Positions 1-64,000 of a stretch of 64,000 bases of DNA are shown here, in pieces. The translations under genes and the position numbers were made by a program. This DNA comes from Guillardia theta CCMP2712 (taxonomy: Eukaryota > Protista > Cryptophyta). A model generated the notes under the pieces. The model worked only from the letters and a program-made list of their open reading frames with translations, was not told the DNA's origin and did not search any database. The stretch covers positions 62,001-126,000 of the forward strand of contig NW_005434631.1 of NCBI RefSeq assembly GCF_000315625.1. The letters are read 5' to 3'. Each line of letters begins with the position of its first letter. Position 1 is the stretch's first letter.

Positions 1-1064
1 TGCAGAGCAATTGACCAAGCAATGGCTCGCGTTCTTCAGCATAATATCCAACCCATCGTAGTATTGACTAAATAACATCCTCACTGTAGATAAGAAAGGA
101 ATTTGCCTTTACCTCAAAGACATCATATTCTGAATCCACCGCAAGGCTGCCAGAAACGTCATTAAGAAAAACAAAAAAGAAAATCTTGTATCCTCACTTA
201 TCACTCGCCAGAATATCACAGAGTTGACTGAGGGTGAATCTATCAGATACCAGGTCGGGTTGGAGAATACTTTGATACCTTAGATCAAGCTGTAGAAAGT
301 CTTCACTTTCTGATGCAATTTGAGTGAATTGATTGAATACAACCTGCCAACCAACATCCTCAGTCCCTGGCGAGAGCCGAAGAACGACACAGAACCTCTG
401 AAGCTGCTTCAATGAGTTCCTGACAGCCAACTTCTTGTCCAAATAAGCGCAATTTGAGAGCATTGGGAAGATCGAGACGCTGCTGCAGCCGCTGCACACA
501 GATACTTCTGACTGAGCTGAACCCGAGGTGTTCACTGGCTACTAACAAATTTACAAGTTCTTCCGTTCCATGAAGAACCAGCTGCCCGTTATAAATGAAG
601 TCGAGGATCCACTTGAAGGATCGTTTATCCACCCCCTCAAGCTTGATCACCTCTTCCTTACTCTCTCTGAATCCTCCAACTAAGAGTATCTTGAAAAAGT
701 CGCTCGAGGATGCTAGGATAACTCTATGCGCCCGGAAATCCTCGTCCTCTACTCGAATCGTGACGTCACAGAGTGATTCATCTTGAAACAATTGACTCAA
801 GCCTTGCAGCAATTCAGCTGCATGCTCCTGATGTTTCACCAGTATTGGCACTTTGCAGTCGTCTGCGTCTGTGGATCTCTTGCGCTTCTGTCCGACTTGA
901 GATTCCAAGGAACTTCTCCGAGCGGGAGAGTCAACGGTGAGGTCATCATCTCGATGTTCAGATGCGTACATCTGTAACTGCTGCGAGGTGCACGACTCAA
1001 ATGACGCGTTCGCATCGAATGACGCGTCCAGGTGGTTGCTGTCTTCTGGCCTGTCTGAGCTCAT
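1..1064 (-). CDS. BTB/POZ (probably BTB-BACK, Kelch-like family) protein; multi-exon, 3' end runs off the window
   Basis: ORF 360-1064 has a typical BTB signature: LCDVTIRVEDEDFRAHRVILASSSDFFKILLVGGFRES...IKLEGVD...ILDFIYNG. Coding-like sequence continues in another frame towards position 1. Confidence 0.85.
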
Positions 1065-1511
1065 TTCCTGTAAATACAGTCAAACGTTGAAGAACAACAA
1101 GCTATCACAGACACAAAGCAACTCTGGTTTCATCTGCAGACCTATGTTCCTTCCTTCGTCATACACTTTATGATTTGATCTACCACTCTATTGCCTTCCT
1201 TCTATCGATATTTTCTTTAGCGGTAATGCACAGCTCTCTTGCATTCCAAGACAATCAGATACCGTCTCTCATGTGTCAAGTGTCTCCCACTTCAATCTGC
1301 AAACAATGACAGTCGTCCATACATGTCCACCTTCTTGTTTCCTACCTGATTTTCCTTCTATCTCACGTTTCCTGAATACTCCTCTGGGCTCGTTTGCCTT
1401 CTTTTACCTATTTTCTAAAACTTCCTAAAACTTGTCCCAACTTTTCCTTCTTCTCTTGTCATACAGATTTTCCCGTCTAATCTGATGTGATTTATTCGAT
1501 ATGTGTGCCTT

Positions 1512-1561
1512 TCCGTCCGTCCGTCCGTCCGTCCGTCCGTCCGTCCGTCCGTCCGTCCGTC
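1512..1561. repeat. (TCCG)n microsatellite
   Basis: Perfect tetranucleotide run seen directly. Confidence 0.95.
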
Positions 1562-2093
1562 TTTCTCTCACTCACCCTCATTCTCACTCTCTCATTCTCT
1601 GATGCACTTCTTTCTTCTCTGCTTGCCCTCTCTTTTCGTTTTCGTCTCTTTCTCTGCATCTCCTTCCTGCCTCCTCCTCGTCTCCCATTGTAGCCGACAG
1701 CATTCTGTATGAAAACGTAAAGGTGTGGAAAAGGGGGGTGGGGTCATCATAGAGGGGGTAGAGAGTCAAAATTCTTCAAAATTGAAAAATATTTCGAAAC
1801 ATTATTAGGAAAATTGAAAGATAATTGATATAGACCCCCATCTTTTACAACCAAAAATGGGGTGACAAAACAAATTCAGAGCTAGGTGTCAACATCCACT
1901 TTCGTATTGCAAAACTGGGGTCATGCATTAAAGTGGTGGGAAGCTTGGGGGTGGGGGAACTGAATCTGTACAGGATGGAAGCGAAAGGGGAATATTGCTC
2001 AATGGCTGCGTTCGCAATCCTTTGGTGGACAAAGTCTAGTAACCCCGGAGATGATTTGAGGACATGAGAACGATTTAATGCAATTCATAGTTC

Positions 2094-5000
2094 TCACAAT
2101 CTGATGGAACCTCGAGCCTTCTCCAAGATCTCTGTCTTGATCTTTTCATATCTTGAAAAGAAGGTCAAGAGGGTAAACATGAAAAAGTTCGTCATCTTGT
2201 CTTACCCTGGTTGAAGCTTTAACACCGCATGGCAGATGTTGATTGCATCGATGTATCGCTTTGCCTGTTCCCAATAGAGTTGAGCATGGGGGGAATGCGC
2301 AAACAAACAACACGGCACACCTTTAGAAAGTTGAAAGCTAGTTTGTATCCAACAGACGCATTGCGCTTATTGTCAAATTGCCATGCCATTTCATACACCT
2401 ACCAACAGTCAGCAGGGAGTGTGAAAGATCTTGCGATCGAGACCTGAGCAGCATCGGCATAGGATGCTTCCTTCTCATAGATCAATCCCTGATACTCCCA
2501 CGCCTTTGAAATGACGTCAGCAAAGGGTCATCCTGTGCTTGACGCACAACCTTTGCACAGGATTTGTTGTGTGTCAGACACTTGCGGCACAATTCCTGGC
2601 AGCCAAGGCATCAATGGTGAGAGGCGATAGACGAGCAGACCTGAGCGAGGTCATTCTTGTTTGACTGGATGTAGATGTCTGCTAGGAGCAAGTACGACTT
2701 CTCGAATTCCTCTGCTTCCTCAGAGTTGTACTGTGCTGTGCGTCATTGCTCGTCGAAAAAATCTCGCATCAAAACCTGCATCTTTGAGATTCTCTTCAGG
2801 TGATTTCTGGCTTTAGCATCCTGCGATATGTAAGAATCGCTAGCGGGAGAAGATCGCATAGTACAGGACCTGCTTGAGGAGTCGGAGAGCCAAGGACAAA
2901 CCAAGAAGAGCTGAAACAGAATCCTGAAGTAGAAGCTTCATCAACGTTTTCACTCTTTCTCACTGCCTCCAAATTACCTTCTCTATGTTCAGAATGTCCG
3001 TGAACAAATTCACTGCATTCTCCACCGAGCTCTTCGTCTGTTCAAAGTTGGTTCAACACCTTCGAAGAGAGAGGACGATATCCACCTGTAGACAGAGCTG
3101 CTCATATGCTGCATAGAGTTGTAACTTGACCGGTTTTTCTGTTCCTTTGTCGCCCAATTCCTGTAACAAGCACTTGAGTGACTTTCACATGCATGAGCGA
3201 TGTTGCGGATTGCCTTTCTCAGATCACTTGCCATCTTCACGTTGTCAATCTTCTTCTGGGTCGACCTGACATGTGCTGTCAAGAGGGCTCGGCGGGGACT
3301 TGAAAGGACTTACAACAATTCCTCTCCTACTTCATCCGTGTCCAAGTAAATCTCTATCATTTGGGTGATAGCCTTGGCCCCCCATTCTCCATCTTTCCTT
3401 GCCTGGCAAACCGTCTCACCATGCATCATCCCCACAGCCACTCACCTGATTGAGTTCCTCTAGCGCCTCCGTCAAGTTCCTAGAGAATCTGCAGAAGAGA
3501 CCCTTGCAGTAGTGGAATCCAGCGTCGAATGAGGCACGGGCTGGAAGCAAAACATGAGAACTAGGTAGTCAAATCGCGACACAAAGCGATGCGAGAGGTT
3601 TGAAAGTCGTTCACCTGATGATCTTTCGGCAAGTTTGAGAAAACGTGTCGCTTCGCTTATCCTCCCTTTCTTCTGCTCCGAGAGCAGCGTCAAACTTTGA
3701 ACATCTCTTCCTCCTCACTTCACCTTGGTGTCCAGCAGCCGTCCAGCACGACGGACAAGCAGAATGAGCTGCTCCAGCGCCTTGTAGTTGTTGGGGTTTC
3801 TCTCGAGGATCTGCGCGAAGTACTTGATGGCATCATCGAAGTCGTTGCTGCGGAACATGATGTCTGCCAGCATCATGGTTGCTGCCTCGACTTCTAGGTC
3901 AAACTTGAGCAAGGCCGAGCATTGCTTCTTCGCCTCGTCCAGCTCGTCTCTGTCCATATGCAGACGCGCGAGGGACAACATGGCATCTGCATGCTTCTCA
4001 TCATGTTTCAGCGCCTCGCCGTAGAATCGAAGGGACTCTGTGTAGTTCTTGATGCTCTCCATGTATTTCGCCAAGTCCGAGCAGATGTTGGCAGCGAGAG
4101 TGCGCTGGTGGCGCAGCAAGGAAGAAGCTTCTCCTCTCATCCGCCCGAGAATCTTGAGCTGCTCTTCTCGAGCAAGCATCAGAGAATCCTTGTAACGTTC
4201 TTGCTTCCCCGCAAGCTTGTGGACCTGACCGGAATAATCAGAGCGCTTGATGCCATACTCGCGACTTCACCTTTGCCTCCAACAAGTAGATCTTGGTGGA
4301 TGATATCATCGCTTCCACATTGTCCGCAGCTTGCAGGAATTTCTTTGCCTTTGCGCAAACATCGAGGGCCGAATCATATTTACCGAGCTTCATGAACAAC
4401 TCAGCAAGGGACAGCCGAAGGCTCTGAAAGAGTTTCACTGGACCATTCAGGAGCTGACAAGGCAGGATGTACCAGGACGTTGGGCTGTTGCTCCGACGCA
4501 GACTGCAAGTACTGGATAGCTCCATCAAAGTCGTGCGAGCTGACCATGGCCTGAAACCTCGGATTACATCTTGTCTCCTCCCTCTTACATGTTTGCGGAA
4601 GAGACCTGTCCGATCTTCGCGGCCAAGTTCGTTCCTGATCCTTTGCCGGTTGTATCTTCAAGCTCTTTGGCTCTCTTGAACTTTTCCACAGCCATATTTG
4701 GTTCTTGGAGCCTCAGGTATGCCTCTGCTAGCATGCAGAGAGTGGCGATGGTCTCGTTTCGCTCTACAAGCTCCTCATAGCAGCGGAGATACAACTTCTT
4801 GTTGTGACGATGATTGAGGTGAATGTTGGCCACAGCAATCTGAAAATGACGAGAAATATCAGAGAGAAAGAGAGCGGTAGTCTTCCATCTTCACCTTGGC
4901 CTTCACATAGTAGGGGGAGTCTGAGCTGATACCCTTGAGTAGGATCAGAGCAGACTGGACGTCTCCTCTCTTCAACGCTAGTTCAGCATCCAGGAGGATG

Positions 5001-7505
5001 ATCTGCGCGTGGGAGGGAGTGCCATGGAACTCTCCCTTTGCATCTTGAATCGTCTTGCTTGCCTCATGTGTCTGTCCAAGTTCATTCTGGACCTGATGAA
5101 AATGGTGCGGTGATGCAAGCTCAATGGCAATCGGTCTTGTTTGTACCTTGGCAAGATGAATGAAGATCGATGCCCGTTGGTCCTGCGAAGGAGCGTTTCT
5201 TGCAGTTGACGCCTTCAGAAAGGATTCAGCCTTCTTCTCAGAAAATATCTCTCCTCCTGCTCGTTCACCTTCTTGACTCCAGGCAACTTCATAGCGCTTT
5301 CTAGCACCTTCAAAGCTTGACTCCACTCGCCACTCTAGGAGGAGATACCAAATCAGAGGCTTACTTGCCAAGGTCAGTACAAGACCCTCTCGTGAATGAT
5401 GCTCTTGAGGAGGAAATATACGGGCGATTCCCGGATCTCGAAATTGTGGGAAAGAGCCTGCAGGCGATCAGTATCTCCCGTCTAAACACCAGCTATGGCA
5501 ACCAGCTCGAGAGAAGAGTTTGCGTCATTGAACCTTCCCATTTCCATGTAAATTTGTGCCATGAGCATGTGCGAAGCATAGTGGGTAGGATCCATCTTCA
5601 AGCGCATGAAGTCAAACACACAGTATCTCACTGTCCTGTCCCCTGCCCCCTCTTCCTCTTATCCTAACCTGAATGGCATCCGTGAGCGCTGATTGCGCAC
5701 CCTCGAAGTCTCTGGCCAAGTATCTCGATTTCGCCAGCAGAATTTGTACTTCTAGCATGCCGGGAGCAAGTTTGGACACTCCATCCAATATCTTGATCGC
5801 TTTTGACAAGACAGGAGATGGAGATTCTCCTTCCGGGGGACACTCACTTCCAGCGTACTCGAGCAGGTCTCTCGCTATCTGAACGCAAGAGATCAATAAC
5901 GCTGTCATCATTATGCAATCCATGACTGGGTCTGTTTGTTGCTAATCTACTCGCCTGCAATAAGAAGTCTGGATTGAAGCGAATGATATAATCGAATGAG
6001 ATGGAAGACTTGTTGAACTGTTCCATGTGGAATGTTGCCTATAAAACAAAAACGTGGGAATCCAGCAATTTCGTCACAAATTACGAGAATGTCTCACTGT
6101 TTCTTCCAGTTTCATGATGGAGGATTCTGTATTCTTTTCCAACTTCATCGCTAAGAGCGCACCGATGTAGCACAACTCGGTCGATTTGCCCGTTGCTGAG
6201 TCGCCATGTATGGCATTCAAAAATTCAAATTGCTGTGACGCTTCTTCCATATCTCCAAGAAAGATCTGCATTTGCAGAGACAGAACATTCAGCTATTACA
6301 TGCAAGCTCGATACCACAGACAGGTTACATACCTGACATATAATTTTCCAGTACGCCGCATTCATGTTCAGTTCATCAAGATTGTACGCCTCCTGATATC
6401 TCTGCAATGCCTCTTTGAAGTTGGACATCAAGAAATATTGATATGCCAATTCTGCCATGTAGACAGATGACCTTTCCATCTCCGTAACCTTCCATCAAAG
6501 TCACTGGCATGCAAGACAGAAGATGTCAGTCGCTACCATCTTCATCATTTGTATGCATTGATTCAATATTGTTGTGTTTCTTGCACACAGGCGGGAGAAG
6601 ACAGAGGCACACGTGCAGATAATCTCAGGGTTGTAAGGCTCGCACTCCTTGATGATTTCAAAGAGTTCTCCGATTCGTTGAGATGCCACTGAAAATTTGC
6701 TTTCCTTCACCAGGGCGTGCAGCGCAGACATCATGAGAGCGTCCAAGTTATTTCCGTCCAAGTTCAAGGCTCTATTCACAGACTCGATGGCTTGATCCCA
6801 GTCCCCTCCAGCAATCAGCAGCCTTGCTTTCTCTGTGATCGCAGGAGCAAACCAGCTGAATTTGACGATGAATTGATTCATGAACTCAATTGCCTCGGGC
6901 AGCGGCTTGTATCTCTCCAAGAAAGCTGCCTTTCCAAGGACCGCTTCGATATCATTCGGATTTGCTTCCATGGCTGCCTCGAACAGCTCGATGGATTTCT
7001 TCGCCTTGATCTCTGTCCCAGACAGAAGCTCGATCCAGCCATTCACGCTCTTTGCCTGCGGGTAGTTTGGTTGGAACTCTAGCACTTTCGAAATGTAATC
7101 TCTTGCTTTCTTGAAATCATTTCTTAGCAGGCACACAAGAGCTCCCATGAAGAATGAACCCTCTTTGTTCTGCTTCTCCTCATCGAAAATCGCCTTCGTC
7201 ACAGACTGCACAGCTTCCCTGTCGACAAACTTTGTTTTCTCATGCGCGGCTTTCAGGCACACCAGCGCTGCGAGCTGCACAGCAGGATTTCCTCTCAGAG
7301 CTTCAAATTCACTGACAGCTTCTGTAATCCTCCCTTCCATCATGACCGCGTACGCCCTCCAGAAGAGCAGCACTGGATCATTCACACGTTTGTTGAGGAG
7401 CTGGCTACAAGCTACGTGTATATGCCTGTGCATCTTCTTGCGAGCGAAGTACAACAGCAAAGACTGTGCTCCCATCGCATCTGGTGCAAGAAGTACCGAC
7501 GCCAT
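2094..7505 (-). CDS. TTC21B: Intraflagellar transport protein IFT139 / TTC21B (TPR protein), many short introns
   Basis: The first exon (6501-7505) has [11 protein letters not shown]...GWIELLSG and successive TPR-rich exons follow. The last exon translates [18 protein letters not shown], like the TTC21 C-terminus; stop codon at 2094-2096. Exon borders are approximate. Confidence 0.88.
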
Positions 7506-8174
7506 GACTGAACGACCTCTGCCCGTTGGGAGCCGCCTGCGACCCTGTTTGGATTACGATACAAGGTAAGTTGAGATCTCCTGCTGCAGGCACTTGCTCC
7601 TCACGTGACAGATCTTATCGGATCTCTCCTCGACAGGAAGTATGAGACGTTCCTCAACAGCTGAGACACTAGAGCATGCGACTTCACCGGCCATGCGCGC
7701 CGTCGGCGGAGCTCCTTCCCGCCATTCCTAACTGCCCCATGTCCTCCCAGTACTTAAGGAAATGAATTTTAGTTTTGAAATTTCGAAATCTCCTGCGAAT
7801 CAGTTCAATTTTTATAACGAAATCGGAAACTGTTTTTAATCTGAACATTTGTGATCCAATTTCAAACTTAGGAATGAAATTTGGACAAAATTTTGCACAA
7901 CTTCGATAGACAAGCTAGTGGGCCGCTTCAAAATTTTGACCCGGAAGTAATGCAGACGCGGGACTGGGAGGCCCATCATCACAAGAGACATTGGGCGAGG
8001 GGAAGGGAGGGGAGGGGAGGAGAGGAGAGGCAGAGCGATGGTCACAATCGAAGAAGCAAGAATGTCATCGAGTCATGTCTTTACTTGTTTCTCTAACTTT
8101 CCTTACTGTATCAGTGGGTAAAGGAGTGCCGCTTCTCAAATTCATCGCTTCATGCGGCAACAAGAAATTATCTC

Positions 8175-10027
8175 ATGACGACAAGGTATGAAACTAACTC
8201 TGCTCTGTTCGCTATGTCGGACGAGGGCATCAGATCTGGGGAAGTAATAGGAGAGCTCTGCAATGTTCTCACACAATTCCACCAGAAAGTGCACGCCAAC
8301 TTCAACTGCTGTGTATGGCACGCCCATGAATTCCTCCTGGATTCGGCGAACTCAAATGTGATAGTGGCAGACAGCTTGAATGGAAGTCCACATGGGGCAT
8401 ATCGATGGAGACCGAGGAGCTGTACGTCGCATGATTGGCTGATACAGTTTCTCACGTCTACCAGCACGCTGCAGATCAGTCAAGAGCGATCCCTTGACAC
8501 TTTACAACATTCTGGTCACAGTCAGGCCTTGGGCTTGCAGTGCAGCTCATGCGCGAGTTTAAGACGTCAGCAGCTCGAGAGCGACAGGACTATCAGCGAG
8601 TTGAACAAGAAGTTGCTGCTGATTGAGAACGAACGAACGAAGTCTCAAGAAGCTCTCGCTCGATCGGAGGAGGAAAAAACTGCATTGAAGAAAGAAGTTT
8701 CCATCCTAAAGTCCAAGGTCTTGTCTGATTCAAAGGCGAAACATACTCTTGCTGAGAAAAATGGTAGCGATTGGAAACAACAAGACCTTGCTGCCAACAT
8801 GGGAGATTGGATGAACTTGCGCAAGGAAGCAGAGCTGGTCATCGACGGCATCAAGCATGAACGACAGCAGCAGCACCAGCTACATCATGATGGAGATGCT
8901 GTCCAAGAGCTGATGGCAAGGATGAAAATGATGGAAGCGGAGCACAACCAAAGGATTGCTGAGCTCAAGTTGCAGTTGGAAGGGAACGAGAAGCAAGTCA
9001 AGAACGTTGTCAAGTATGCCATCAGACTGTGCACAGATGCTGCGAGATGCAGCAAAGACTCACTCGCTGTGCTGAGGAACATCGTGAAGGAGCTCATTCC
9101 CGATGATTACGACAGCATGTACTACGGCAACTTGATGAATTCGAATGTCCATCTCCACAATGTTGAGACGTGGTCAAGATCCAAGGCCATGATCTCCCAA
9201 GTCGTCAGCTCCACCATCGAGGTGCCTTCCCCTCTCATTCTTTTCTTCCTTCCTTGAGACTGACGGACTTACCTCAGAACAAGAACACAGTCCTCGTGGT
9301 GCAGGAGACGCTCGTCTCGCTGCTCAGACCCTCCGAGGATGTAGAAGTCGCTTCCTCCAAGAAGTTCCTGTATCCTCAGGCTGACATGGCGAAGCCGCAT
9401 GATCCCTCGCTCTCGTTCGGCATGCAGTCCATTGAGATCACACCTCCCTCTGGCTTCGCGGTCTCTCGAGCTCTTGATGGAGGATTGAAGGTCAAGACTG
9501 AAGGGAGGAGGCAGCATTCAGCCCTCCCTCCGACACGGTTCCACATGGCAGAGGATGCGATCTTCGAGGAATTGGAGGGTGCGAAGGAGCAAAGAGACAG
9601 GGCAGCATCAAGGAGGAAGGCACCTGCTCCTTCAGACACTCACGATGCCTCTCTCAGTCCCTACGACCCCACGACAAGTTGGAGGGGAGGAGCTCTCCAG
9701 CAAGAGACCAGCTCCACTGGTCACCCTGCCTGGGATCAGAGAAGCTATGGGGACGAGTCCGCGTCGTCGCAGCCCATCTCATCGTTGACAGTCGGCAGGG
9801 TCCAGGAGGCAACCTCACGGACGAGCGCAGGAGGAGGAGGAGGAGGAGGAGAGCAGGAACGCGAGCGGGTGATGGGCGAGGTTGAAACGAGCGGAGGTGA
9901 GGCGATGGCGGGCACAGGAGTGAGGGCTTCTACTGCACGGCAGATCATGAAGGCCCTAAGCTCAGGGAAGAACTTCACAGTGAAGACTCAACGGGCGGCA
10001 GGCTACGACGATCTAACGTTGTTGTAA
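8175..10027 (+). CDS. Hypothetical coiled-coil host protein (spliced)
   Basis: Consecutive ORFs 8175-9257 and 9170-10027 with coiled-coil composition, probably joined by short introns. No family recognised. Confidence 0.55.
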
Positions 10028-10169
10028 GGTACACGACTAACTACATACATGAAGCTATCTTGACAAGAGGAGGGCAGGACACGGAGAGGGAGGAGGGGAG
10101 GGGAGAGAAGTGAGAGGAGGGAGCAGAAGGCGATCGATCTCGTTTGCCTCATCTGCTCTGACTGTAGTT

Positions 10170-13100
10170 CCTGCTCCTCTTGGATGTATACTTCGACTTG
10201 ACGTCCGGGTCGAACACGAAGCCCACGGAGTTGTCCCAGTCGTATCCTCTGTGATGCTCGTCATGCCGCTGACCAATCCTCCCTCTTCTCCTCCTGACTC
10301 CTATCATGGCATCTCCCTCCCCCCCCCAATCCCCTGGTTGTCCTCCACTTTCTCCACCTCTTCACTCCATTGCCTCCTCCCACCGAACGGTCTCCTCAAT
10401 GCATCGCATCCTCCTCTCAATCCTCCTCCTTCACTCACGTTCCGCCATATCGTGCTCCTTTGGTTGGCCGGAATCCCATGTGACGCAAGCACATGTTGAA
10501 ACTCCCCTAAAGCACGATCAGGGCGACGAGGAAGAAGCACAGAACTTGTTTCATCAGGAAGAGGGCAGCAAACATGAAGATGAAACGATTGCGAGCAAGG
10601 GGCGATGAGCGACATGTGCACAATCTGCACCTGCTTGTAAGTGACTTCGTTGCCGTTGGTGAACCATTTCTTCCTCTCCACATCCCATCGCTCGAAGCTT
10701 CGCTGGGCGTCAAGAGAGCAGGAGGGTTCGAGCAGTACCTGATGATGGACCAGCCAGTGATGTTGGAGGGAGAGTGCGCGCATAGGTTCTTGCTTGCAAT
10801 GGGACAGACATTCTTCTGTGCAGTAGCAGATAGCCTCCTCGCTCTGACCTGCTCGCTCTTTTCCTCCCCTTCCCTGCCATTGAGGGACCTCATTGCTCCA
10901 TCCCCTCCTGAACTCTGCAAGGGATCATCGCGGAGATCTGCGAGACACGCCTTCTTCCTCGCGGTCTCCCCTTCCTCTTGCGAGTTGCCATCTGTCCCCT
11001 CCTTTGCGCCGTCCCCAAGGGCAGCAGCAGAACCCTCCGGCAGCGTGTGCAAGGTCAGGATGCCGATGTCGTGCCATCGGAACAATTCTTCGATAAATGA
11101 CTTCTCCTGCAGGACGTTGAGAGTGGTTTGACATCTCCTCCCTTTTGATCTATCCCTCGCTGCACTTTCCCCCCACTTCCCCTCTTCCTCATCGCCCTAC
11201 CCCCGCCCCCTCCTTGTCACTTCTGCACCCTGCACCTGATTCTTCTTGAAGAGAGTTCCTCCTGCTACCCGCGCCTTCCATTTCTCTTGCTTCTGCCGTG
11301 CACTTCCAATGTACTGACACGCGATCAGACCCAGAAAGAAATCTGTATCATCGAAATCTGTATCATCGACGTCTTACCTGTTGTAGTTGCCCCAATCTCT
11401 CAGAGTTCACCCTCTCGTCTCCGCTCTTGTTGTAGTCCATCTGATAGCGAAACAACTCATCTCCCTTCATGTCTTGCCATGCGACATGCACTGCAAACCC
11501 TGATGTCAGCACTTGACGATGATCCCGTGAAGATCCAAAGTAAAGATGTGAGTTGCAAATCAGAGAATGCATTCACCTCCAACGCTTGAGCGCTGCACAG
11601 GTAAGTCCCAGATGCTGCAACAACCACATCATGTTCAACACAATCCCCCCCTCCCCTCCCCTCCCATTCTGTCCCCATCCAAATACCCACTTCAACACAT
11701 TCCAACTTATTTCTTCGCTCACTGAAAAACAAAAGTCGTTCATCTCACCTGTTTTGATGCACCATGTTGTTCTTCGAGACAGCATCAGCCTTGTTCGACT
11801 TGTCGTCTTTCTCTTCCACGATCTCCTTCCATGACATCGAAGGCTGCAGCAAAACTTCTATACTGCTCGGCCCGTTTGCCTCGCGCCTTGCATTCACCAA
11901 CGTCTGCGGAGATGAGATAAGCAACTTTCACACGTCGACACTGATTCATAACTTACGCTCGAGCTCGTGTTGCTGTTCATTGCGATACTCCTCGCATCTG
12001 CTTGTGGAAAGCTTTCCAAGATAGCAGCTGGGGCCTCCGGCACTGTCGATTTTTCCTGCATCGTAATCCCAGGCTGTGCAGTAGGGTCGCTAGATTGTTT
12101 TGCACTGGTCAAGGAGCTCTGGAGCGAAGAGAGGATGTTGTCATTGCTGTTCATAACAAGATTCAGGACTGTCTGCCCATCAGTCCGAAGCTCTTCTGTG
12201 CTCTTGATAATCTCTGCAACAACACATTCAGCACCGTGGCAATGTCACCGACCGCGCCAACCCCTCCCACCTTGTTCCATGTCAACCTTGGACGTGGAGG
12301 CCTCAAACCGAGGAAGCGAGCCCGGGGTCGAGGAGCTACGATCCAAGAAGATGGGATGCAGGGGCTGTTTCTCCCTTGCCTCCTCCATGAATCGAATGCT
12401 CGCATTCGCTGCCTGCTCGAACCCTACACCAATGGCACATCAGGGCTGACCCTTCTCCGTCGCCTCCTCTCCTCACCGGCAACGGGCAGGTGCATCCCTG
12501 GCTGCTCCTTCTGCTGCTGCAGGCGCATCTTCGCATGCTGCTCGATGAGGGGCAGCTGAGGCTGTATGGTGATCCCCTACAAGCAAGTGAGCATGGAGCT
12601 TCTGAACATCCTTGACAAATATCGAGCAAGGATTCGATCTTTGACGCGCTGCTGGTCAACGTACCAGGGAAGGAAGGGTGGACGGGTTCTCAGGGTTGAG
12701 AGCGCGCAAGGTGGGAGCGCTCTCTTTTTCACTTGGCTGATGCTGCGCCTGTGGAACTTCTTTGTTGATAGCGATGAGGGGGATGGCAGGGACCCCGGGG
12801 TTCCGGCAGTTCAGCCTGTGCACAAGGACGTCAGTGAGGCACCTGATGATCATTCTCGTCTTCACCGAAGTTCTCAACACCGGAGCTCCGAATGACATGG
12901 AGCAAGCAAGTCTTCTGCCGCCTTCACTTGCCGGGACCCTCGTTGCGGTCAACGAGGAGGACCTCGAGGCGTTCGCATCTCTCTGCGACGAGATCATCTT
13001 GGGAAGCCCAGGCAGGAAACTTCCGCTGCTTATGGACTTCATCCCGCTAGACCCGAAGTTTCCCTCTCCTCTCGCTCTTGCAAGGAGCTCCGCTGGATCC

Positions 13101-13530
13101 TGCGGAGCTGCCGTCCCCACGCTGGGCGGCTTGAACGGCAGGTGGCATTTGCCAATCCCGACGCTTTCGCAGATACCCATGCTGATGATGCCAGCAGAGG
13201 GGAGGTTCGAACTCACTCCCTCAGACATTCTCTTGTTATCCAATTTTTCTTCAAAATTTCTCGTTCTTCCAATCGAAAGTGGTCAATATCCCTTCCAACC
13301 CTGGAGCGTGACTGCCATGATCACTGAGTGACTGGCGCTTCATCTCGTCATCTTCTCGTTTATACGCAAGTAAGTATGTAGCCCTTTCATTATCTCACGA
13401 GCCCAACTTGAGATCCTGAAATGGGCAGCTGAAAACAATGAGTCAGGCGATGAGAAAGAAAGCTCCTTTGAACACAAGAGGAATGCAATCTTCAGGCATG
13501 TCATTCTCACATTCATGAGATTTTCCAGCT
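10170..13530 (-). CDS. One or two hypothetical multi-exon host genes
   Basis: Chain of minus-strand coding-like ORFs (10304-10783, 10507-11085, 11363-11572, 11894-12154, 12656-13243) with host-like GC. Structure and ends are uncertain. Confidence 0.4.
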
Positions 13531-14110
13531 ACATTATCCACCATCGAACTTGGTTTGGTGTCAAAAAAAAAGTTTGCGTTTCTTGAGGGCATTTCTTTTG
13601 AAATGAAAGGTGCGCCCTGCTCCTATTCTACTGAACGCTATATCCGTGTCACTGTCACTGTCTCTGTCTCTGTCTCTGTTCCCTTCTCTTTTCTCAGATG
13701 TTCTCTCTTTCTCTCTTTCTCGTTCTTCCTCGTTCCATCCATTGTCCCCTCTTCATTCGCCTCGTTTCGAGCTTCCATGGCGCCATGGCCCCATCCCTCG
13801 CTATCTCTCGCACTACTCTTAGAGTATTTATATTAAAGACCTTAAAGACCAAAATGCACAATATGGGTTTTTTTGAATTTTAAAAATGCAAAAACTGGAG
13901 TTGTATGCATTTCCTTACAATTAAAATTAAACCAAAAAGATAAAATGTATTATTGCTAAATAATACATATATTCTATATAATTTAACAATAAATCTATTA
14001 CCAGAATGGTAATACCTTACCTTCACACTGAATTTAGATGTGCGTCATCTATAGCCACCCTTACAACCCTCTCAAACATATACTTTGCATAATTTGTAAC
14101 ATACAATACA

Positions 14111-14189
14111 TATACTATACTATATACTATATACTATACTATATACTATATACTATACTATATATTACTATATATTACTATATACTATA
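14111..14189. repeat. (TATAC)n/(TATATAC)n AT-rich microsatellite
   Basis: Seen directly. Confidence 0.85.
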
Positions 14190-14210
14190 AAATATCATAT
14201 ATTTTATAAT

Positions 14211-14630
14211 AAATCTATTACCAGAATGATAAGGCCTCCGCGCCACATTTAGCAAGGGGTCGCCAACATGCGACAGCATGTCTCAGGCCATAACCCTGCG
14301 CGTAGCGCATGGGTGTCCCTATAATGCCCTCATATTGGCCAATTAAAACATTTAGGGACAAATATGCAGAAATTCCTGTTATTTGCATATTTCAGTTACA
14401 ACCCAACACACACTGCTGCCAATAATCCTAGAGACTATATTTCTAGAACCATCTCAAATAACATAATATTACTATAATATATCCTATATTATTTACAATA
14501 AAATCTATTACCAGAATGATAAGGCCATTGCACTGCCCTTGTGCAAAGGGTCGCCAACATGCGACAGCATGTCTCAGGCCATAACCCTGCGCGTAGCGCA
14601 TGGGTGTCCCTATAATGCCCTCATATTGGC
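14211..14630. repeat. Two direct copies of a ~130-bp structured element (14211-14339, 14501-14630)
   Basis: Identical 26-bp head AAATCTATTACCAGAATGATAAGGCC, a variable 20-21 bp segment, then an identical 83-bp tail with hairpins ACATGC-gaca-GCATGT and CCC-TGCGC-gta-GCGCA-t-GGG. Confidence 0.9.
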
Positions 14631-14780
14631 ATCACCCTATCTCATCTCCATCTCAATGGCACCCAATCAAGACCATCACAATAATCTTCATCTGTGTTAT
14701 AAAAATAAAAGCATAGAAACTATAAAGAACCCTCAAAGCATGCAACGCATTGTTTAATATATATACTTCCCTCCAATGAT

Positions 14781-16997
14781 CTATCTTTCATACTGCAACA
14801 AACACTCCCTCTCCACTCTTCTTTCATTCCACTCATCGTAAAACAAATATATCACTTCTGACAACTCTTTTGGTGGATCTATCGTATATCTCAAAATATA
14901 ATCCTTCAATATGCTCTGTCTTTTATGGTCTGTTATATCAACCTCTCTGTTGTTCTTAATGAACCTGTCTGGATTGTATCTTATCCATATCACTGGCATG
15001 CCTCCAAATGAATTCACTATGTTCACCATTCTTGCTTGCTCACATTCACATGGATATGACTTGTGTTGAAACTCATCCACCTCTAATATCACAATATGGG
15101 TCGCATGCTCAAATACAAAGTCTGGCCTCTCCAACCCACAGTTGTCATTATTGATCCTATTCAATGATAAATTATGGTATTTGTAGGATATCCCATTTGC
15201 ATCTAGGAAGTTCTTTATCGCTAACTCCTTCGATTTGATATATCTCTTGTTGTTCTCATCACAATAATAGCATAGATTACTTTGGTCCAAAATATTCAAT
15301 AAACCACACCTCTTACAAGGCCTCTCTATAAAGTTTATTGAATCGGCTCTCTGGTGAGCCTCACAATACAACTGCATGGTCCCATTCGGATCTCCAAATA
15401 ATGCTCTCTCATTGCATTCTAAACATCTCTTAGTAGGGTTCTTTATCATGTTCTCTACTTTATGCCGCTCACAATGGGTCCTTGATTTGTAACCATACTT
15501 TGCGTCTGCAAGACAGCCCTCTAACACACAGATCTTGCGATATACATTTATCATACCCTCCTCTTTGTGTTTTTTACAGTATAAGCCCCTCGTAAATCCC
15601 TCATCATTGAAACACGGGTGTTTCTTGCATCCATCATAATGGCAGGCCTTATATATCACATTTATCATGCCATCCTCTTTGTGCTCGGCACAGTATAAGC
15701 CTGTAGTTTCACCCTCATTGTTGTAACGTGGGGTTTTACTGCATCCATTAAACACACAGGTCTTCTTGTTTATCATATCTATCATCCCCTCCTCTCTGTG
15801 CTCTGCACAGTATAACCCTTTTGTTTGTCCCTCGCGATTGTAGCATGGGATTTTACTGCATCCATCAAATCTACATTTCTTGTTTTTTACATTTATCATG
15901 CCCTTCTCCTTGTGCTTTGCACAGTATAAGCTTTTAGTGTGTCCCTTGTAGTTGCACGATGACATTCTATTACAACCCTTATATTTGCATATATTGTTTT
16001 TCACACCTATCATGCCCTCCTTTTTGTGCTCACTACAGTATAAGCATTTGGTTTCGCCCTCGTAGTTATAACTTGGCCATTTGTTACAACCCTCGAACAC
16101 ACATCTCTTGGTTTTTACATTTACCATGCCCTCTTTTTTGTGCTCAAAACAATACAATCCTTTGGTTTCTCCCTCATCATTGTAGTTTGGTGTTTTACTG
16201 CATCCATCGAATAAACATGGCTTCTTTATCACATTTATCATACCCTCCTCTTTGTGCTTGCCACAGTATAAACCCTTAGTTTCTCCCTCATGGTTGCAGT
16301 ATGGTATCTTAATGCATCCATTGAATGCACACCTTATATTCAGTTTCACATTCATCATACCCTCCTTTTTGTGCTTACGACAGTATAAGCGTCTTGGTTC
16401 CCCCTCGTAGTTATAATATGGCTGTCTCTTGCAACCCTCAAATACACACTGCATCTTTATTGTCACATTTATCATGCCCTCCTCTTTGTGCTTCTTACAG
16501 TACATGCCTTTGCTTTGTCCCTCATGATTGAAGCATGGCATCTTGTCGCATCCATCATGATTACATATCTTGTTTCCTACGTTTTTCATTCCCTCCTCTT
16601 TGCGATCCTCACAGCATATGACTTTGGTATGTCCATCACGATCACAGGTCTTGCTCTCAACATTTATCATGTCCTCCTCTTTGCGATCCTCACAGCATAT
16701 GACTTTGGTATGTCCATCACGATCACAGGTCTTGCTCTCAACATTTATCATGTCCTCCTCTTTGCGATCCTCACAGCATATGACTTTGGTACGTCCCTCA
16801 TGGTTTAAACGTTGTGTCTTCTTGCTTCCAACTTTTATCATGCCCTCCTCTTTGTGATCCTCACAGCATATGCCTTTGGTGCGTCCCTTATAGTTGAAGC
16901 ATGGTGTCTTTTCGCATCCATCGGATATACAAATCCTTAATAAATATATCTCACCTGACTTACACACCGGACCATACCTTGCCGTTATTAATTTCAT
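14781..16997 (-). CDS. EsV-1-7 cysteine-rich repeat protein with C-terminal PD-(D/E)xK-like nuclease domain
   Basis: More than 10 repeats of C..xGCxKxPxYNxEGETKGLYCxxHKxEGMINV, then a Zn-finger-like part and ERPDFVF...IVILEVDEFQHKSY...WIRYNPD, a restriction-endonuclease-like fold common in NCLDV proteins. Confidence 0.85.
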   Translation of the reverse strand: MKLITARYGPVCKSGEIYLLRICISDGCEKTPCFNYKGRTKGICCEDHKEEGMIKVGSKKTQRLNHEGRTKVICCEDRKEEDMINVESKTCDRDGHTKVICCEDRKEEDMINVESKTCDRDGHTKVICCEDRKEEGMKNVGNKICNHDGCDKMPCFNHEGQSKGMYCKKHKEEGMINVTIKMQCVFEGCKRQPYYNYEGEPRRLYCRKHKKEGMMNVKLNIRCAFNGCIKIPYCNHEGETKGLYCGKHKEEGMINVIKKPCLFDGCSKTPNYNDEGETKGLYCFEHKKEGMVNVKTKRCVFEGCNKWPSYNYEGETKCLYCSEHKKEGMIGVKNNICKYKGCNRMSSCNYKGHTKSLYCAKHKEKGMINVKNKKCRFDGCSKIPCYNREGQTKGLYCAEHREEGMIDMINKKTCVFNGCSKTPRYNNEGETTGLYCAEHKEDGMINVIYKACHYDGCKKHPCFNDEGFTRGLYCKKHKEEGMINVYRKICVLEGCLADAKYGYKSRTHCERHKVENMIKNPTKRCLECNERALFGDPNGTMQLYCEAHQRADSINFIERPCKRCGLLNILDQSNLCYYCDENNKRYIKSKELAIKNFLDANGISYKYHNLSLNRINNDNCGLERPDFVFEHATHIVILEVDEFQHKSYPCECEQARMVNIVNSFGGMPVIWIRYNPDRFIKNNREVDITDHKRQSILKDYILRYTIDPPKELSEVIYLFYDEWNERRVERECLLQYER

Positions 16998-17124
16998 TGC
17001 TTCTGATATTCTTTAGTGTCGTTTAAACCTTTATATAATATAACATCTCATTGTCTTTATATAGTTGTCTATCATCCTAAAAACAAATTTAAGCGCTATA
17101 TTCATATATCTTATCATATACCCA

Positions 17125-17523
17125 ATGGATCATATCGTTAACCCTGCTATGACACCCGATGAACTGAAAGCACAACAACGTAAAGAGTACCTCCGCAATT
17201 ATCAACGCAAATATGCACAGACCCATAAAACTGAGGCCAAAAGAGAATATCAAAAACAATATCAAAAGGCTTATCAAAAAACTTATCAGGCCAAACATCA
17301 TACCGCCCTACAAAGATATCATAATATGTCTCCTGAACAAAAACAACAATTGAATGAATACAACAAAGAACGCATCCAACAATTCACTCCTGAAAAAATG
17401 GAACAATTCCGTAAATATCACAATCAAGCTAGTCTCAAATGGTATCATCTCAATAAAGACGATATTAATCGCAAACGACGCGAACAATATCTGCAAAAGA
17501 AAAACAATGCTCCACCTTCATGA
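17125..17523 (+). CDS. Small Tyr/Gln/Lys-rich helical protein, paralog family member 1
   Basis: ATG at 17125. Motifs EYLRNYQR and SLKWYHLNKDDINRKRREQY are shared with ORFs at 27282, 30505 and 31138. Confidence 0.75.
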   Translation: MDHIVNPAMTPDELKAQQRKEYLRNYQRKYAQTHKTEAKREYQKQYQKAYQKTYQAKHHTALQRYHNMSPEQKQQLNEYNKERIQQFTPEKMEQFRKYHNQASLKWYHLNKDDINRKRREQYLQKKNNAPPS

Positions 17524-17938
17524 TTTGTTTTTATCATACACACCTACATCTATCCCCTCATTCAATACACACGTTATGTATACACAGTTTACACTGCATA
17601 CATCTATCCTCACATTTAATATCTACATTTCCCCCTCTTCGAATTACAAAAACTACTCCCTCTCTGCAAAATATTCCTTAACAAAAATTTCACAGCACAC
17701 AAAAATTATTCACCCTCAACCATCCTCACCCCTCCCCCTGTAATTAAATCTATACACCGTCAACCCATCCGCCCCTACATACTCACCATCCCTCATTATC
17801 AAACTCATGCTATCCTCCAATGCCTTCAACGCCTCCACATCCACATTGCTCGATCCCTTCTTCATCTCTAATGTCATCCTACACAAACCCCTCCTTACAT
17901 TACATTTTATTTTCTATCTCCTACGCACCCCACCCACG

Positions 17939-18600
17939 NNNNNNNNNNNNNNNNNNNNNNNNNNNNNNNNNNNNNNNNNNNNNNNNNNNNNNNNNNNNNN
18001 NNNNNNNNNNNNNNNNNNNNNNNNNNNNNNNNNNNNNNNNNNNNNNNNNNNNNNNNNNNNNNNNNNNNNNNNNNNNNNNNNNNNNNNNNNNNNNNNNNNN
18101 NNNNNNNNNNNNNNNNNNNNNNNNNNNNNNNNNNNNNNNNNNNNNNNNNNNNNNNNNNNNNNNNNNNNNNNNNNNNNNNNNNNNNNNNNNNNNNNNNNNN
18201 NNNNNNNNNNNNNNNNNNNNNNNNNNNNNNNNNNNNNNNNNNNNNNNNNNNNNNNNNNNNNNNNNNNNNNNNNNNNNNNNNNNNNNNNNNNNNNNNNNNN
18301 NNNNNNNNNNNNNNNNNNNNNNNNNNNNNNNNNNNNNNNNNNNNNNNNNNNNNNNNNNNNNNNNNNNNNNNNNNNNNNNNNNNNNNNNNNNNNNNNNNNN
18401 NNNNNNNNNNNNNNNNNNNNNNNNNNNNNNNNNNNNNNNNNNNNNNNNNNNNNNNNNNNNNNNNNNNNNNNNNNNNNNNNNNNNNNNNNNNNNNNNNNNN
18501 NNNNNNNNNNNNNNNNNNNNNNNNNNNNNNNNNNNNNNNNNNNNNNNNNNNNNNNNNNNNNNNNNNNNNNNNNNNNNNNNNNNNNNNNNNNNNNNNNNNN
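17939..18600. other. Assembly gap (N run)
   Basis: Run of Ns; ORFs spanning it are artefacts. Confidence 1.
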
Positions 18601-18772
18601 CCCCTACACTTATCCTTGACACATCCAACTCACTCACACTCAACATACCTTATCAGACTACTCTACCCCTTACATCCCTTACTCATTTTTATACCCACAT
18701 CTTCCCTCTAATTCGGACAAAACCCCCCGGCTAAGTCAATTAACTCTCGGACAAATCTTGGAGGATAGTAAA

Positions 18773-19436
18773 TCAACTCTCATGACTAAAGGCGTGGTTA
18801 CACTCCCTCTTATAAAACGGTTCTCTCCTCATCACCTCACCCTCCCTCGCTCTCCTCCCTACATGCACACGGAATATATTCAACGGGATCCTCTCCCTCC
18901 TCCTACATCTACTCCATCTCCCCCAATTCACCCTTATGTCCACCCTATACCTACCCATGTCCACCCTCAACAAATTCAACCATATGTAGATATCACGCAT
19001 ATATAAATACACCGGTATCGTCCTCCTAAATGTCTCATCGTAGTCCTCATCAAATTCTGTATACCATCCTGAATACATATCCTCATCCTCATACATCCTG
19101 AAAAATACCTCCTTCAGATCATACAGTCTTATCAAATCCTCCCTCGCCCTCTCCCTCCGTCATCCCCCTCCTCCTAAACACCCCATTGCTCTCTAATATC
19201 CTCAATGGTATGTCTATCAAAAGTCTGTTCTTCTTCTGCTCCCTCTTCTTCATGAAATAGTAACTAAACCCATACACCTCCTCCTCCAACTTTACCACCT
19301 TCCTCTCTATCTCGTCTATCCATGTCTCTAGGTATCCCCATATCAACTCCTGCGCACAATCCGGTAAATCATTCAGATCTATCATCCCTAAACTTTTCCT
19401 AAACAGTTTTGTTATATATTCGTATTCCCTTCTCAC
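18773..19436 (-). CDS. Hypothetical protein(s) with N-terminal F-box-like motif; possibly one frameshifted gene
   Basis: ORF 19119-19436 contains LNDLPDCAQELIWGYL. ORF 18773-19135 overlaps it in another frame and has no ATG near its start. Confidence 0.45.
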
Positions 19437-19504
19437 TTATATATCCTTACACCATTGTCTCACTCTAAAACATTTAAAGATAATAAGCCATATCTTACTA
19501 ACAC

Positions 19505-20328
19505 ATGGCACTTATCATTGATGTTGAAACCATTGGCCTACCTATGCGTGGAGGTCTCCCATATGGGCAGTTCCCTTCACATGAAAAACTTACTATGTAT
19601 GACGGTGCCCGCGTTGTACAAGTTAGCATGATGCTCTGTAATGAACATTTTGAAGAAATTGAACTTAAGGATTTCATCGTAAAAGCAGATGGGTTCTCTA
19701 TCGATAATTCTCAATTTCATGGTATCACTAACCAAATCTCTGCCACTCAAGGCATACCATTCTCAGAAGTTGCTGATGTACTCGCTTCATACCTCAATCA
19801 AGTTTCACATGTTGTTGCGCATAACGCCAATTTCGATCTTTCCATTATTAACAGTGAATTGTATCGCTTAGGCATGCACTCTATCATCGCTCAGCTCCAA
19901 GCAAAACACATCCTGTGCACCATGAAATATACTAAGATGCTTGTAAAAGCTCGGAATAGTTACGGCATCAAAGATCCTTCTCTCGCAGAACTTTATACCT
20001 TCGTCTTCAAAAAAATATCCAAAACGCTCACAATTCAAAATATGATGTCATCAATCTTCACAGTATTGTTAAATCTATGCATGATTCTAATCTACTCAAT
20101 CTTCATCAGCATATCACATATACTCCTGCTCCACAATGTGTGTCTGAATTGTCAAATGATGAACAACAAGATACTCCCGTGCCATCTGATCCTCCCGAAA
20201 TTGACCTCTCTAAATTAACCCTAACTCAACTTCGTGGTCAATGCAAGGCTAAGGGCATCAAAGGGTATACTTCCCTCAACAAAAACGCACTCATCGAAAA
20301 ACTTAACATGTCTTCCATTCTCGCATAA
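19505..20328 (+). pseudogene. DEDDh 3'-5' exonuclease (DnaQ/epsilon-like) with C-terminal Rho-N/HeH module, split by a 1-nt frameshift
   Basis: Motif I IIDVETIG and motif II AHNANFD are in frame. Adding one A to the A7 run at 20009-20015 restores NIQNAHNSKYDV (motif III) and runs into ORF 20077-20328, ending LSKLTLTQLRGQCKAKGIKGYTSLNKNALIEKL. Confidence 0.8.
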
Positions 20329-20839
20329 AAATTATATTAATAACATTATTTTTGTACAAATACCTGTGAATATGATCATCTCTCACTTGGCAAATTGTTC
20401 ATGTTATGTTCCCCACAAAAACTATATTTCTCATTCTTGCTTTTATTTTTGGCTTTCTATCTTATGCTCCATATTGATACTTTTATATAAATCACTCATC
20501 GTAATTTAAATTAATCCTTCCCTTAGTCAAGATGCTATTGATGCTTATATTATTGATGTATTGGTACGATTAAACAATGAAGCCAAAGATATAAATATTC
20601 TACCTCAATAATATGCTCAAAGAGGTATTGCTATAGAAAATATTTTGTTTAAAGTTGCAAATGATTTTGGCACACAATATATGATACATATTTTTCAAAA
20701 ACTTGTTATAAATTAGGCTACTAGTACACACTTGGACCTTTGAGCTCTTCTTTAATACTTAAACTTTCTTCTCTTGGTTTTAAAGTTACAAAAGTTCATA
20801 AGATCTTGAAGCACAATTTCTAAGTGTCATCTACGTTTG

Positions 20840-21652
20840 TCAAATATATTCTAATGTTCCTGTTTTCAATTCTATCAATTTTATAATGTCCTCATACAAT
20901 TCCTCTGGTATCCTTATGTATCGATCATGCTCATCTTTCACATACGGATATGAAGGTGCCAATTTTATATTATTTGAATTTATCACTATTTCTTCTTTTA
21001 TATCATCCACATCACTTATATCTGTAGATTTTAAAGAGTTGAATACCTTTATAGTGTCCATTTTCTGTTGTGTAGACAGTTGTTGGATCTTAGTCATGAA
21101 TTCCGTCACATTTATTGAACTGGGCAATTTCGTTAGTTCAACAGCCACTTCTAAAGATATTTTTGAAGGACCACTCACATCTAATGAACGCAATACCTCC
21201 TCCGGTAAATCTTTTATTTTTATATATTTCTGTAATGTCTTCTTTGATATATGAATCGCATTTACTACTCTCTCTATATCTCCTTCATACACCTCATATA
21301 ATTTTGAATATGCTCTCACTTTATCATTTGTTGTCATCTGATTCCTCTGCACATTCTCTACTAAACTTATCTCCTCCGCTTTTTGATCTGATATATTCAA
21401 TACATGACAACTTATCGATTCTTTATTTAGAAGTTTCATTGCTAAATACCTTCGTTGACCTGCAATTATTTCATATTTATTACCATCTATCTTTTTCACA
21501 GTTATAGGATTTATCAAACCATTGTTCTTTATATCATTAGCTAAGTCCTCTATACCTGTCTCATCTTCCTCTGAAGTCAATGTCTTTCTCACATTCAAAG
21601 TTGAAAGGATCAGGTTCTTTATATCTATATCTAGGTAATTCATTATTATCAC
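20840..21652 (-). CDS. ParB/Srx-domain protein
   Basis: IEDLANDIKNNGLINPITV...YEIIAGQRRYLA...ISLVENVQR: ParB N-terminal domain with the GxRR motif, followed by a helical/HTH-like region. Confidence 0.88.
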   Translation of the reverse strand: MIIMNYLDIDIKNLILSTLNVRKTLTSEEDETGIEDLANDIKNNGLINPITVKKIDGNKYEIIAGQRRYLAMKLLNKESISCHVLNISDQKAEEISLVENVQRNQMTTNDKVRAYSKLYEVYEGDIERVVNAIHISKKTLQKYIKIKDLPEEVLRSLDVSGPSKISLEVAVELTKLPSSINVTEFMTKIQQLSTQQKMDTIKVFNSLKSTDISDVDDIKEEIVINSNNIKLAPSYPYVKDEHDRYIRIPEELYEDIIKLIELKTGTLEYI

Positions 21653-21879
21653 TAATTAATATGCTTTCGTTTTAAGTAATCTTTATCCCATTTCGCACCC
21701 AAAACGTTTCACTTCATTGTTCTCTTCAAATGGCACATATATTCTCTCTCCATACTTTATTACAAGTCTGTTTGCTTTACCTTTAAATCTCTTCACGATC
21801 CATATCAATTAAACATCAACATCATTGCTACCATTCATTATAATCCATTCTGCCCTCCATATCATTATATCCCTCTCTT

Positions 21880-23550
21880 CCCTAATATGCCTCTTCCTCT
21901 ATTCTAGACACCCCCTGTCGCATTTTCGACTATTACGTTTCCTACTTCCTATAATATATACCAAAAGGTATTATTCGAAAATGCGACAGTCCTTCCCTTC
22001 AACCCACTCCCTGCCTTACATAAAGGCCTTCCAACAAAAACCACCTTCTGCAATGCCATCTCTCTATCCTCGTAGATATATAACTCATCTTATAGGGAGG
22101 GGACTAATCCGAATATAATGTTAAAGGCTCATTCTGTCCGCTCTCAGCTGCAATACCAATATCTTCATCCTCACCCTCTCCCTCCTCACCCTCTCCCTCC
22201 TCACCCTCTCCCTCCTCACCCTCACCCTCACCCTCATCCTCATCCTCTTCTTCTTCAGAACAGTATACTACATCACTTATTTGTTCAACACCATAGTATG
22301 GATACAACCCTTCCGCATCAGTTCGTCTCAACCCATACAGATCTCTTCTTTCAAGTTTCAAATAGTCATTTGAATTCCTTTCATTCAAAATGTCAAAATA
22401 ACATTGAAATATCTCTTTCATTGAGTCATACGTCTCTGTTGCCCAATAATCAAATAGGTCTAACACTTCATTGTTTAAATCTATCATCTCACGTATAAAT
22501 ATATCACTGTTGTATACATCATTCTCGTCATTCGTGAAGTCAAAATACTCATGAATCCATTTTATATTAACTAAGAAGTCATACACAAAACATTCCTCGT
22601 CTATTGTCTCCTTATCTATTATGCTTGTACATCTCCTGTACAAATCTTTATAGAGTGTATTGTCCCCATTGAAACATAGTCTATGCGGCTCTATCGTGTA
22701 ATAATTCTTTTCTTTTCCATCACAAAAAAAACTCCATCGCTTCTCATATACATCGACCATTCCTTCGTCTGATCTCGCATGCTTTCTTGTTATGTCATCA
22801 AAACTTTCTGTTATCTCTCTCTCGTCTCCTATGAACCACTCCATTCCCATGTATAATCTAAATCTCTTGTTGAATGTTGCCTTCAATATACTCTCTACTT
22901 CCTCATAGTTCTTACATTTCATTGTTCGCAGCATCTCCGTATCCCTTCCATACTCCTTGAACCTTTGCATTATCCTTTTTTTTGTTGTGGAACGCACTAT
23001 TCCTATCTTATACACATTCCCATCATTCACTCTCCCATTCACTCTCTCCGGTTTCACCAAGTACACCGTTCCTAGCATCCTTTCTTCTCGTTTTTTATAT
23101 TTCGTTTATATATCTTTATATCCTTACCATATACGTGCGAAAAAATGCTCATTCATGTGTTAAATACATATTCGTCATTGACTGCCTATCCATAAACCTA
23201 TAATTCAACAACTTAACTTTTATTCTTATCAATTTCAGTCTTCTGCTACTAACACTTTCATTATCACTATGTTATACTCTACTCTTAGTATCTTTCCTCG
23301 ACCCTCCATACATCCCTATCTTCCCCAATATGCCTCTTCCTCTATTCTATACACCCCTGTCGCATTTTCGACTATTACGTTTTATACTTCCTATAATATA
23401 TACCAAAAGGTAATCTTCGAAAATGCGACAGTCCTTCCCTTCAACCCACTCCCTGCCTTTCATTAAGGCCTTCCAACATCACACACCTTCTGCAATGCCA
23501 TCTCTCTATCCATGTAGTTATACACTTATGATCTTCTAGGGGACTAATCC
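21880..23550. repeat. Pair of ~230-bp direct repeats (about 21880-22110 and 23320-23550), each with a perfect 15-bp inverted repeat
   Basis: CTGTCGCATTTTCGA-N45-TCGAAAATGCGACAG at 21915-21989 and 23357-23431; the surrounding sequence is also clearly similar. Confidence 0.92.
22104..23078 (-). CDS. T5orf172/MUG113 (GIY-YIG-like) domain protein with acidic Glu-Gly tail
   Basis: GTVYLV...VYKIG...RFKEY...EVESILKATF...EWF pattern at the N-terminus; (EG/EEG)n C-terminal repeat. Confidence 0.75.
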   Translation of the reverse strand: MLGTVYLVKPERVNGRVNDGNVYKIGIVRSTTKKRIMQRFKEYGRDTEMLRTMKCKNYEEVESILKATFNKRFRLYMGMEWFIGDEREITESFDDITRKHARSDEGMVDVYEKRWSFFCDGKEKNYYTIEPHRLCFNGDNTLYKDLYRRCTSIIDKETIDEECFVYDFLVNIKWIHEYFDFTNDENDVYNSDIFIREMIDLNNEVLDLFDYWATETYDSMKEIFQCYFDILNERNSNDYLKLERRDLYGLRRTDAEGLYPYYGVEQISDVVYCSEEEEDEDEGEGEGEEGEGEEGEGEEGEGEDEDIGIAAESGQNEPLTLYSD

Positions 23551-23572
23551 AAAGGCCTATTCACATCCGCTT

Positions 23573-26500
23573 TCAGCTGCAATAGTTAAAACAATCTATT
23601 ATCTTCAGTGTATCTTCTTTTATTTCCATGGTGTAATCATAATAATCTAAACGTTTGTCTTCATGCGTAAACTTCTTTCTATTACCTGTTTCTTTCAATT
23701 CCATTTGGAATAGTTTTGACATCAGGAAATTCAATTTAGATATTGGTTTTTCAGCATCCTTGCTCTTCTTCAGTTTAAACTGGATATAGAACTCATAGTA
23801 CATACTATTTATCTCTTTCTCATATATCTTGATGTTCTTGCCCGATATGATCGTATCTTTATTAAAATTATCAAACTTGATATCCAATATCTCCACGATC
23901 CTATGGACCATCCTTGTTAGCTTGTCGTTTTCCAAGAACTTGTTTATGCTCTTGATGATGTTCTTCTCTTGATGATATAGCTGTATCAATGACGACACTA
24001 TGTTAAAATTAATGTTCTCATTGCCTACAGATTTATATACCTTCTCAATGATCCTCTTATAATCTTCCACATCCATACGATGTAGATATATATCATAAAT
24101 ATATACTAAGAAGGCATCTCTCTGTTGTCTCTCTTTGTCCTTTCGATGCTTCAAGACATTATTTATGTATTCAAAGTAATTGTAATTGTATGCCTTTAGC
24201 ACTTCAGAATGGTGTTTAAACATGTCCTTTTTGTTTATTGCCTGCTCTACGGTTGTCTCCTCAGCATCCTCCACATGATCCTTCAGAGCACAGTATATCC
24301 CTTCATGGGTTCTGATACATTCTTTTTCTATAAACCTATTATCGGCTTGTTTGCTTACCTGGTACTTGAAACAATCTATCAGATAGGGTTTCTGGATATG
24401 ATCCCTCTCTGTATTGTTTATCCTAAGGTTGCGGAACATCTCTTTAAAGCCTTCCTCCATGTTGCAATTAGACTCCTTGCTAGGATGCTTTACATGCTTG
24501 AGATAGTCCTCTGAAACCACCTGATTCCTGAACTTTACATAGGTGTGCTCAAAGTCTGGATTTCTCTTGTAATATATATCTATGTTCTGATATCCTTCGG
24601 CATCTGCCTTGACATATCTAAATCTATGCAATGCTTGAAATATGGTGTTTGTACGAATAAAACCATTAGGAACACTCCCAAATTCATCAAGAAGTATCAC
24701 CTTCTTGGTCCAGTAATCTCTAGATTCCTCTGAAAAGCCTGTGGTTAAAGTGAAAGTGTGCAGACACACATCTATGTTGTGTTTGCTGATCAGTTTAGGA
24801 TTTTTTATGTATTTTTTATGTTCTTCTTTGTTATCCCCTGTGATGATCAGATGTTTAATGCCATGCTTATCAAACTCTTTTTCAAACCGTTCCTTGTTAC
24901 ACTTGAAGACTACCACTCCACATATCTTATGTCCATTCTTCACATCCTTTATGATGTTCTTCAAGAAGTATTCTGATACATTGTATTGCTCTTTATTATA
25001 CTCTTTTTTGTACCTTCTGATGTCACACCGTAGATTGTACCTTTGCTTAAAACGGATATCATCTGTATGATAGAAATCAACCGGCTTGCTGAACCTCTTG
25101 GATAGGTCATATAGAAAATCTACAGAGGCCCTGCTAAATCTAAATAGAGCCTCTGCGAATATTACCCTCTTCAGGCTGCTGTAGGTGAATAGATCATTCA
25201 ACACATTAACTATTTCCTCTCTCACATTCTTGTTCTTTCGCTCATCGGTTGTTGGATTTACCAATGAATTGGTGAGCTCATCTAACTCATCTATTATGAT
25301 ATAGTCGTAATCGAAGCGTTCTAACTTGCTAAGGGATTGGATTGAGATAATGAGACGTCCTTTCTTGAAGCGATCAGGAACCGTCATGTCATTGTACAGA
25401 CTGAATGTTTGGAGCCATTTCTCCATCATTATCCCATTCACTCTTGTCCTTAGAGTGGTTGCTAGATTTATGTTGGACACTATAATCAGAACATTATCAT
25501 CGCTGTTTTCTATATCTTGGAGCATGTACTCTGTCTTCCCAAATCCCATTGAGGCCGATAGAGCTATGAAAGTCTTATCTGATTCTATCTTTTCTCCAAA
25601 TGAGGGATATGGCAGCACATTGAACCGCTCCTTGATATAGTCTAGACTGACTGTTGTATTTTTTGGTAGGTTGTGTCTGTGCCACGATGAAACCACATTC
25701 TCATCATACATCTTGGCAATCATTACAAGGCTACCAATTGGATCTGCCCATTGTAACGTAGATTTGTGCAGCATGCTATTCAGCCTTGACAACATCTCTT
25801 GCAATGTTATCCTCTCTTGTTCATTATTTTCATTGAATGAGTTTAGCAAACAGTATAATGAGCTTAGTTTGGTCTCATAAAGGGATTTGATGTTGTTCTT
25901 ATGTATCTCTATATCGTCCATTCTTTCTGTTGGACAAACCTTCTCAAGCTCTTCTATCATCTGCTCTTTGGATAGGCTTCCATATCTCTTTACCTTCAAT
26001 TCCTTACACTTGTTTAGAAGTGTGATCTTGTCCCATGTCAGATATTGACAATGATTTATGTAGGCCTTATGGGTCCATTCAATCATGAGAGATAGAAAAG
26101 TATCAACCCTGTCCTCATATTTGATATGGATTGAACCCTGTAGGTCATTGAACATCTCTTCTGGGGTCTCTGTCAAGAAATTGGTCACTGTTAAAATCAA
26201 CTTCTTCCAGTTATATGTATTGATAGAGATAATGTCATTCTGTATGGTCTTTATGAGATACATGACAAAGTGTTCATTTATGTCAGGCTTCAATATATGC
26301 TTACCTGTGTAGGTGAACGTGCCGTTGTCTAATTGCGATGGCCTCTTGACACGCTTTGGAGGGCTTATATTGAAGGGCTTCTTTTTACCATTCAATATGC
26401 TCGGATCAAACCTTGAGAACCTGTTTGATTCTTCATATTCACCTACAAGATACTTGTAGAATGGCTCTCCTTGTGGTTTGACGGCCCTCTTGATTGTAGG

Positions 26501-27184
26501 TGTGACTATGTATTGGTTGTTGTGGTATACCATCTTGGATTGATTTATAAGCCTGAATTGCTGATGCTGTTTGTAGATTGACATGTCTATAACATTCTTC
26601 TGTAGACTTGGTAAATGTCTCTTTATCTTCACTTCAAACTCTGTTACAGGCACATCGATTACCTTCATGAGGTCTCGGCAATATCTCCAGTCAAGGTGTA
26701 TTGGCAGTATCACATGGTATGATAGTTTGTACCTTGCCTCTGCATGCTGTCTGCCATTTGACTCACATATTATCACGTTGTCTACATGCAGCCCCTCTAT
26801 GCCCAATTCATATGTCATCACGTCAATGCTGCTCTTCGCAAATTCTATGATCTCATCTAAGAGAGGATATCGGCCCTCTGATTGCATCCTCTCATACTCC
26901 TTGGCCCTCTTTTCATCATCCACCAATATGTCTATATCAATTGGCAACCCTGTGTTCCTGCCATGCTTTAGGACCTCATAGAGGTTGAGGTTTTGCCCTA
27001 TCATTGGGTTCTTGTAATCCGTCACACAGAAGTCCTTTACCACCTTCTTCTTTGGATCATCAGTGTTAAGTTTCTTTTTGTCACTACTTATGATAATGTT
27101 TGTTCTTCCAAGAGCATTCTCCTTGAAGATCTTACCATCCTTTATCTGGCCATACCATCTCTTCACATAATCTTTCTTCAACAT
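23573..27184 (-). CDS. AEP (PrimPol-like) primase fused to herpes UL9/origin-binding-like SF2 helicase
   Basis: AEP motifs LYEVL, IDID, KLSYHVI, IDMSIY..QFRL..QSK. Helicase Walker A ASMGFGKT, Walker B IIIDELD, motif VI QALHRFR. Confidence 0.82.
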   Translation of the reverse strand: MLKKDYVKRWYGQIKDGKIFKENALGRTNIIISSDKKKLNTDDPKKKVVKDFCVTDYKNPMIGQNLNLYEVLKHGRNTGLPIDIDILVDDEKRAKEYERMQSEGRYPLLDEIIEFAKSSIDVMTYELGIEGLHVDNVIICESNGRQHAEARYKLSYHVILPIHLDWRYCRDLMKVIDVPVTEFEVKIKRHLPSLQKNVIDMSIYKQHQQFRLINQSKMVYHNNQYIVTPTIKRAVKPQGEPFYKYLVGEYEESNRFSRFDPSILNGKKKPFNISPPKRVKRPSQLDNGTFTYTGKHILKPDINEHFVMYLIKTIQNDIISINTYNWKKLILTVTNFLTETPEEMFNDLQGSIHIKYEDRVDTFLSLMIEWTHKAYINHCQYLTWDKITLLNKCKELKVKRYGSLSKEQMIEELEKVCPTERMDDIEIHKNNIKSLYETKLSSLYCLLNSFNENNEQERITLQEMLSRLNSMLHKSTLQWADPIGSLVMIAKMYDENVVSSWHRHNLPKNTTVSLDYIKERFNVLPYPSFGEKIESDKTFIALSASMGFGKTEYMLQDIENSDDNVLIIVSNINLATTLRTRVNGIMMEKWLQTFSLYNDMTVPDRFKKGRLIISIQSLSKLERFDYDYIIIDELDELTNSLVNPTTDERKNKNVREEIVNVLNDLFTYSSLKRVIFAEALFRFSRASVDFLYDLSKRFSKPVDFYHTDDIRFKQRYNLRCDIRRYKKEYNKEQYNVSEYFLKNIIKDVKNGHKICGVVVFKCNKERFEKEFDKHGIKHLIITGDNKEEHKKYIKNPKLISKHNIDVCLHTFTLTTGFSEESRDYWTKKVILLDEFGSVPNGFIRTNTIFQALHRFRYVKADAEGYQNIDIYYKRNPDFEHTYVKFRNQVVSEDYLKHVKHPSKESNCNMEEGFKEMFRNLRINNTERDHIQKPYLIDCFKYQVSKQADNRFIEKECIRTHEGIYCALKDHVEDAEETTVEQAINKKDMFKHHSEVLKAYNYNYFEYINNVLKHRKDKERQQRDAFLVYIYDIYLHRMDVEDYKRIIEKVYKSVGNENINFNIVSSLIQLYHQEKNIIKSINKFLENDKLTRMVHRIVEILDIKFDNFNKDTIISGKNIKIYEKEINSMYYEFYIQFKLKKSKDAEKPISKLNFLMSKLFQMELKETGNRKKFTHEDKRLDYYDYTMEIKEDTLKIIDCFNYCS

Positions 27185-27281
27185 CTTTTTGCTTAAACTT
27201 ATTTGTAATTTATAACATAGCTATTCTTTAAGTACTTTCAAACGCGCTTAAGAACAATTTCATGTATATACTATTATACAA

Positions 27282-27686
27282 ATGGAGAACCCTTCTTCTA
27301 TTACCACCCTAAGTGAGTTGTCACCTGATGAATTGAAGAAACTCAAAAGAAAGGAATATCAACGGAACTATCAAAGGGAATATCAAAAGGAATATCAAAA
27401 GACTTATTGGCCTGAAAAAAAGATTGAATATCAGCGGAACTATCAACAACAGGTCCATCATACAAATCTTCAAAGATATCACAATATGTCACCTGAAGAA
27501 AAACAGAGGTTGAATGAATACAACAAGGAACGCATCCAAAAATTCACTCCCGAACAAATGGAACAATATCGCATATATCATTCTCAAGCCTCATTGAATT
27601 GGTACCATCAGAACAAGGATGAGATCAACCGCAAGAGGCGTGAAAAATATCAACAACAGAAACTCTTACAGAATATCTCCTCATAA
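27282..27686 (+). CDS. Small helical protein, paralog family member 2
   Basis: ELSPDELKKLKRKEYQRNYQREYQ...SLNWYHQNKDEINRKRREKY; close paralog of 30505-30921. Confidence 0.8.
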   Translation: MENPSSITTLSELSPDELKKLKRKEYQRNYQREYQKEYQKTYWPEKKIEYQRNYQQQVHHTNLQRYHNMSPEEKQRLNEYNKERIQKFTPEQMEQYRIYHSQASLNWYHQNKDEINRKRREKYQQQKLLQNISS

Positions 27687-28030
27687 GAGTCTTGTTTTTC
27701 CCTTCAAGCTCTCATGATTAATAAGGCTTAAGAACAATTTCACACGTACTCTGTACAATACCCATATGATATCTCTATGTCATTCTTTATATCATTATAC
27801 AACTATGTTGAAATCATAAAATCATATATTCAACATCTCTCTATAAGTCACAATAAGTTTCTATAGAGGTATCATATAGATATTGTACCTTATATTGTGT
27901 TGGACCACTTATTTCCAAGTCTTATCCGACCGATAGTTTGTTTCAGAAACATCTGCTCCATGTGATGGATCTTACCAATGATAACATATTTAAGGATTAT
28001 CATTATATATGTATTTGAAAAACCTTACCA

Positions 28031-29677
28031 ATGTCATCACATGTTCCTAACCTAGGAGCTATTCATAGAGAAACGGGTAAGTATTGTCTAGCAAGATTAG
28101 CTAACAAAAACGAAACATATGTTTGTCCTGAATGCAACAGACCATTGATTGTTCGTAAGGGAAACAAAAGGATCCATCATTTCGCCCATTTCAAGGAAAC
28201 GGATCCTTGTGCTTACTACAACAGTCCTTCAGAGAGTCAAATTCATAAGGATGCTAAACTTGCTATGAAGTTTATCTTAGAGGGGGATATTCCGTTTCAG
28301 ATCTATAGAAGCTGTTCAATTTGTAAATCTTCAAAGAATTCGTTAGATGTTCCTGATATGACTGATTGCAAGGTTGAATTAGAACATAGATTTGCGCATT
28401 CAACATCTATTCGAATTGCGGATGTAGCTGTTTTGAAACAAATTGATGATGGTTTCAGATTGCATGCCATATTTGAGATCTTCAATTCACATTCTACAGC
28501 GGAAGACTTTCGTCCAGAACCATGGTTTGAATTTGATGCTAGGTCACTGTTAGAAGCTATCAATAAGCCTGTTATTAAACTATGCTGTATTCGCAATTCT
28601 CAATGTAAAACATGCATATACAAAAGGAATATCAAGGAGCTCAACCATTGTTTACAGGCTTTTAAAAATGAGAGTGATCTTCAATATTTGAAAAGATTGG
28701 CAGAACATAGTTTTGCTGAATATGGAAACGGTAATGTTCTTGAACGTCCTATTAGAGAGATATTAGGACAAACCGAATTTATTCCAAGATGTAAAGATTG
28801 TGACTACTGCGGTTGTAATAAGTGCTATTCACGGCATATGCGTTTCAATTTTAATGCTCAAACAGATGAAGAAGCTGAAGAAAATCAATCTATTATAGAA
28901 TTGTTCAATCCACTATTCAAAAAGTATAATGTTGTTATCTCATCATGTAAAGGCAGCATATTCTGTTACATTCTTACAAAGAATGATAATTATCAAACAT
29001 CTAAATATTATCATGCTTTGGACCAATGTGAATATCCCTTTAAGATGATGATCGATTTCACTGGAGCAGGCAGCATTGGGATAATAATGACGATACTTAC
29101 ATTTATACATTACTTGTTGCCAAGGATTGTATGCTTTACAAAAATTCAAATGAATTTCGATTATTTTGGTTATCTTATTAATGAAAATGAATTATTTACC
29201 AATTCGGATAAAATTTCTTCAAAATGTTTTTCACAAGCTGCTGATTTTATTTACATATATAATGCTTGTGTTATCCTTCGTAAAAAGAAGTGGGTTTTTG
29301 AGATTGATAAAAATCCGTATGATGATAAAAGCAATGCAATTTTTATACCTCATAAGGGTGAAAGTTTAATCAAAATTTATTGTGATAGAATAGTTTATTG
29401 CACATATGACAAACCAAGCAAAAGTAAACTTATAAGTATTTATGATATTTGTCTTAAAGAAGATCTTGATGAATGGTATAATCATCCAACAGGAATTGGT
29501 TTTTTTGAAGATATATATTTAGATTGTGCTTTCTCACAGAAAGATGAAGTTAAGGCTCTTGGAGCTAAATGGAATCATAAAATGAAGAAGTGGAGTGTAA
29601 TAGATACTGTATCAAACCGTCGTCGTTTCTCACGTTGGATTGTAGATGATGAAAAAGATCCTTGGGGATCATCTTAA
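28031..29677 (+). CDS. CoiA-like Zn-ribbon/PD-(D/E)xK nuclease with C-terminal DUF5710-like module
   Basis: YVCPECNRPLIVRKGNKRIHHFAH, ESQIHKDAK, RIADVAV, AIFEIFNSH; C-terminal YLDCAFSQKDEVKALGAKWN...KKW. Confidence 0.75.
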   Translation: MSSHVPNLGAIHRETGKYCLARLANKNETYVCPECNRPLIVRKGNKRIHHFAHFKETDPCAYYNSPSESQIHKDAKLAMKFILEGDIPFQIYRSCSICKSSKNSLDVPDMTDCKVELEHRFAHSTSIRIADVAVLKQIDDGFRLHAIFEIFNSHSTAEDFRPEPWFEFDARSLLEAINKPVIKLCCIRNSQCKTCIYKRNIKELNHCLQAFKNESDLQYLKRLAEHSFAEYGNGNVLERPIREILGQTEFIPRCKDCDYCGCNKCYSRHMRFNFNAQTDEEAEENQSIIELFNPLFKKYNVVISSCKGSIFCYILTKNDNYQTSKYYHALDQCEYPFKMMIDFTGAGSIGIIMTILTFIHYLLPRIVCFTKIQMNFDYFGYLINENELFTNSDKISSKCFSQAADFIYIYNACVILRKKKWVFEIDKNPYDDKSNAIFIPHKGESLIKIYCDRIVYCTYDKPSKSKLISIYDICLKEDLDEWYNHPTGIGFFEDIYLDCAFSQKDEVKALGAKWNHKMKKWSVIDTVSNRRRFSRWIVDDEKDPWGSS

Positions 29678-29827
29678 ATATGGTTGGATCAACAACTGAT
29701 GCTATTCATAATCCCTTACATCGACATAGGCTTTCGTCTTAATCCATACAGATTTTTTTTCAGTATTGATAGAATAATCATAGCGAGTATGATATGAATG
29801 TTGTACGAGATATTGTGTATGAATGTG

Positions 29828-30181
29828 TCAGTCTTGAGCGCGTTCGGGGCGCTCTCCCCAATTTGCCTGTGCTCGCTTCTGCTCTTGATACCTCTCTCGT
29901 CTCCTTGCCTTTATTCGCTCTCTCTTTTCAGGATCCTCATACTGCTTCCTATTCATTTCTTTTACTCTCTCACGATAGTCCTCATCCATATTGTACCTTT
30001 TATTCTTGTACTTCCTTGATGATTCCAATATCCTCTTCCTAAACTCTTCATCCTCATGATACCTTCTCTTGTTGTACTCTGCTATGTACTCATATATCTC
30101 TTGAATTGTCCCATCCTCTTTTCTCCTTTCTAGATATTCTTTGTTGTATCTTCTTACTGCCTCCTTCTTCTCTTCAGACAT
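29828..30181 (-). CDS. Small charged helical protein, distant member of the paralog family
   Basis: RYNKEYLERRKE...KRRYHEDEEFRKR...RERIKARRRERYQ; composition similar to the family. Confidence 0.6.
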   Translation of the reverse strand: MSEEKKEAVRRYNKEYLERRKEDGTIQEIYEYIAEYNKRRYHEDEEFRKRILESSRKYKNKRYNMDEDYRERVKEMNRKQYEDPEKRERIKARRRERYQEQKRAQANWGERPERAQD

Positions 30182-30504
30182 TATCTCTATATTTTATCTT
30201 AATAATCTTTATATATGTTCTTATTGAGATCTATGAATTCGATATATGCAAGGAGGAGACCGCATATCAACACCTATGCATCTATGATCGATATCACGAT
30301 TACTATCAACAGCATCATCTCATTCCGTCTTAAAGCTTAATAACAATTTCACAAAACTCCATATGACACCTTTTAATTTATGCTCTGAACAATCCGTGTC
30401 GTACTCACTCATCACTTTATGTGTATTTAAATTTATAACTAACCTATTCTTTAAGTACTTTCAAACGCGCTTAAGAACAATTTCATGTATATACTATTAT
30501 ACAA

Positions 30505-30921
30505 ATGGAGGACCCCTCTTCTATCACATTAAATGAATTATCACCTGATGAATTGAAGAAACTCAAAAGAAAGGAATATCAAAGGAACTACCAGAGAGAG
30601 TATCAAAGACAATATCAAAAGACTTATTGGCCTCAAAAGAAGATTGACTATCAAAAGAGTTATCAAAAAGAATATCAAAAGCAATATCAGCGAACACATC
30701 ATACCAATTTACAAAGGTATCATAACAAGACCCCTGAAGAAAAACAACAGGTATTTGAGTACAATAAGCAATGGTTTCAACAACTTCCTCCTGAAAAACA
30801 AAAAGAGTATAAGGACAATCAGAGAATGGCCTCATTGAATTGGTATCATCAGAACAAGGATGAGATCAATCGCAAAAAACGTGAAAAATACCAACAACAG
30901 AAACTATTACAAAATTCCTAA
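30505..30921 (+). CDS. Small helical protein, paralog family member 3
   Basis: Near-duplicate of 27282-27686, including the upstream DNA. Confidence 0.8.
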   Translation: MEDPSSITLNELSPDELKKLKRKEYQRNYQREYQRQYQKTYWPQKKIDYQKSYQKEYQKQYQRTHHTNLQRYHNKTPEEKQQVFEYNKQWFQQLPPEKQKEYKDNQRMASLNWYHQNKDEINRKKREKYQQQKLLQNS

Positions 30922-31137
30922 TTCTTGTTTTTTTCATTAAGCTCTCATATCAAAAAGCTTAAGAACAATTTCACAAAACTCCATACTATACCTGTATTGG
31001 CTGGTTTGGTCTTGGTGGTATTGTCTCAACAATCTGTATCGTACTCACTCATGGTTTACTCAATATCCTTAAATACTTTTTTGATAATCCTAAACGCACC
31101 CAAAACATTTAAAACTTTAACTTATATTATTCTTTAA

Positions 31138-31422
31138 ATGAATGATACCGAATTGACCCCTGAACAACTTAAGATCCTTAAAAGACGTGAATATCAACGA
31201 CAAAGATATCATAATCTTGACCCTGAGAAAAAACTTAAAAAAGTTGAGAACCGCAAGAATTGGCTTCAAAAACAACCCGATGACATCAAGGACAAATACA
31301 AGGAGGTCCATCGAAACACTAGTCTTCAATGGTATTACAAAAATCAGGAACAGGAACAGATCAAGAGCCGTGAAAGGATGCGAGAAAAGTATGGTTACAA
31401 TCCCTCTCCTAAATTCCAATAA
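31138..31422 (+). CDS. Small helical protein, paralog family member 4
   Basis: ELTPEQLKILKRREYQRQRYHNL...SLQWYYKNQE...RMREKY. Confidence 0.7.
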   Translation: MNDTELTPEQLKILKRREYQRQRYHNLDPEKKLKKVENRKNWLQKQPDDIKDKYKEVHRNTSLQWYYKNQEQEQIKSRERMREKYGYNPSPKFQ

Positions 31423-31746
31423 TCTATCCTCTATCATCCCCCCTCTCCTACTTTGGGAGATGTGGAGACATCCCATATCCCTCACCATTCTCATAATAAC
31501 TTTACATTTTAGTTCTTGTTCCTTTCAGCTTATCAATAATGACACCCCTTCACAAAACCCCATACAATACCTTTTACTATTATAAATAAAAACTACATCA
31601 AGCCATCATATCTTACACCTTGCAATACCCACTGTTTACTTCCTATAAACAATCCCTATATATAGTTCTAAATAACAGCGATGTTCTAATTTAGTGAACA
31701 AGAATGCAGAGATGGTTCGCTGCATCATCATAAAAAACAATCTCAT

Positions 31747-33012
31747 CTAATCTCTATACTCAAATATTATTGGATTAGACGATAAAGTATACCAATCTAT
31801 CTCTTCTATCTCGAACCTCCTCTCTTCCAACAAAGGTCTCACTCGAGGATTTGGGTTCCTTAATAACTCCCTTATATCTATCCTGTTTTTATTATCTATC
31901 AACAAATCTATCGCCTTATCATTCGGATTGCTACTTAAACTTCTCCAAACTATATATCCTCTATTTGCTGGTCTTACAATGTAATCCACCGCTTCATCAT
32001 TGCTATTCATACAGAGATACTCCCAATCGATATACTGTGGATGTGTTATCAAATATCTTACAGCTTCCGTATTGGTATTCATACTAAACTCTTGCCAATC
32101 TATTCTGTTACCGTTTCTTTCTTGTTCATTTATCAGAAATCTGACTGCTGCAATCGATGGATTTCCCGATAACCTGATCCAATCTACTCCTTCATAATCG
32201 TTATTATGTCTATAGGACTTTATTATCTTTATTGCTTTTTCATTTGTATTTCCTGACAAGTATGCAAGATTAACATATTTTTTGTTTCTCTGTAAATATT
32301 GATCAAATATGTCATCGTGAATACATTTCGATAAGGCATCTGTAAATGGTAACATGTTCATACGCATCAATAATCTCAAACCTTTTACATTCTTGTTCTC
32401 TATCAAGAATTCATTCACTATATACTCTGGATGCTTTGCCAAAAAATTTATTGCTGCGTCACTCGGGTTCATATTCAGATTGCGCAATCCGGCACTCTGA
32501 TTCCGTGGTTTAAATCTCAATAACGCCTCCAACTCTTCCTCAAAATTCCTCTTTATCACGTTTATCATTCCCTCACTCGGATTCCTTAAAAAACGAGTAT
32601 ACATGGACACTAACATTCTTCGATCTATCCAATCCAATAATTTTGGGGGCATCATCCTCTTGTACTCTGTGACTATTCGCTCCTTCAGATCTACTGGGAG
32701 CTTGCTTAGTGATAATCCGTCTGCCTTCCTATTTATCTTTCTATGTATCTCACTCGAGTTGTCCGACCCATTTTCGAATAGTATGCCTATGTTCCTACAT
32801 AATGACCTCAACTGTCTCTTGTTAATATCCATGAGCTTCATACATATCTTGAATGTTGTTTCATCCTCACATATATGGCTCAACTCCTCCCTTGTCAGTT
32901 TAAACAGTCTCACCCTCGATATCAACTCCTTATCGACATACTCTGTAGTCGGTTCTATTGCAATCAGTGAAGACACCACATCTGCCTTCACCGGTGAATT
33001 ACTGTTTGACAT
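31747..33012 (-). CDS. Giant-virus-type IDWxxLSxNP repeat protein with F-box-like motif
   Basis: Repeats VDWIRLSGNP, IDWQEFSMNT, IDWEYLCMNS, IVWRSLSSNP, IDWYTLSSNP; LSKLPVDLKERIV upstream. Confidence 0.75.
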   Translation of the reverse strand: MSNSNSPVKADVVSSLIAIEPTTEYVDKELISRVRLFKLTREELSHICEDETTFKICMKLMDINKRQLRSLCRNIGILFENGSDNSSEIHRKINRKADGLSLSKLPVDLKERIVTEYKRMMPPKLLDWIDRRMLVSMYTRFLRNPSEGMINVIKRNFEEELEALLRFKPRNQSAGLRNLNMNPSDAAINFLAKHPEYIVNEFLIENKNVKGLRLLMRMNMLPFTDALSKCIHDDIFDQYLQRNKKYVNLAYLSGNTNEKAIKIIKSYRHNNDYEGVDWIRLSGNPSIAAVRFLINEQERNGNRIDWQEFSMNTNTEAVRYLITHPQYIDWEYLCMNSNDEAVDYIVRPANRGYIVWRSLSSNPNDKAIDLLIDNKNRIDIRELLRNPNPRVRPLLEERRFEIEEIDWYTLSSNPIIFEYRD

Positions 33013-33065
33013 TTACTCTTATCTTTTATCTACATTTTTACTTTAGAGTGAGCCTCTACAAGAAA

Positions 33066-33495
33066 AAGCGTGATGACTCCGGCCCTTTACACGACATACG
33101 TACAATACTTGATATGACACCTCTATATCACTCTCTTCATATCACATACAAATCCATTGTAGTTATCTAATAAAGATATCACAACTATCATCTGTATGGT
33201 ATTCAAGAAGTAATTATAGCGAATTACATGTGGATCTTGTACCTGATAGTGTGTATGTCTGATATAGGTCTAAGCAAGTCCCAGATGATATATAAGGCCT
33301 TCACACAGCCCGTACAAGACGGTCACACAGCGCAGGCGCTTGCGCCAAGCGTCATGACTCAGGCCTTTTACACGACTACGTACAATACTTGATATGACAC
33401 CTCTATATATCTCTTTAAGTATTATATACAAATCCATTGTCATCATCCAAGATATCACAAGTATCATCTGTATGGTATTCAAGAAGTAATCATAA
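33066..33495. repeat. Two diverged ~150-bp direct repeats (about 33066-33218 and 33347-33495)
   Basis: Shared blocks TTTACACGAC, TACGTACAATACTTGATATGACACCTCTATAT and TATCATCTGTATGGTATTCAAGAAGTAAT. Confidence 0.85.
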
Positions 33496-33637
33496 ATGTT
33501 TATAAAGATCTTATGCATTGGTGAGTTGAATGTTACAATATCAATATTATTCATTCCAAATTGCCCTCAAATTCACTGTTTCCAATCAAAAATGATTAGA
33601 ATTATTGTGTTTATATACAACAAGCAGCACATCAATT

Positions 33638-33973
33638 ATGAGTGAATATTGCCTTGCCCTCAATCTTGAAAACATCAGGAATCAATGCATGAGAAACATC
33701 AAGGACAAACTAGATGGCAATGATTATGATACCCCTATGTTTGCTATTGATACAATTGATATGATCAATGAACACTTCAAGAAGCATAAGGACCTTCATC
33801 AAATGCCTATTGATTGTATGGATGATTACACCAAAGATCATAAGATAAGACACAAAGATAGAGATATGTGGACCTATAATCAAGTGATTGATTTTCTAGA
33901 TGACTATACCGATAAGGTAAAATATGACAATGATTTAGAATATGATGTTGTGTTTATGAATGGAGATATCTAA
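33638..33973 (+). CDS. Hypothetical acidic protein
   Basis: ATG at 33638, preceded by AAAAATGA at 33588. Confidence 0.6.
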   Translation: MSEYCLALNLENIRNQCMRNIKDKLDGNDYDTPMFAIDTIDMINEHFKKHKDLHQMPIDCMDDYTKDHKIRHKDRDMWTYNQVIDFLDDYTDKVKYDNDLEYDVVFMNGDI

Positions 33974-34157
33974 GAGCATCAGTTATAAAGAATGCCATCT
34001 GTAGCAGTTTTACAGTTTATTTTTTTGGCTTTCCATCTGCTCAGGCGAGCCTTTGATATGAGTATGTGTGTGGCATTCTCATTATCTGCATACATTTGCC
34101 TATCATAGTCGATAAAAATGATTGGAGTGTTATTGTATGTGGACACTAACAAAACAA

Positions 34158-34670
34158 ATGTATTCCATTGTATCCATCTACAATGTTGTTAAGAACATCA
34201 CGCACAATGTTGACATCACCGACACGGCCTTTCAGTATCTGAATGACATGATCTATAAGAGATTTGTCAAACGGATTGTAAAATATCTGAATGATAACAA
34301 GGATTGCTCTCTGGATGCGCTTGATACGTATCTGAGAAGCATCACGATAGACATCAATCGTTATCATGTTGTTGAGTGCGCATGGGAAGAGATGAAGGAT
34401 GGCAACAAGACTATAAGATTGAGTTCGAAGGAAACTCGGAACATCTTCAGGTCTGCTGGTCTGAAACATAAGATGTCCAAAGACATGGTGATATACATCA
34501 CTAAGGTAATTGAGAAATTATATGTAGATATAATGTCCATTGCCACTGACCTGATAGAAGAGAAGCAGAATACACGGGTAACCCAAGGCTACATATATGA
34601 GGCATTGCACAATGATTATTATCTCAAATTCTTGTTCCAATATCCTCGCAAACCTTCCTCCAAGAAATAA
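34158..34670 (+). CDS. Divergent histone doublet H2B-H2A
   Basis: [31 protein letters not shown] aligns with H2B [98 protein letters not shown] aligns with H2A [68 protein letters not shown]. Confidence 0.78.
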   Translation: [170 protein letters not shown]

Positions 34671-34748
34671 AACCTATTGTGTAAACATGATTGATTTTAT
34701 AATTTTTAGCCCAAAGTTTGAATACAAAAAGAATGATTGTACAGAATC

Positions 34749-36704
34749 TTATGCAAATTGGAAGCCAGTGTTGTTGTATAGGATTGCCTTGAAGAAATCA
34801 AAAATCATCTCTTTGACATTCTTATAACGATTTGATAATTCTAGAACAAAACCACATGTATGAGCTATCGGCAGAAATTGTCGATTATATATCCTGATGC
34901 TATAATTGCTTGTTGTATCATTGATAATATGATCCGCTGCTGTCCAGAATACCAATACTTTTTTAACGAAGTCCTTGAACCTTGGAACATATCTATCTGC
35001 CAATTGTTGATTCTGTGTGTCAAGGCCTTTCCAATCTTCTAATAATTCTTTGTACATTGAATCACTCATTGTTAGCATGCCCTTGAATATATTCTTTATG
35101 TGTTCAATATCAACATTTGAAGCATTGCCTGTGAATGACACCCTTCCAAGCATGTTCTTCATGGCTGCTCGTGTGTCTTGAACATACGAGAATATCCTGC
35201 TGATGTCCCCTATTTGGATTCCCTTTTCAATGAATATCCCATCGCTCTTGATCTGCATTCCACGCAATATGTTCCTGTACATTGACTTCAATTCATTGTA
35301 TCTTGTGGATGGATCATAATCAAAGACATCAAGTATTATATCATCAACCACCTTTTTTATGCTTTTCCTTTTCTTATTGAGAAGGCTAGCCATCTTCTTG
35401 TTGACACCTATGTCAAGCATGTAGAACACAAAGATGTCATAGTAAGAGATTATCCTGTTTCTAACATCACTCATCCATGATTCATGGCTCCTTGACTGTT
35501 GATACAATTGAGCATGCCTATTGCTGTCTTCATATATAGACATATCATCAACCTCGATGTTTGCTCTAATTCGTGACCTCATAGGCTTGTACATAAGACT
35601 TGCCACATCAATCAACGCTATGCGTTCAGGTATTCCATAATCATTCATCAAGAGGAATTTCATTACATAACCAATGAACCTGTAATGCTTTGCGTCAAGA
35701 TCTCTCTTGAAGATATACACATCCTTTGAGCCTGGAATTTTTTTCAGATACCTTTGAATGAATTGTTTAGACAGATTGGTAAGGAATTGACGGGTGAGAC
35801 CACCATGATCTAAGCCGTCACTGTTCAGATAGTTCACATTTCTTATCACAAATGGCCTTGTCCTTGATTCAAATTTTCCTAAGATATGATCAATCTCTTC
35901 TTCATCTCCAATGACTATAGGCAATTTGCGCTTGTTGTTGGTTTGTGCAAGGAATTCCTTGGTCTGTTTTATATCATATGCGTGCCTCTTTGTATTGTAG
36001 CACACATGCTTCATGAGATCACGCATGGGATCATCTTCAATAAATGATAGCTCTATGTCACAATCCTCGTCCTTGTAATCTGTGTTTCGGGATCTGCTCT
36101 TTAGTGAAGCAGAATTCACTGACAATGATTTTGATGACACATTATTCGAACCTGATCGATCCAAACGAGGGTTGCGATGATGGGAGCGAGGTGTATTATT
36201 AGAGCTTCTACTAGAAACATTGGCAGCATTCAATTGTGTTACTATATCTTCTTCTGTCATGCCATTGTTATTTTGAATTTGACGCAATACATAAGCCGCA
36301 TTGCGTGTCATCCTATCGATCATGTCAAAATCTAAGGTTGTTGGATCATCTGTTTGTAAAATTCTAACATCAAAGAAGAGTTTTATAATATGTTTCACTG
36401 CAGGAAATCTTAGGATCATATCTAGGTGTCTGATATTCGTAACTCTGGTGAATAAAAAGTTGAAGATATGACTATCAAGCCTAATCAGGTCTGCATCTTC
36501 ATTATTCCTTCCATGATTGATTTCATTTATATCAAACATTAACAAATTCATCATGTAATTGTTGTCTCTCATGGTGAGCCATGCTTCAACAACCACTTCA
36601 TCTAGACGAATAATTGTAGCTATGTCTTGTGCTCCAATGAGATTGATGTTGCTGCGTTGCAATCTGAAATAATGCAGATTTCGATTGTATATGTTTTGTT
36701 CCAT
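34749..36704 (-). CDS. HECT-domain E3 ubiquitin ligase-like protein
   Basis: VNYLNSDGLDHGGLTRQFL (cf. GxDxGGLxREFF), YRFIGYVM, LVFWTA, and catalytic LPIAHTC...LEL...Y...AI...GF at the C-terminus. Confidence 0.85.
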   Translation of the reverse strand: MEQNIYNRNLHYFRLQRSNINLIGAQDIATIIRLDEVVVEAWLTMRDNNYMMNLLMFDINEINHGRNNEDADLIRLDSHIFNFLFTRVTNIRHLDMILRFPAVKHIIKLFFDVRILQTDDPTTLDFDMIDRMTRNAAYVLRQIQNNNGMTEEDIVTQLNAANVSSRSSNNTPRSHHRNPRLDRSGSNNVSSKSLSVNSASLKSRSRNTDYKDEDCDIELSFIEDDPMRDLMKHVCYNTKRHAYDIKQTKEFLAQTNNKRKLPIVIGDEEEIDHILGKFESRTRPFVIRNVNYLNSDGLDHGGLTRQFLTNLSKQFIQRYLKKIPGSKDVYIFKRDLDAKHYRFIGYVMKFLLMNDYGIPERIALIDVASLMYKPMRSRIRANIEVDDMSIYEDSNRHAQLYQQSRSHESWMSDVRNRIISYYDIFVFYMLDIGVNKKMASLLNKKRKSIKKVVDDIILDVFDYDPSTRYNELKSMYRNILRGMQIKSDGIFIEKGIQIGDISRIFSYVQDTRAAMKNMLGRVSFTGNASNVDIEHIKNIFKGMLTMSDSMYKELLEDWKGLDTQNQQLADRYVPRFKDFVKKVLVFWTAADHIINDTTSNYSIRIYNRQFLPIAHTCGFVLELSNRYKNVKEMIFDFFKAILYNNTGFQFA

Positions 36705-36783
36705 GTTGTTTGTTATACAATCATATAGTTTTATGATTTGACTGTTTCATAATCCTCACTATTTTATGCAATTACAGATATAA

Positions 36784-37011
36784 ATGGATGTTTCCTATAT
36801 TCAAAAGCTAATCCAACCTAGAACGCTGTCCGCGAGGTCATCATCTCCCACCTCGCAGGACATTGAAGATGTTCTCAGGCTCTTACAACACAACAAGGAA
36901 TTCTACACGCAGTTGTGTAACGATCGCACAATGTTGCGACAATTTGCTTCAGATAATCATATCAATGAGAAGAAGCTCCTTAAATTCTCGAAGTACATCG
37001 ATTTGCTGTGA
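36784..37011 (+). CDS. Small hypothetical protein
   Basis: ATG-initiated 75-aa ORF divergent from the HECT gene. Confidence 0.45.
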   Translation: MDVSYIQKLIQPRTLSARSSSPTSQDIEDVLRLLQHNKEFYTQLCNDRTMLRQFASDNHINEKKLLKFSKYIDLL

Positions 37012-37450
37012 TCCATCAAAGAATCTATAATGCTGCGCAGAAAGAAGAACATAGAGAGGCTTAACCTGCTTGATCTTCCTGATAATGTATTGGAAACAAT
37101 CATTGATAAGTATAAGGCCCTCTTCTGTGAGCATCAATTGGTCCTCAAGAGGTGGATTTATGGATCCAATGCAGAGTTTCAGAATGAGCAATGAAGCGTA
37201 GAGGTAGTGCAGATTACACTTCTTCCTGTCGACCCTCTGTAAAAGCCCCATTGATATTTGCGAATACATCATACCAAAAAGATATCATTGATATGTATGG
37301 TGAGAGGCTCAACAAGAACTTCTTGTTCCGTTAGCAGCTCAACAAATGACTGTCCATCGTGAAGTAAAACATCAAGATCGATGTGTCCCAGCTCATATTG
37401 CAAAATCTTGATGACCTCCTTGTTATCTTCCCTAGGGTACAGGTAAAGCA

Positions 37451-39991
37451 TCATGAACTCCCATGACCGAGCGATCGGATCATGTTCTTCCTGTCCGCGT
37501 TCAACCTCCATGTGATCATCTTTGTCCCCACCGACCCCATTCCTGTGTCTCCAATCCAGTGATTGAATACGTATACCAAAGCGACAAACATGCGTTTCAA
37601 CTGTTTTAGCCCATCTTTCACCCACAATGCGTCGCAGGGGTCCCTCTGTAATATGAATTTGAAAAGATCAAGCAGCGGATCGTTCAAGGCTTCAGAGTCC
37701 ATATGCTGGACAGGGTTAAGTACTTGTTTGTCCCTATGCATCTTCTGGATTTCGGGGTCGATTACATCCCAATCACCCTTGACACATAGTCTGAATCCCA
37801 CACGAGCCATTTCCTCATCAATGAATTTGTTGATCTCCTGAACAGCTTTGGCGTACACTGTAGAGCCTGAGTTTGCATTGCGTGTGCGTGCTTTCTCAAC
37901 CAATACAAAGCCTCTTTCTATTGCCTGATCCACATCGGTTTCATGAAGTGGAGGTGGCGATTGTATCTGACTTCCCCAGTCCTTGAGCACCTCTCTGATG
38001 AATCCACCTGCTTCCCCATCTTTCCGTTTGACCATGTCTGCAAAGTATGCAGCAGTCATTACAAGAGCCTTAAAGATGGTCGTCTTGTTGCCCAAGTATG
38101 GATGCCTGTTCAAGGTGATGAAGGACAGCTTGAGTTTTAGTATTTCACATTTGTTGACTACGTTGTCACTTGAATTTTGTTCTGGTTCCCATTCCAATGT
38201 CGGAGATCCAAAGTACCGAAGTCTGTGTGTGTCGGAAGTAAAGTCAACGTTTCTATCAAAATCTGTTATCTCTGCAGAAGCTGCTTTAGCCAAAGCACTC
38301 GACATTGTCTTCTCATTATCGTCAACAGGCTTGTAGCCTTTTTGCACAGTCATGTTGAAAACATCACAAGCTGCGAGTATGGTGTCTTGATCATAGTTCA
38401 TCAACTGGTCAATAATCTTCATCTCCTTTGACAACCATCTGTCATATCCACTGTATGACTCTTCATCTTCAAAAATACTACGAAGCACACGATCCAACTG
38501 TTCATTGCTGCTGTTAATCCTTGGTCTCAATTTGCTTTTTGTGTTGAGAGGATGATCCTGTTCTTGCATCTCATTGTTCTCTTTACGCTTCTTCTGTCTC
38601 TTGGGGAAATTGTTTGCTCTAGCCCTAGGTGCATCAATGTGTATCAACTCAATTTCGTCAAACTTGTCAATGCAATGTTGAAAGACCAGATTGTACATCT
38701 TTTGCATTCTTTCAATGAAGTATGGTGTTGGTCGATAGTCTCTTGTCGCCAAATGGTCCAGGGTCCTTTCTATATCATCGGTTGTGAATCCTTGGTCTGG
38801 CAAAGGGTATTCTCTTGAGAAGAGGAGAGTCGTGGGGTGTGGATACAGATCAGGCTTCGTGCCACCGTCACCATACACGGCACTGTCGAACAGATGGTCG
38901 TTTTTCTCAAAAGATTTGCAGTAGACGTATAGATCTTGCCGTTTCTCAATCTCCGTGTAGACACGCTCGAACACCTCATTCCCCAGCAAACTCCTGATAT
39001 GGCTCAAGACCATGTCTTTTCTCTTCTTTGGATCACAACTTCTGAATCGGATAAATGAGTATTTGGGCGAGAACATCATAATCCGAGTTCCCTTTCCTCC
39101 AGTAAAATATGCAAATGTCAAAGCATTGGGATCCAGCTGCCCTAAGCGTGCCATGATCTCGTTTGTGATGAGTGAAACGGTTGCAAACCCTTTCTTTGCA
39201 GCATCTATTTCCGCGTCTGATAGAAGGTGCTTCATACCGCATACGTACTGTTTCACTGCGGTTTGAACATTGATACCTCCTTGGTCAGGATGGTCAGAAA
39301 GCCAATGAGAGTCAACATCAACATCGAAGAGTGTTACCCAGGCAACATTTTCGGACTCATCCTTTAATCTCTGGAATGTGATAGTGTTGTACAGTGCTAT
39401 TCTTGTATTTTCATAGAAATGTTCGAGAAACGTTTGTTCTTTTGTGTGTATAGCCAGTAAATACTCCTTTTGGAACTTCTTATCCCACTGTGCATCATTC
39501 TTGTTCAATCTTGTCATTTGTTTGATCTCATCGTCACGTAGAGCTTGATAACTTTCACTTTGAAGTGATTTGGTATCCTCTATTAAGTGTTGTTGCACAA
39601 TAGCAGCAGGTACGATCAAGGTGGTATTCGTGTACGGCTGATAGGAGAGACTGCTCGATCCCGAAGGAGGATAGATTCTCACCTTGATGAATACCTGACC
39701 ATTACTTGGAAGACTTCCAGAATCAGGGATCGACAAACCCCTCAGATGGTGAATATTTCTCATCTTGGCATTGCCAAGATCGTTTTCGTCACTATCGGTC
39801 ACTTTCCGCTTTTTCTTGTCTGGTTCGCCATCCGATGGCATGTCAGATTCACCACCATACTCCCTTCCGTTTCGTGGTTTCATGAGGAGAGATTTTCCTC
39901 TTTTGTGGTCCTGTTGAGGGATACTTATATACTCAATTCTTTCAAAATCACGAATACATATATCCACGGTTGGGATCCCACTCCTGTACAA
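37451..39991 (-). CDS. Large protein with a divergent AEP primase-like core
   Basis: LFDVDVD (DxD), AYFTGGKGTRI (sGxKGxH-like, His replaced by Arg), LFDSAVY (motif III-like). First ATG at 39883; NLS-like PDKKKRK. Confidence 0.55.
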   Translation of the reverse strand: MYRSGIPTVDICIRDFERIEYISIPQQDHKRGKSLLMKPRNGREYGGESDMPSDGEPDKKKRKVTDSDENDLGNAKMRNIHHLRGLSIPDSGSLPSNGQVFIKVRIYPPSGSSSLSYQPYTNTTLIVPAAIVQQHLIEDTKSLQSESYQALRDDEIKQMTRLNKNDAQWDKKFQKEYLLAIHTKEQTFLEHFYENTRIALYNTITFQRLKDESENVAWVTLFDVDVDSHWLSDHPDQGGINVQTAVKQYVCGMKHLLSDAEIDAAKKGFATVSLITNEIMARLGQLDPNALTFAYFTGGKGTRIMMFSPKYSFIRFRSCDPKKRKDMVLSHIRSLLGNEVFERVYTEIEKRQDLYVYCKSFEKNDHLFDSAVYGDGGTKPDLYPHPTTLLFSREYPLPDQGFTTDDIERTLDHLATRDYRPTPYFIERMQKMYNLVFQHCIDKFDEIELIHIDAPRARANNFPKRQKKRKENNEMQEQDHPLNTKSKLRPRINSSNEQLDRVLRSIFEDEESYSGYDRWLSKEMKIIDQLMNYDQDTILAACDVFNMTVQKGYKPVDDNEKTMSSALAKAASAEITDFDRNVDFTSDTHRLRYFGSPTLEWEPEQNSSDNVVNKCEILKLKLSFITLNRHPYLGNKTTIFKALVMTAAYFADMVKRKDGEAGGFIREVLKDWGSQIQSPPPLHETDVDQAIERGFVLVEKARTRNANSGSTVYAKAVQEINKFIDEEMARVGFRLCVKGDWDVIDPEIQKMHRDKQVLNPVQHMDSEALNDPLLDLFKFILQRDPCDALWVKDGLKQLKRMFVALVYVFNHWIGDTGMGSVGTKMITWRLNADRKNMIRSLGHGSS

Positions 39992-40095
39992 GATCGATCG
40001 ATCCCCTTGGTAGAGTTTGGGGGGGGGAATTCATTCAGCACTTTGTTTTCTTTTTTTCATTCCATCCGGACCCCCACCCCTCAATTCCTCTAGAT

Positions 40096-40400
40096 TCGGT
40101 GGGTAGTAGAGTACACCCCACCCTCTCCTGCCAGCTATCGAATCGGTGGGTAGTAGAGTACACCCCACCCTCTCCTGTATGATCAGCTATCGAATCGGTG
40201 GGTAGTAGAGTACACCCCACCCTCTCCTGTATGATCAGCTATCGAATCGGTGGGTAGTAGAGTACACCCCACCCTCTCCTGTATGATCAGCTATCGAATC
40301 GGTGGGTAGTAGAGTACACCCCACCCTCTCCTGTATGATCAGCTATCGAATCGGTGGGTAGTAGAGTACACCCCACCCTCTCCTGTATCATCAGCACCCC
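40096..40400. repeat. Tandem array of six palindromic units, 52-bp period
   Basis: Unit TCGGTGGGTAGTAGAGTACACCCCACCCTCTCCTGTATGATCAGCTATCGAA starts at 40096 (47-bp variant), 40143, 40195, 40247, 40299 and 40351. A degenerate copy lies at about 40873-40955. Confidence 0.95.
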
Positions 40401-41132
40401 ACCCCAACTACTGCAAACTCTAAATGAATGGCTTTGAGCTTCTCTCCTGCCACTGACATTCTGCTGAAATGTTTGCTTCCCGCGCGGCATGCATTTTTAA
40501 ACAGCTATGAGTCCAATAGAGGCCTTGATTGACGTGAAAGGTTATCGTAAAAATTTTGATTCATCTTTCGTTTTGCTGCGACCATTAAGCAAGCTTGCGA
40601 GTCGAACGATCAGGTTATCTGTACACATTCGGCGAGGGGATCTTATCGGAAAGAAAAATCAACGTCTATTGCCTCAGCTGGTAAAGGAAATCACAAGTGA
40701 TAACGGTGGCCAAAAGGTTGAACTGGTCTTTCATCTTGAAAGAAAGAGTTACACCGAATGCCGTCTGCATCTGGCAACTTTTTCAGTTGACTATCTCATT
40801 TATCCAATAGAGCTTATGATTGCATTCTTTCAATGAAGTATGGTTTTGGTACTTGTGTTGCCACACGAAAAAGGTATACCCCACCCTGTGCTGTATCACC
40901 AGGTATCGATTCGGTGGGTAGTTTAGTACACCCACCCCAACTACTGCAAACTCTAGTTGCAACCGCCTCATATTACAGTACCGCCTCATATTACAGTTTT
41001 AGTACAGGGTGAAACTAATACTCTCGACGCCCATTACAACAAAAGGAACGACGGCTGAAGAGAAAGACAAGTTTGTATCTTGATTTTTCATCAACGAAGA
41101 CGAGGAAATATGAGGCGCAAGAGAAAGTGGGA

Positions 41133-41230
41133 ATGATTGCAATTTGCTCCTGAGACAGCAGTGACACTGAAGGACATCGATATGATTGCAATTTGCTCCT
41201 GGAACAGCAGTGACACTGAAGGACATCGAT
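41133..41230. repeat. 49-bp tandem duplication
   Basis: ATGATTGCAATTTGCTCCTG..ACAGCAGTGACACTGAAGGACATCGAT twice (41133, 41182). Confidence 0.9.
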
Positions 41231-41350
41231 ACTCGACTAGTATCTATTCACGGATTACTCATAGCAAGCTACACAGTTGCAACCCGCTTGCTGGTCCATG
41301 CAAGGGGTCACAACGGACGATCAGTGGCGGGGTTCGTGTCGTCGAGCTTC

Positions 41351-42121
41351 TCACTGCGAGATCGGTTCCTTGTCGAGCTGCTGATTCTTCATCAGTCTTG
41401 CCCTCCGGTCTGAGTACCAGGAATAGGCGTACTTGCCTGTCCTGTAGCTCCCGTACGCCGCCGTACCGACGACAGCCGCACCGACGCATGCTACAGCAGC
41501 TGTTGTGGACAGTCCCAACATGCCGGTTGCTCCAATGCTCTGAAGCGTCGCTACCATTCCCCCTGATGCCATGGACGCGACTCCTCCTCCAGAAGCGACG
41601 GCTGAGGCTGACATCATAGACGCTGCCGTGCTGCCTGCGGCGATGCCAGTGCTGGTGAAACCAATCGCTTGCACTCCAGCCACAGCAGCGGCAGGAGCAA
41701 GCATCGCACCGCCCAGAGCCCCTCCTCCTGCAGCTGCCGCTCCTGATGAGATCCAAGGGCCTCCACGTCTAGCACTCTCAGTTGCCTCCTTTAGATCTGT
41801 GTCTTCCCACTGCACGATCCATTCAGCCGGAAGCTCCTCCACCCGTCTCAGCACCGCCTCCCCGTCAGACCCATCCAGACAAGTCAGAGGTTTCTTCTGA
41901 TCAGCGTCAGCATAGAAGATCGGTCCGTTGTCAAGCTTCTGATCCTTGGCAAAAACGCGAACAAACTGTTGGTCTTTGACCTTGAATGCAAACGAACCAT
42001 CGACCTCAACATTGAAGGACTCCATCGCTTCCTCTGGCAGCGGAACAGTATCCTCAGCAGCAGCAGATGTTTCTGGTGGGTTCATCGCACTTTCACCTTT
42101 GTCGGTGCTCGTTGGCGCCAT
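41351..42121 (-). CDS. IFI6/IFI27-like (Ifi-6-16 family) membrane protein
   Basis: [30 protein letters not shown]...[11 protein letters not shown] is the family signature. GC-rich, unlike its neighbours; first ATG at 42121. Confidence 0.85.
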
Positions 42122-42605
42122 GCCTTCCTGTTGCGGCTTTTCTTTACTCAAAGTTAAGTTAAAAATCAGTACGAGGCCCGTGACCGGGCCGGCGGGCCGC
42201 GGCCGGGGCCCAGTTCAGTTCAAGTAGTCAAGCCTAGTCATAAGTTAGGTTAAAAATCAGTACGAGTTTCACTGAAAGTCAGTAGTGAGTTTACAGTACT
42301 GAAAGAGTAGAGGAGGCTTGTCGGACCCTGAAAAGGCTGTCGCACATCATGGCATGCCATAGTGGCGAGAAGTGATTAGGTATACCCCCAAACTGCGGCG
42401 AGAAGAGAAAAGACAGCGAGAACCGACCCTCATCATCCTGCCCACTGATGTCCCGGCCGGGCCGCGAGAGTCCCGGCGCCGGTCCGCCGGTGACCGTCGG
42501 AGTCCCGAGTCCGGTACGGTCGAGTCCCGGTCCCCGGGCCGGGCCCTCACTAGTCCTTTATTTTACTCTAAGTTAAGTTAAAATGGAGGAATCTGGCTTT
42601 TCGTA

Positions 42606-43034
42606 ATGCAGCGACAAAATGCAGCTGCAGCATTCATGGATGACGGTGATGCACAAGAGACAGAGAAAAATGATAAAAGTGGTAAAACAATGGGATGGCT
42701 TGCTACAGCAGCAGCTGGACTAGGAATCATAGCTGGGGCCGCCATCCTTTTGACTCAAAAAGAAAGCTGTCCAACGGAGGAGATGGTTGTTCGCAAGATC
42801 AGAACTGTGACTGACGAGTTTCGTCGTCGGAATAAAAATTATCCAAAAGATGAGGGTGATTTTAGCTATTTTATTTGGAGGTACAAGAAGTTGAAACAAG
42901 AGGACAAGGAACGCTGTGTCAATTGGAGAAATAAAATCGCTCATCAAAACTGGAGCGAACTGAAAGATGAGGAGAAACGCGAGTTTTACGATATTCTCTG
43001 CCGTATTGAGACTGATTTGTCTCCATGGCAGTAA
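42606..43034 (+). CDS. Hypothetical single-TM protein
   Basis: Hydrophobic WLATAAAGLGIIAGAAILL followed by a charged domain. Confidence 0.55.
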   Translation: MQRQNAAAAFMDDGDAQETEKNDKSGKTMGWLATAAAGLGIIAGAAILLTQKESCPTEEMVVRKIRTVTDEFRRRNKNYPKDEGDFSYFIWRYKKLKQEDKERCVNWRNKIAHQNWSELKDEEKREFYDILCRIETDLSPWQ

Positions 43035-43879
43035 TAAGGGCACTTGCAATGAGGTGGTATTGTGTGAATTACTCTGCTTATTTCCCGATTATTGTTGCGG
43101 AAACTTTTAATACTTGAATGAAGAGGAGCTTTTAGATCTCCCGCTGATGAATACCAGTTGTAACACCATTTTGGCTCAGAACACAAAATTTGTGATCTTT
43201 GGCATGTCTTGTATGTCGAGCACCACCACTTGCGCCCATTACCTATGCAGAATCATAGCAATGGGACCAGATTTGATTGGGATCATTACATCAAACCGCG
43301 CAATTGCGAACTCGGGCGAGAGCATATTGAAAGGATTGTAGAAGAAATAAACATGCACCTGGATAGTGTCCAGAGTGAACTATCAAGGCGCCCCTGAGAC
43401 TCAATCCAACTATGTGTTGCTTGAGATCAGTCATCTTTCAGTCGCTTGACTCAATCTTCATTCTGCAACCAATGGCTTGCGATGAAGGATCAGGTTCATA
43501 TCCCAGATCCTGTAGTGCTATGCTATCTCTGTATGAACCTGTTCGGCAGTCCATATTCAAAGATTGCAGCTCTCACTGCCTCACTGTATGCATCCAAATT
43601 GGCAGTTCTTTTGAATTCTCTTGTGATAGCCGAAGTGGCGCATCTTGGAAGAATTGCAATGCTTCTAATGCCTTCTATGTGAAAGGCTACATGAGGCAGA
43701 GTCCCATAAGATACACAAGCAAACATTCAAAACATCAGCAACCAATCAGCTCTTTGAATATGCCAGCAACAGAGAGATTAGGTTCACACCCGAGCACTTC
43801 TTTAGCAATAACCCATACTCATTCGACTTGCTGCTCAAACTTGAATATGGATTGTCTTATGATACTCAAGACATAGCTT

Positions 43880-44719
43880 ATGCCCGATCGCATCAAATGG
43901 GCTCTTCTCACTTATCCAGGCATGGACATGGATTGGAAAGGCCTATCCCTCAATCCCATGGTGAGGCATCTATCTAAATCATTCTTAGAGAGGCATCATG
44001 CAAACCTATCACCGCCTCACTTGTCACAGAACAAGAACGCTGTCACGATACTTGAGATGTATCCTGTTCTTATTGATTGGAAGGCCTTGTCCACAAACTG
44101 CAACGCAATGCATCTGCTTGAGAGCAATCCTGATAAGATTGATTGGGAGGAGTTGCAAGAGAACCCTAGCCATAGAGCATTTCAGATGGTCCTAGAAAGG
44201 AACTCAGGTCATACATCTTTAGATATTACATTTTACATGGCTCACAGGGATGGCCCTTATCTGGTCGATAAATTCTTCAATGAACTACGCTCTGATGAAT
44301 TTGAAACAAGGGTGAGAAGGGAATTCCGAGATGCAATCCAAGGAGGGAATATCAATGGCAATAACGTTGTGCCCTACTATCTCCTCTCATTGAACTTCAG
44401 CAGCCATCCTAAGCTGGTTGATCTATATGAATACCTTTATAGATTGGCGCGGCGTGTTGCTAAAGAGGTGTGCCAAGAGGCCAATGACACAACCCAACTT
44501 GAACGCTTCTATGGGTTTATAGATGAAAAGATGCCCTGGCGCAAGATATGCAGCAATCCTGGGTGCCTGGTGAAGACATCTATAACCATCGATATACACA
44601 CAGAACTCTCAAGGATTGACCCTAAGATGTCTGGATTTATTGAGAACGATAGGAGAGAGCTCTCTGATACAAGTATAAGATCGTTGTTTCCTGATTGGAA
44701 AAATCTGAAAGCACCATAA
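43880..44719 (+). CDS. IDWxxLSxN repeat protein (second copy of the type)
   Basis: MDWKGLSLNP, IDWKALSTN, IDWEELQENP. Confidence 0.7.
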   Translation: MPDRIKWALLTYPGMDMDWKGLSLNPMVRHLSKSFLERHHANLSPPHLSQNKNAVTILEMYPVLIDWKALSTNCNAMHLLESNPDKIDWEELQENPSHRAFQMVLERNSGHTSLDITFYMAHRDGPYLVDKFFNELRSDEFETRVRREFRDAIQGGNINGNNVVPYYLLSLNFSSHPKLVDLYEYLYRLARRVAKEVCQEANDTTQLERFYGFIDEKMPWRKICSNPGCLVKTSITIDIHTELSRIDPKMSGFIENDRRELSDTSIRSLFPDWKNLKAP

Positions 44720-44771
44720 AAACTAGCAACACCTCAAGTACAATAATTATTCCCTAAAATAAAGGCAGGAT

Positions 44772-47141
44772 ATGGATTTTTATTTAAAGAGCCTATTGAA
44801 ACCATTTAATTATGACAAATTCAAGGACAATCTGAGAAAGGATTTATTTCCAAATGATCTTCCATTATACTTTACCGAAGCGATCAATATGAACGATGAA
44901 TTGTTCTTAAATATCATCAAATATGTATGTCAAGAGATAAATGATCTCCATGATGTGCATTATAAAAAAGAGCTGAAGTTGATATACAAATTCTTCTTGT
45001 GCTTCTTTTTGGTAAATATCAATGAATTTAAAGGATTGTTAAAGAAGGGAGAAATTGAGTATCTGAGCATTAGTGTACAAGAGATATTAACAATAAATCC
45101 CGATTTTGATAAGACGTGCAAATTGCCATATGAAACGAATACATTTGATAAAAAAAGCATTATCCATCCAGAACCATGGTATCTATCTGGAATAGATGAG
45201 GTAAAACACAATACGGCTGTAGCATTGATCCAAAAATTGATTAGGCATTTCTCATTCAATACCAACAATGTCAAGAAACTCATAGTCCAATATGGAGATG
45301 TGATGCACAAAACAGGATACAACACTAAAACCGTTACCAATATCAGAAACAAGCTTGACTTTGTTATAGGACTGTGTGACAAGAGAGATGGAATAATGCT
45401 GACAAGATACCTTGCTGCGTATACCGAAATATACATGGAGGGGATCAAAATAAACAAGAGGAAGAATGATTTAAAGAAATTGTTACAGGGCCCAGCTCCA
45501 ATAGATTTTAGGGCTGTGTTTAGATTATACAACCGTATAAAGAAATTGCAGCAAGAGATTTTTGATATATATGAAGAGAACGATGATCTGAATATGGATC
45601 CAGAAGAAGACAGGAAGATATCGAGAACATTGGATGCATTGTTGTATTCAGATGAATTAAAAGCTTTTTTAAAATCACACAAAGATGTCAATATTGAATT
45701 GGATGATGAGGAGCATATAAGGCTTCTTAGATCCTTGACAGAGAGCAGGAAATCATCATCCTCCAGATCATCGAGAAGAAATTCTTCCAATGAGAGATAC
45801 AGCTGGATGGACAACCTCAAATCTTCGTCATCCTCACCATCCGCCATATTCAGCATGCAATCTAAGCTGTCGAGGCTTGTGAGCAGTGCATACAAGAAGG
45901 AGAGCAGCAACAATGCAAGGTTCTCGAAGGCATTCTTTAAGGTGCTCAAGGAGGCCATGCTCCTAAGGCAGAATGCTCTATCTAAGAAGGGGAAGAATAG
46001 GACTGTCACATTCTTTCAGACAAACACACATCGTGTGGATGATGCAATACCTGGAATTCATGAACAAAAGTATGTAGAATCTATACAGAAACTAGAGGTG
46101 ATGCTGAATGATAAGAATGAACCACCAATGTTCTTGAGGTTTTACTTCCCCGATCTATATCAGATGGTTCTACAGGATCCAACAAAGACTGTATATGAGA
46201 ATGAGAACAAGAGAGAATTCCTCCTGATTCAAAAGAGGATTATAGATGAGTTGGATGAGAGAGACAAGCTTGTGTTGAAGGCTTGGACCTATAATGGGAA
46301 CAATGCCATCAATAGATTGTTGACATACCTGTTTGATACAAAATGCATCAAGATGTTTAAATTGGAACTGAAGCAAGAAGACATAGATGGTGCCATAGCC
46401 TATTTCTGCAATATAAAGATATTGAAAAGGCTTGGATACTTTGAGGGAATGGATGATCCAATAGAGGCCTTGAAAGCAAACAACTACAGCCAACTGCAAG
46501 AGATCATGACATCATACATATCTGATCTGTACAGGATAGCAGATGTTGTAAAGAGCAGAACACTACAGGTATTTGGAGAGGATGCAATAGAGAGAGCAAA
46601 TATATATGTTTTCAGAGGACAGACAGACAAGAACAAATGTCAAAAGAAAGATTATGAGTGCATCCTTTCAACATCACTAAATTTTTATAAGGCATTGTTC
46701 TTTCTAGATACAGCAAAACCAGAACCAAACAGAGAGGGGACCATAAATGGCAATATGTACATATACAGATTGACCAAGGACATGCCATTCATATATATAA
46801 TGCCCATAAGCATTTATCCATCCGAGCAGGAGATTTTATTGCTCCCAAAGGACAAGGATAAATTCTTAAACAAGTTGAAAACACCTATGATAAAACCAAG
46901 CTATAAATCATTATCAGCATCTTCCAGTTCAGATAGCGCAATGGAAAACATGCTCATGAATAGTATAAAAGAGAAAGAAGACATCATAAGAAATAGAAAT
47001 ATACCATTGTTAAGATGCATTGTGCATGAACATTATGATAACAATGCAATGAGGACCATTGAAACAGCAAATTATAAATTTCAGGATAACATGAATATCA
47101 GGTTGAGCATTTGCTGGCACAATTCGAACAGTTTTCCATAA
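44772..47141 (+). CDS. Large protein with C-terminal VIP2/Alt-like mono-ADP-ribosyltransferase domain
   Basis: LKAWTYNGNNAINRLL (cf. YT...INxxL), YVFRGQ (R), ILSTSLN (STS), SEQEILL (ExE). Confidence 0.72.
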   Translation: MDFYLKSLLKPFNYDKFKDNLRKDLFPNDLPLYFTEAINMNDELFLNIIKYVCQEINDLHDVHYKKELKLIYKFFLCFFLVNINEFKGLLKKGEIEYLSISVQEILTINPDFDKTCKLPYETNTFDKKSIIHPEPWYLSGIDEVKHNTAVALIQKLIRHFSFNTNNVKKLIVQYGDVMHKTGYNTKTVTNIRNKLDFVIGLCDKRDGIMLTRYLAAYTEIYMEGIKINKRKNDLKKLLQGPAPIDFRAVFRLYNRIKKLQQEIFDIYEENDDLNMDPEEDRKISRTLDALLYSDELKAFLKSHKDVNIELDDEEHIRLLRSLTESRKSSSSRSSRRNSSNERYSWMDNLKSSSSSPSAIFSMQSKLSRLVSSAYKKESSNNARFSKAFFKVLKEAMLLRQNALSKKGKNRTVTFFQTNTHRVDDAIPGIHEQKYVESIQKLEVMLNDKNEPPMFLRFYFPDLYQMVLQDPTKTVYENENKREFLLIQKRIIDELDERDKLVLKAWTYNGNNAINRLLTYLFDTKCIKMFKLELKQEDIDGAIAYFCNIKILKRLGYFEGMDDPIEALKANNYSQLQEIMTSYISDLYRIADVVKSRTLQVFGEDAIERANIYVFRGQTDKNKCQKKDYECILSTSLNFYKALFFLDTAKPEPNREGTINGNMYIYRLTKDMPFIYIMPISIYPSEQEILLLPKDKDKFLNKLKTPMIKPSYKSLSASSSSDSAMENMLMNSIKEKEDIIRNRNIPLLRCIVHEHYDNNAMRTIETANYKFQDNMNIRLSICWHNSNSFP

Positions 47142-47361
47142 ATTTGTGAGAAATACAATTGATCAGCCTCAGAAGATATGTAGTTTATAGTCTGTACATA
47201 ACGAGCGTTGCACAGATATATTGTGTTGCTGTTCTCGCCAAATCCACCGAAAATATCTCCCATTATTCTAAAAGTGTAGAATATATGCAATAGATTTTTG
47301 ATCAAACATGCATAAAGATATATATGAAATGACATAGATTGATCCATATTTTATTGATTTT

Positions 47362-48093
47362 TCAATAACAGACTTTACAATAATACCTTGTACTATCATA
47401 TTCATCTTCTTTCAAACAAAATATACAAAATAACCTATCACAGCCATAACAATAATGCTTGGGATCGTCATAGTCAAATAGAAATCTACAACTGTGGCAT
47501 GCCGGTCTCGCTTCTACATAGCGCGTGAAGATATGTTCTACAAGGTCTTCTGGAAACAACCTACAATCCTTGAGAGCTCTCTCAAATGATATCATTGCAT
47601 CATTGTACATATCCCATCGTGTTCCATAGTACCATGTGCAATGAGAAGAACAGAGTGGATACTCACAACACGTATCGCATAGCCTAGCAACGCAATCTTT
47701 CTCAAGATAATCCTCTCCACATGCACACTTGTTCTTATGCTGGATACACTCGTTGTCATTGCAACAAGCAATGCACAGCCTGTGCTTGCATCTCTCATCG
47801 GACATCTTTCCACAAGAGCATATGCTTAGATTGAGATGGATTGGACATGCTCTCTTCTTACAACAACTCTTGCAACAACCCGATATGCAACCATCATTGT
47901 ATCTATATATAGCACATTGAGAGCATGTGTTTGGCAACCCCTTGTATATAGATTGCACTCTCTTTAGCTTTCTTCGACATGGCAGGACCACCTCTGAGTT
48001 GCTATGCACAACACATGCCATATCTTTACAACACATCCTACAACTCAATGTGAAGCACATATAATTGGTTTTGTTGCATTCGCATCTATACAT
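47362..48093 (-). CDS. Cysteine-rich repeat protein (CxC...CxxCC...CxxH) with Zn-finger-like C-terminus
   Basis: Four repeats such as CSCGKMSDERCKHRLCIACCNDNECIQH; LFPEDLVEHIF is F-box-like. Confidence 0.65.
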   Translation of the reverse strand: MYRCECNKTNYMCFTLSCRMCCKDMACVVHSNSEVVLPCRRKLKRVQSIYKGLPNTCSQCAIYRYNDGCISGCCKSCCKKRACPIHLNLSICSCGKMSDERCKHRLCIACCNDNECIQHKNKCACGEDYLEKDCVARLCDTCCEYPLCSSHCTWYYGTRWDMYNDAMISFERALKDCRLFPEDLVEHIFTRYVEARPACHSCRFLFDYDDPKHYCYGCDRLFCIFCLKEDEYDSTRYYCKVCY

Positions 48094-48320
48094 CTATGTT
48101 AGGTTTTACTGTGAAGGCTGGGAGTGGGTCAGTGAAAAATGGCATCAATTATTATTATGGTTCATCTCTTTATGTGCCAATGAATGAATGGATGTGATAT
48201 CTATGTCAGGTTAAGGCGTTGTTAAAAAATGCTTCTAATAGATACAAGTCTATTTGAGATAAAACTATCAGCTCAGGATGTAAAAATGATAACATAAAAT
48301 TGAAAGGAAACAACAAAGCA

Positions 48321-49400
48321 ATGCTGTCGTTTGAGGAGAGGATAAGGAGGTATGTCAAGAAGAGCAAGAACAAGACCATCAAGAAAGATACATTGGATTT
48401 CATATCTGAAATATTGAAGAGATTTCTGGATAGATTGATTGACAGGAGCTTGCAGATTATGGAAGAGTGCAGAAGAAAATCATTCAAGGGACGGGTTATC
48501 TGTAATGGGACTGTATACATGATCCCAACATTCCTAATAGAGTTTGGTGTATCTCAGCATACCTGTGATGTAACAGCATCCTATGAGCGCATGTTGGAAA
48601 AGGGACTTACAGAACTTGAGGCACTGAAGAGGGCAAGAGGGATGGCATTCAATGTTGACATGTACAAGGAAATAATAGAGAGCAAAGCCAAGAATAATAT
48701 CAGAGTGAAGATGGATGCCTACATTGTTCTTGATGCTACAATGAAGTATGCTATAAACACGCTGTTCGATGAGATACAGAGTGGATGCAGCAGATCCGAT
48801 GTGAGCGATGCCATCATCAGAGAGATGCTCTTGAGATACATCTTGGGCCCATTCATAGATCTAAAGCCAACACCATACAAGAGAACAAGAATAGTGAGTG
48901 AGTATGACATATTGGATGATAAGAGCCAAGATCAGCTGATGAAGAATAATCACCATGATATGATTAGATTGGGCAGAGGGACCCATGCAATGATAAAAGA
49001 GAATGTTGTGGCATACATGGATGAGGTCATGAGAGCAGTATTGGATGTGAGCGAGGGGAAAGAGGTCCTGGGTGTAGAGGATTGCATATCCGGGATCAAT
49101 CAGAAGAACATACGCATAGAGATGGTAAATGATATGAGAATTGTTATAGAGAATGCAAAGAAGCACAAATATGGTTATACTCCAGAATCATATGAGGAAT
49201 TGAAGTCATTTACAGATGAGATCCTGAAGACATATGGATGTGAGGTCATATTGGATGAGGAGGCAAAATGGTTGATTTATTGTATCTACAAGGAGTATCT
49301 GTTCAGATTGTTTGAAGCCATAACGGATATAGTGTTGATGGAGAATTTGGATGTTGCAAGGAGAAAAGATGTGATGTTTGTCATAGAATGCCAAAAATAA
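48321..49400 (+). CDS. Divergent single-chain histone quadruplet H2B-H2A-H4-H3
   Basis: Four consecutive histone-fold-like segments alignable by eye to H2B, H2A, H4 and H3 (details in findings). ATG at 48321. Confidence 0.72.
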   Translation: MLSFEERIRRYVKKSKNKTIKKDTLDFISEILKRFLDRLIDRSLQIMEECRRKSFKGRVICNGTVYMIPTFLIEFGVSQHTCDVTASYERMLEKGLTELEALKRARGMAFNVDMYKEIIESKAKNNIRVKMDAYIVLDATMKYAINTLFDEIQSGCSRSDVSDAIIREMLLRYILGPFIDLKPTPYKRTRIVSEYDILDDKSQDQLMKNNHHDMIRLGRGTHAMIKENVVAYMDEVMRAVLDVSEGKEVLGVEDCISGINQKNIRIEMVNDMRIVIENAKKHKYGYTPESYEELKSFTDEILKTYGCEVILDEEAKWLIYCIYKEYLFRLFEAITDIVLMENLDVARRKDVMFVIECQK

Positions 49401-49523
49401 ATAAATATGCATATATATCAAAGATATTTTTTATATTTTCATAATGTTTTGCAGCAAGCAATACATGGTGTTCATCATATCAAAAATGATATAAACATAT
49501 ATGGTTATTAGGCATAAAGAAAT

Positions 49524-49991
49524 ATGGCACAAAATAGCGCAACGTATTATGAAAAATTCATGGATATGTCTAATCAGATATATGAACTAAAGGACAAGCT
49601 ATCTGATTTAGAATACAAGAACCTGAATGAAACATTGTCTGAACTAAGAACCTGTCAAAAGAATGCTCAATTGCATATCTTCAGATATTATCATCAATAC
49701 TTTGTTCCTTACACACAATACAATGATGATGGATGTCTTGAATTGATAAACAACCTAAAAATAGATGAGGAGTGTATTGTATGTACAATCGATGAAGAGA
49801 TACTTAGACATCCATTGAATAGATTGATGCATAAATTGCATGTCTTCAAGCAGAGTGCTAAGATACCACATCTGGAATATCTACATTCTGATAAGAACAT
49901 TGAATTTATTGATACCATCCAAAAAGGTAAATCAAGCGATATGGTGGAATATGTTAACATCATCCCTATTTCACTTGAACCATTGAGATAA
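49524..49991 (+). CDS. Hypothetical protein
   Basis: ATG ORF with the upstream AAAAATGA motif. Confidence 0.6.
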   Translation: MAQNSATYYEKFMDMSNQIYELKDKLSDLEYKNLNETLSELRTCQKNAQLHIFRYYHQYFVPYTQYNDDGCLELINNLKIDEECIVCTIDEEILRHPLNRLMHKLHVFKQSAKIPHLEYLHSDKNIEFIDTIQKGKSSDMVEYVNIIPISLEPLR

Positions 49992-50030
49992 AAATGATCA
50001 TCAATATTTCTTAGAGATAGACCAAACAAG

Positions 50031-50390
50031 ATGAATGCCATTACAGATATAATCGGTACAATCTATCTCAAGTTTATACAGAATTGCGTGCCTGTTGCTA
50101 AGTTGCTCGCTATACTGTTCAATCTTCCGACATGGGTGTATTACCTATTCCTTGGATTGTTCGTGTTATCATTGTGCACACCACCTAATGATAACAAGAA
50201 GACAACAAGACACCATAAATCAACCAAGATTGATCCTAAGGCAGACACAGAAGATAATCTATCCATGGAACACGAGATCAACCAGCTTAAACAACACATC
50301 GATAATCTTAATCGGGACATGTATAGGACCAAGAGATACGTATTAAAGCTTTACGAGAAATCTATGCATATGAGCATCGTTGATTACTAG
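50031..50390 (+). CDS. Hypothetical membrane protein with coiled coil
   Basis: Hydrophobic N-terminal half, then LSMEHEINQLKQHIDNLNRD. Confidence 0.6.
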   Translation: MNAITDIIGTIYLKFIQNCVPVAKLLAILFNLPTWVYYLFLGLFVLSLCTPPNDNKKTTRHHKSTKIDPKADTEDNLSMEHEINQLKQHIDNLNRDMYRTKRYVLKLYEKSMHMSIVDY

Positions 50391-50456
50391 ATCTGTTTAG
50401 ATATATAAAAATACATGTTGAAAATGAATTTCTGTTTTTTTATTTCAATTACTCAT

Positions 50457-50888
50457 ATGGAAGAGTTTATTGAAATATTTGATGCAATCAACCTAGAATC
50501 AACCATAATAAACCCTGTAAAGGACTTGATATTTGATCAATACATCAAGCTATGCGAGAAAGATCTAATAGACACCCATTTTGATTGTGAGTTGTGTGAG
50601 AGCAGGTGTCCTAAAGAGACAAGGTTCCAAAACTTTGATATATGCAATGATTGTGTTGCTGAATATGTTTATTGGAGATGTTCTCAATGTGATTATGAAT
50701 TCAAGTTGGATGATATTGCTTGTATATTGTATGTGAATGAGAAGAACATATATCATAACATGGCATATTGCCATGAATGTGCAGATGACCTACAATTCTT
50801 CATATGCGATCATTGCCATATGCGTTTGCATGTATGTAAAGAGTTTGATGACAATTGTTGTGATCACTGTTATTTTCAGAGAGAATAG
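50457..50888 (+). CDS. CxxC-rich Zn-binding protein
   Basis: Six CxxC pairs (CELC, CNDC, CSQC, CHEC, CDHC twice). Confidence 0.6.
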   Translation: MEEFIEIFDAINLESTIINPVKDLIFDQYIKLCEKDLIDTHFDCELCESRCPKETRFQNFDICNDCVAEYVYWRCSQCDYEFKLDDIACILYVNEKNIYHNMAYCHECADDLQFFICDHCHMRLHVCKEFDDNCCDHCYFQRE

Positions 50889-51099
50889 ATTGTATATTCA
50901 TAACTTTACATATGCTTCAAGATCAACTTTTTTAGCTCTCTGTGCTCTAATGAATTTCATTGAATATAACATTATCCTGTATAAATCTTTTATCACACTA
51001 CCATATATATTTATGTATGTTGCATTTGCACAATTTTAAGCAAAAAATGAATTGGGTATCTCTTTTTATATCATGATTACGACACACGAACAGGCTTAA

Positions 51100-52641
51100 A
51101 TGTTGAGAAAACTTTTTCAAAGGAATACAAAAGAAGATAATAAGGTTTCGGTAAAGACAGAAGAAAACACAAAAGAAGATAATAAGGTTTCGATGAAGAC
51201 AGAAGGCAGTCAAAACGAGGCTGAACAGGTTATAAGACTAAAATACAATAAACTAAAAAGAAAGAGTTCTTCAAAACCTGAAACAAGAAAAGAGAAAATG
51301 CCTACAATCAAACACAATAACAGCTCAATGAAGAATGATAGATTGAAAGAAGAGGAGGAAGACTGGCATGTGGAAAAGAGAATCCGTGTGGCAAATCAGA
51401 AAAAGGAAACCGAATATCACAGAAAGATACATAAGATAAGAAATTCTCTTACAAGACAACAATTTGTAGAAGAAAACATTAGAAAATATTCTGTGAAGGC
51501 TATCCATAGAGAAGATGAAACAAGTGTTATTGTTGTAAAATCTAATCACACAGGCACCAAGCACAAAATCAAACTGTCTGATGGGATTGGAATTCCATCT
51601 ATCAGTCTCTCAAGGCTCTGCAAGATGGATAAGTCGGGTGTCTTTGATTGCTTGATCTGTAACAACAGCATGTCAAATCAACCCAATAAAACAAATGATG
51701 AGGTTCATCTTGTCATGGGTAAAGAGAACATCTCCTACTTTTCCAATGATGATGACGCTTCGCTTCATGTAGGCAACATTGTAAGATCTGTGGATCATCT
51801 TGAGAAGGATCGATTTGTCTTTGATAGCACATGTGGGATCGATATGACAAAGAGAATTGATGAGAGAGAGGTCCCTGTAAGCCTGCAAAACATCCTTCAA
51901 TATTGCAAACACTTTGTCAATAGCAATATTGCTCAACAGACCTTATCCTTCTCCGTGTATGAGTCCTATATGTCTGTCAAGAAAGAGTTCAAGAGCAGGA
52001 CTGAGAGGCATATCACATTCCCTATGATGTTCATTGATGTTAAAACAAATGATGATCAACAATTCAACTTCAAGGCCCTCTTATGGAAAAAGAAGAAGAA
52101 CTCACGATATCTTGGTGCCAAGGAGGGAAGCCTTGAGGTCATCAACATGCCCTCGTATCATGAACGCAATCCATGCCTATCTGCCTTCTACTTCCCATTG
52201 CCTATGTTCTCATTCTTCCTTTCAAGAGGATTTCTTATTGACTTTGTTTGGGAGGATGAATTGCCACCATATAAAGGACGTATATATAAGGAGGATCGTT
52301 ATGATGATGAGGAGATTGCATACAGCATCAAATCAATCCGAAATGTGGTATTTCATTCTCCTAGGAGCATCCTAGAGAAAGAAGCAATCATGGTCCTTGT
52401 TGATTGGGAGATCCCTGAACACAATGAGGGTGTCTTTTCAGAGGAACCCAATGATAAGTCATATCTTTCATGGATAAGCATCTCTAATCTTGTATCTTAT
52501 AACTGTCTTATGCAATATTTCAAATTTAGAGCTCCATTTATGAGAGATCCCATCAGCAAGAATGTTTATCCTAAGGATTTCACAGGGCTCATCAATCCAA
52601 CAACCACTGATGAGGAGGACTATCTTTCTAGGTTCAATTAG
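51100..52641 (+). CDS. Hypothetical protein with C-terminal chromodomain-like segment
   Basis: YSIKSI...VLVDW...SWISISNL..LMQYF resembles the chromo pattern YxVExI...YLVKW...TWEPxxNL...LIxxF. Confidence 0.5.
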   Translation: MLRKLFQRNTKEDNKVSVKTEENTKEDNKVSMKTEGSQNEAEQVIRLKYNKLKRKSSSKPETRKEKMPTIKHNNSSMKNDRLKEEEEDWHVEKRIRVANQKKETEYHRKIHKIRNSLTRQQFVEENIRKYSVKAIHREDETSVIVVKSNHTGTKHKIKLSDGIGIPSISLSRLCKMDKSGVFDCLICNNSMSNQPNKTNDEVHLVMGKENISYFSNDDDASLHVGNIVRSVDHLEKDRFVFDSTCGIDMTKRIDEREVPVSLQNILQYCKHFVNSNIAQQTLSFSVYESYMSVKKEFKSRTERHITFPMMFIDVKTNDDQQFNFKALLWKKKKNSRYLGAKEGSLEVINMPSYHERNPCLSAFYFPLPMFSFFLSRGFLIDFVWEDELPPYKGRIYKEDRYDDEEIAYSIKSIRNVVFHSPRSILEKEAIMVLVDWEIPEHNEGVFSEEPNDKSYLSWISISNLVSYNCLMQYFKFRAPFMRDPISKNVYPKDFTGLINPTTTDEEDYLSRFN

Positions 52642-53063
52642 TTCTTCCAATCACAACACAATTGATTATTTTTATATTTCTATCATCAATCAATACTATG
52701 GTTTGGCATGGTTTTATTGAATTATAAACGGAGTATCATTCAAGATGTTATCTGGTGCAGTTGTTCTTATTGCATCCTGAAAAATATTGTCATGTTTTGT
52801 GCCTGTTTCTGAACCTTTATCATTTGAAGTCTTTCACATACAATGGATCAATTAGATTTTTTATAAACATTTGTAGGATCATCTGATGTCTGCAATGGCA
52901 TTTCTCACTGTCGATATCCCATTTGCATATCTCTTTGTCCTTTTCACATGTCGATACTTCCTTGCCTTGATTTTATATATTGCATCATAAAAATGCAAGG
53001 TATAAAAAATTATAAACATGAAATGATCAATCATTAACCGCTGTTCCTAATACACTAAGGCAA

Positions 53064-53534
53064 ATGTCATCATATAATGTTGAATTAGATGAGATAGACC
53101 CAGGATTGTCACTTGATGATGGAATAGTGATACCAGTGGCAATACGGCCATCACTACGTTCTGGTCGATCATACTCAGATCTGTTTGCAGAGCTGGAACC
53201 GAACAATAAAAGGAGGAAAACAATTGGCAGTGGCTCTTTGAGCTCCTTTGAAGCTTTCATTAGACATCCAAGACCAGATGAACCAATTACAAAGCAAAAG
53301 ATTGCGAGGAAAGGACAGCAGATATGGAAGGACCTATATAAAAAGATGCAGAGAGAATTCAATGAAGCAGTATCCAATATTGAAACAACAACCAAGCAAC
53401 AGCTTATAAGAGACAATGTAAAATCAATCTTTCATAAAAACATGAAGAACAAGAACAGATGTATTTATATGTACCTAGAGATGTGCGAGATAAATGGATT
53501 GATAGACATTGTTAGAGATGATAGCAAGCCTTAG
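53064..53534 (+). CDS. Hypothetical protein, last ORF of the AT-rich block
   Basis: ATG ORF with NLS-like NKRRK. Confidence 0.55.
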   Translation: MSSYNVELDEIDPGLSLDDGIVIPVAIRPSLRSGRSYSDLFAELEPNNKRRKTIGSGSLSSFEAFIRHPRPDEPITKQKIARKGQQIWKDLYKKMQREFNEAVSNIETTTKQQLIRDNVKSIFHKNMKNKNRCIYMYLEMCEINGLIDIVRDDSKP

Positions 53535-53976
53535 ACCTTCCATACCCCTCCAAATCATGTTATATGAACCGGTATAATATAACCCCCACCCCCTCCATGG
53601 GACACTCACTCCTCAGTTCATGCCTTTCCGCAGATGCCGGCAGACCAAATCTAAAACTCATTTTATTATATTGAGTAAAAATACAGATAAAAGTTGTCAA
53701 CGCCGATCAATGGTCAATCAGCAAGTGATGGGCGAGGGCTGAAGATGGAGGGGGATGGAGTAGAAAACAATGCCGAGGAGGGGGAGATGAAGGGGAAGCG
53801 ATGGGGCAATGAGAAGATACCTCTGGAGATTGATGCGGCGACTTTGACTCTTGTGAGCAGGCGTTTTAACGGTTCCACCAGGCAAGGAAAGATTGCTGAT
53901 AACGAGTATCATCAAGAAGGACTCCGGGAAGTTCAATACGTCGCTGGTCCGGGTGATTGGCGGCAGGATTGGGAGC

Positions 53977-55300
53977 ATGAAAGAATTGTTTCAGATCTTC
54001 AACTGCCTTCTGTTTATCTCGCACATCAGTTTCGTTTCAGCTGCAACTTGTTCTGACCTTTTTGCGGTCGGAGATGCCCATGCATGTGCCGTCAATCCAC
54101 TTGGCCCAATCTTATGTTGGTAAACTTCTCCTCGAGCTACATCTCCTGATGTGACTGAAGCCATGCCCGATGCTGCAGGGGACGAGACATCTCTTCCGAG
54201 ACTCTCTCTCCGACGTCAGTCTCTCAGGTGTGCGTACAGCAATGGGATGATTCCGTGTTGTGACCTCTCTGGATGCCGCAGACCTACAGCGCCGGGACAG
54301 TCGCGAGGATCCGGTGCGGATCTGCGCTCACATGCGTTCAGTTCTCGACGGGAAGCATGCAATGCTGGGGACTCCAGGGAAATAACGAAACTTTCCCTCC
54401 CAGCCGGATCTACACGACGTTCGATCTTGGCTCGAGGCATGGCTGCGGGATTGAGAAGAGCACATCAAAGATATACTGCTGGGGGCTGACGGCAGATGGA
54501 CGGACCAACGCTCCGCAAGGAAGCTTTATCGCGGTTTCGAGCGGAGCCGGTCACAACTGCGCCATCATGTCCAACTACTCGATTATCTGCTGGGGATTCA
54601 ACCCGTACGTGCGTTGCTGTATGGTAACAAAGTCCTTACTGCATTCAAGATACGGACAAGCCAACTCCTTCGATTCAGCAAGTGGCTTGCCATCTAGGAC
54701 AGCTTTCATCAAGGTACACTTGCTCTTGCTGTTTGCAACGGTTTGTGACGCCTCCTTGAGGTCTCTGCTGGGCTCTCACACACCTGCGGCATATTGAAGG
54801 ATAGCACGTCCACCACGCAAGGGAATGTCGTGTGTTGGGGACATGACAACTTCGGTCAGTCGTCAGGCTCTAAGACATACTCAACCACGTGATGTCCACG
54901 AAGGTGCTGAGCAACACTGACGGCCTCCACAGGAAGTTCACAGATGTGTCTGCTGGCATGCAGAACAGCTGCGGTGTTGCTGTGTCATATGGAGGACAAG
55001 CGAACAAAATGCTGTGCTGGGGCAACTCTGATACCGGGCAGAACAGCCCCACAGCGACTGAGACCTGGCAGAGCAGCTCGTAAGAAGGATGCGGAATCCT
55101 GCGCTAACGACGCTGAGTTCACGTGAAGGTGCGGAGACAGATTCTGCTGTGGGATAACACTTCGAGGGAGCATGCAATGCTGGGGAGACAATCAATACGG
55201 TACGATCCCCACCTCTTGCTCTGATATTTGATTTCATTCTCTTATCGCTTGGTTGCAGGCAGGACAACCCAGGTGCCCATCTTCCTGGTATGCTGATGGA
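53977..55300 (+). CDS. Secreted RCC1/BLIP-II beta-propeller repeat protein (spliced)
   Basis: Signal-peptide-like start MKELFQIFNCLLFISHISFVSA. Repeats GDAHACAV...CW, GSRHGCGI...CWG, GAGHNCAI...CWG, SAGMQNSCGV...CWG. The 3' end is approximate. Confidence 0.75.
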
Positions 55301-55307
55301 AACAGTA

Positions 55308-56381
55308 TCATACACCCATGCGTCCAAGTCGATTCCTCCTAGCGTTTCTTTGCCGCTTCTGTGATATCAACAAGCTGTGTCATTATAACTTGTAGCATCG
55401 GTTCGGCTCTGCTCACCTTCCTTGCTTCTTCGTCGTCATCGACCTGGGACTCAGGCTTCTTCACGATCTGCAAGGTCGTCACTTCTCCCTCAACAGCGTG
55501 CAGAAGGAACGTACCGGTGCCTTGTGCTTTCTCTTCGATTCCTCGTCGGAGCTCTCGGAGCTCATGTTCTGGCTCAATTCCTTCATCCTCTCCAATCGCC
55601 TGAGCTTCTCGTCAGCACCTGCGGGGAACGAGCACCTCCTCGCTCACTTCAGCTCTGCCAACTTTCTCTTCCTCTCCATCTCACGAGCTACACTCTGCCC
55701 CATGTCCCTTGCTTCCTTTCCTCGGATCTGTCCGATCTCTTTGCGTCGCTGGTGGTCCCACTCTCTGGCTCTGCAGAAAATCACAGTCAGGACCAGAGAA
55801 AAATTGAGCAGGCACGGGAGCACCTCTCAGCAGTCCCTACTACATCCTGTCCCTTGATGGCATCCTCGTTCTTCTCCATCCTGACGCACTTGACGTGCTC
55901 TCGAACGTACGGGCCCCTGGTGTCTTCCTTGGTCAGGCATTCCTTTGCTATCCGCAGCTTCTCGTATGCTTTCTCTGCCTTCTCTGCATCTTCGGCTGAC
56001 ATCCCTGCCAGTTTGTCGGGGTGGCAGTATCTTGTCAACTTTCTGTATGCTCTGTTGACGTCGTCTTCTGTCATATCCCAAACAGCTCTTCCTAGCAAGT
56101 CCAGGTGAGGAGGAGGGAGTTTGAGGGCCTGCAAGAGGGATGGATCAGCGCTGCTCAAGTCTCAACATGACTGATGTACCTGGAAGTGATCAGGAGACTT
56201 GATGATGCTCTCAATCTCTCCCATGAGGCGATCGTTGGCCGACTGTGACCGAAACATTCAGAGGGCGATGTCAACAAGGTCTGCTGAGTACCTGAGGTTC
56301 TTTCGCTTCACCCTTCCCCGTGCCTTCTTCCGTCCCTTCTCCCACATTCCCATTGGTAGGTTCCTTGACCTCATCAGCCAT
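55308..56381 (-). CDS. DnaJ/J-domain protein (spliced)
   Basis: VNRAYRKLTRYCHPDK...AEKAYEKL; proposed ATG at 56381 (MADEVKEP), charged C-terminus. Ends inferred. Confidence 0.78.
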
Positions 56382-57029
56382 TGCGAACCTCTTTGTAAGA
56401 ACTTTCTGGAAGCGAATAAAGCCTTCTGCAAAAGTGTTTTTCTCCCTTCGTCAACGGCAGGCTGAAAGGACCGGTCTCAGATTGTCAGGAGCTTCTGGCT
56501 TCGAAGCAACCTTGTTCTGAGGATCTGTGCCCGTCGAACTTGGTTGTTCTCAACCTCTCCTCCTGCTCCTCTCCCTCTACGTTACCTTTGCCTTCGCTCG
56601 CCTCCCCTTCCTACCCTGAGCTCCTTCCAAACCTTCGAACCGGAATGCACGCCCGACCACCGTCCCCTTTTCGTGCATGTCCCAGTGTATACCCCTACCC
56701 CCTTTGTATCCTTAGTTTTGATATCATTTATATATCTACCACCCCTCTTTTCTCATCACCCACCCTACTTTCCAAAGCAGGGGACTTGGTTTGGTGCTTC
56801 CTAGACCAACTAAAATAAGGTTTTAATTACTACCAAGATCGAAAACTACAGGGAAAGATCAATATTATTTTAAACATGTTTTATTATTTAGAATGAATTG
56901 ATTCATATCAGTATTGCAAAAATTCATATTACAGTTGAAAATATATCAGAACTATAGATCAAATACTGTAATAGTAGAAATTAAAATACTTATAAGTTTG
57001 TACAGTGAGTGGGTTGAGGCCGGTGCGCA

Positions 57030-58120
57030 ATGCTCGCGTCGGAGGCGCTACTGCTGCAGAGGAGGAGAGAGGAAGCGCTGGAGGAGGGGAGAAGAGAGTT
57101 CCTCCTCTTCAGCTCTGATCATCCTCACGAACCTGCTCAACATGTGAGGGGAGGTAGAAGGCGAGCATGTGCAGTAGTGATACAGGCCTTGTTCGAACTA
57201 GGGAGAGGGGAGGAGGCGGAAGACTTCACTCTGCAGGGCTTCTGTCCTGATGGATCGTCCAAGTGCTTTGGCCAGATTCCTCCTGTTCTTGTTGAAGTTC
57301 TATACAAGCTCAGAAAGTTCCTTGATGATGGTCGCACGGAACGAGCAGGAAAGCTCTTGCAATCGTTCTTCGATACCTACTCTCGGGAAGGGACGCCACA
57401 GGAGCAGCAGGAAGACAGAGAAGTGCTAAGCCGGCTAGCTCAGTATTATTTGCTCGAGGTTGTAGCAAAGGAGCAGGTATGTCCTCTTGACCAACCTTGA
57501 TGCCCATCCTGAGATTGACTACTGACTTTGATGTGATCAGGGAAGCAGTGCTTGCAAAGCTCACCTGCCTCGACTTGAGGCTTTTTTGAGCGAGCATGCG
57601 AAGCAAAAGGTCAAGGACGCACTTGAGGACAAGGTCGTCATCGATCCTACTGCCTTGCATCACATCTGAGAACTCAAACAGGAGAATTCTCCCGCTCACA
57701 GGATCGAACAGCAGGCAGATACGCCGGTGCAGGAGGAAACAGGTGCGAACACAGATCCTCTCTGCTCACGCTCGCGTTCCTTCATCTTGTTTATATTCCT
57801 TTATGCTGCATCCTCTGCTGAGAGTTTACTTCGCGCTCAGTCGCTCAGGATCCCCACAAGAGAGAACCTGTTCTTCAGGTCGATGGTCAGGACCAGGCGC
57901 CTGCCCCACGAGCTGTCCAGCAAGCCACGAGTTCAACCCGCAGACCGCGGGAGGACGAGGCATTCTCTTCATGCTCAACTGATAGTTGCATGACCCTCTC
58001 TCCAGGAGAAAGCCGGTGCTGCGGGGCTGTCGTTGCTTGCCAGGATGTCGTCCAAGGTGCTCGTGCGCGGGCTCTTACCTTCGTTGCTCGTAGCCCTCTT
58101 GATGTCATTCTTACGGTGAG
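57030..58120 (+). CDS. Hypothetical spliced protein, weakly PEX26/APEM9-like
   Basis: AVVIQALFELGR segment and a hydrophobic C-terminal tail (GLLPSLLVALLMSFLR). The family call is tentative. Confidence 0.35.
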
Positions 58121-58141
58121 ATCATAGTCTTCGAGCAAGCT

Positions 58142-58199
58142 CTGACTGACTGACTGACCGACTGACTGACTGACTGACTGACTGACTGACTGACTGACT
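58142..58199. repeat. (CTGA)n microsatellite
   Basis: Seen directly between convergent genes. Confidence 0.95.
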
Positions 58200-58399
58200 C
58201 CCTGCTGCTGCACGTAGGAGCCCGCAAGTTCGGAAAAGAATCCGGGTTACGTTTGAGAAGAACGGCAAACTGTGGACACCGCTTGCCGCTGTCTTCTCTT
58301 TCTTCTTCTTCTTCATCTTTGCACTTTAGACCCTATCAAACCGATTCTTTCAAGAAATATTCAACTTTTATTTCATCACGTAACATATGTTGTCATCGA

Positions 58400-61300
58400 C
58401 TAGTCACTGAGCTGCATCAGCAGCGCTGCCCCTCTCTTGATCCAGTGACTCTCCGGCTTCTCACTGGGGATCACGATGGGACAGACGAAGTTGGATGAGT
58501 GACCGGTCGTTGCAAGCACTCCTCTGCGCGCTGCTGTGTTATAAAGGGGAGCGACGTAATACCCCGAGGCTATCAGGTCTCCGTTCTCGTCCCTCCTCTC
58601 TTCCCGCCACGTGCATTGCTTCGGAGTCATCTCGGCTGGCCGGAACCAGAAGATCGGCATGACGGCGAAGAGAACCTTAGGCTCCGACTCGTCCAGGATA
58701 TGCTTCTCCTTGTTCCACCTGCAGCCCTCTGCGAACATGCCGCTGACGTATACGCCGTCTTCAGGAGGAGAGCTGTACGTCTCCTCCTGCATCACCAGGT
58801 GCTCGAAGCTCAGAGTGTCGACAGGGATCGTGTACTTCCTTGCGAAGTTCTGCATCGCTCCGGTCATGAAGGCGTGCACGAAGAAGAAGCCCGACAGCCA
58901 GAAGACAGGCGGCTGGTGCGTGTCGATCCACTGCTGGAACATGGTGATCCTTGCCAGCAGATCGGTGAGGAAACCTCCCAACGGCTTCAGCGAGGGATAC
59001 GATTTCTTGGCCCACAGGGCAGGGACCTTGTTGGTGTTGAGAGCGATCTGGACCTGCTCCAGGTCGGCAGACATGACTATCAGGCCCTTGAGAGCCTTGC
59101 GGAGGTTGACGAGGGAGGACCGGATCACATCGATCAGCGAGTTGTAACGGATGAGCTCCTGCGCGAGGACAGTGTTCATGCTCTCCTCGAACTTGATGGG
59201 AAACTTCTTGAGGGTCTTCTCTCGGTCGAAGGCGTGCGGCAGCTTCTTCAGCATCTCCTCTGCAAGATGATCCAGAGTGTCGCCCTGCGATCCCCCGCTC
59301 GTCCCCCCCCCCGACGCGTTCCCGGACTCGGTCTGCAGCACAGTGTCGCAGAAATAGTTGGTTTCCTGCTGGTCCTTGGTGATGTCGGCGTTCTCGTGGA
59401 GGCCGAAGATCTCAGGCTGCTGGGTCAAGGGGAGCTGCAAGGTGAAGTCGATCAGCTCCTCGTAGCTCGGTGTGCCGGCAGCGCAGCGGTAGATGCCTGA
59501 CGGCGAGAACTTGTACTCGTCTTCGAACAAGTGCGGGTTGTAGAAGTCAGCGAGCGCGCAGAGGAGATACCTCCTGTCCTTGTCGTCGGTTACTCTCCCT
59601 CCATAGTTGCACTCGCCGATGAGGTAGTTGAGAGCTTTGAACTGATCCTCCTCGTACTCGTCCAGCATCATCTTGGTCTGTCGGATGCTGATGGACATGT
59701 CGCCGGCGGTGAACTCGTAAGGGATGTTCCAGCCCAGTGGACCGAAGCTCCTCCTCTCCTGGATCAGAGCATGGAAGAACACGAGAGCTGCGGCATCAAG
59801 TCAGGAGAGGGGAGCGCAAACAAGAGCCGGGCATACCGTAGCACAACTTGACCCACTTCTGTGGCTTCTTGCAGGAGTTGAAGAACTCCTCGTTGGCGAT
59901 CGGGTCGGAGAGCAGCGATCCCTTGACGTTGAGTCGGATCCCCTTGGCCGGCTCGTTGGTCATTTTGATGCCGTTCTGCAGCACTGAGACCGGGAATACG
60001 TCGGAGGGGTAGCTCGTCAGCCACAGCCGGAACTCTCTGTTGGCCGTGTCCGGCTTGAACTCCTCGCAGATCCTCTCGAGCGAGGTCATCCAACTGCCGT
60101 ACACGTGGCAGTTCTGCAGCACCACCCACCCGCCGGTCTCGTAGTACTCCTGGATGAACTTGGCGGCGGAGGGGCCCTGCCCTTGCCCGAGGGAGATGAC
60201 TTTCATCCGCTCGCTGAAGCCCTTCTGATCCGCGAGCTTGAAGAGGGCGGCGTTGGGATCAGCCCCAGCAGAGAGGATGAAGATGAGAGGGGAGCAAGGG
60301 TTGGAATCCTCAAAGCATGCTGAGAGATCGAAGGGGGGGGGCTCAATGAACTTTTGACCCATCTCCTTGGCGACAAACAGCATGACGGCTGGAACAATCT
60401 TGTCAGGTCTGATGCATCGCATAACCATCAGTCTAGTGAAGGAAGAGCAATCCTTCCATGTCCCCGGGAACTCGTAGTTGAACGGCTCAGCCGACTCGAA
60501 CATGTTCTTCCATTCTTTCTCGTGCTCATCTACCGACTGCTTGAAGCCAGCGCCTTGCTCCAAGTCGGAGAAGCGAATTATCTCACCCCAGCTCTTGTCG
60601 GAGAGCCACGAGCTGTGGCGATTTGCTTCGACTTCCCCTACAGCCACTCCTCCTGTCAGCAGGAACTTCAGCTCGGAGTCGTGAATCTTTCCTTCCGCTG
60701 CCATCATCCGCGTGCACAGGAGAAAGGAGAAGATCAGCTTGTCCTTCTCAAAGAGCGACCTGCACACCATCTTGTACAAGAAGTAAGTGAAATGCTCGTA
60801 GAGGTTCTTCAACCGTTGCTCCAAATCACTTGACGGCTGACTTTCTTGGATGGCTTGGATAAACAACCCCACGTACCATGTCAGAGAATATTGATACATC
60901 GGCTCGATGTTTGCAAGAGCTGAGACTGCAAAGAATAAGATGGACGACCGCCAGGCAATGTCCGTGTAGCCTGCCCTCGCCTCGTCGATCTGCCTCTCAG
61001 TTTGATCAGCAATCTTCTGTTTCTCTTCGATATCTGTGGCGATTATCTTGGCATCCTTGAGTACTTGAATGCCTTCTTCGTTCTCCAGGATGTTGCCTTC
61101 AGCAGATAACACTTCCAGAATCTTATCTTCCGTCTCTTTCAACTTCCTTTTGTTTTCAGCGCTCTGTAGAATGAGAGCATTCTTCTCCTCTTCAAGTTCA
61201 GGCCGCTCCCTTGCCACCACAATACCAAGGAGCTGATCTTGCAGTCCATCCTGAGTGATCATGAAGTTCAGCAGCGTCACCTTGACGGCGATCTCTGGCA

Positions 61301-64000
61301 TGTAATGCGGATTGCTTAATTTGGTGGTGATGTAGAATCGAAAATCCTTGGAGTATTCAATGGTGGCATCCCCGAGTCGAATACAAGTGACTCCACCCTG
61401 TTTGAAGGTTTGCTTCAAGAGGAGAGGCTCCAGCGAAGGGTCTAGTTCCTCCAGCACATTCTCCAGCAGCACCGGGGCACCGAACTGAACTGAGTTCTCC
61501 AGCGTCCGGATGAAGTCTGAATCAGTCAACTTGACGATCTTGATGTTGTTGTTCTTCTCCATGTTCCTGAAGTACTTGTTCGCCTGTCCCTGCGGATCGA
61601 TACAGAGCGGCCACCGCCTTGCTGTCGACACCACGATCCCGTTCTCGACGGAGAAGGAGTCGGCTGGTAGTCCGAAGATCACCCAGTCCCTGATCTTGAC
61701 GGGATCGCCCAGCACAGACTCCAAGGAGAAGGTCTCGGAACGCGGCACCTCCTTCTCGGCCAGCCGCGATACCCACTCACGAGTGATTTCATCCCTGCAA
61801 AGCAAGTCAGCAAGGCAACAACGAGCAGACGAATGGACCTGTAGTGTCTCATGAAAGCCCCGAGGTATGCTACGTACCCGGACGATATCAGGACGTCTCC
61901 GGTCAAGTTGGTGTACACCACCTCCAAGTCCTCCGCCACTGTTGTCCACCTGCTTTTCTCACCTCCGAGCCCTGAGATCAACTGCTCAGCCCTTTCAAGC
62001 TTTATTTGGCACAAGGCCTCCTGCTCTTGCAGCTCTCTCGACTTTTGTGCACAGTCAGTGAGCTGATCTTTGAGCCCATTCAACTCGTCCACGACAACTT
62101 TCAGCGCCGACCTCTTCGCATCAAGATCCTTCATCGCTTCCGACAGCTCCGCCTCTGCTTGAGCAAGCTTCTCCTTCTTGGGAGCGACGATCTTTGCTAC
62201 CCTGTCGTACCCCTCCATGGCCAGGACCCACTTGCAGAGACCTTCTGCGGCACTGGAGGCCTTGGCTATCTGCTGGGGAGTGAAGTTTTCGTCGGGTTTG
62301 AACTCTTTCCTGATCCTCTCGATGACCTTAGTGGGGATGTGCTCCTTGTCGTACTCTCTCAGTGTTTGCAGCAGAGTTCCAGCTCCCAGCAGCTTCACTG
62401 CAGGGCTCCACCAGTCGTCGATCTTCGCACCGGGTTTGTCAGGGTCCGGCTTCTTGTCGGGCTTGATCTCGAGCATGACAAGCACAGCCTTCATCGCGAG
62501 CTGCACACCAGCGGGAGGTTTGCCCATAGCCTTGACGAGGTCGATGTCTTGCTTCTTGATGGTGTCCAGCGCCTTGAGCGCGTCGTTGAGGATCGGGATG
62601 GCCTCCGCCAGGTCGGCCTCGCACTCGTCCTTCACTTTCTTCACGTCTGCCGCCTGCTTAGCAGTCGCTTCCTCGTCTTTCTGAGCCACGGCCTTCTGAG
62701 CCTCCACCTCGGGCACCTTGGCCTCAACTTTCTCGGTGAGAGCCGCCGTGTCCTGCTGGGCCTTGACAAGGCCGGGCTGAAGGTCGAGCAGCTCTTGCTT
62801 CATTGAGCCCACAGACTCCTCGGCCAAGCTCAAGGCCTCGAGCCCCTTCTTGTACCTCTTGATCAGCATCGCCACGTTCTCTCGTTTCACCCCTAAGAGC
62901 GTCTTGTACGTGCTGATCAGCTCCAAGTAGGAGGTGGGAGTCATATAGTTCCTCCTCCTCGTCTCGGTGAAGAACTTCTCTGACATCTTGCGTGCGCTGA
63001 CATGCATCTCGATGCACATCTCGACGCACCTCTCGCGGACGTCCCCAGCCATCTCGACCTCCTGCAGGAAACGGGAGGCCACAGACTTGAGCGCGTCATC
63101 GGGCCATATAGTGAACCAGTCGATGGTGCAGCAGTTGACGAGGGAGGGGAACTGTCTCAACCTGCTCCTGAAGGCTTCTCCGATGGGACTGAACGCCAAG
63201 ACAACGTGCAGGTTCGACTTGCATCGGTCGATGAAGAAAGCCCAGGCCTCAGCTGGGGTGTTCAAAGTTTTGCCTTGCTGCTTTGCCGCTGGCCTCACCT
63301 TCTCTCCCAGCGTCGCCTTTTCGTCCGACGCAAAGAGGTTTGGAACCTCTGCCGTGTTTAGCAAGTTGTTAATGTCTTCCACGAAGGACTCATATTTGAT
63401 CTGACTATCTGTAAAGAGGAATGTGGTTGATTTTCCGTCTCCTCCTGCAGTGGAAAGCAACTTCTTCAAGTCTTCTCTCCATTCGTTCTTTCCATACGTC
63501 TTTGATATCTCAATCTCAACAACTGTGAAGTCCATTATGAATGAGGCTAGTCGTGTGCAACTTTGTCGACCGCTCCCTCCGATGCCAACTAGCAACGCAT
63601 TTCCACCAGGGCTGCGCAAGACTCTGCAAACCCTGCTGATATGCTCAATCATGAACAAGAACAGAACAAGTTGCATGGGCTTCTTGCTTATCACGTTGTA
63701 GTCATCCAGAAACGTGTTGCACACCTCGATAGCTTTCTGCGGATCAGGAACTTCTGCATAACCTCCCTTGCCATCTGGGCCGCAGAAATCAGTGAAGATG
63801 AGTCTACGCATCTGTGGGATTCCAACAACGCCTTCATCTGCTTCTGTCATCAAGTGCTCCATCATCTTGTTCAGGTCCAAGCTCCAATTCTTTTTCAGAA
63901 CTTCCCTGATGTATTGAATCAACCACTCGCGGTCTGCATCATCGTTGAGCCTGTCATAGTAGACTCGTAAGATCTCATGAACCCACAACCTTGCAACTTG
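58400..64000 (-). CDS. Axonemal (inner-arm type) dynein heavy chain, C-terminal part; 5' part outside the window
   Basis: AAA4 GNALLVGIGGSGRQS, stalk/MTBD, AAA5 RWPLCIDPQGQA, AAA6 SLGQGQG...WVVLQNCH, and C-terminus STGHS-like TTGHSSNFV...HWIKRGAALL. Short introns near 61.8 kb and 59.8 kb. Confidence 0.95.

What the first reader, a model, noticed from the sequence alone, without database searches (positions are those of the whole stretch)
13830..53690. ~40-kb giant-virus-like insert with mostly intact ORFs but no capsid, PolB or integrase
Seen: a sharp compositional island of intronless ORFs up to 1203 aa, largely intact (one clear frameshift), between intron-rich host genes. It has replication/partition-type genes (two AEP-like proteins, UL9-like helicase, ParB, exonuclease) but no recognisable virion or RNA polymerase genes. 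Inference: either a recent fragment of a giant endogenous viral element, or a capsid-less plasmid-like replicon derived from one.
Basis: partly seen in the sequence, partly recalled or inferred. Interest (0 to 1): 0.7.

Follow-up and report, generated by a model that had tools for sequence, protein, structure and literature searches.

The report
Silent giant-virus relic splitting algal gene
About 33 kb of giant-virus-like genes with no recognisable capsid, polymerase or integrase sit almost silent in the chromosome of what is likely the alga Guillardia theta, where they appear to split a host gene and are themselves interrupted by a 6-kb piece of a roughly 18-copy repeat; this is likely the relic of a mimivirus-related virus, but it could be a compact capsid-less replicon.

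Summary
The island is real (13826-53691; 36% GC against 50-53%) but composite. About 33 kb is virus-like. A 6.35-kb piece (37331-43682) lies at 11-19 times the depth, is transcribed and is cut from a longer repeat. Reads bridge the right junction at single-copy depth. The two host flanks join in frame across a 3-bp repeat. Reads show the exonuclease frameshift is an assembly error. The viral part encodes an AEP-UL9-like primase-helicase of a rare subfamily, ParB (63-65% to giant-virus contigs), EsV-1-7 repeats, and weakly matched HECT, ADP-ribosyltransferase and two histone-fold proteins. Six of 26 genes carry the published AaV early-promoter octamer, and a duplicated 15-bp-arm palindrome lies beside the helicase gene. 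Sister copies exist in the genome. No capsid, PolB, A32, RNA polymerase, integrase or terminal repeat was found. Best reading: silent relic of an Imitervirales-like virus (0.5). Rival: complete capsid-less satellite replicon (0.3). I found no description of it in the papers searched.

The parts
13777..13825 (+). Host gene 5' piece (ATG at 13777, short hydrophobic signal-peptide-like frame), ending in the 3-bp repeat AGT (13823-13825)
   Evidence: the signal peptide is judged by eye
13826..37330 (.). Viral part, left arm (36.4% GC; includes the N gap 17939-18600)
14252..14630 (.). Two 88-bp direct repeats (99% identical) near the left end, each holding the 9-mer that also starts the palindrome arms
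   Evidence: (D20)
14781..16997 (-). 738-aa EsV-1-7 cysteine-rich repeat protein with a C-terminal PD-(D/E)xK-like motif set
   Evidence: Pfam PF19114 E 3e-144; 28-36% to 5 IMG/VR contigs, 3 of them GVMAG; motifs
17125..17523 (+). Small K/Q/R-rich helical protein, paralogue of 27282-27686, 30505-30921 and 31138-31422
   Evidence: 30-71% identity among the four
19505..20328 (+). DEDD exonuclease with C-terminal Rho_N-like domain; split in the assembly, continuous in the reads
20840..21643 (-). ParB-like protein, 267 aa
   Evidence: Pfam E 4e-18; TIGR00180 above cut-off; 63-65% to a 415-kb IMG/VR contig and two GVMAG contigs, next to an RNA polymerase subunit gene there
21915..21989 (.). Palindrome copy 1: perfect 15-bp arms, 45-bp spacer of 73% AT; candidate origin or binding site
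   Evidence: DNA fold z -8.1; 0 arms of 15 bp or more in 12 simulations
22104..23078 (-). T5orf172 (GIY-YIG-like) protein between two 290-bp direct repeats; one X1 contig skips it
   Evidence: joint 21848 to 23298
23357..23431 (.). Palindrome copy 2, about 140 bp past the stop of the primase-helicase gene
   Evidence: z -9.8
23573..27184 (-). 1203-aa AEP primase fused to a UL9-like SF2 helicase; 2-3 times depth with variant letters (sister copies)
28031..29677 (+). 548-aa CoiA_N plus DUF5710 protein
31747..33012 (-). 421-aa protein with an F-box-like start and WxxLSxNP repeats
   Evidence: Seen in the sequence; no Pfam hit; paralogue of the split gene
34137..34670 (+). 177-aa likely H2B-H2A histone doublet
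   Evidence: The top 8 PDB hits are H2B-H2A fusion chains, best E 0.003; weaker with a 2-sequence profile, where RNA-polymerase chains rank first
34749..36704 (-). 651-aa likely HECT E3 ligase
   Evidence: Pfam E 2.7e-4, below cut-off; DxGGxxR and AHTC motifs
36784..37330 (+). 5' half of a broken F-box/WxxLSxNP paralogue (premature stop at 37009-37011)
   Evidence: tblastn with the 421-aa paralogue, E 0.6, colinear
37331..43682 (.). Nested piece of a roughly 11-19-copy repeat; both ends cut through its own ORFs; left edge uncertain by about 15 bp
   Evidence: Depth and one shared alternative flank on each side
37451..39883 (-). 810-aa AEP-like orphan of the nested repeat; reads carry one more base behind 37520, so the frame likely runs on to the insertion edge
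   Evidence: No homologue; Atlas leads to AEP/PriCT clusters, all under the 0.9 bar
40059..40447 (.). About six 52-bp tandem repeats upstream of the nested AEP gene, with a seventh copy at 40874-40938
40507..40851 (+). Highly transcribed 109-aa ORF with poly(A) behind 40849-40851
   Evidence: X20 depth 127-273; 28 and 173 poly(A) loose ends
41351..42121 (-). Ifi-6-16 family gene, host-like GC, transcribed, on 3 contigs
42606..43034 (+). 142-aa transcribed ORF of the nested repeat
43683..53691 (.). Viral part, right arm; single copy and nearly silent
43683..44719 (+). 3' half of the broken WxxLSxNP paralogue (the assembly differs from the X1 contig at 43844-43911)
44772..47141 (+). 789-aa protein with a likely R-S-E ADP-ribosyltransferase domain at its C-terminus
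   Evidence: Pfam ADPrib_exo_Tox E 0.022; R614, STS 633, ExE 685-687; no PDB hit
48321..49400 (+). 359-aa possible multi-histone-fold protein
   Evidence: Pfam Histone E 3e-4, below cut-off; N-half to an H2B-H2A.Z chimera at E 0.51; C-half unsupported
51100..52641 (+). 513-aa orphan, the only unassigned ORF large enough to be a divergent capsid or integrase
   Evidence: 2 homologues; no family, Atlas or PDB hit; model pLDDT 32
53692..54800 (+). Host gene 3' piece starting with AGT (53692-53694), in phase with the 5' piece, followed by RCC1 repeats

Best explanation
A 33-kb block of giant-virus-like genes lies in the host chromosome in one nearly silent copy, and it is likely a relic of an Imitervirales-like (mimivirus-related) virus that inserted into the likely first exon of a host RCC1-repeat gene. 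Shown: integration at the right end, single-copy depth, near-zero RNA, sister copies, and the nested repeat. Inferred steps: (1) viral DNA, either a sub-genomic piece or a whole genome later deleted internally, was joined at a staggered break, leaving a 3-bp repeat and no loss of host sequence; (2) its genes depend on a viral RNA polymerase (AAAAATGA promoters) that the block does not encode, so they are off; (3) related viruses entered this genome more than once, leaving sisters; (4) a 6.35-kb fragment of an unrelated, recently amplified repeat was later pasted into one viral gene. In the parent virus the AEP-UL9 protein would bind and open an origin, possibly the adjacent palindrome, and prime synthesis.
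For: Right junction: one X1 contig (depth 87.6, 0 other letters, 1 gap) runs from 43912 to 58000, and X21 depth is 6.2 in the right arm against 4.7 in host bins. RNA: mean 0.02 per strand over 44004-53341 against 4.3-7.8 on a host gene, and 0.26 or less in every bin of 18601-38600. Of 676 junction placements, 11 give a repeat of 3 bp or more and only one keeps both host frames open. ParB is 63-65% identical to giant-virus contigs and EsV-1-7 is 28-36%. The primase-helicase profile aligns over both domains with IMG/VR and GVMAG AEP-PriCT2-Herpes_ori_bp proteins (probability 99.5%). AAAAATGA is upstream of 6 of 26 genes, 0 antisense, shuffle mean 0.36, 0 of 2000 shuffles, and is the published AaV early promoter (PMC5917014). 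Paralogue arrays and ubiquitin or ART cargo are typical of large giant-virus genomes (general knowledge).
Against: No Nucleocytoviricota hallmark gene lies in 33 kb. The primase-helicase is not the canonical giant-virus one: four canonical proteins form a separate clade on a 3.63 branch, and the subfamily's motifs found 0 relatives among 129 candidate IMG/VR stretches. Its 7 metagenomic loci are 5-12 kb, and none of the 15 neighbours scanned had a Pfam hit above cut-off. Clean in-frame flanks fit a programmed insertion as well as repair capture. Extra depth centres on the primase-helicase, not on the cargo. The promoter motif was noticed by eye before it was tested.
Confidence: 0.5

Rival explanations
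1. The block is a complete, compact, capsid-less replicon, a large transpoviron-like satellite of giant viruses. It would replicate from the palindrome with its own primase-helicase, be transcribed by a co-infecting giant virus, and integrate into the host as a unit.
For: The primase-helicase gene, palindrome and ParB gene are adjacent, and one X1 contig joins 21848 to 23298, skipping the gene in between. The arm 9-mer occurs exactly 6 times in the window, all intergenic in the island: 4 in the arms and 2 in the left-end repeats. Sisters share the helicase region at 2-3 times depth, and an 81% sister protein sits on another scaffold. The subfamily was not found in IMG/VR. One member is fused to PolB in a single 2246-aa protein. 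Relatives' loci carry AAAAATGA or AAAATTGA upstream in 8 and 5 of 29 ORFs. Transpovirons carry giant-virus promoters and a helicase (PMC11788076).
Against: No terminal repeats and no integrase were found. There is no ParA. Unshared parts are at single-copy depth, so there is no episome in these runs. It is five times the size of known transpovirons. Wide-spacer inverted repeats are common in giant-virus intergenic DNA (L020, L025, L026, L030, L031), so the palindrome may be a MITE or a 3'-end hairpin; both copies lie 3' of a gene. The relatives' contigs are short, so the lack of hallmark genes beside them proves little. A 3-bp repeat can arise by chance.
Confidence: 0.3
2. The block is a fragment of a cryptophyte mirusvirus, or of another nucleus-replicating large DNA virus that lacks PolB and RNA polymerase.
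For: The G. theta assembly holds mirusvirus MCP, triplex and protease markers (PMC10827195). Histones are core mirusvirus genes and major lineages lack PolB and RNA polymerase (PMC12768974). Two histone-like ORFs and a herpes UL9-type helicase are present.
Against: No virion-module gene was recognised. The early promoter is of the Imitervirales type. The closest ParB is in contigs with a giant-virus RNA polymerase gene. The ORFs are intron-free, whereas the polymerase-less mirusvirus orders are intron-rich. Histone support is weak.
Confidence: 0.1
3. The island is a chimeric or mis-scaffolded join of separate viral pieces, with the N gap hiding a break.
For: The gap is not bridged and abuts a region at about 6 times depth. 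The assembly differs from reads at 37179-37244, at 43844-43911 and at several single bases. X1 may be the source of the assembly.
Against: The right junction is bridged. Single-copy contigs bridge both edges of the nested repeat (33431-37345 and 43653-58000). The two outer flanks fit as halves of one reading frame. Paralogues and the 9-mer occur on both sides of the gap.
Confidence: 0.06

Closest known systems
Giant endogenous viral elements and their relics (Punuivirus GEVE of Chlamydomonas, bioRxiv 2024.09.03.611062; Euglena GEVEs, PMC12455990)
   Same: Low-GC block of giant-virus-type genes in an algal chromosome, invaded by repeats, with related copies elsewhere in the genome
   Different: 33 kb rather than 86-617 kb; no hallmark gene; no TIR; a 3-bp repeat rather than a 6-bp TSD
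Giant-virus AEP-PriCT2-Herpes_ori_bp 'replication origin-binding protein' and herpes UL9
   Same: Colinear AEP plus SF2 helicase
   Different: Separate subfamily; PriCT_2 not detected and a Rho_N-like domain present instead; one member fused to PolB
Transpovirons (PMC11788076)
   Same: No capsid, a helicase, giant-virus early promoters
   Different: Transpovirons are about 7-kb episomes with TIRs; this block is 33 kb, integrated, without TIRs and with much cargo
Cryptophyte polinton-like viruses, including G. theta AEP-S3H elements and Rhodomonas Prim-S2H elements (PMC4642659, PMC12220804)
   Same: Size range 14-40 kb, cryptophyte host, primase-helicase in place of PolB
   Different: No MCP, A32 ATPase, tyrosine recombinase or rve integrase, and no TIR found; the nested AEP piece may derive from such an element (untested)
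Mirusviricota (PMC10827195, PMC12768974)
   Same: Histones, absence of PolB and RNA polymerase, markers reported in G. theta
   Different: No HK97 module recognised; intron-free genes; Imitervirales-type promoter

Membership tests
GEVE / Nucleocytoviricota | Hallmark genes (DJR MCP, PolB, A32, VLTF3, RNA polymerase) | tested here: not met
   0 of 35 island ORFs in Pfam at E<=0.05; 0 of 31 in PHROGs; 0 of 20 in NCBIfam. No GVOG library was available; the 513-aa orphan and the 662-N gap are unresolved.
GEVE / Nucleocytoviricota | Genes with close relatives in giant viruses | tested here: met
   ParB 63-65%, EsV-1-7 28-36%, AEP-UL9 profile match. Histone-like, HECT and nested AEP scans gave no locus.
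GEVE / Nucleocytoviricota | Integrated in host DNA with a composition contrast | tested here: met
GEVE / Nucleocytoviricota | Imitervirales-type early promoter | tested here: met
   6 of 26 upstream regions, 0 of 2000 shuffles; motif published in PMC5917014; chosen post hoc
Polinton-like virus / polinton | DJR MCP plus A32 ATPase | tested here: not met
Polinton-like virus / polinton | Terminal repeats and an rve integrase or tyrosine recombinase | tested here: not met
   No terminal repeat of 9 bp or more within 150 bp of the ends, none in the self-alignment; no integrase family hit
Transpoviron | About 7-kb linear episome with TIRs | tested here: not met
   33 kb, single-copy depth, no TIR
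Transpoviron | Helicase and giant-virus promoters, no capsid | tested here: met
Transpoviron | Replication and packaging with a helper giant virus | not testable with these tools
   Needs infection experiments
Mirusviricota | HK97 MCP, portal, triplex, terminase | tested here: inconclusive
   No Pfam or PHROG hit, but no mirusvirus HMMs were available and the model of the 513-aa ORF failed
Mirusviricota | Histone genes | tested here: inconclusive
   E 0.003 and 3e-4, both weak; the fold failed
AEP-UL9 origin-binding protein | SF2 motifs and UL9 similarity | tested here: met
   E 7e-17 to solved origin-binding proteins; motifs at 547, 632 and 850
AEP-UL9 origin-binding protein | AEP catalytic motifs | tested here: met
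   D83-x-D85, S155-Y-H157, D200; PrimPol hit at E 0.014
AEP-UL9 origin-binding protein | PriCT_2 domain | tested here: not met
   No hit in the window protein or in 11 relatives; present in 4 of 5 distant IMG/VR proteins
AEP-UL9 origin-binding protein | Sequence-specific origin binding | not testable with these tools
   Only a candidate palindrome

The most novel reading that the evidence does not exclude
A family of 30-40-kb capsid-less replicons exists in cryptophytes and aquatic metagenomes. They are defined by a distinct AEP-UL9 primase-helicase (sometimes fused to PolB) that acts on a herpes-oriS-like palindrome beside its gene. They carry histone doublets, a HECT ligase and an ADP-ribosyltransferase under giant-virus early promoters, insert cleanly into host genes, and wake only when a giant virus infects the cell. 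Virus catalogues miss them because they have no hallmark gene.
Probability: 0.25. Interest if true: 0.8.

Novelty: new variant of a known kind. Interest (0 to 1): 0.5.

Why it matters
As a relic, it records an undescribed Imitervirales-like virus of photosynthetic cryptophytes, where a recent survey found no convincing GEVEs (PMC12220804). It does so in a cultured model alga, with intact genes that marker-based screens miss and a host gene apparently knocked out. If it is a complete capsid-less replicon, it would be a new size class of giant-virus satellite with a testable UL9-type initiator and origin pair outside herpesviruses. The nested repeat, with an orphan AEP, 52-bp repeats and about 19 near-identical copies, is a separate, apparently recently amplified element.

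Tried and rejected
No whole genome was held, so sisters could not be mapped. No RNA holder was listed. The single-protein IMG/VR scan with the primase-helicase found 0 of 15 candidates. IMG/VR scans with the 359-aa, HECT and nested AEP proteins returned no locus (one search noted 2 matching stretches but 0 distinct loci). The GTDB scan found 0 of 114. Both AlphaFold models were unusable (pLDDT 33.5 and 31.8); Foldseek on the first gave nothing and the second was not searched. An H4-H3 reading of the C-half of the 359-aa protein and a chromodomain in the 513-aa protein were suggested by eye and not supported. A circular form of the nested piece was tested by looking for its right-hand loose end in the window: 0 matches. 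A second upstream motif (TTAAA-type) was not enriched. No tRNA or Rfam hit was found. The right-end hairpin and the 52-bp repeats did not fold better than shuffles. With one mismatch allowed, the arm 9-mer is not clearly enriched in the window (19 against 12.7 expected). An episomal viral part was rejected on depth. 'Two primases in one replicon' was rejected. Earlier-findings look-ups gave nothing relevant.


Full report
Observation. The island is real. GC falls from 50-53% to 36%, with change points at 13817 and 53692. A 662-N gap lies at 17939-18600. The viral part has 28 genes or gene pieces covering about 78% of 32,852 bases. It has 14 ORFs of 200 aa or more (one is an antisense shadow) against 0 in 30 simulations. 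The flanks are eukaryotic: TTC21, BTB, RCC1 repeats and dynein heavy chain.

Host. The best relative of the primase-helicase is an 81% identical 404-aa protein named Guillardia theta CCMP2712 GUITHDRAFT_133296, on a longer contig than the window's own (1,226,574 against 577,038 bases). The reads show variant sister copies in the same runs. I therefore infer that the host is G. theta; no call named the window's own record.

Integration. One X1 contig at single-copy depth crosses the right junction with no other letters. X1 may be the source of the assembly. X21, a raw ChIP library from another study, is even across the junction (6.2 against 4.7 per strand), though ChIP depth is not a clean copy measure. 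A host frame starting at 13777 and a host frame running from 53692 towards the RCC1 repeats are in phase across the repeat AGT. Of 676 placements tried, 11 give a repeat of 3 bp or more and one keeps both frames free of stops. This suggests insertion into a first exon without loss of host DNA, but a 3-bp match is weak by itself. X20 shows no plus-strand reads over 54009-55342, which fits a silent host gene but does not prove it. There are no terminal repeats.

The island is composite. The stretch 37331-43682 is at 19.0, 14.8 and 11.1 times single-copy depth in X1 and 18 times in X21. Other copies continue on each side with one shared different sequence, and both edges cut through ORFs, so this is an internal fragment of a longer repeat. 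It splits a viral F-box/WxxLSxNP gene (5' half E 0.6, 3' half E 2e-4). It holds the 810-aa AEP-like orphan (no homologue; Atlas leads under the 0.9 bar), 52-bp repeats and three transcribed genes, one with poly(A) at 40851. The copies are nearly identical: a 2,651-base contig at depth 1664 shows no other letters. In freshwater metagenome X8 it is about 97% identical and at about host depth (5-10 in most bins, against 5-11 for host bins), which suggests recent amplification in this strain; summed contig depth is a poor measure of copy number.

Integrity and expression. The exonuclease frameshift is an assembly error. The viral part is nearly silent in X20 (0.26 or less per bin), from about 6% of one run and one condition. 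Sister copies show as 2-3 times depth with variant letters over 23270-27271, up to 6 times over 18601-19934, and raised depth over 32608-33941. ParB, HECT and the right arm are single copy at 90% identity. X8 holds many diverged variants, for example about 92% over the 359-aa gene and summed depth up to 239.

Genes. The 1203-aa protein is an AEP fused to a UL9-like helicase. Only 11 relatives were found among 1.84 billion representatives: the G. theta sister, nine long metagenomic proteins on 4-12-kb contigs, and one fragment. One relative, P0007, continues into a complete PolB. The family aligns with giant-virus AEP-PriCT2-Herpes_ori_bp proteins, but four of those form a separate clade on a long branch. 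The tree is midpoint-rooted, half its inner branches are open, and L007 is unplaced (P0002, P0012 and the herpes-size loci were left out). The subfamily's motifs found no IMG/VR relative but 7 JGI metagenome loci among 261 candidates. These loci are 21-26% GC, three share a small basic protein with the window, and none of 15 neighbours scanned had a Pfam hit above cut-off. ParB and EsV-1-7 have clear giant-virus relatives. The HECT, ADP-ribosyltransferase and two histone-fold assignments rest on sub-threshold hits plus motifs. The 513-aa ORF remains unassigned.

Cis signals. AAAAATGA lies 23-57 bases upstream of 6 of 26 genes. I noticed it before testing it, and it matches the AaV early promoter consensus (PMC5917014). 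A palindrome with perfect 15-bp arms and a 45-bp AT-rich spacer occurs twice, as part of one duplication, between the helicase and ParB genes. The arm 9-mer recurs in two left-end repeats. Its layout and core recall herpes oriS, which is two UL9 boxes around an AT-rich spacer; that comparison is from memory, and of the UL9 papers I saw only the search listing. Similar wide-spacer inverted repeats are common in giant-virus intergenic DNA, so an origin role is only a candidate.

Mechanism and rivals. Most likely (0.5) this is a relic of an Imitervirales-like virus, captured or internally deleted, and silent for lack of viral RNA polymerase. A complete capsid-less satellite (0.3) is kept open by the helicase-palindrome-ParB cluster, the clean flanks, helicase-centred sisters and the PolB fusion. 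It is weakened by the lack of terminal repeats, integrase or episome. A mirusvirus fragment (0.1) and mis-scaffolding (0.06) remain.

Literature. Ten searches were run. I read passages only of PMC5294986 (G. theta listed with a VLTF3-column entry), PMC12747079, PMC12768974, PMC4642659, PMC10120064, PMC5294985, PMC5917014, PMC11788076, PMC12721341, PMC12455990, bioRxiv 2026.10.13.758929 and bioRxiv 2024.09.03.611062. For PMC12220804 I read passages and section 11. For PMC10827195 I read passages, part 2 of 5 and two supplement rows. For bioRxiv 2026.08.29.747986 I read part 1 of 4. None of what I saw describes this element. The supplementary tables of PMC12220804 and PMC5294986 (not opened), closed bioRxiv supplements and papers outside the library could list the locus.

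Verdict. A real, composite endogenous viral element; a new variant of a known kind; interest 0.5.

Noticed in passing
window 42141-42176 (variants at 42242 and 42570): A 36-bp motif with thousands of genome copies (X1 depth about 457,000 against 88) and diverse flanks, upstream of two divergent genes; possibly a promoter element or a MITE end.
   Followed up: no
window 37331-43682: The parent repeat (about 19 near-identical copies, orphan AEP, 52-bp iteron-like repeats, strongly transcribed cargo) could itself be an active element or an episome; its ends lie outside the window.
   Followed up: partly
protein P0007 (JGI/IMG contig, 12,122 bp): A single 2246-aa protein joining an AEP primase, a UL9-like helicase and a complete family-B polymerase.
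   Followed up: partly
window 37179-37244 and 43844-43911: The assembly differs from the single-copy X1 contigs about 100-200 bp outside each edge of the repeat; probably consensus taken from reads of other copies.
   Followed up: partly
window 43683-53691: CpG observed/expected is 0.37 in the right arm against 0.57 in the left arm and 0.72-0.76 in the host; cause unknown.
   Followed up: no
L025:7971-9911 and 12600-13568: The closest giant-virus ParB sits between an unassigned 647-aa gene and, two genes on, a DDE_3 transposase, so ParB may itself be mobile among giant viruses.
   Followed up: no
L025:17517, L026:12885 and 13115, L030:5969 and 13776: A shared inverted repeat (13-15-bp arms, 48-50-bp spacer) in several giant-virus contigs, MITE-like.
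   Followed up: no
L020:7897, 10115, 11269: Long inverted repeats (17-28-bp arms) downstream of the relative's primase-helicase gene, unlike the window's in sequence.
   Followed up: partly
window about 55300-56300, minus strand: A host DnaJ-like gene (HPD motif seen), probably the source of the X20 reads in this flank.
   Followed up: no
run X8: A freshwater metagenome holds the host flank at about 95-98% identity, although the inferred host is listed as marine.
   Followed up: no

Follow-up and report, generated by a model that had tools for sequence, protein, structure and literature searches.

A near-neutral candidate histone quadruplet gene in a silent virus-like segment of a eukaryotic nuclear contig

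The window, a stretch of 64,000 nucleotides that was analysed as a whole, holds a 359-aa intronless ORF (P0001; Table 1), and the question raised by this locus was whether a single chain encodes four core histones and what such a protein would do. Fused histone quadruplets occur in Nucleocytoviricota, as the preliminary description of the locus had stated. The accessible text of Irwin and Richards 2024 (PMC11222145) gives 13 quadruplets among 258 viral histones, with types HQA, HQB and HQC, and reports that published quadruplets dimerise and protect approximately 148 bp in E. coli. In the accessible text of PMC9145170, the mimivirus-related MAG ERX552270.89 has a quadruplet in the order H2B-H2A-H4-H3, and LCMAC101 and LCMAC102 are given H2B-H2A-H3-H4 quadruplets. 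The earlier division of P0001 into four histone-fold segments held when the ORF was read through, when profiles were built with its relatives and when its structure was modelled with AF2.

Table 1. Features of the quadruplet locus and its surroundings (positions in the window)
Feature	Position	Strand	Basis
Histone quadruplet ORF (P0001), ATG to stop, 359 aa, no internal stop	48321..49400	+	translation, relatives, profile comparison, AF2, structural alignment
Segment 1, H2B-like fold with alphaC helix, aa 1-95, net +7, conserved basic positions kept 7/10	48321..48605	+	
Segment 2, H2A-like fold, aa 96-188, short alphaN, shortened L2 loop, alphaC, net +2, conserved basic positions kept 0/3	48606..48884	+	
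Segment 3, H4-like fold, aa 189-268, net -5, conserved basic positions kept 5/17	48885..49124	+	
Segment 4, fourth histone fold, likely H3, aa 269-359, net -5, conserved basic positions kept 2/13 (8 of 18 H3 references used, C-terminal alignment unreliable)	49125..49397	+	
Virus-like segment holding P0001, AT-rich (36.7% GC), 85% coding, CpG-poor, untranscribed	43800..53600		
Second virus-like segment, AT-rich (37.3% GC)	13600..40000		EsV-1-7 repeats, exonuclease, ParB, T5orf172, helicase, CoiA-like, HECT-like ORFs
GC-rich, transcribed, apparently multicopy island between the virus-like segments	40000..43682		approximately 10x flank depth in run X2
AAAAATGA early-promoter octamer, 39 nt upstream of P0001 ATG	48282..48289	+	
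AAAATTGA Mimivirus/CroV early-promoter octamer	48296..48303	+	
Second histone gene, tail-less H2B-H2A doublet, 177 aa, pI 9.2	34137..34670	+	PDB, H2A profile

P0001 alone matched the Pfam Histone family at E = 3e-4 with 21.5 bits, below the cut-off of 26.4. The N-half alone matched it at E = 7e-5 over two stretches and the C-half alone matched no histone family in Pfam. Comparison with PDB sequences showed matches to H2B-H2A.Z chimeras at E 1.2, the identity with solved H2A-H2B chains was 10-16%, and the H3 singlet profile reached E 0.21 with P0001 alone. P0001 therefore falls outside the canonical eukaryotic histones as judged by basic folds, N-terminal tails, high identity and the Pfam cut-off. 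Two other matches were rejected because the structure models showed all-helical histone folds: Pfam Amidase_2 on the C-half (E 5.5e-6, 27.2 bits, above the cut-off of 26), where both models agreed, and a serine recombinase in the PDB (E 0.06-0.11).

An exhaustive HMMER search with P0001 produced six matches at E ≤0.001, self included. Two unnamed Logan proteins, P0002 (404 aa, E 1e-16) and P0003 (434 aa, E 8e-12), aligned over residues 3-340 of P0001 at 24-25% identity with all four segments in register in both. Pfam gave no histone family for either of them at E ≤1, and standard annotation therefore overlooks the family. P0005 (GUITHDRAFT_103575), a hypothetical protein of 259 aa from Guillardia theta (E 7e-8), spans P0001 residues 129-338. 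It is an H2A-H4-H3-like family member without H2B, and may be a truncated gene model within an endogenous viral block. P0006 was clearly a doublet of H2B and H2A (Pfam E 3e-16); it was excluded from the family alignment of four members and placed among the H2B/H2A references, which are mildly circular because it came from the P0001 search. P0004 (E 1e-8) was dropped as a repeat-driven false match (SpaA/SdrD repeats). A word-based search of 5.8 billion proteins returned P0001 itself, located on a contig of 577 kb, as its single match, the word-based search with the family profile returned P0001 and P0002 only, and no relatives were found in IMG/VR or in JGI metagenome contigs. In a tree of the H2B and H2A folds, P0001-3 grouped together with a support of 97/92; the branches are long, and the tree was not used for origins.

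Reference profiles were made from IMG/VR histones (8 H2B, 8 H2A, 6 H4 and 18 H3) and each segment of the four-member alignment was compared with each reference by local profile-profile comparison against 30 column shuffles. This test of each quarter, which had been proposed in the preliminary description, produced matches to histone profiles above shuffles for all four segments. Segment 1 scored 37.1 with H2B (z 11.5), segment 2 scored 35.2 with H2A (z 10.3) and segment 3 scored 24.7 with H4 (z 8.7), each exceeding 30/30 shuffles. Segment 4 scored 21.5 with H2B (z 6.1) and 18.7 with H3 (z 5.1), both again above 30/30 shuffles, and in global mode H2B was preferred (17.2 vs 4.7-8.3). The family profile searched against 177,635 PDB sequences had one match at E ≤10, histone H4 7d69_B (E 0.18, positions 221-267). 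Overall, P0001 very probably holds four histone folds, and the earlier labels H2B, H2A and H4 are very likely right for the first three. The fourth fold is probably H3: the helix layout and the structure match agree with that label, but the sequence leans slightly to H2B. In IMG/VR, an H2B-H2A-H3 triplet was also observed (L025, 1006-2170), apparently split over two overlapping ORFs.

AF2 run on the four-sequence alignment produced a model of P0001 with a pLDDT of 68.8 and a pTM of 0.58; a single-sequence AF2 model (pLDDT 33.5) was set aside. Helices were predicted at residues 4-16, 22-52, 59-67 and 70-93 (with alphaC) in the H2B segment, at 98-104, 113-122, 127-151, 158-167 and 169-178 in the H2A segment, where a linker replaces the H2A docking domain, and at 200-211, 219-242 and 252-261 in the H4 segment. 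In segment 4 helices were placed at 272-281, 288-304, 313-340 and 345-358, of which 272-281 is an additional, alphaN-like helix preceding alpha1, and alphaC is absent. According to the accessible text of PMC9145170, H3 has a helix preceding alpha1 and none past alpha3, unlike H2B, and the layout of segment 4 therefore favours H3 over H2B. Both halves of the predicted monomer superposed on solved histone pairs. Residues 2-180 aligned with a single-chain H2B-H2A (Z 14.3, rmsd 3.2 Å, 167 aligned) and residues 192-358 with residues 21-212 of 9cvt_D (Z 12.9, rmsd 3.2 Å, 151 aligned), a chain that we infer to be the H4-H3 doublet of Melbournevirus, since that particle contains just one further protein, of 168 residues. 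P0001 is thus predicted to fold as two intramolecular handshakes, H2B/H2A and H4/H3, both of which are present in the model.

An independent ESM Atlas model of P0001 showed the same two-half picture and ranked Nucleocytoviricota histone clusters first, with all cluster matches below the service's bar for family naming. A Foldseek search of the P0001 model against the PDB gave no match at E ≤0.001. In the viral structure library the top two matches were the Loki's Castle marseillevirus LCMAC101 and LCMAC102 histone proteins (555 and 336 aa; E 1.5e-4 and 8e-3) over 385-437 columns with 12% identity to P0001, at an rmsd of 17-21 Å which indicates that the arrangement of the P0001 halves is unmatched. 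The AF2 model is weak at residues 339-359 (pLDDT <50), the region of the H3-H3' surface. The histidine of the H3-H3' bundle, which we take to be H113 in canonical numbering, reads Met in P0001 in a gapless register set by eye.

The preliminary description had also noted that tails are missing and many basic residues lost, and the charge counts agree. P0001 has no tails, 58 K+R against 59 D+E, a net charge of about zero and a pI of 6.6; whole viral doublets and triplets had a pI of 9.0-10.6 in 6/7 cases and 7.5 in the seventh. Compared with the net charge of each P0001 fold (Table 1), the reference means were +7.4, +3.8, +9.3 and +7.2, with a span of +7 to +11 for H4 and +6 to +9 for H3. Hydrophobic core positions were retained at 20/26, 22/25, 18/26 and 20/33 in folds 1 to 4. 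Among the basic positions retained in the H4-like segment is the L1 arginine R216, a position that is R or K in 4/4 family members. The folds of P0002 and P0003 have a charge as low as those of P0001, and P0005 has a basic H4 fold (+7). Low charge is a trait of the family, and its presence in P0002 and P0003 indicates that the loss predates the insertion. These counts argue for DNA binding by P0001 that would be weak at best. The acidity of the H4-H3 half makes a normal nucleosome less likely; in known nucleosomes the central DNA is bound by the H3-H4 pair.

The endogenous, virus-like setting that had been proposed was supported. Both virus-like blocks are intronless and gene-dense with approximately 37% GC compared to approximately 50% GC in the flanks, and a repeat-protein family is common to both (E 2e-6). 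CpG o/e was 0.28-0.46 in the virus-like segment vs approximately 0.7 in the flanks, whose genes encode an axonemal inner-arm-type dynein heavy chain, a TTC21/IFT139-like protein, BTB and RCC1, a gene set of a flagellated eukaryote. The 3.7-kb island between the blocks is likely a multicopy element that was inserted later. The EsV-1-7 repeats (E 3e-144), an AaV-type promoter and the histone matches point to a Nucleocytoviricota origin, and the P0001 segment would derive from a giant virus. No giant-virus hallmark (capsid, polymerase or packaging ATPase) was found among the 36 ORFs scanned in the window, and the viral order is not fixed because the helicase neighbouring P0001 has no IMG/VR relative. 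Raw DNA reads of run X11, a ChIP library from an independent study, showed similar depth over 44.2-58.0 kb, across the right border, and pieces of run X2 had a depth of 3-4 on either side of 53.6 kb; no independent single contig bridging the 53.6 kb junction was seen. The read depth supports a virus-like block that is continuous with the host chromosome at host copy number.

RNA run X10, of which 6% was sampled from one condition with an apparent 3' bias, gave a mean depth of 0.05 over 43.6-53.8 kb vs 12 at a single-copy host gene at 55.0-55.6 kb. The three reads placed within 48150-49600 lie at the 3' end of P0001 or beyond it, leaving no depth over its coding body, and the neighbours are as intact and as silent as P0001. 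Since P0001 is silent in X10, its preservation is no sign of host use. The earlier statement that the gene is preserved intact is therefore right for the ORF, which has no stop, and for the promoter, but not as an indication of use by the host.

Relatives at approximately 85-92% identity were present in two freshwater metagenome runs, with at least two variants in run X6. Among the 40 differences listed, 36 were within the ORF, and 35 came from one contig over 48843-49212. Of the ORF differences listed 20/36 were at third positions and none produced a stop. Synonymous changes made up 18/34 of the changed codons among these differences against an expected fraction of 0.19 (p=1e-5), nearly all of them in the H4-H3 half. 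The differences listed gave a crude dN/dS of 0.21 against the 8% diverged freshwater relative, uncorrected for transition bias, which crudely suggests purifying selection on the P0001 gene. The synonymous excess may reflect selection in the virus prior to integration.

The octamer AAAAATGA is the early promoter of Aureococcus anophagefferens virus (AaV) and is one base from that of Mimivirus, according to the accessible text of PMC5917014. It was found at most 70 nt upstream of 6/24 virus-like ORFs, including both histone genes (34114-34121 for the doublet), and 0/5000 shuffles reached six; its window-wide count was near chance (9 vs 6.6 expected). The octamer AAAATTGA was unenriched in the whole window (8 found vs 5.9 expected). 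The distribution of AAAAATGA is a hint of early expression and of a donor from the Imitervirales. The second histone gene was missing from the preliminary description. It matched the PDB at E 0.003 and the H2A profile with 21.9 bits and had no Pfam histone match. The doublet is 12% identical to the front half of the quadruplet, the two genes lie 14 kb apart, and a search for longer relatives of the doublet found none.

P0001 resembles the Nucleocytoviricota quadruplets in having four core-histone folds in one chain with H2B-H2A first and in a published order. It differs from the published ones in lying below the Pfam cut-off, in being tail-less and near-neutral with short connectors, and in its place in a eukaryotic nuclear contig near a separate doublet. 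Its halves superpose on the Marseilleviridae H2B-H2A, variant H2B-H2A and H4-H3 doublets (7N8N, 9CVT) with Z of 12.1-13.2 for the front and 12.9 for the back, but in P0001 both doublets are fused. These doublets offer a precedent for the loss of canonical arginines and for weak wrapping: in the accessible reports, several minor-groove arginines are absent from Melbournevirus particles, whose surface is also more neutral, and yet 90-124 bp are wrapped. The Melbournevirus proteins were shown to be essential and virion-packaged. The back half of P0001 also matches double-histone-fold proteins that lack a nucleosomal role or are of archaeal type, namely the SOS histone domain (Z 10.2-11.1), Methanopyrus HMk (9.5) and DUF1931 (8.8). 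All of these have a lower Z than the viral doublet, and H4 is the identity that the family profile indicates for segment 3. The block itself resembles giant endogenous viral elements of Amoebidium (PMC11244446) and Euglena (PMC12455990) as an AT-rich, intronless, silent and CpG-poor viral block in a host chromosome. Unlike the P0001 block, the Amoebidium insertions are reported there to lack core histones, and the sole mention for Euglena in the accessible text is a bacterial-type histone-like protein. In the accessible text of literature outside subscription journals (including PMC12220804, PMC8357426, PMC12330702 and PMC13520046), and likewise of bioRxiv 2023.09.20.558576, 2024.12.06.627149 and 2025.01.15.633200, no description was found of an endogenous giant-virus quadruplet or of the Guillardia P0005. 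Viral quadruplets are already known, this order included, as is nucleosome formation by other quadruplets. New here are a near-neutral family below the Pfam cut-off, its acidic H4-H3 half, an early-type promoter motif, purifying selection as judged crudely against a freshwater relative, the Guillardia theta relative and a basic doublet 14 kb away.

The best explanation, with a probability of about 0.5, is that P0001 was a viral histone forming loose nucleosome-like particles and is now a silent passenger. In the likely giant-virus donor, P0001 would have been expressed early in infection, and its chains would have paired and wrapped viral DNA. Two chains would assemble as a pseudo-octamer through four-helix bundles of H3-H3' and H4-H2B, which is proposed by analogy since published quadruplets dimerise and Melbournevirus wraps 90-124 bp despite missing arginines. 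With most of the positive charge lost, the wrapping was likely loose, well under 147 bp and mostly by the basic H2B end, and it would keep the viral DNA organised yet readily opened. P0001 would have no role in the present host. The early promoter counts against a role in packaging, which a late promoter would fit better, and together with the acidic H4-H3 half it leaves room for a mimic that does not wrap DNA or for a particle of two components. A mimic is possible, if doubtful. An early, neutral chain would show surfaces shaped like H2A-H2B and H3-H4, and would sequester the histone chaperones of the host or pair with its histones, leading to looser host chromatin or to blocked silencing of incoming viral DNA. 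Retention of the fold with loss of charge throughout the family, the early-type promoter and the purifying selection suggested for the acidic half are consistent with it. However, the H2B fold of P0001 retains 7/10 basic positions, the R216 position holds R or K throughout the four-member family, the H4 fold of the Guillardia P0005 is basic, and a particle would need just such a retention of four folds paired as in nucleosomes. It can tentatively be proposed that a hidden lineage of giant-virus quadruplets kept the half-nucleosome shape, shed the DNA-binding charge and served as an early mimic sequestering host chaperones or destabilising nucleosomes, escaping HMM surveys and going unrecognised in protist genomes such as that of Guillardia theta; on that reading, the reported absence of histones from endogenous giant viruses may come from a failure to detect them.

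A quadruplet that works only with the basic doublet at 34137, or a half-nucleosome capped by it, with the doublet supplying the charge, is unlikely; in its favour are the AAAAATGA octamer upstream of both genes, the doublet pI of 9.2, the GC content and repeat-protein family shared by the two segments that the multicopy island splits, and, in the accessible text of PMC9145170, genomes that encode quadruplets plus doublets. Use as a domesticated histone variant in an unsampled life stage of the host is less probable still. P0001 is an intact gene in single copy that runs on into host DNA in the independent run X11, and a relative is annotated in the Guillardia theta genome, but the coding body has no X10 depth, equally intact neighbours are equally silent, and the gene has no intron and a viral-type promoter. 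Decay after integration, in which charge was lost by drift and the protein became functionless, is largely refuted. RNA silence and CpG depletion of the segment would suit a relic, but the frame and the promoter are intact, the crude dN/dS against the 8% diverged relative is low (0.21), and the low charge is shared by relatives of 22-24% identity and so predates the insertion. As a viral histone forming loose particles, P0001 would be a compact, tail-less, natural single-chain half-nucleosome, as predicted, and a direct test of the minimal charge for nucleosome-like wrapping. It links a quadruplet to a culturable eukaryotic host instead of a host-less metagenome bin, and the quadruplet and the doublet here share one promoter motif. 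Viral histone repeats are evidence on the origin of the nucleosome, and the published surveys use HMMs that miss the P0001 family.

Other features of the window were also observed. A 789-aa ORF (44772-47141, +) showed by eye a C-terminal R / STS / ExE-like ADP-ribosyltransferase pattern (Pfam ADPrib_exo_Tox E 0.035) and has a counterpart of approximately 90% identity in run X6. A cysteine-rich ORF (47362-48093, -), divergent from the quadruplet, ends in a FYVE-like finger (E 0.0075), and the chromodomain-like look of the ORF at 51100-52641 was unsupported. In the island at 40000-43682, tandem repeats of 52 bp span 40053-40447, a gene of the Ifi-6-16 family lies at 41351-42121, and there is a poly(A) site at 40850. 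Directly upstream of the Ifi-6-16 gene, a motif of approximately 35 bp (42140-42176) had a depth of more than 20,000 in X2 and X6 DNA contigs; this very high-copy genomic motif may be a promoter, a leader relic or a small repeat. In the second virus-like segment, two large ORFs (37451-39883 and 23573-27184, both -) resemble archaeo-eukaryotic primases by eye with no Pfam primase match, and in the latter the primase-like part is joined with a helicase in one ORF (Pfam ResIII E 7e-5). Duplicated inverted repeats with 27-bp arms (21915-21989 and 23357-23431) lie on either side of the T5orf172 gene. Finally, four short basic paralogous ORFs with YQ(K/R)xYQ repeats were found at 17125-17523, 27282-27686, 30505-30921 and 31138-31422 (all +), two of which have near-identical upstream regions of 98 bp.
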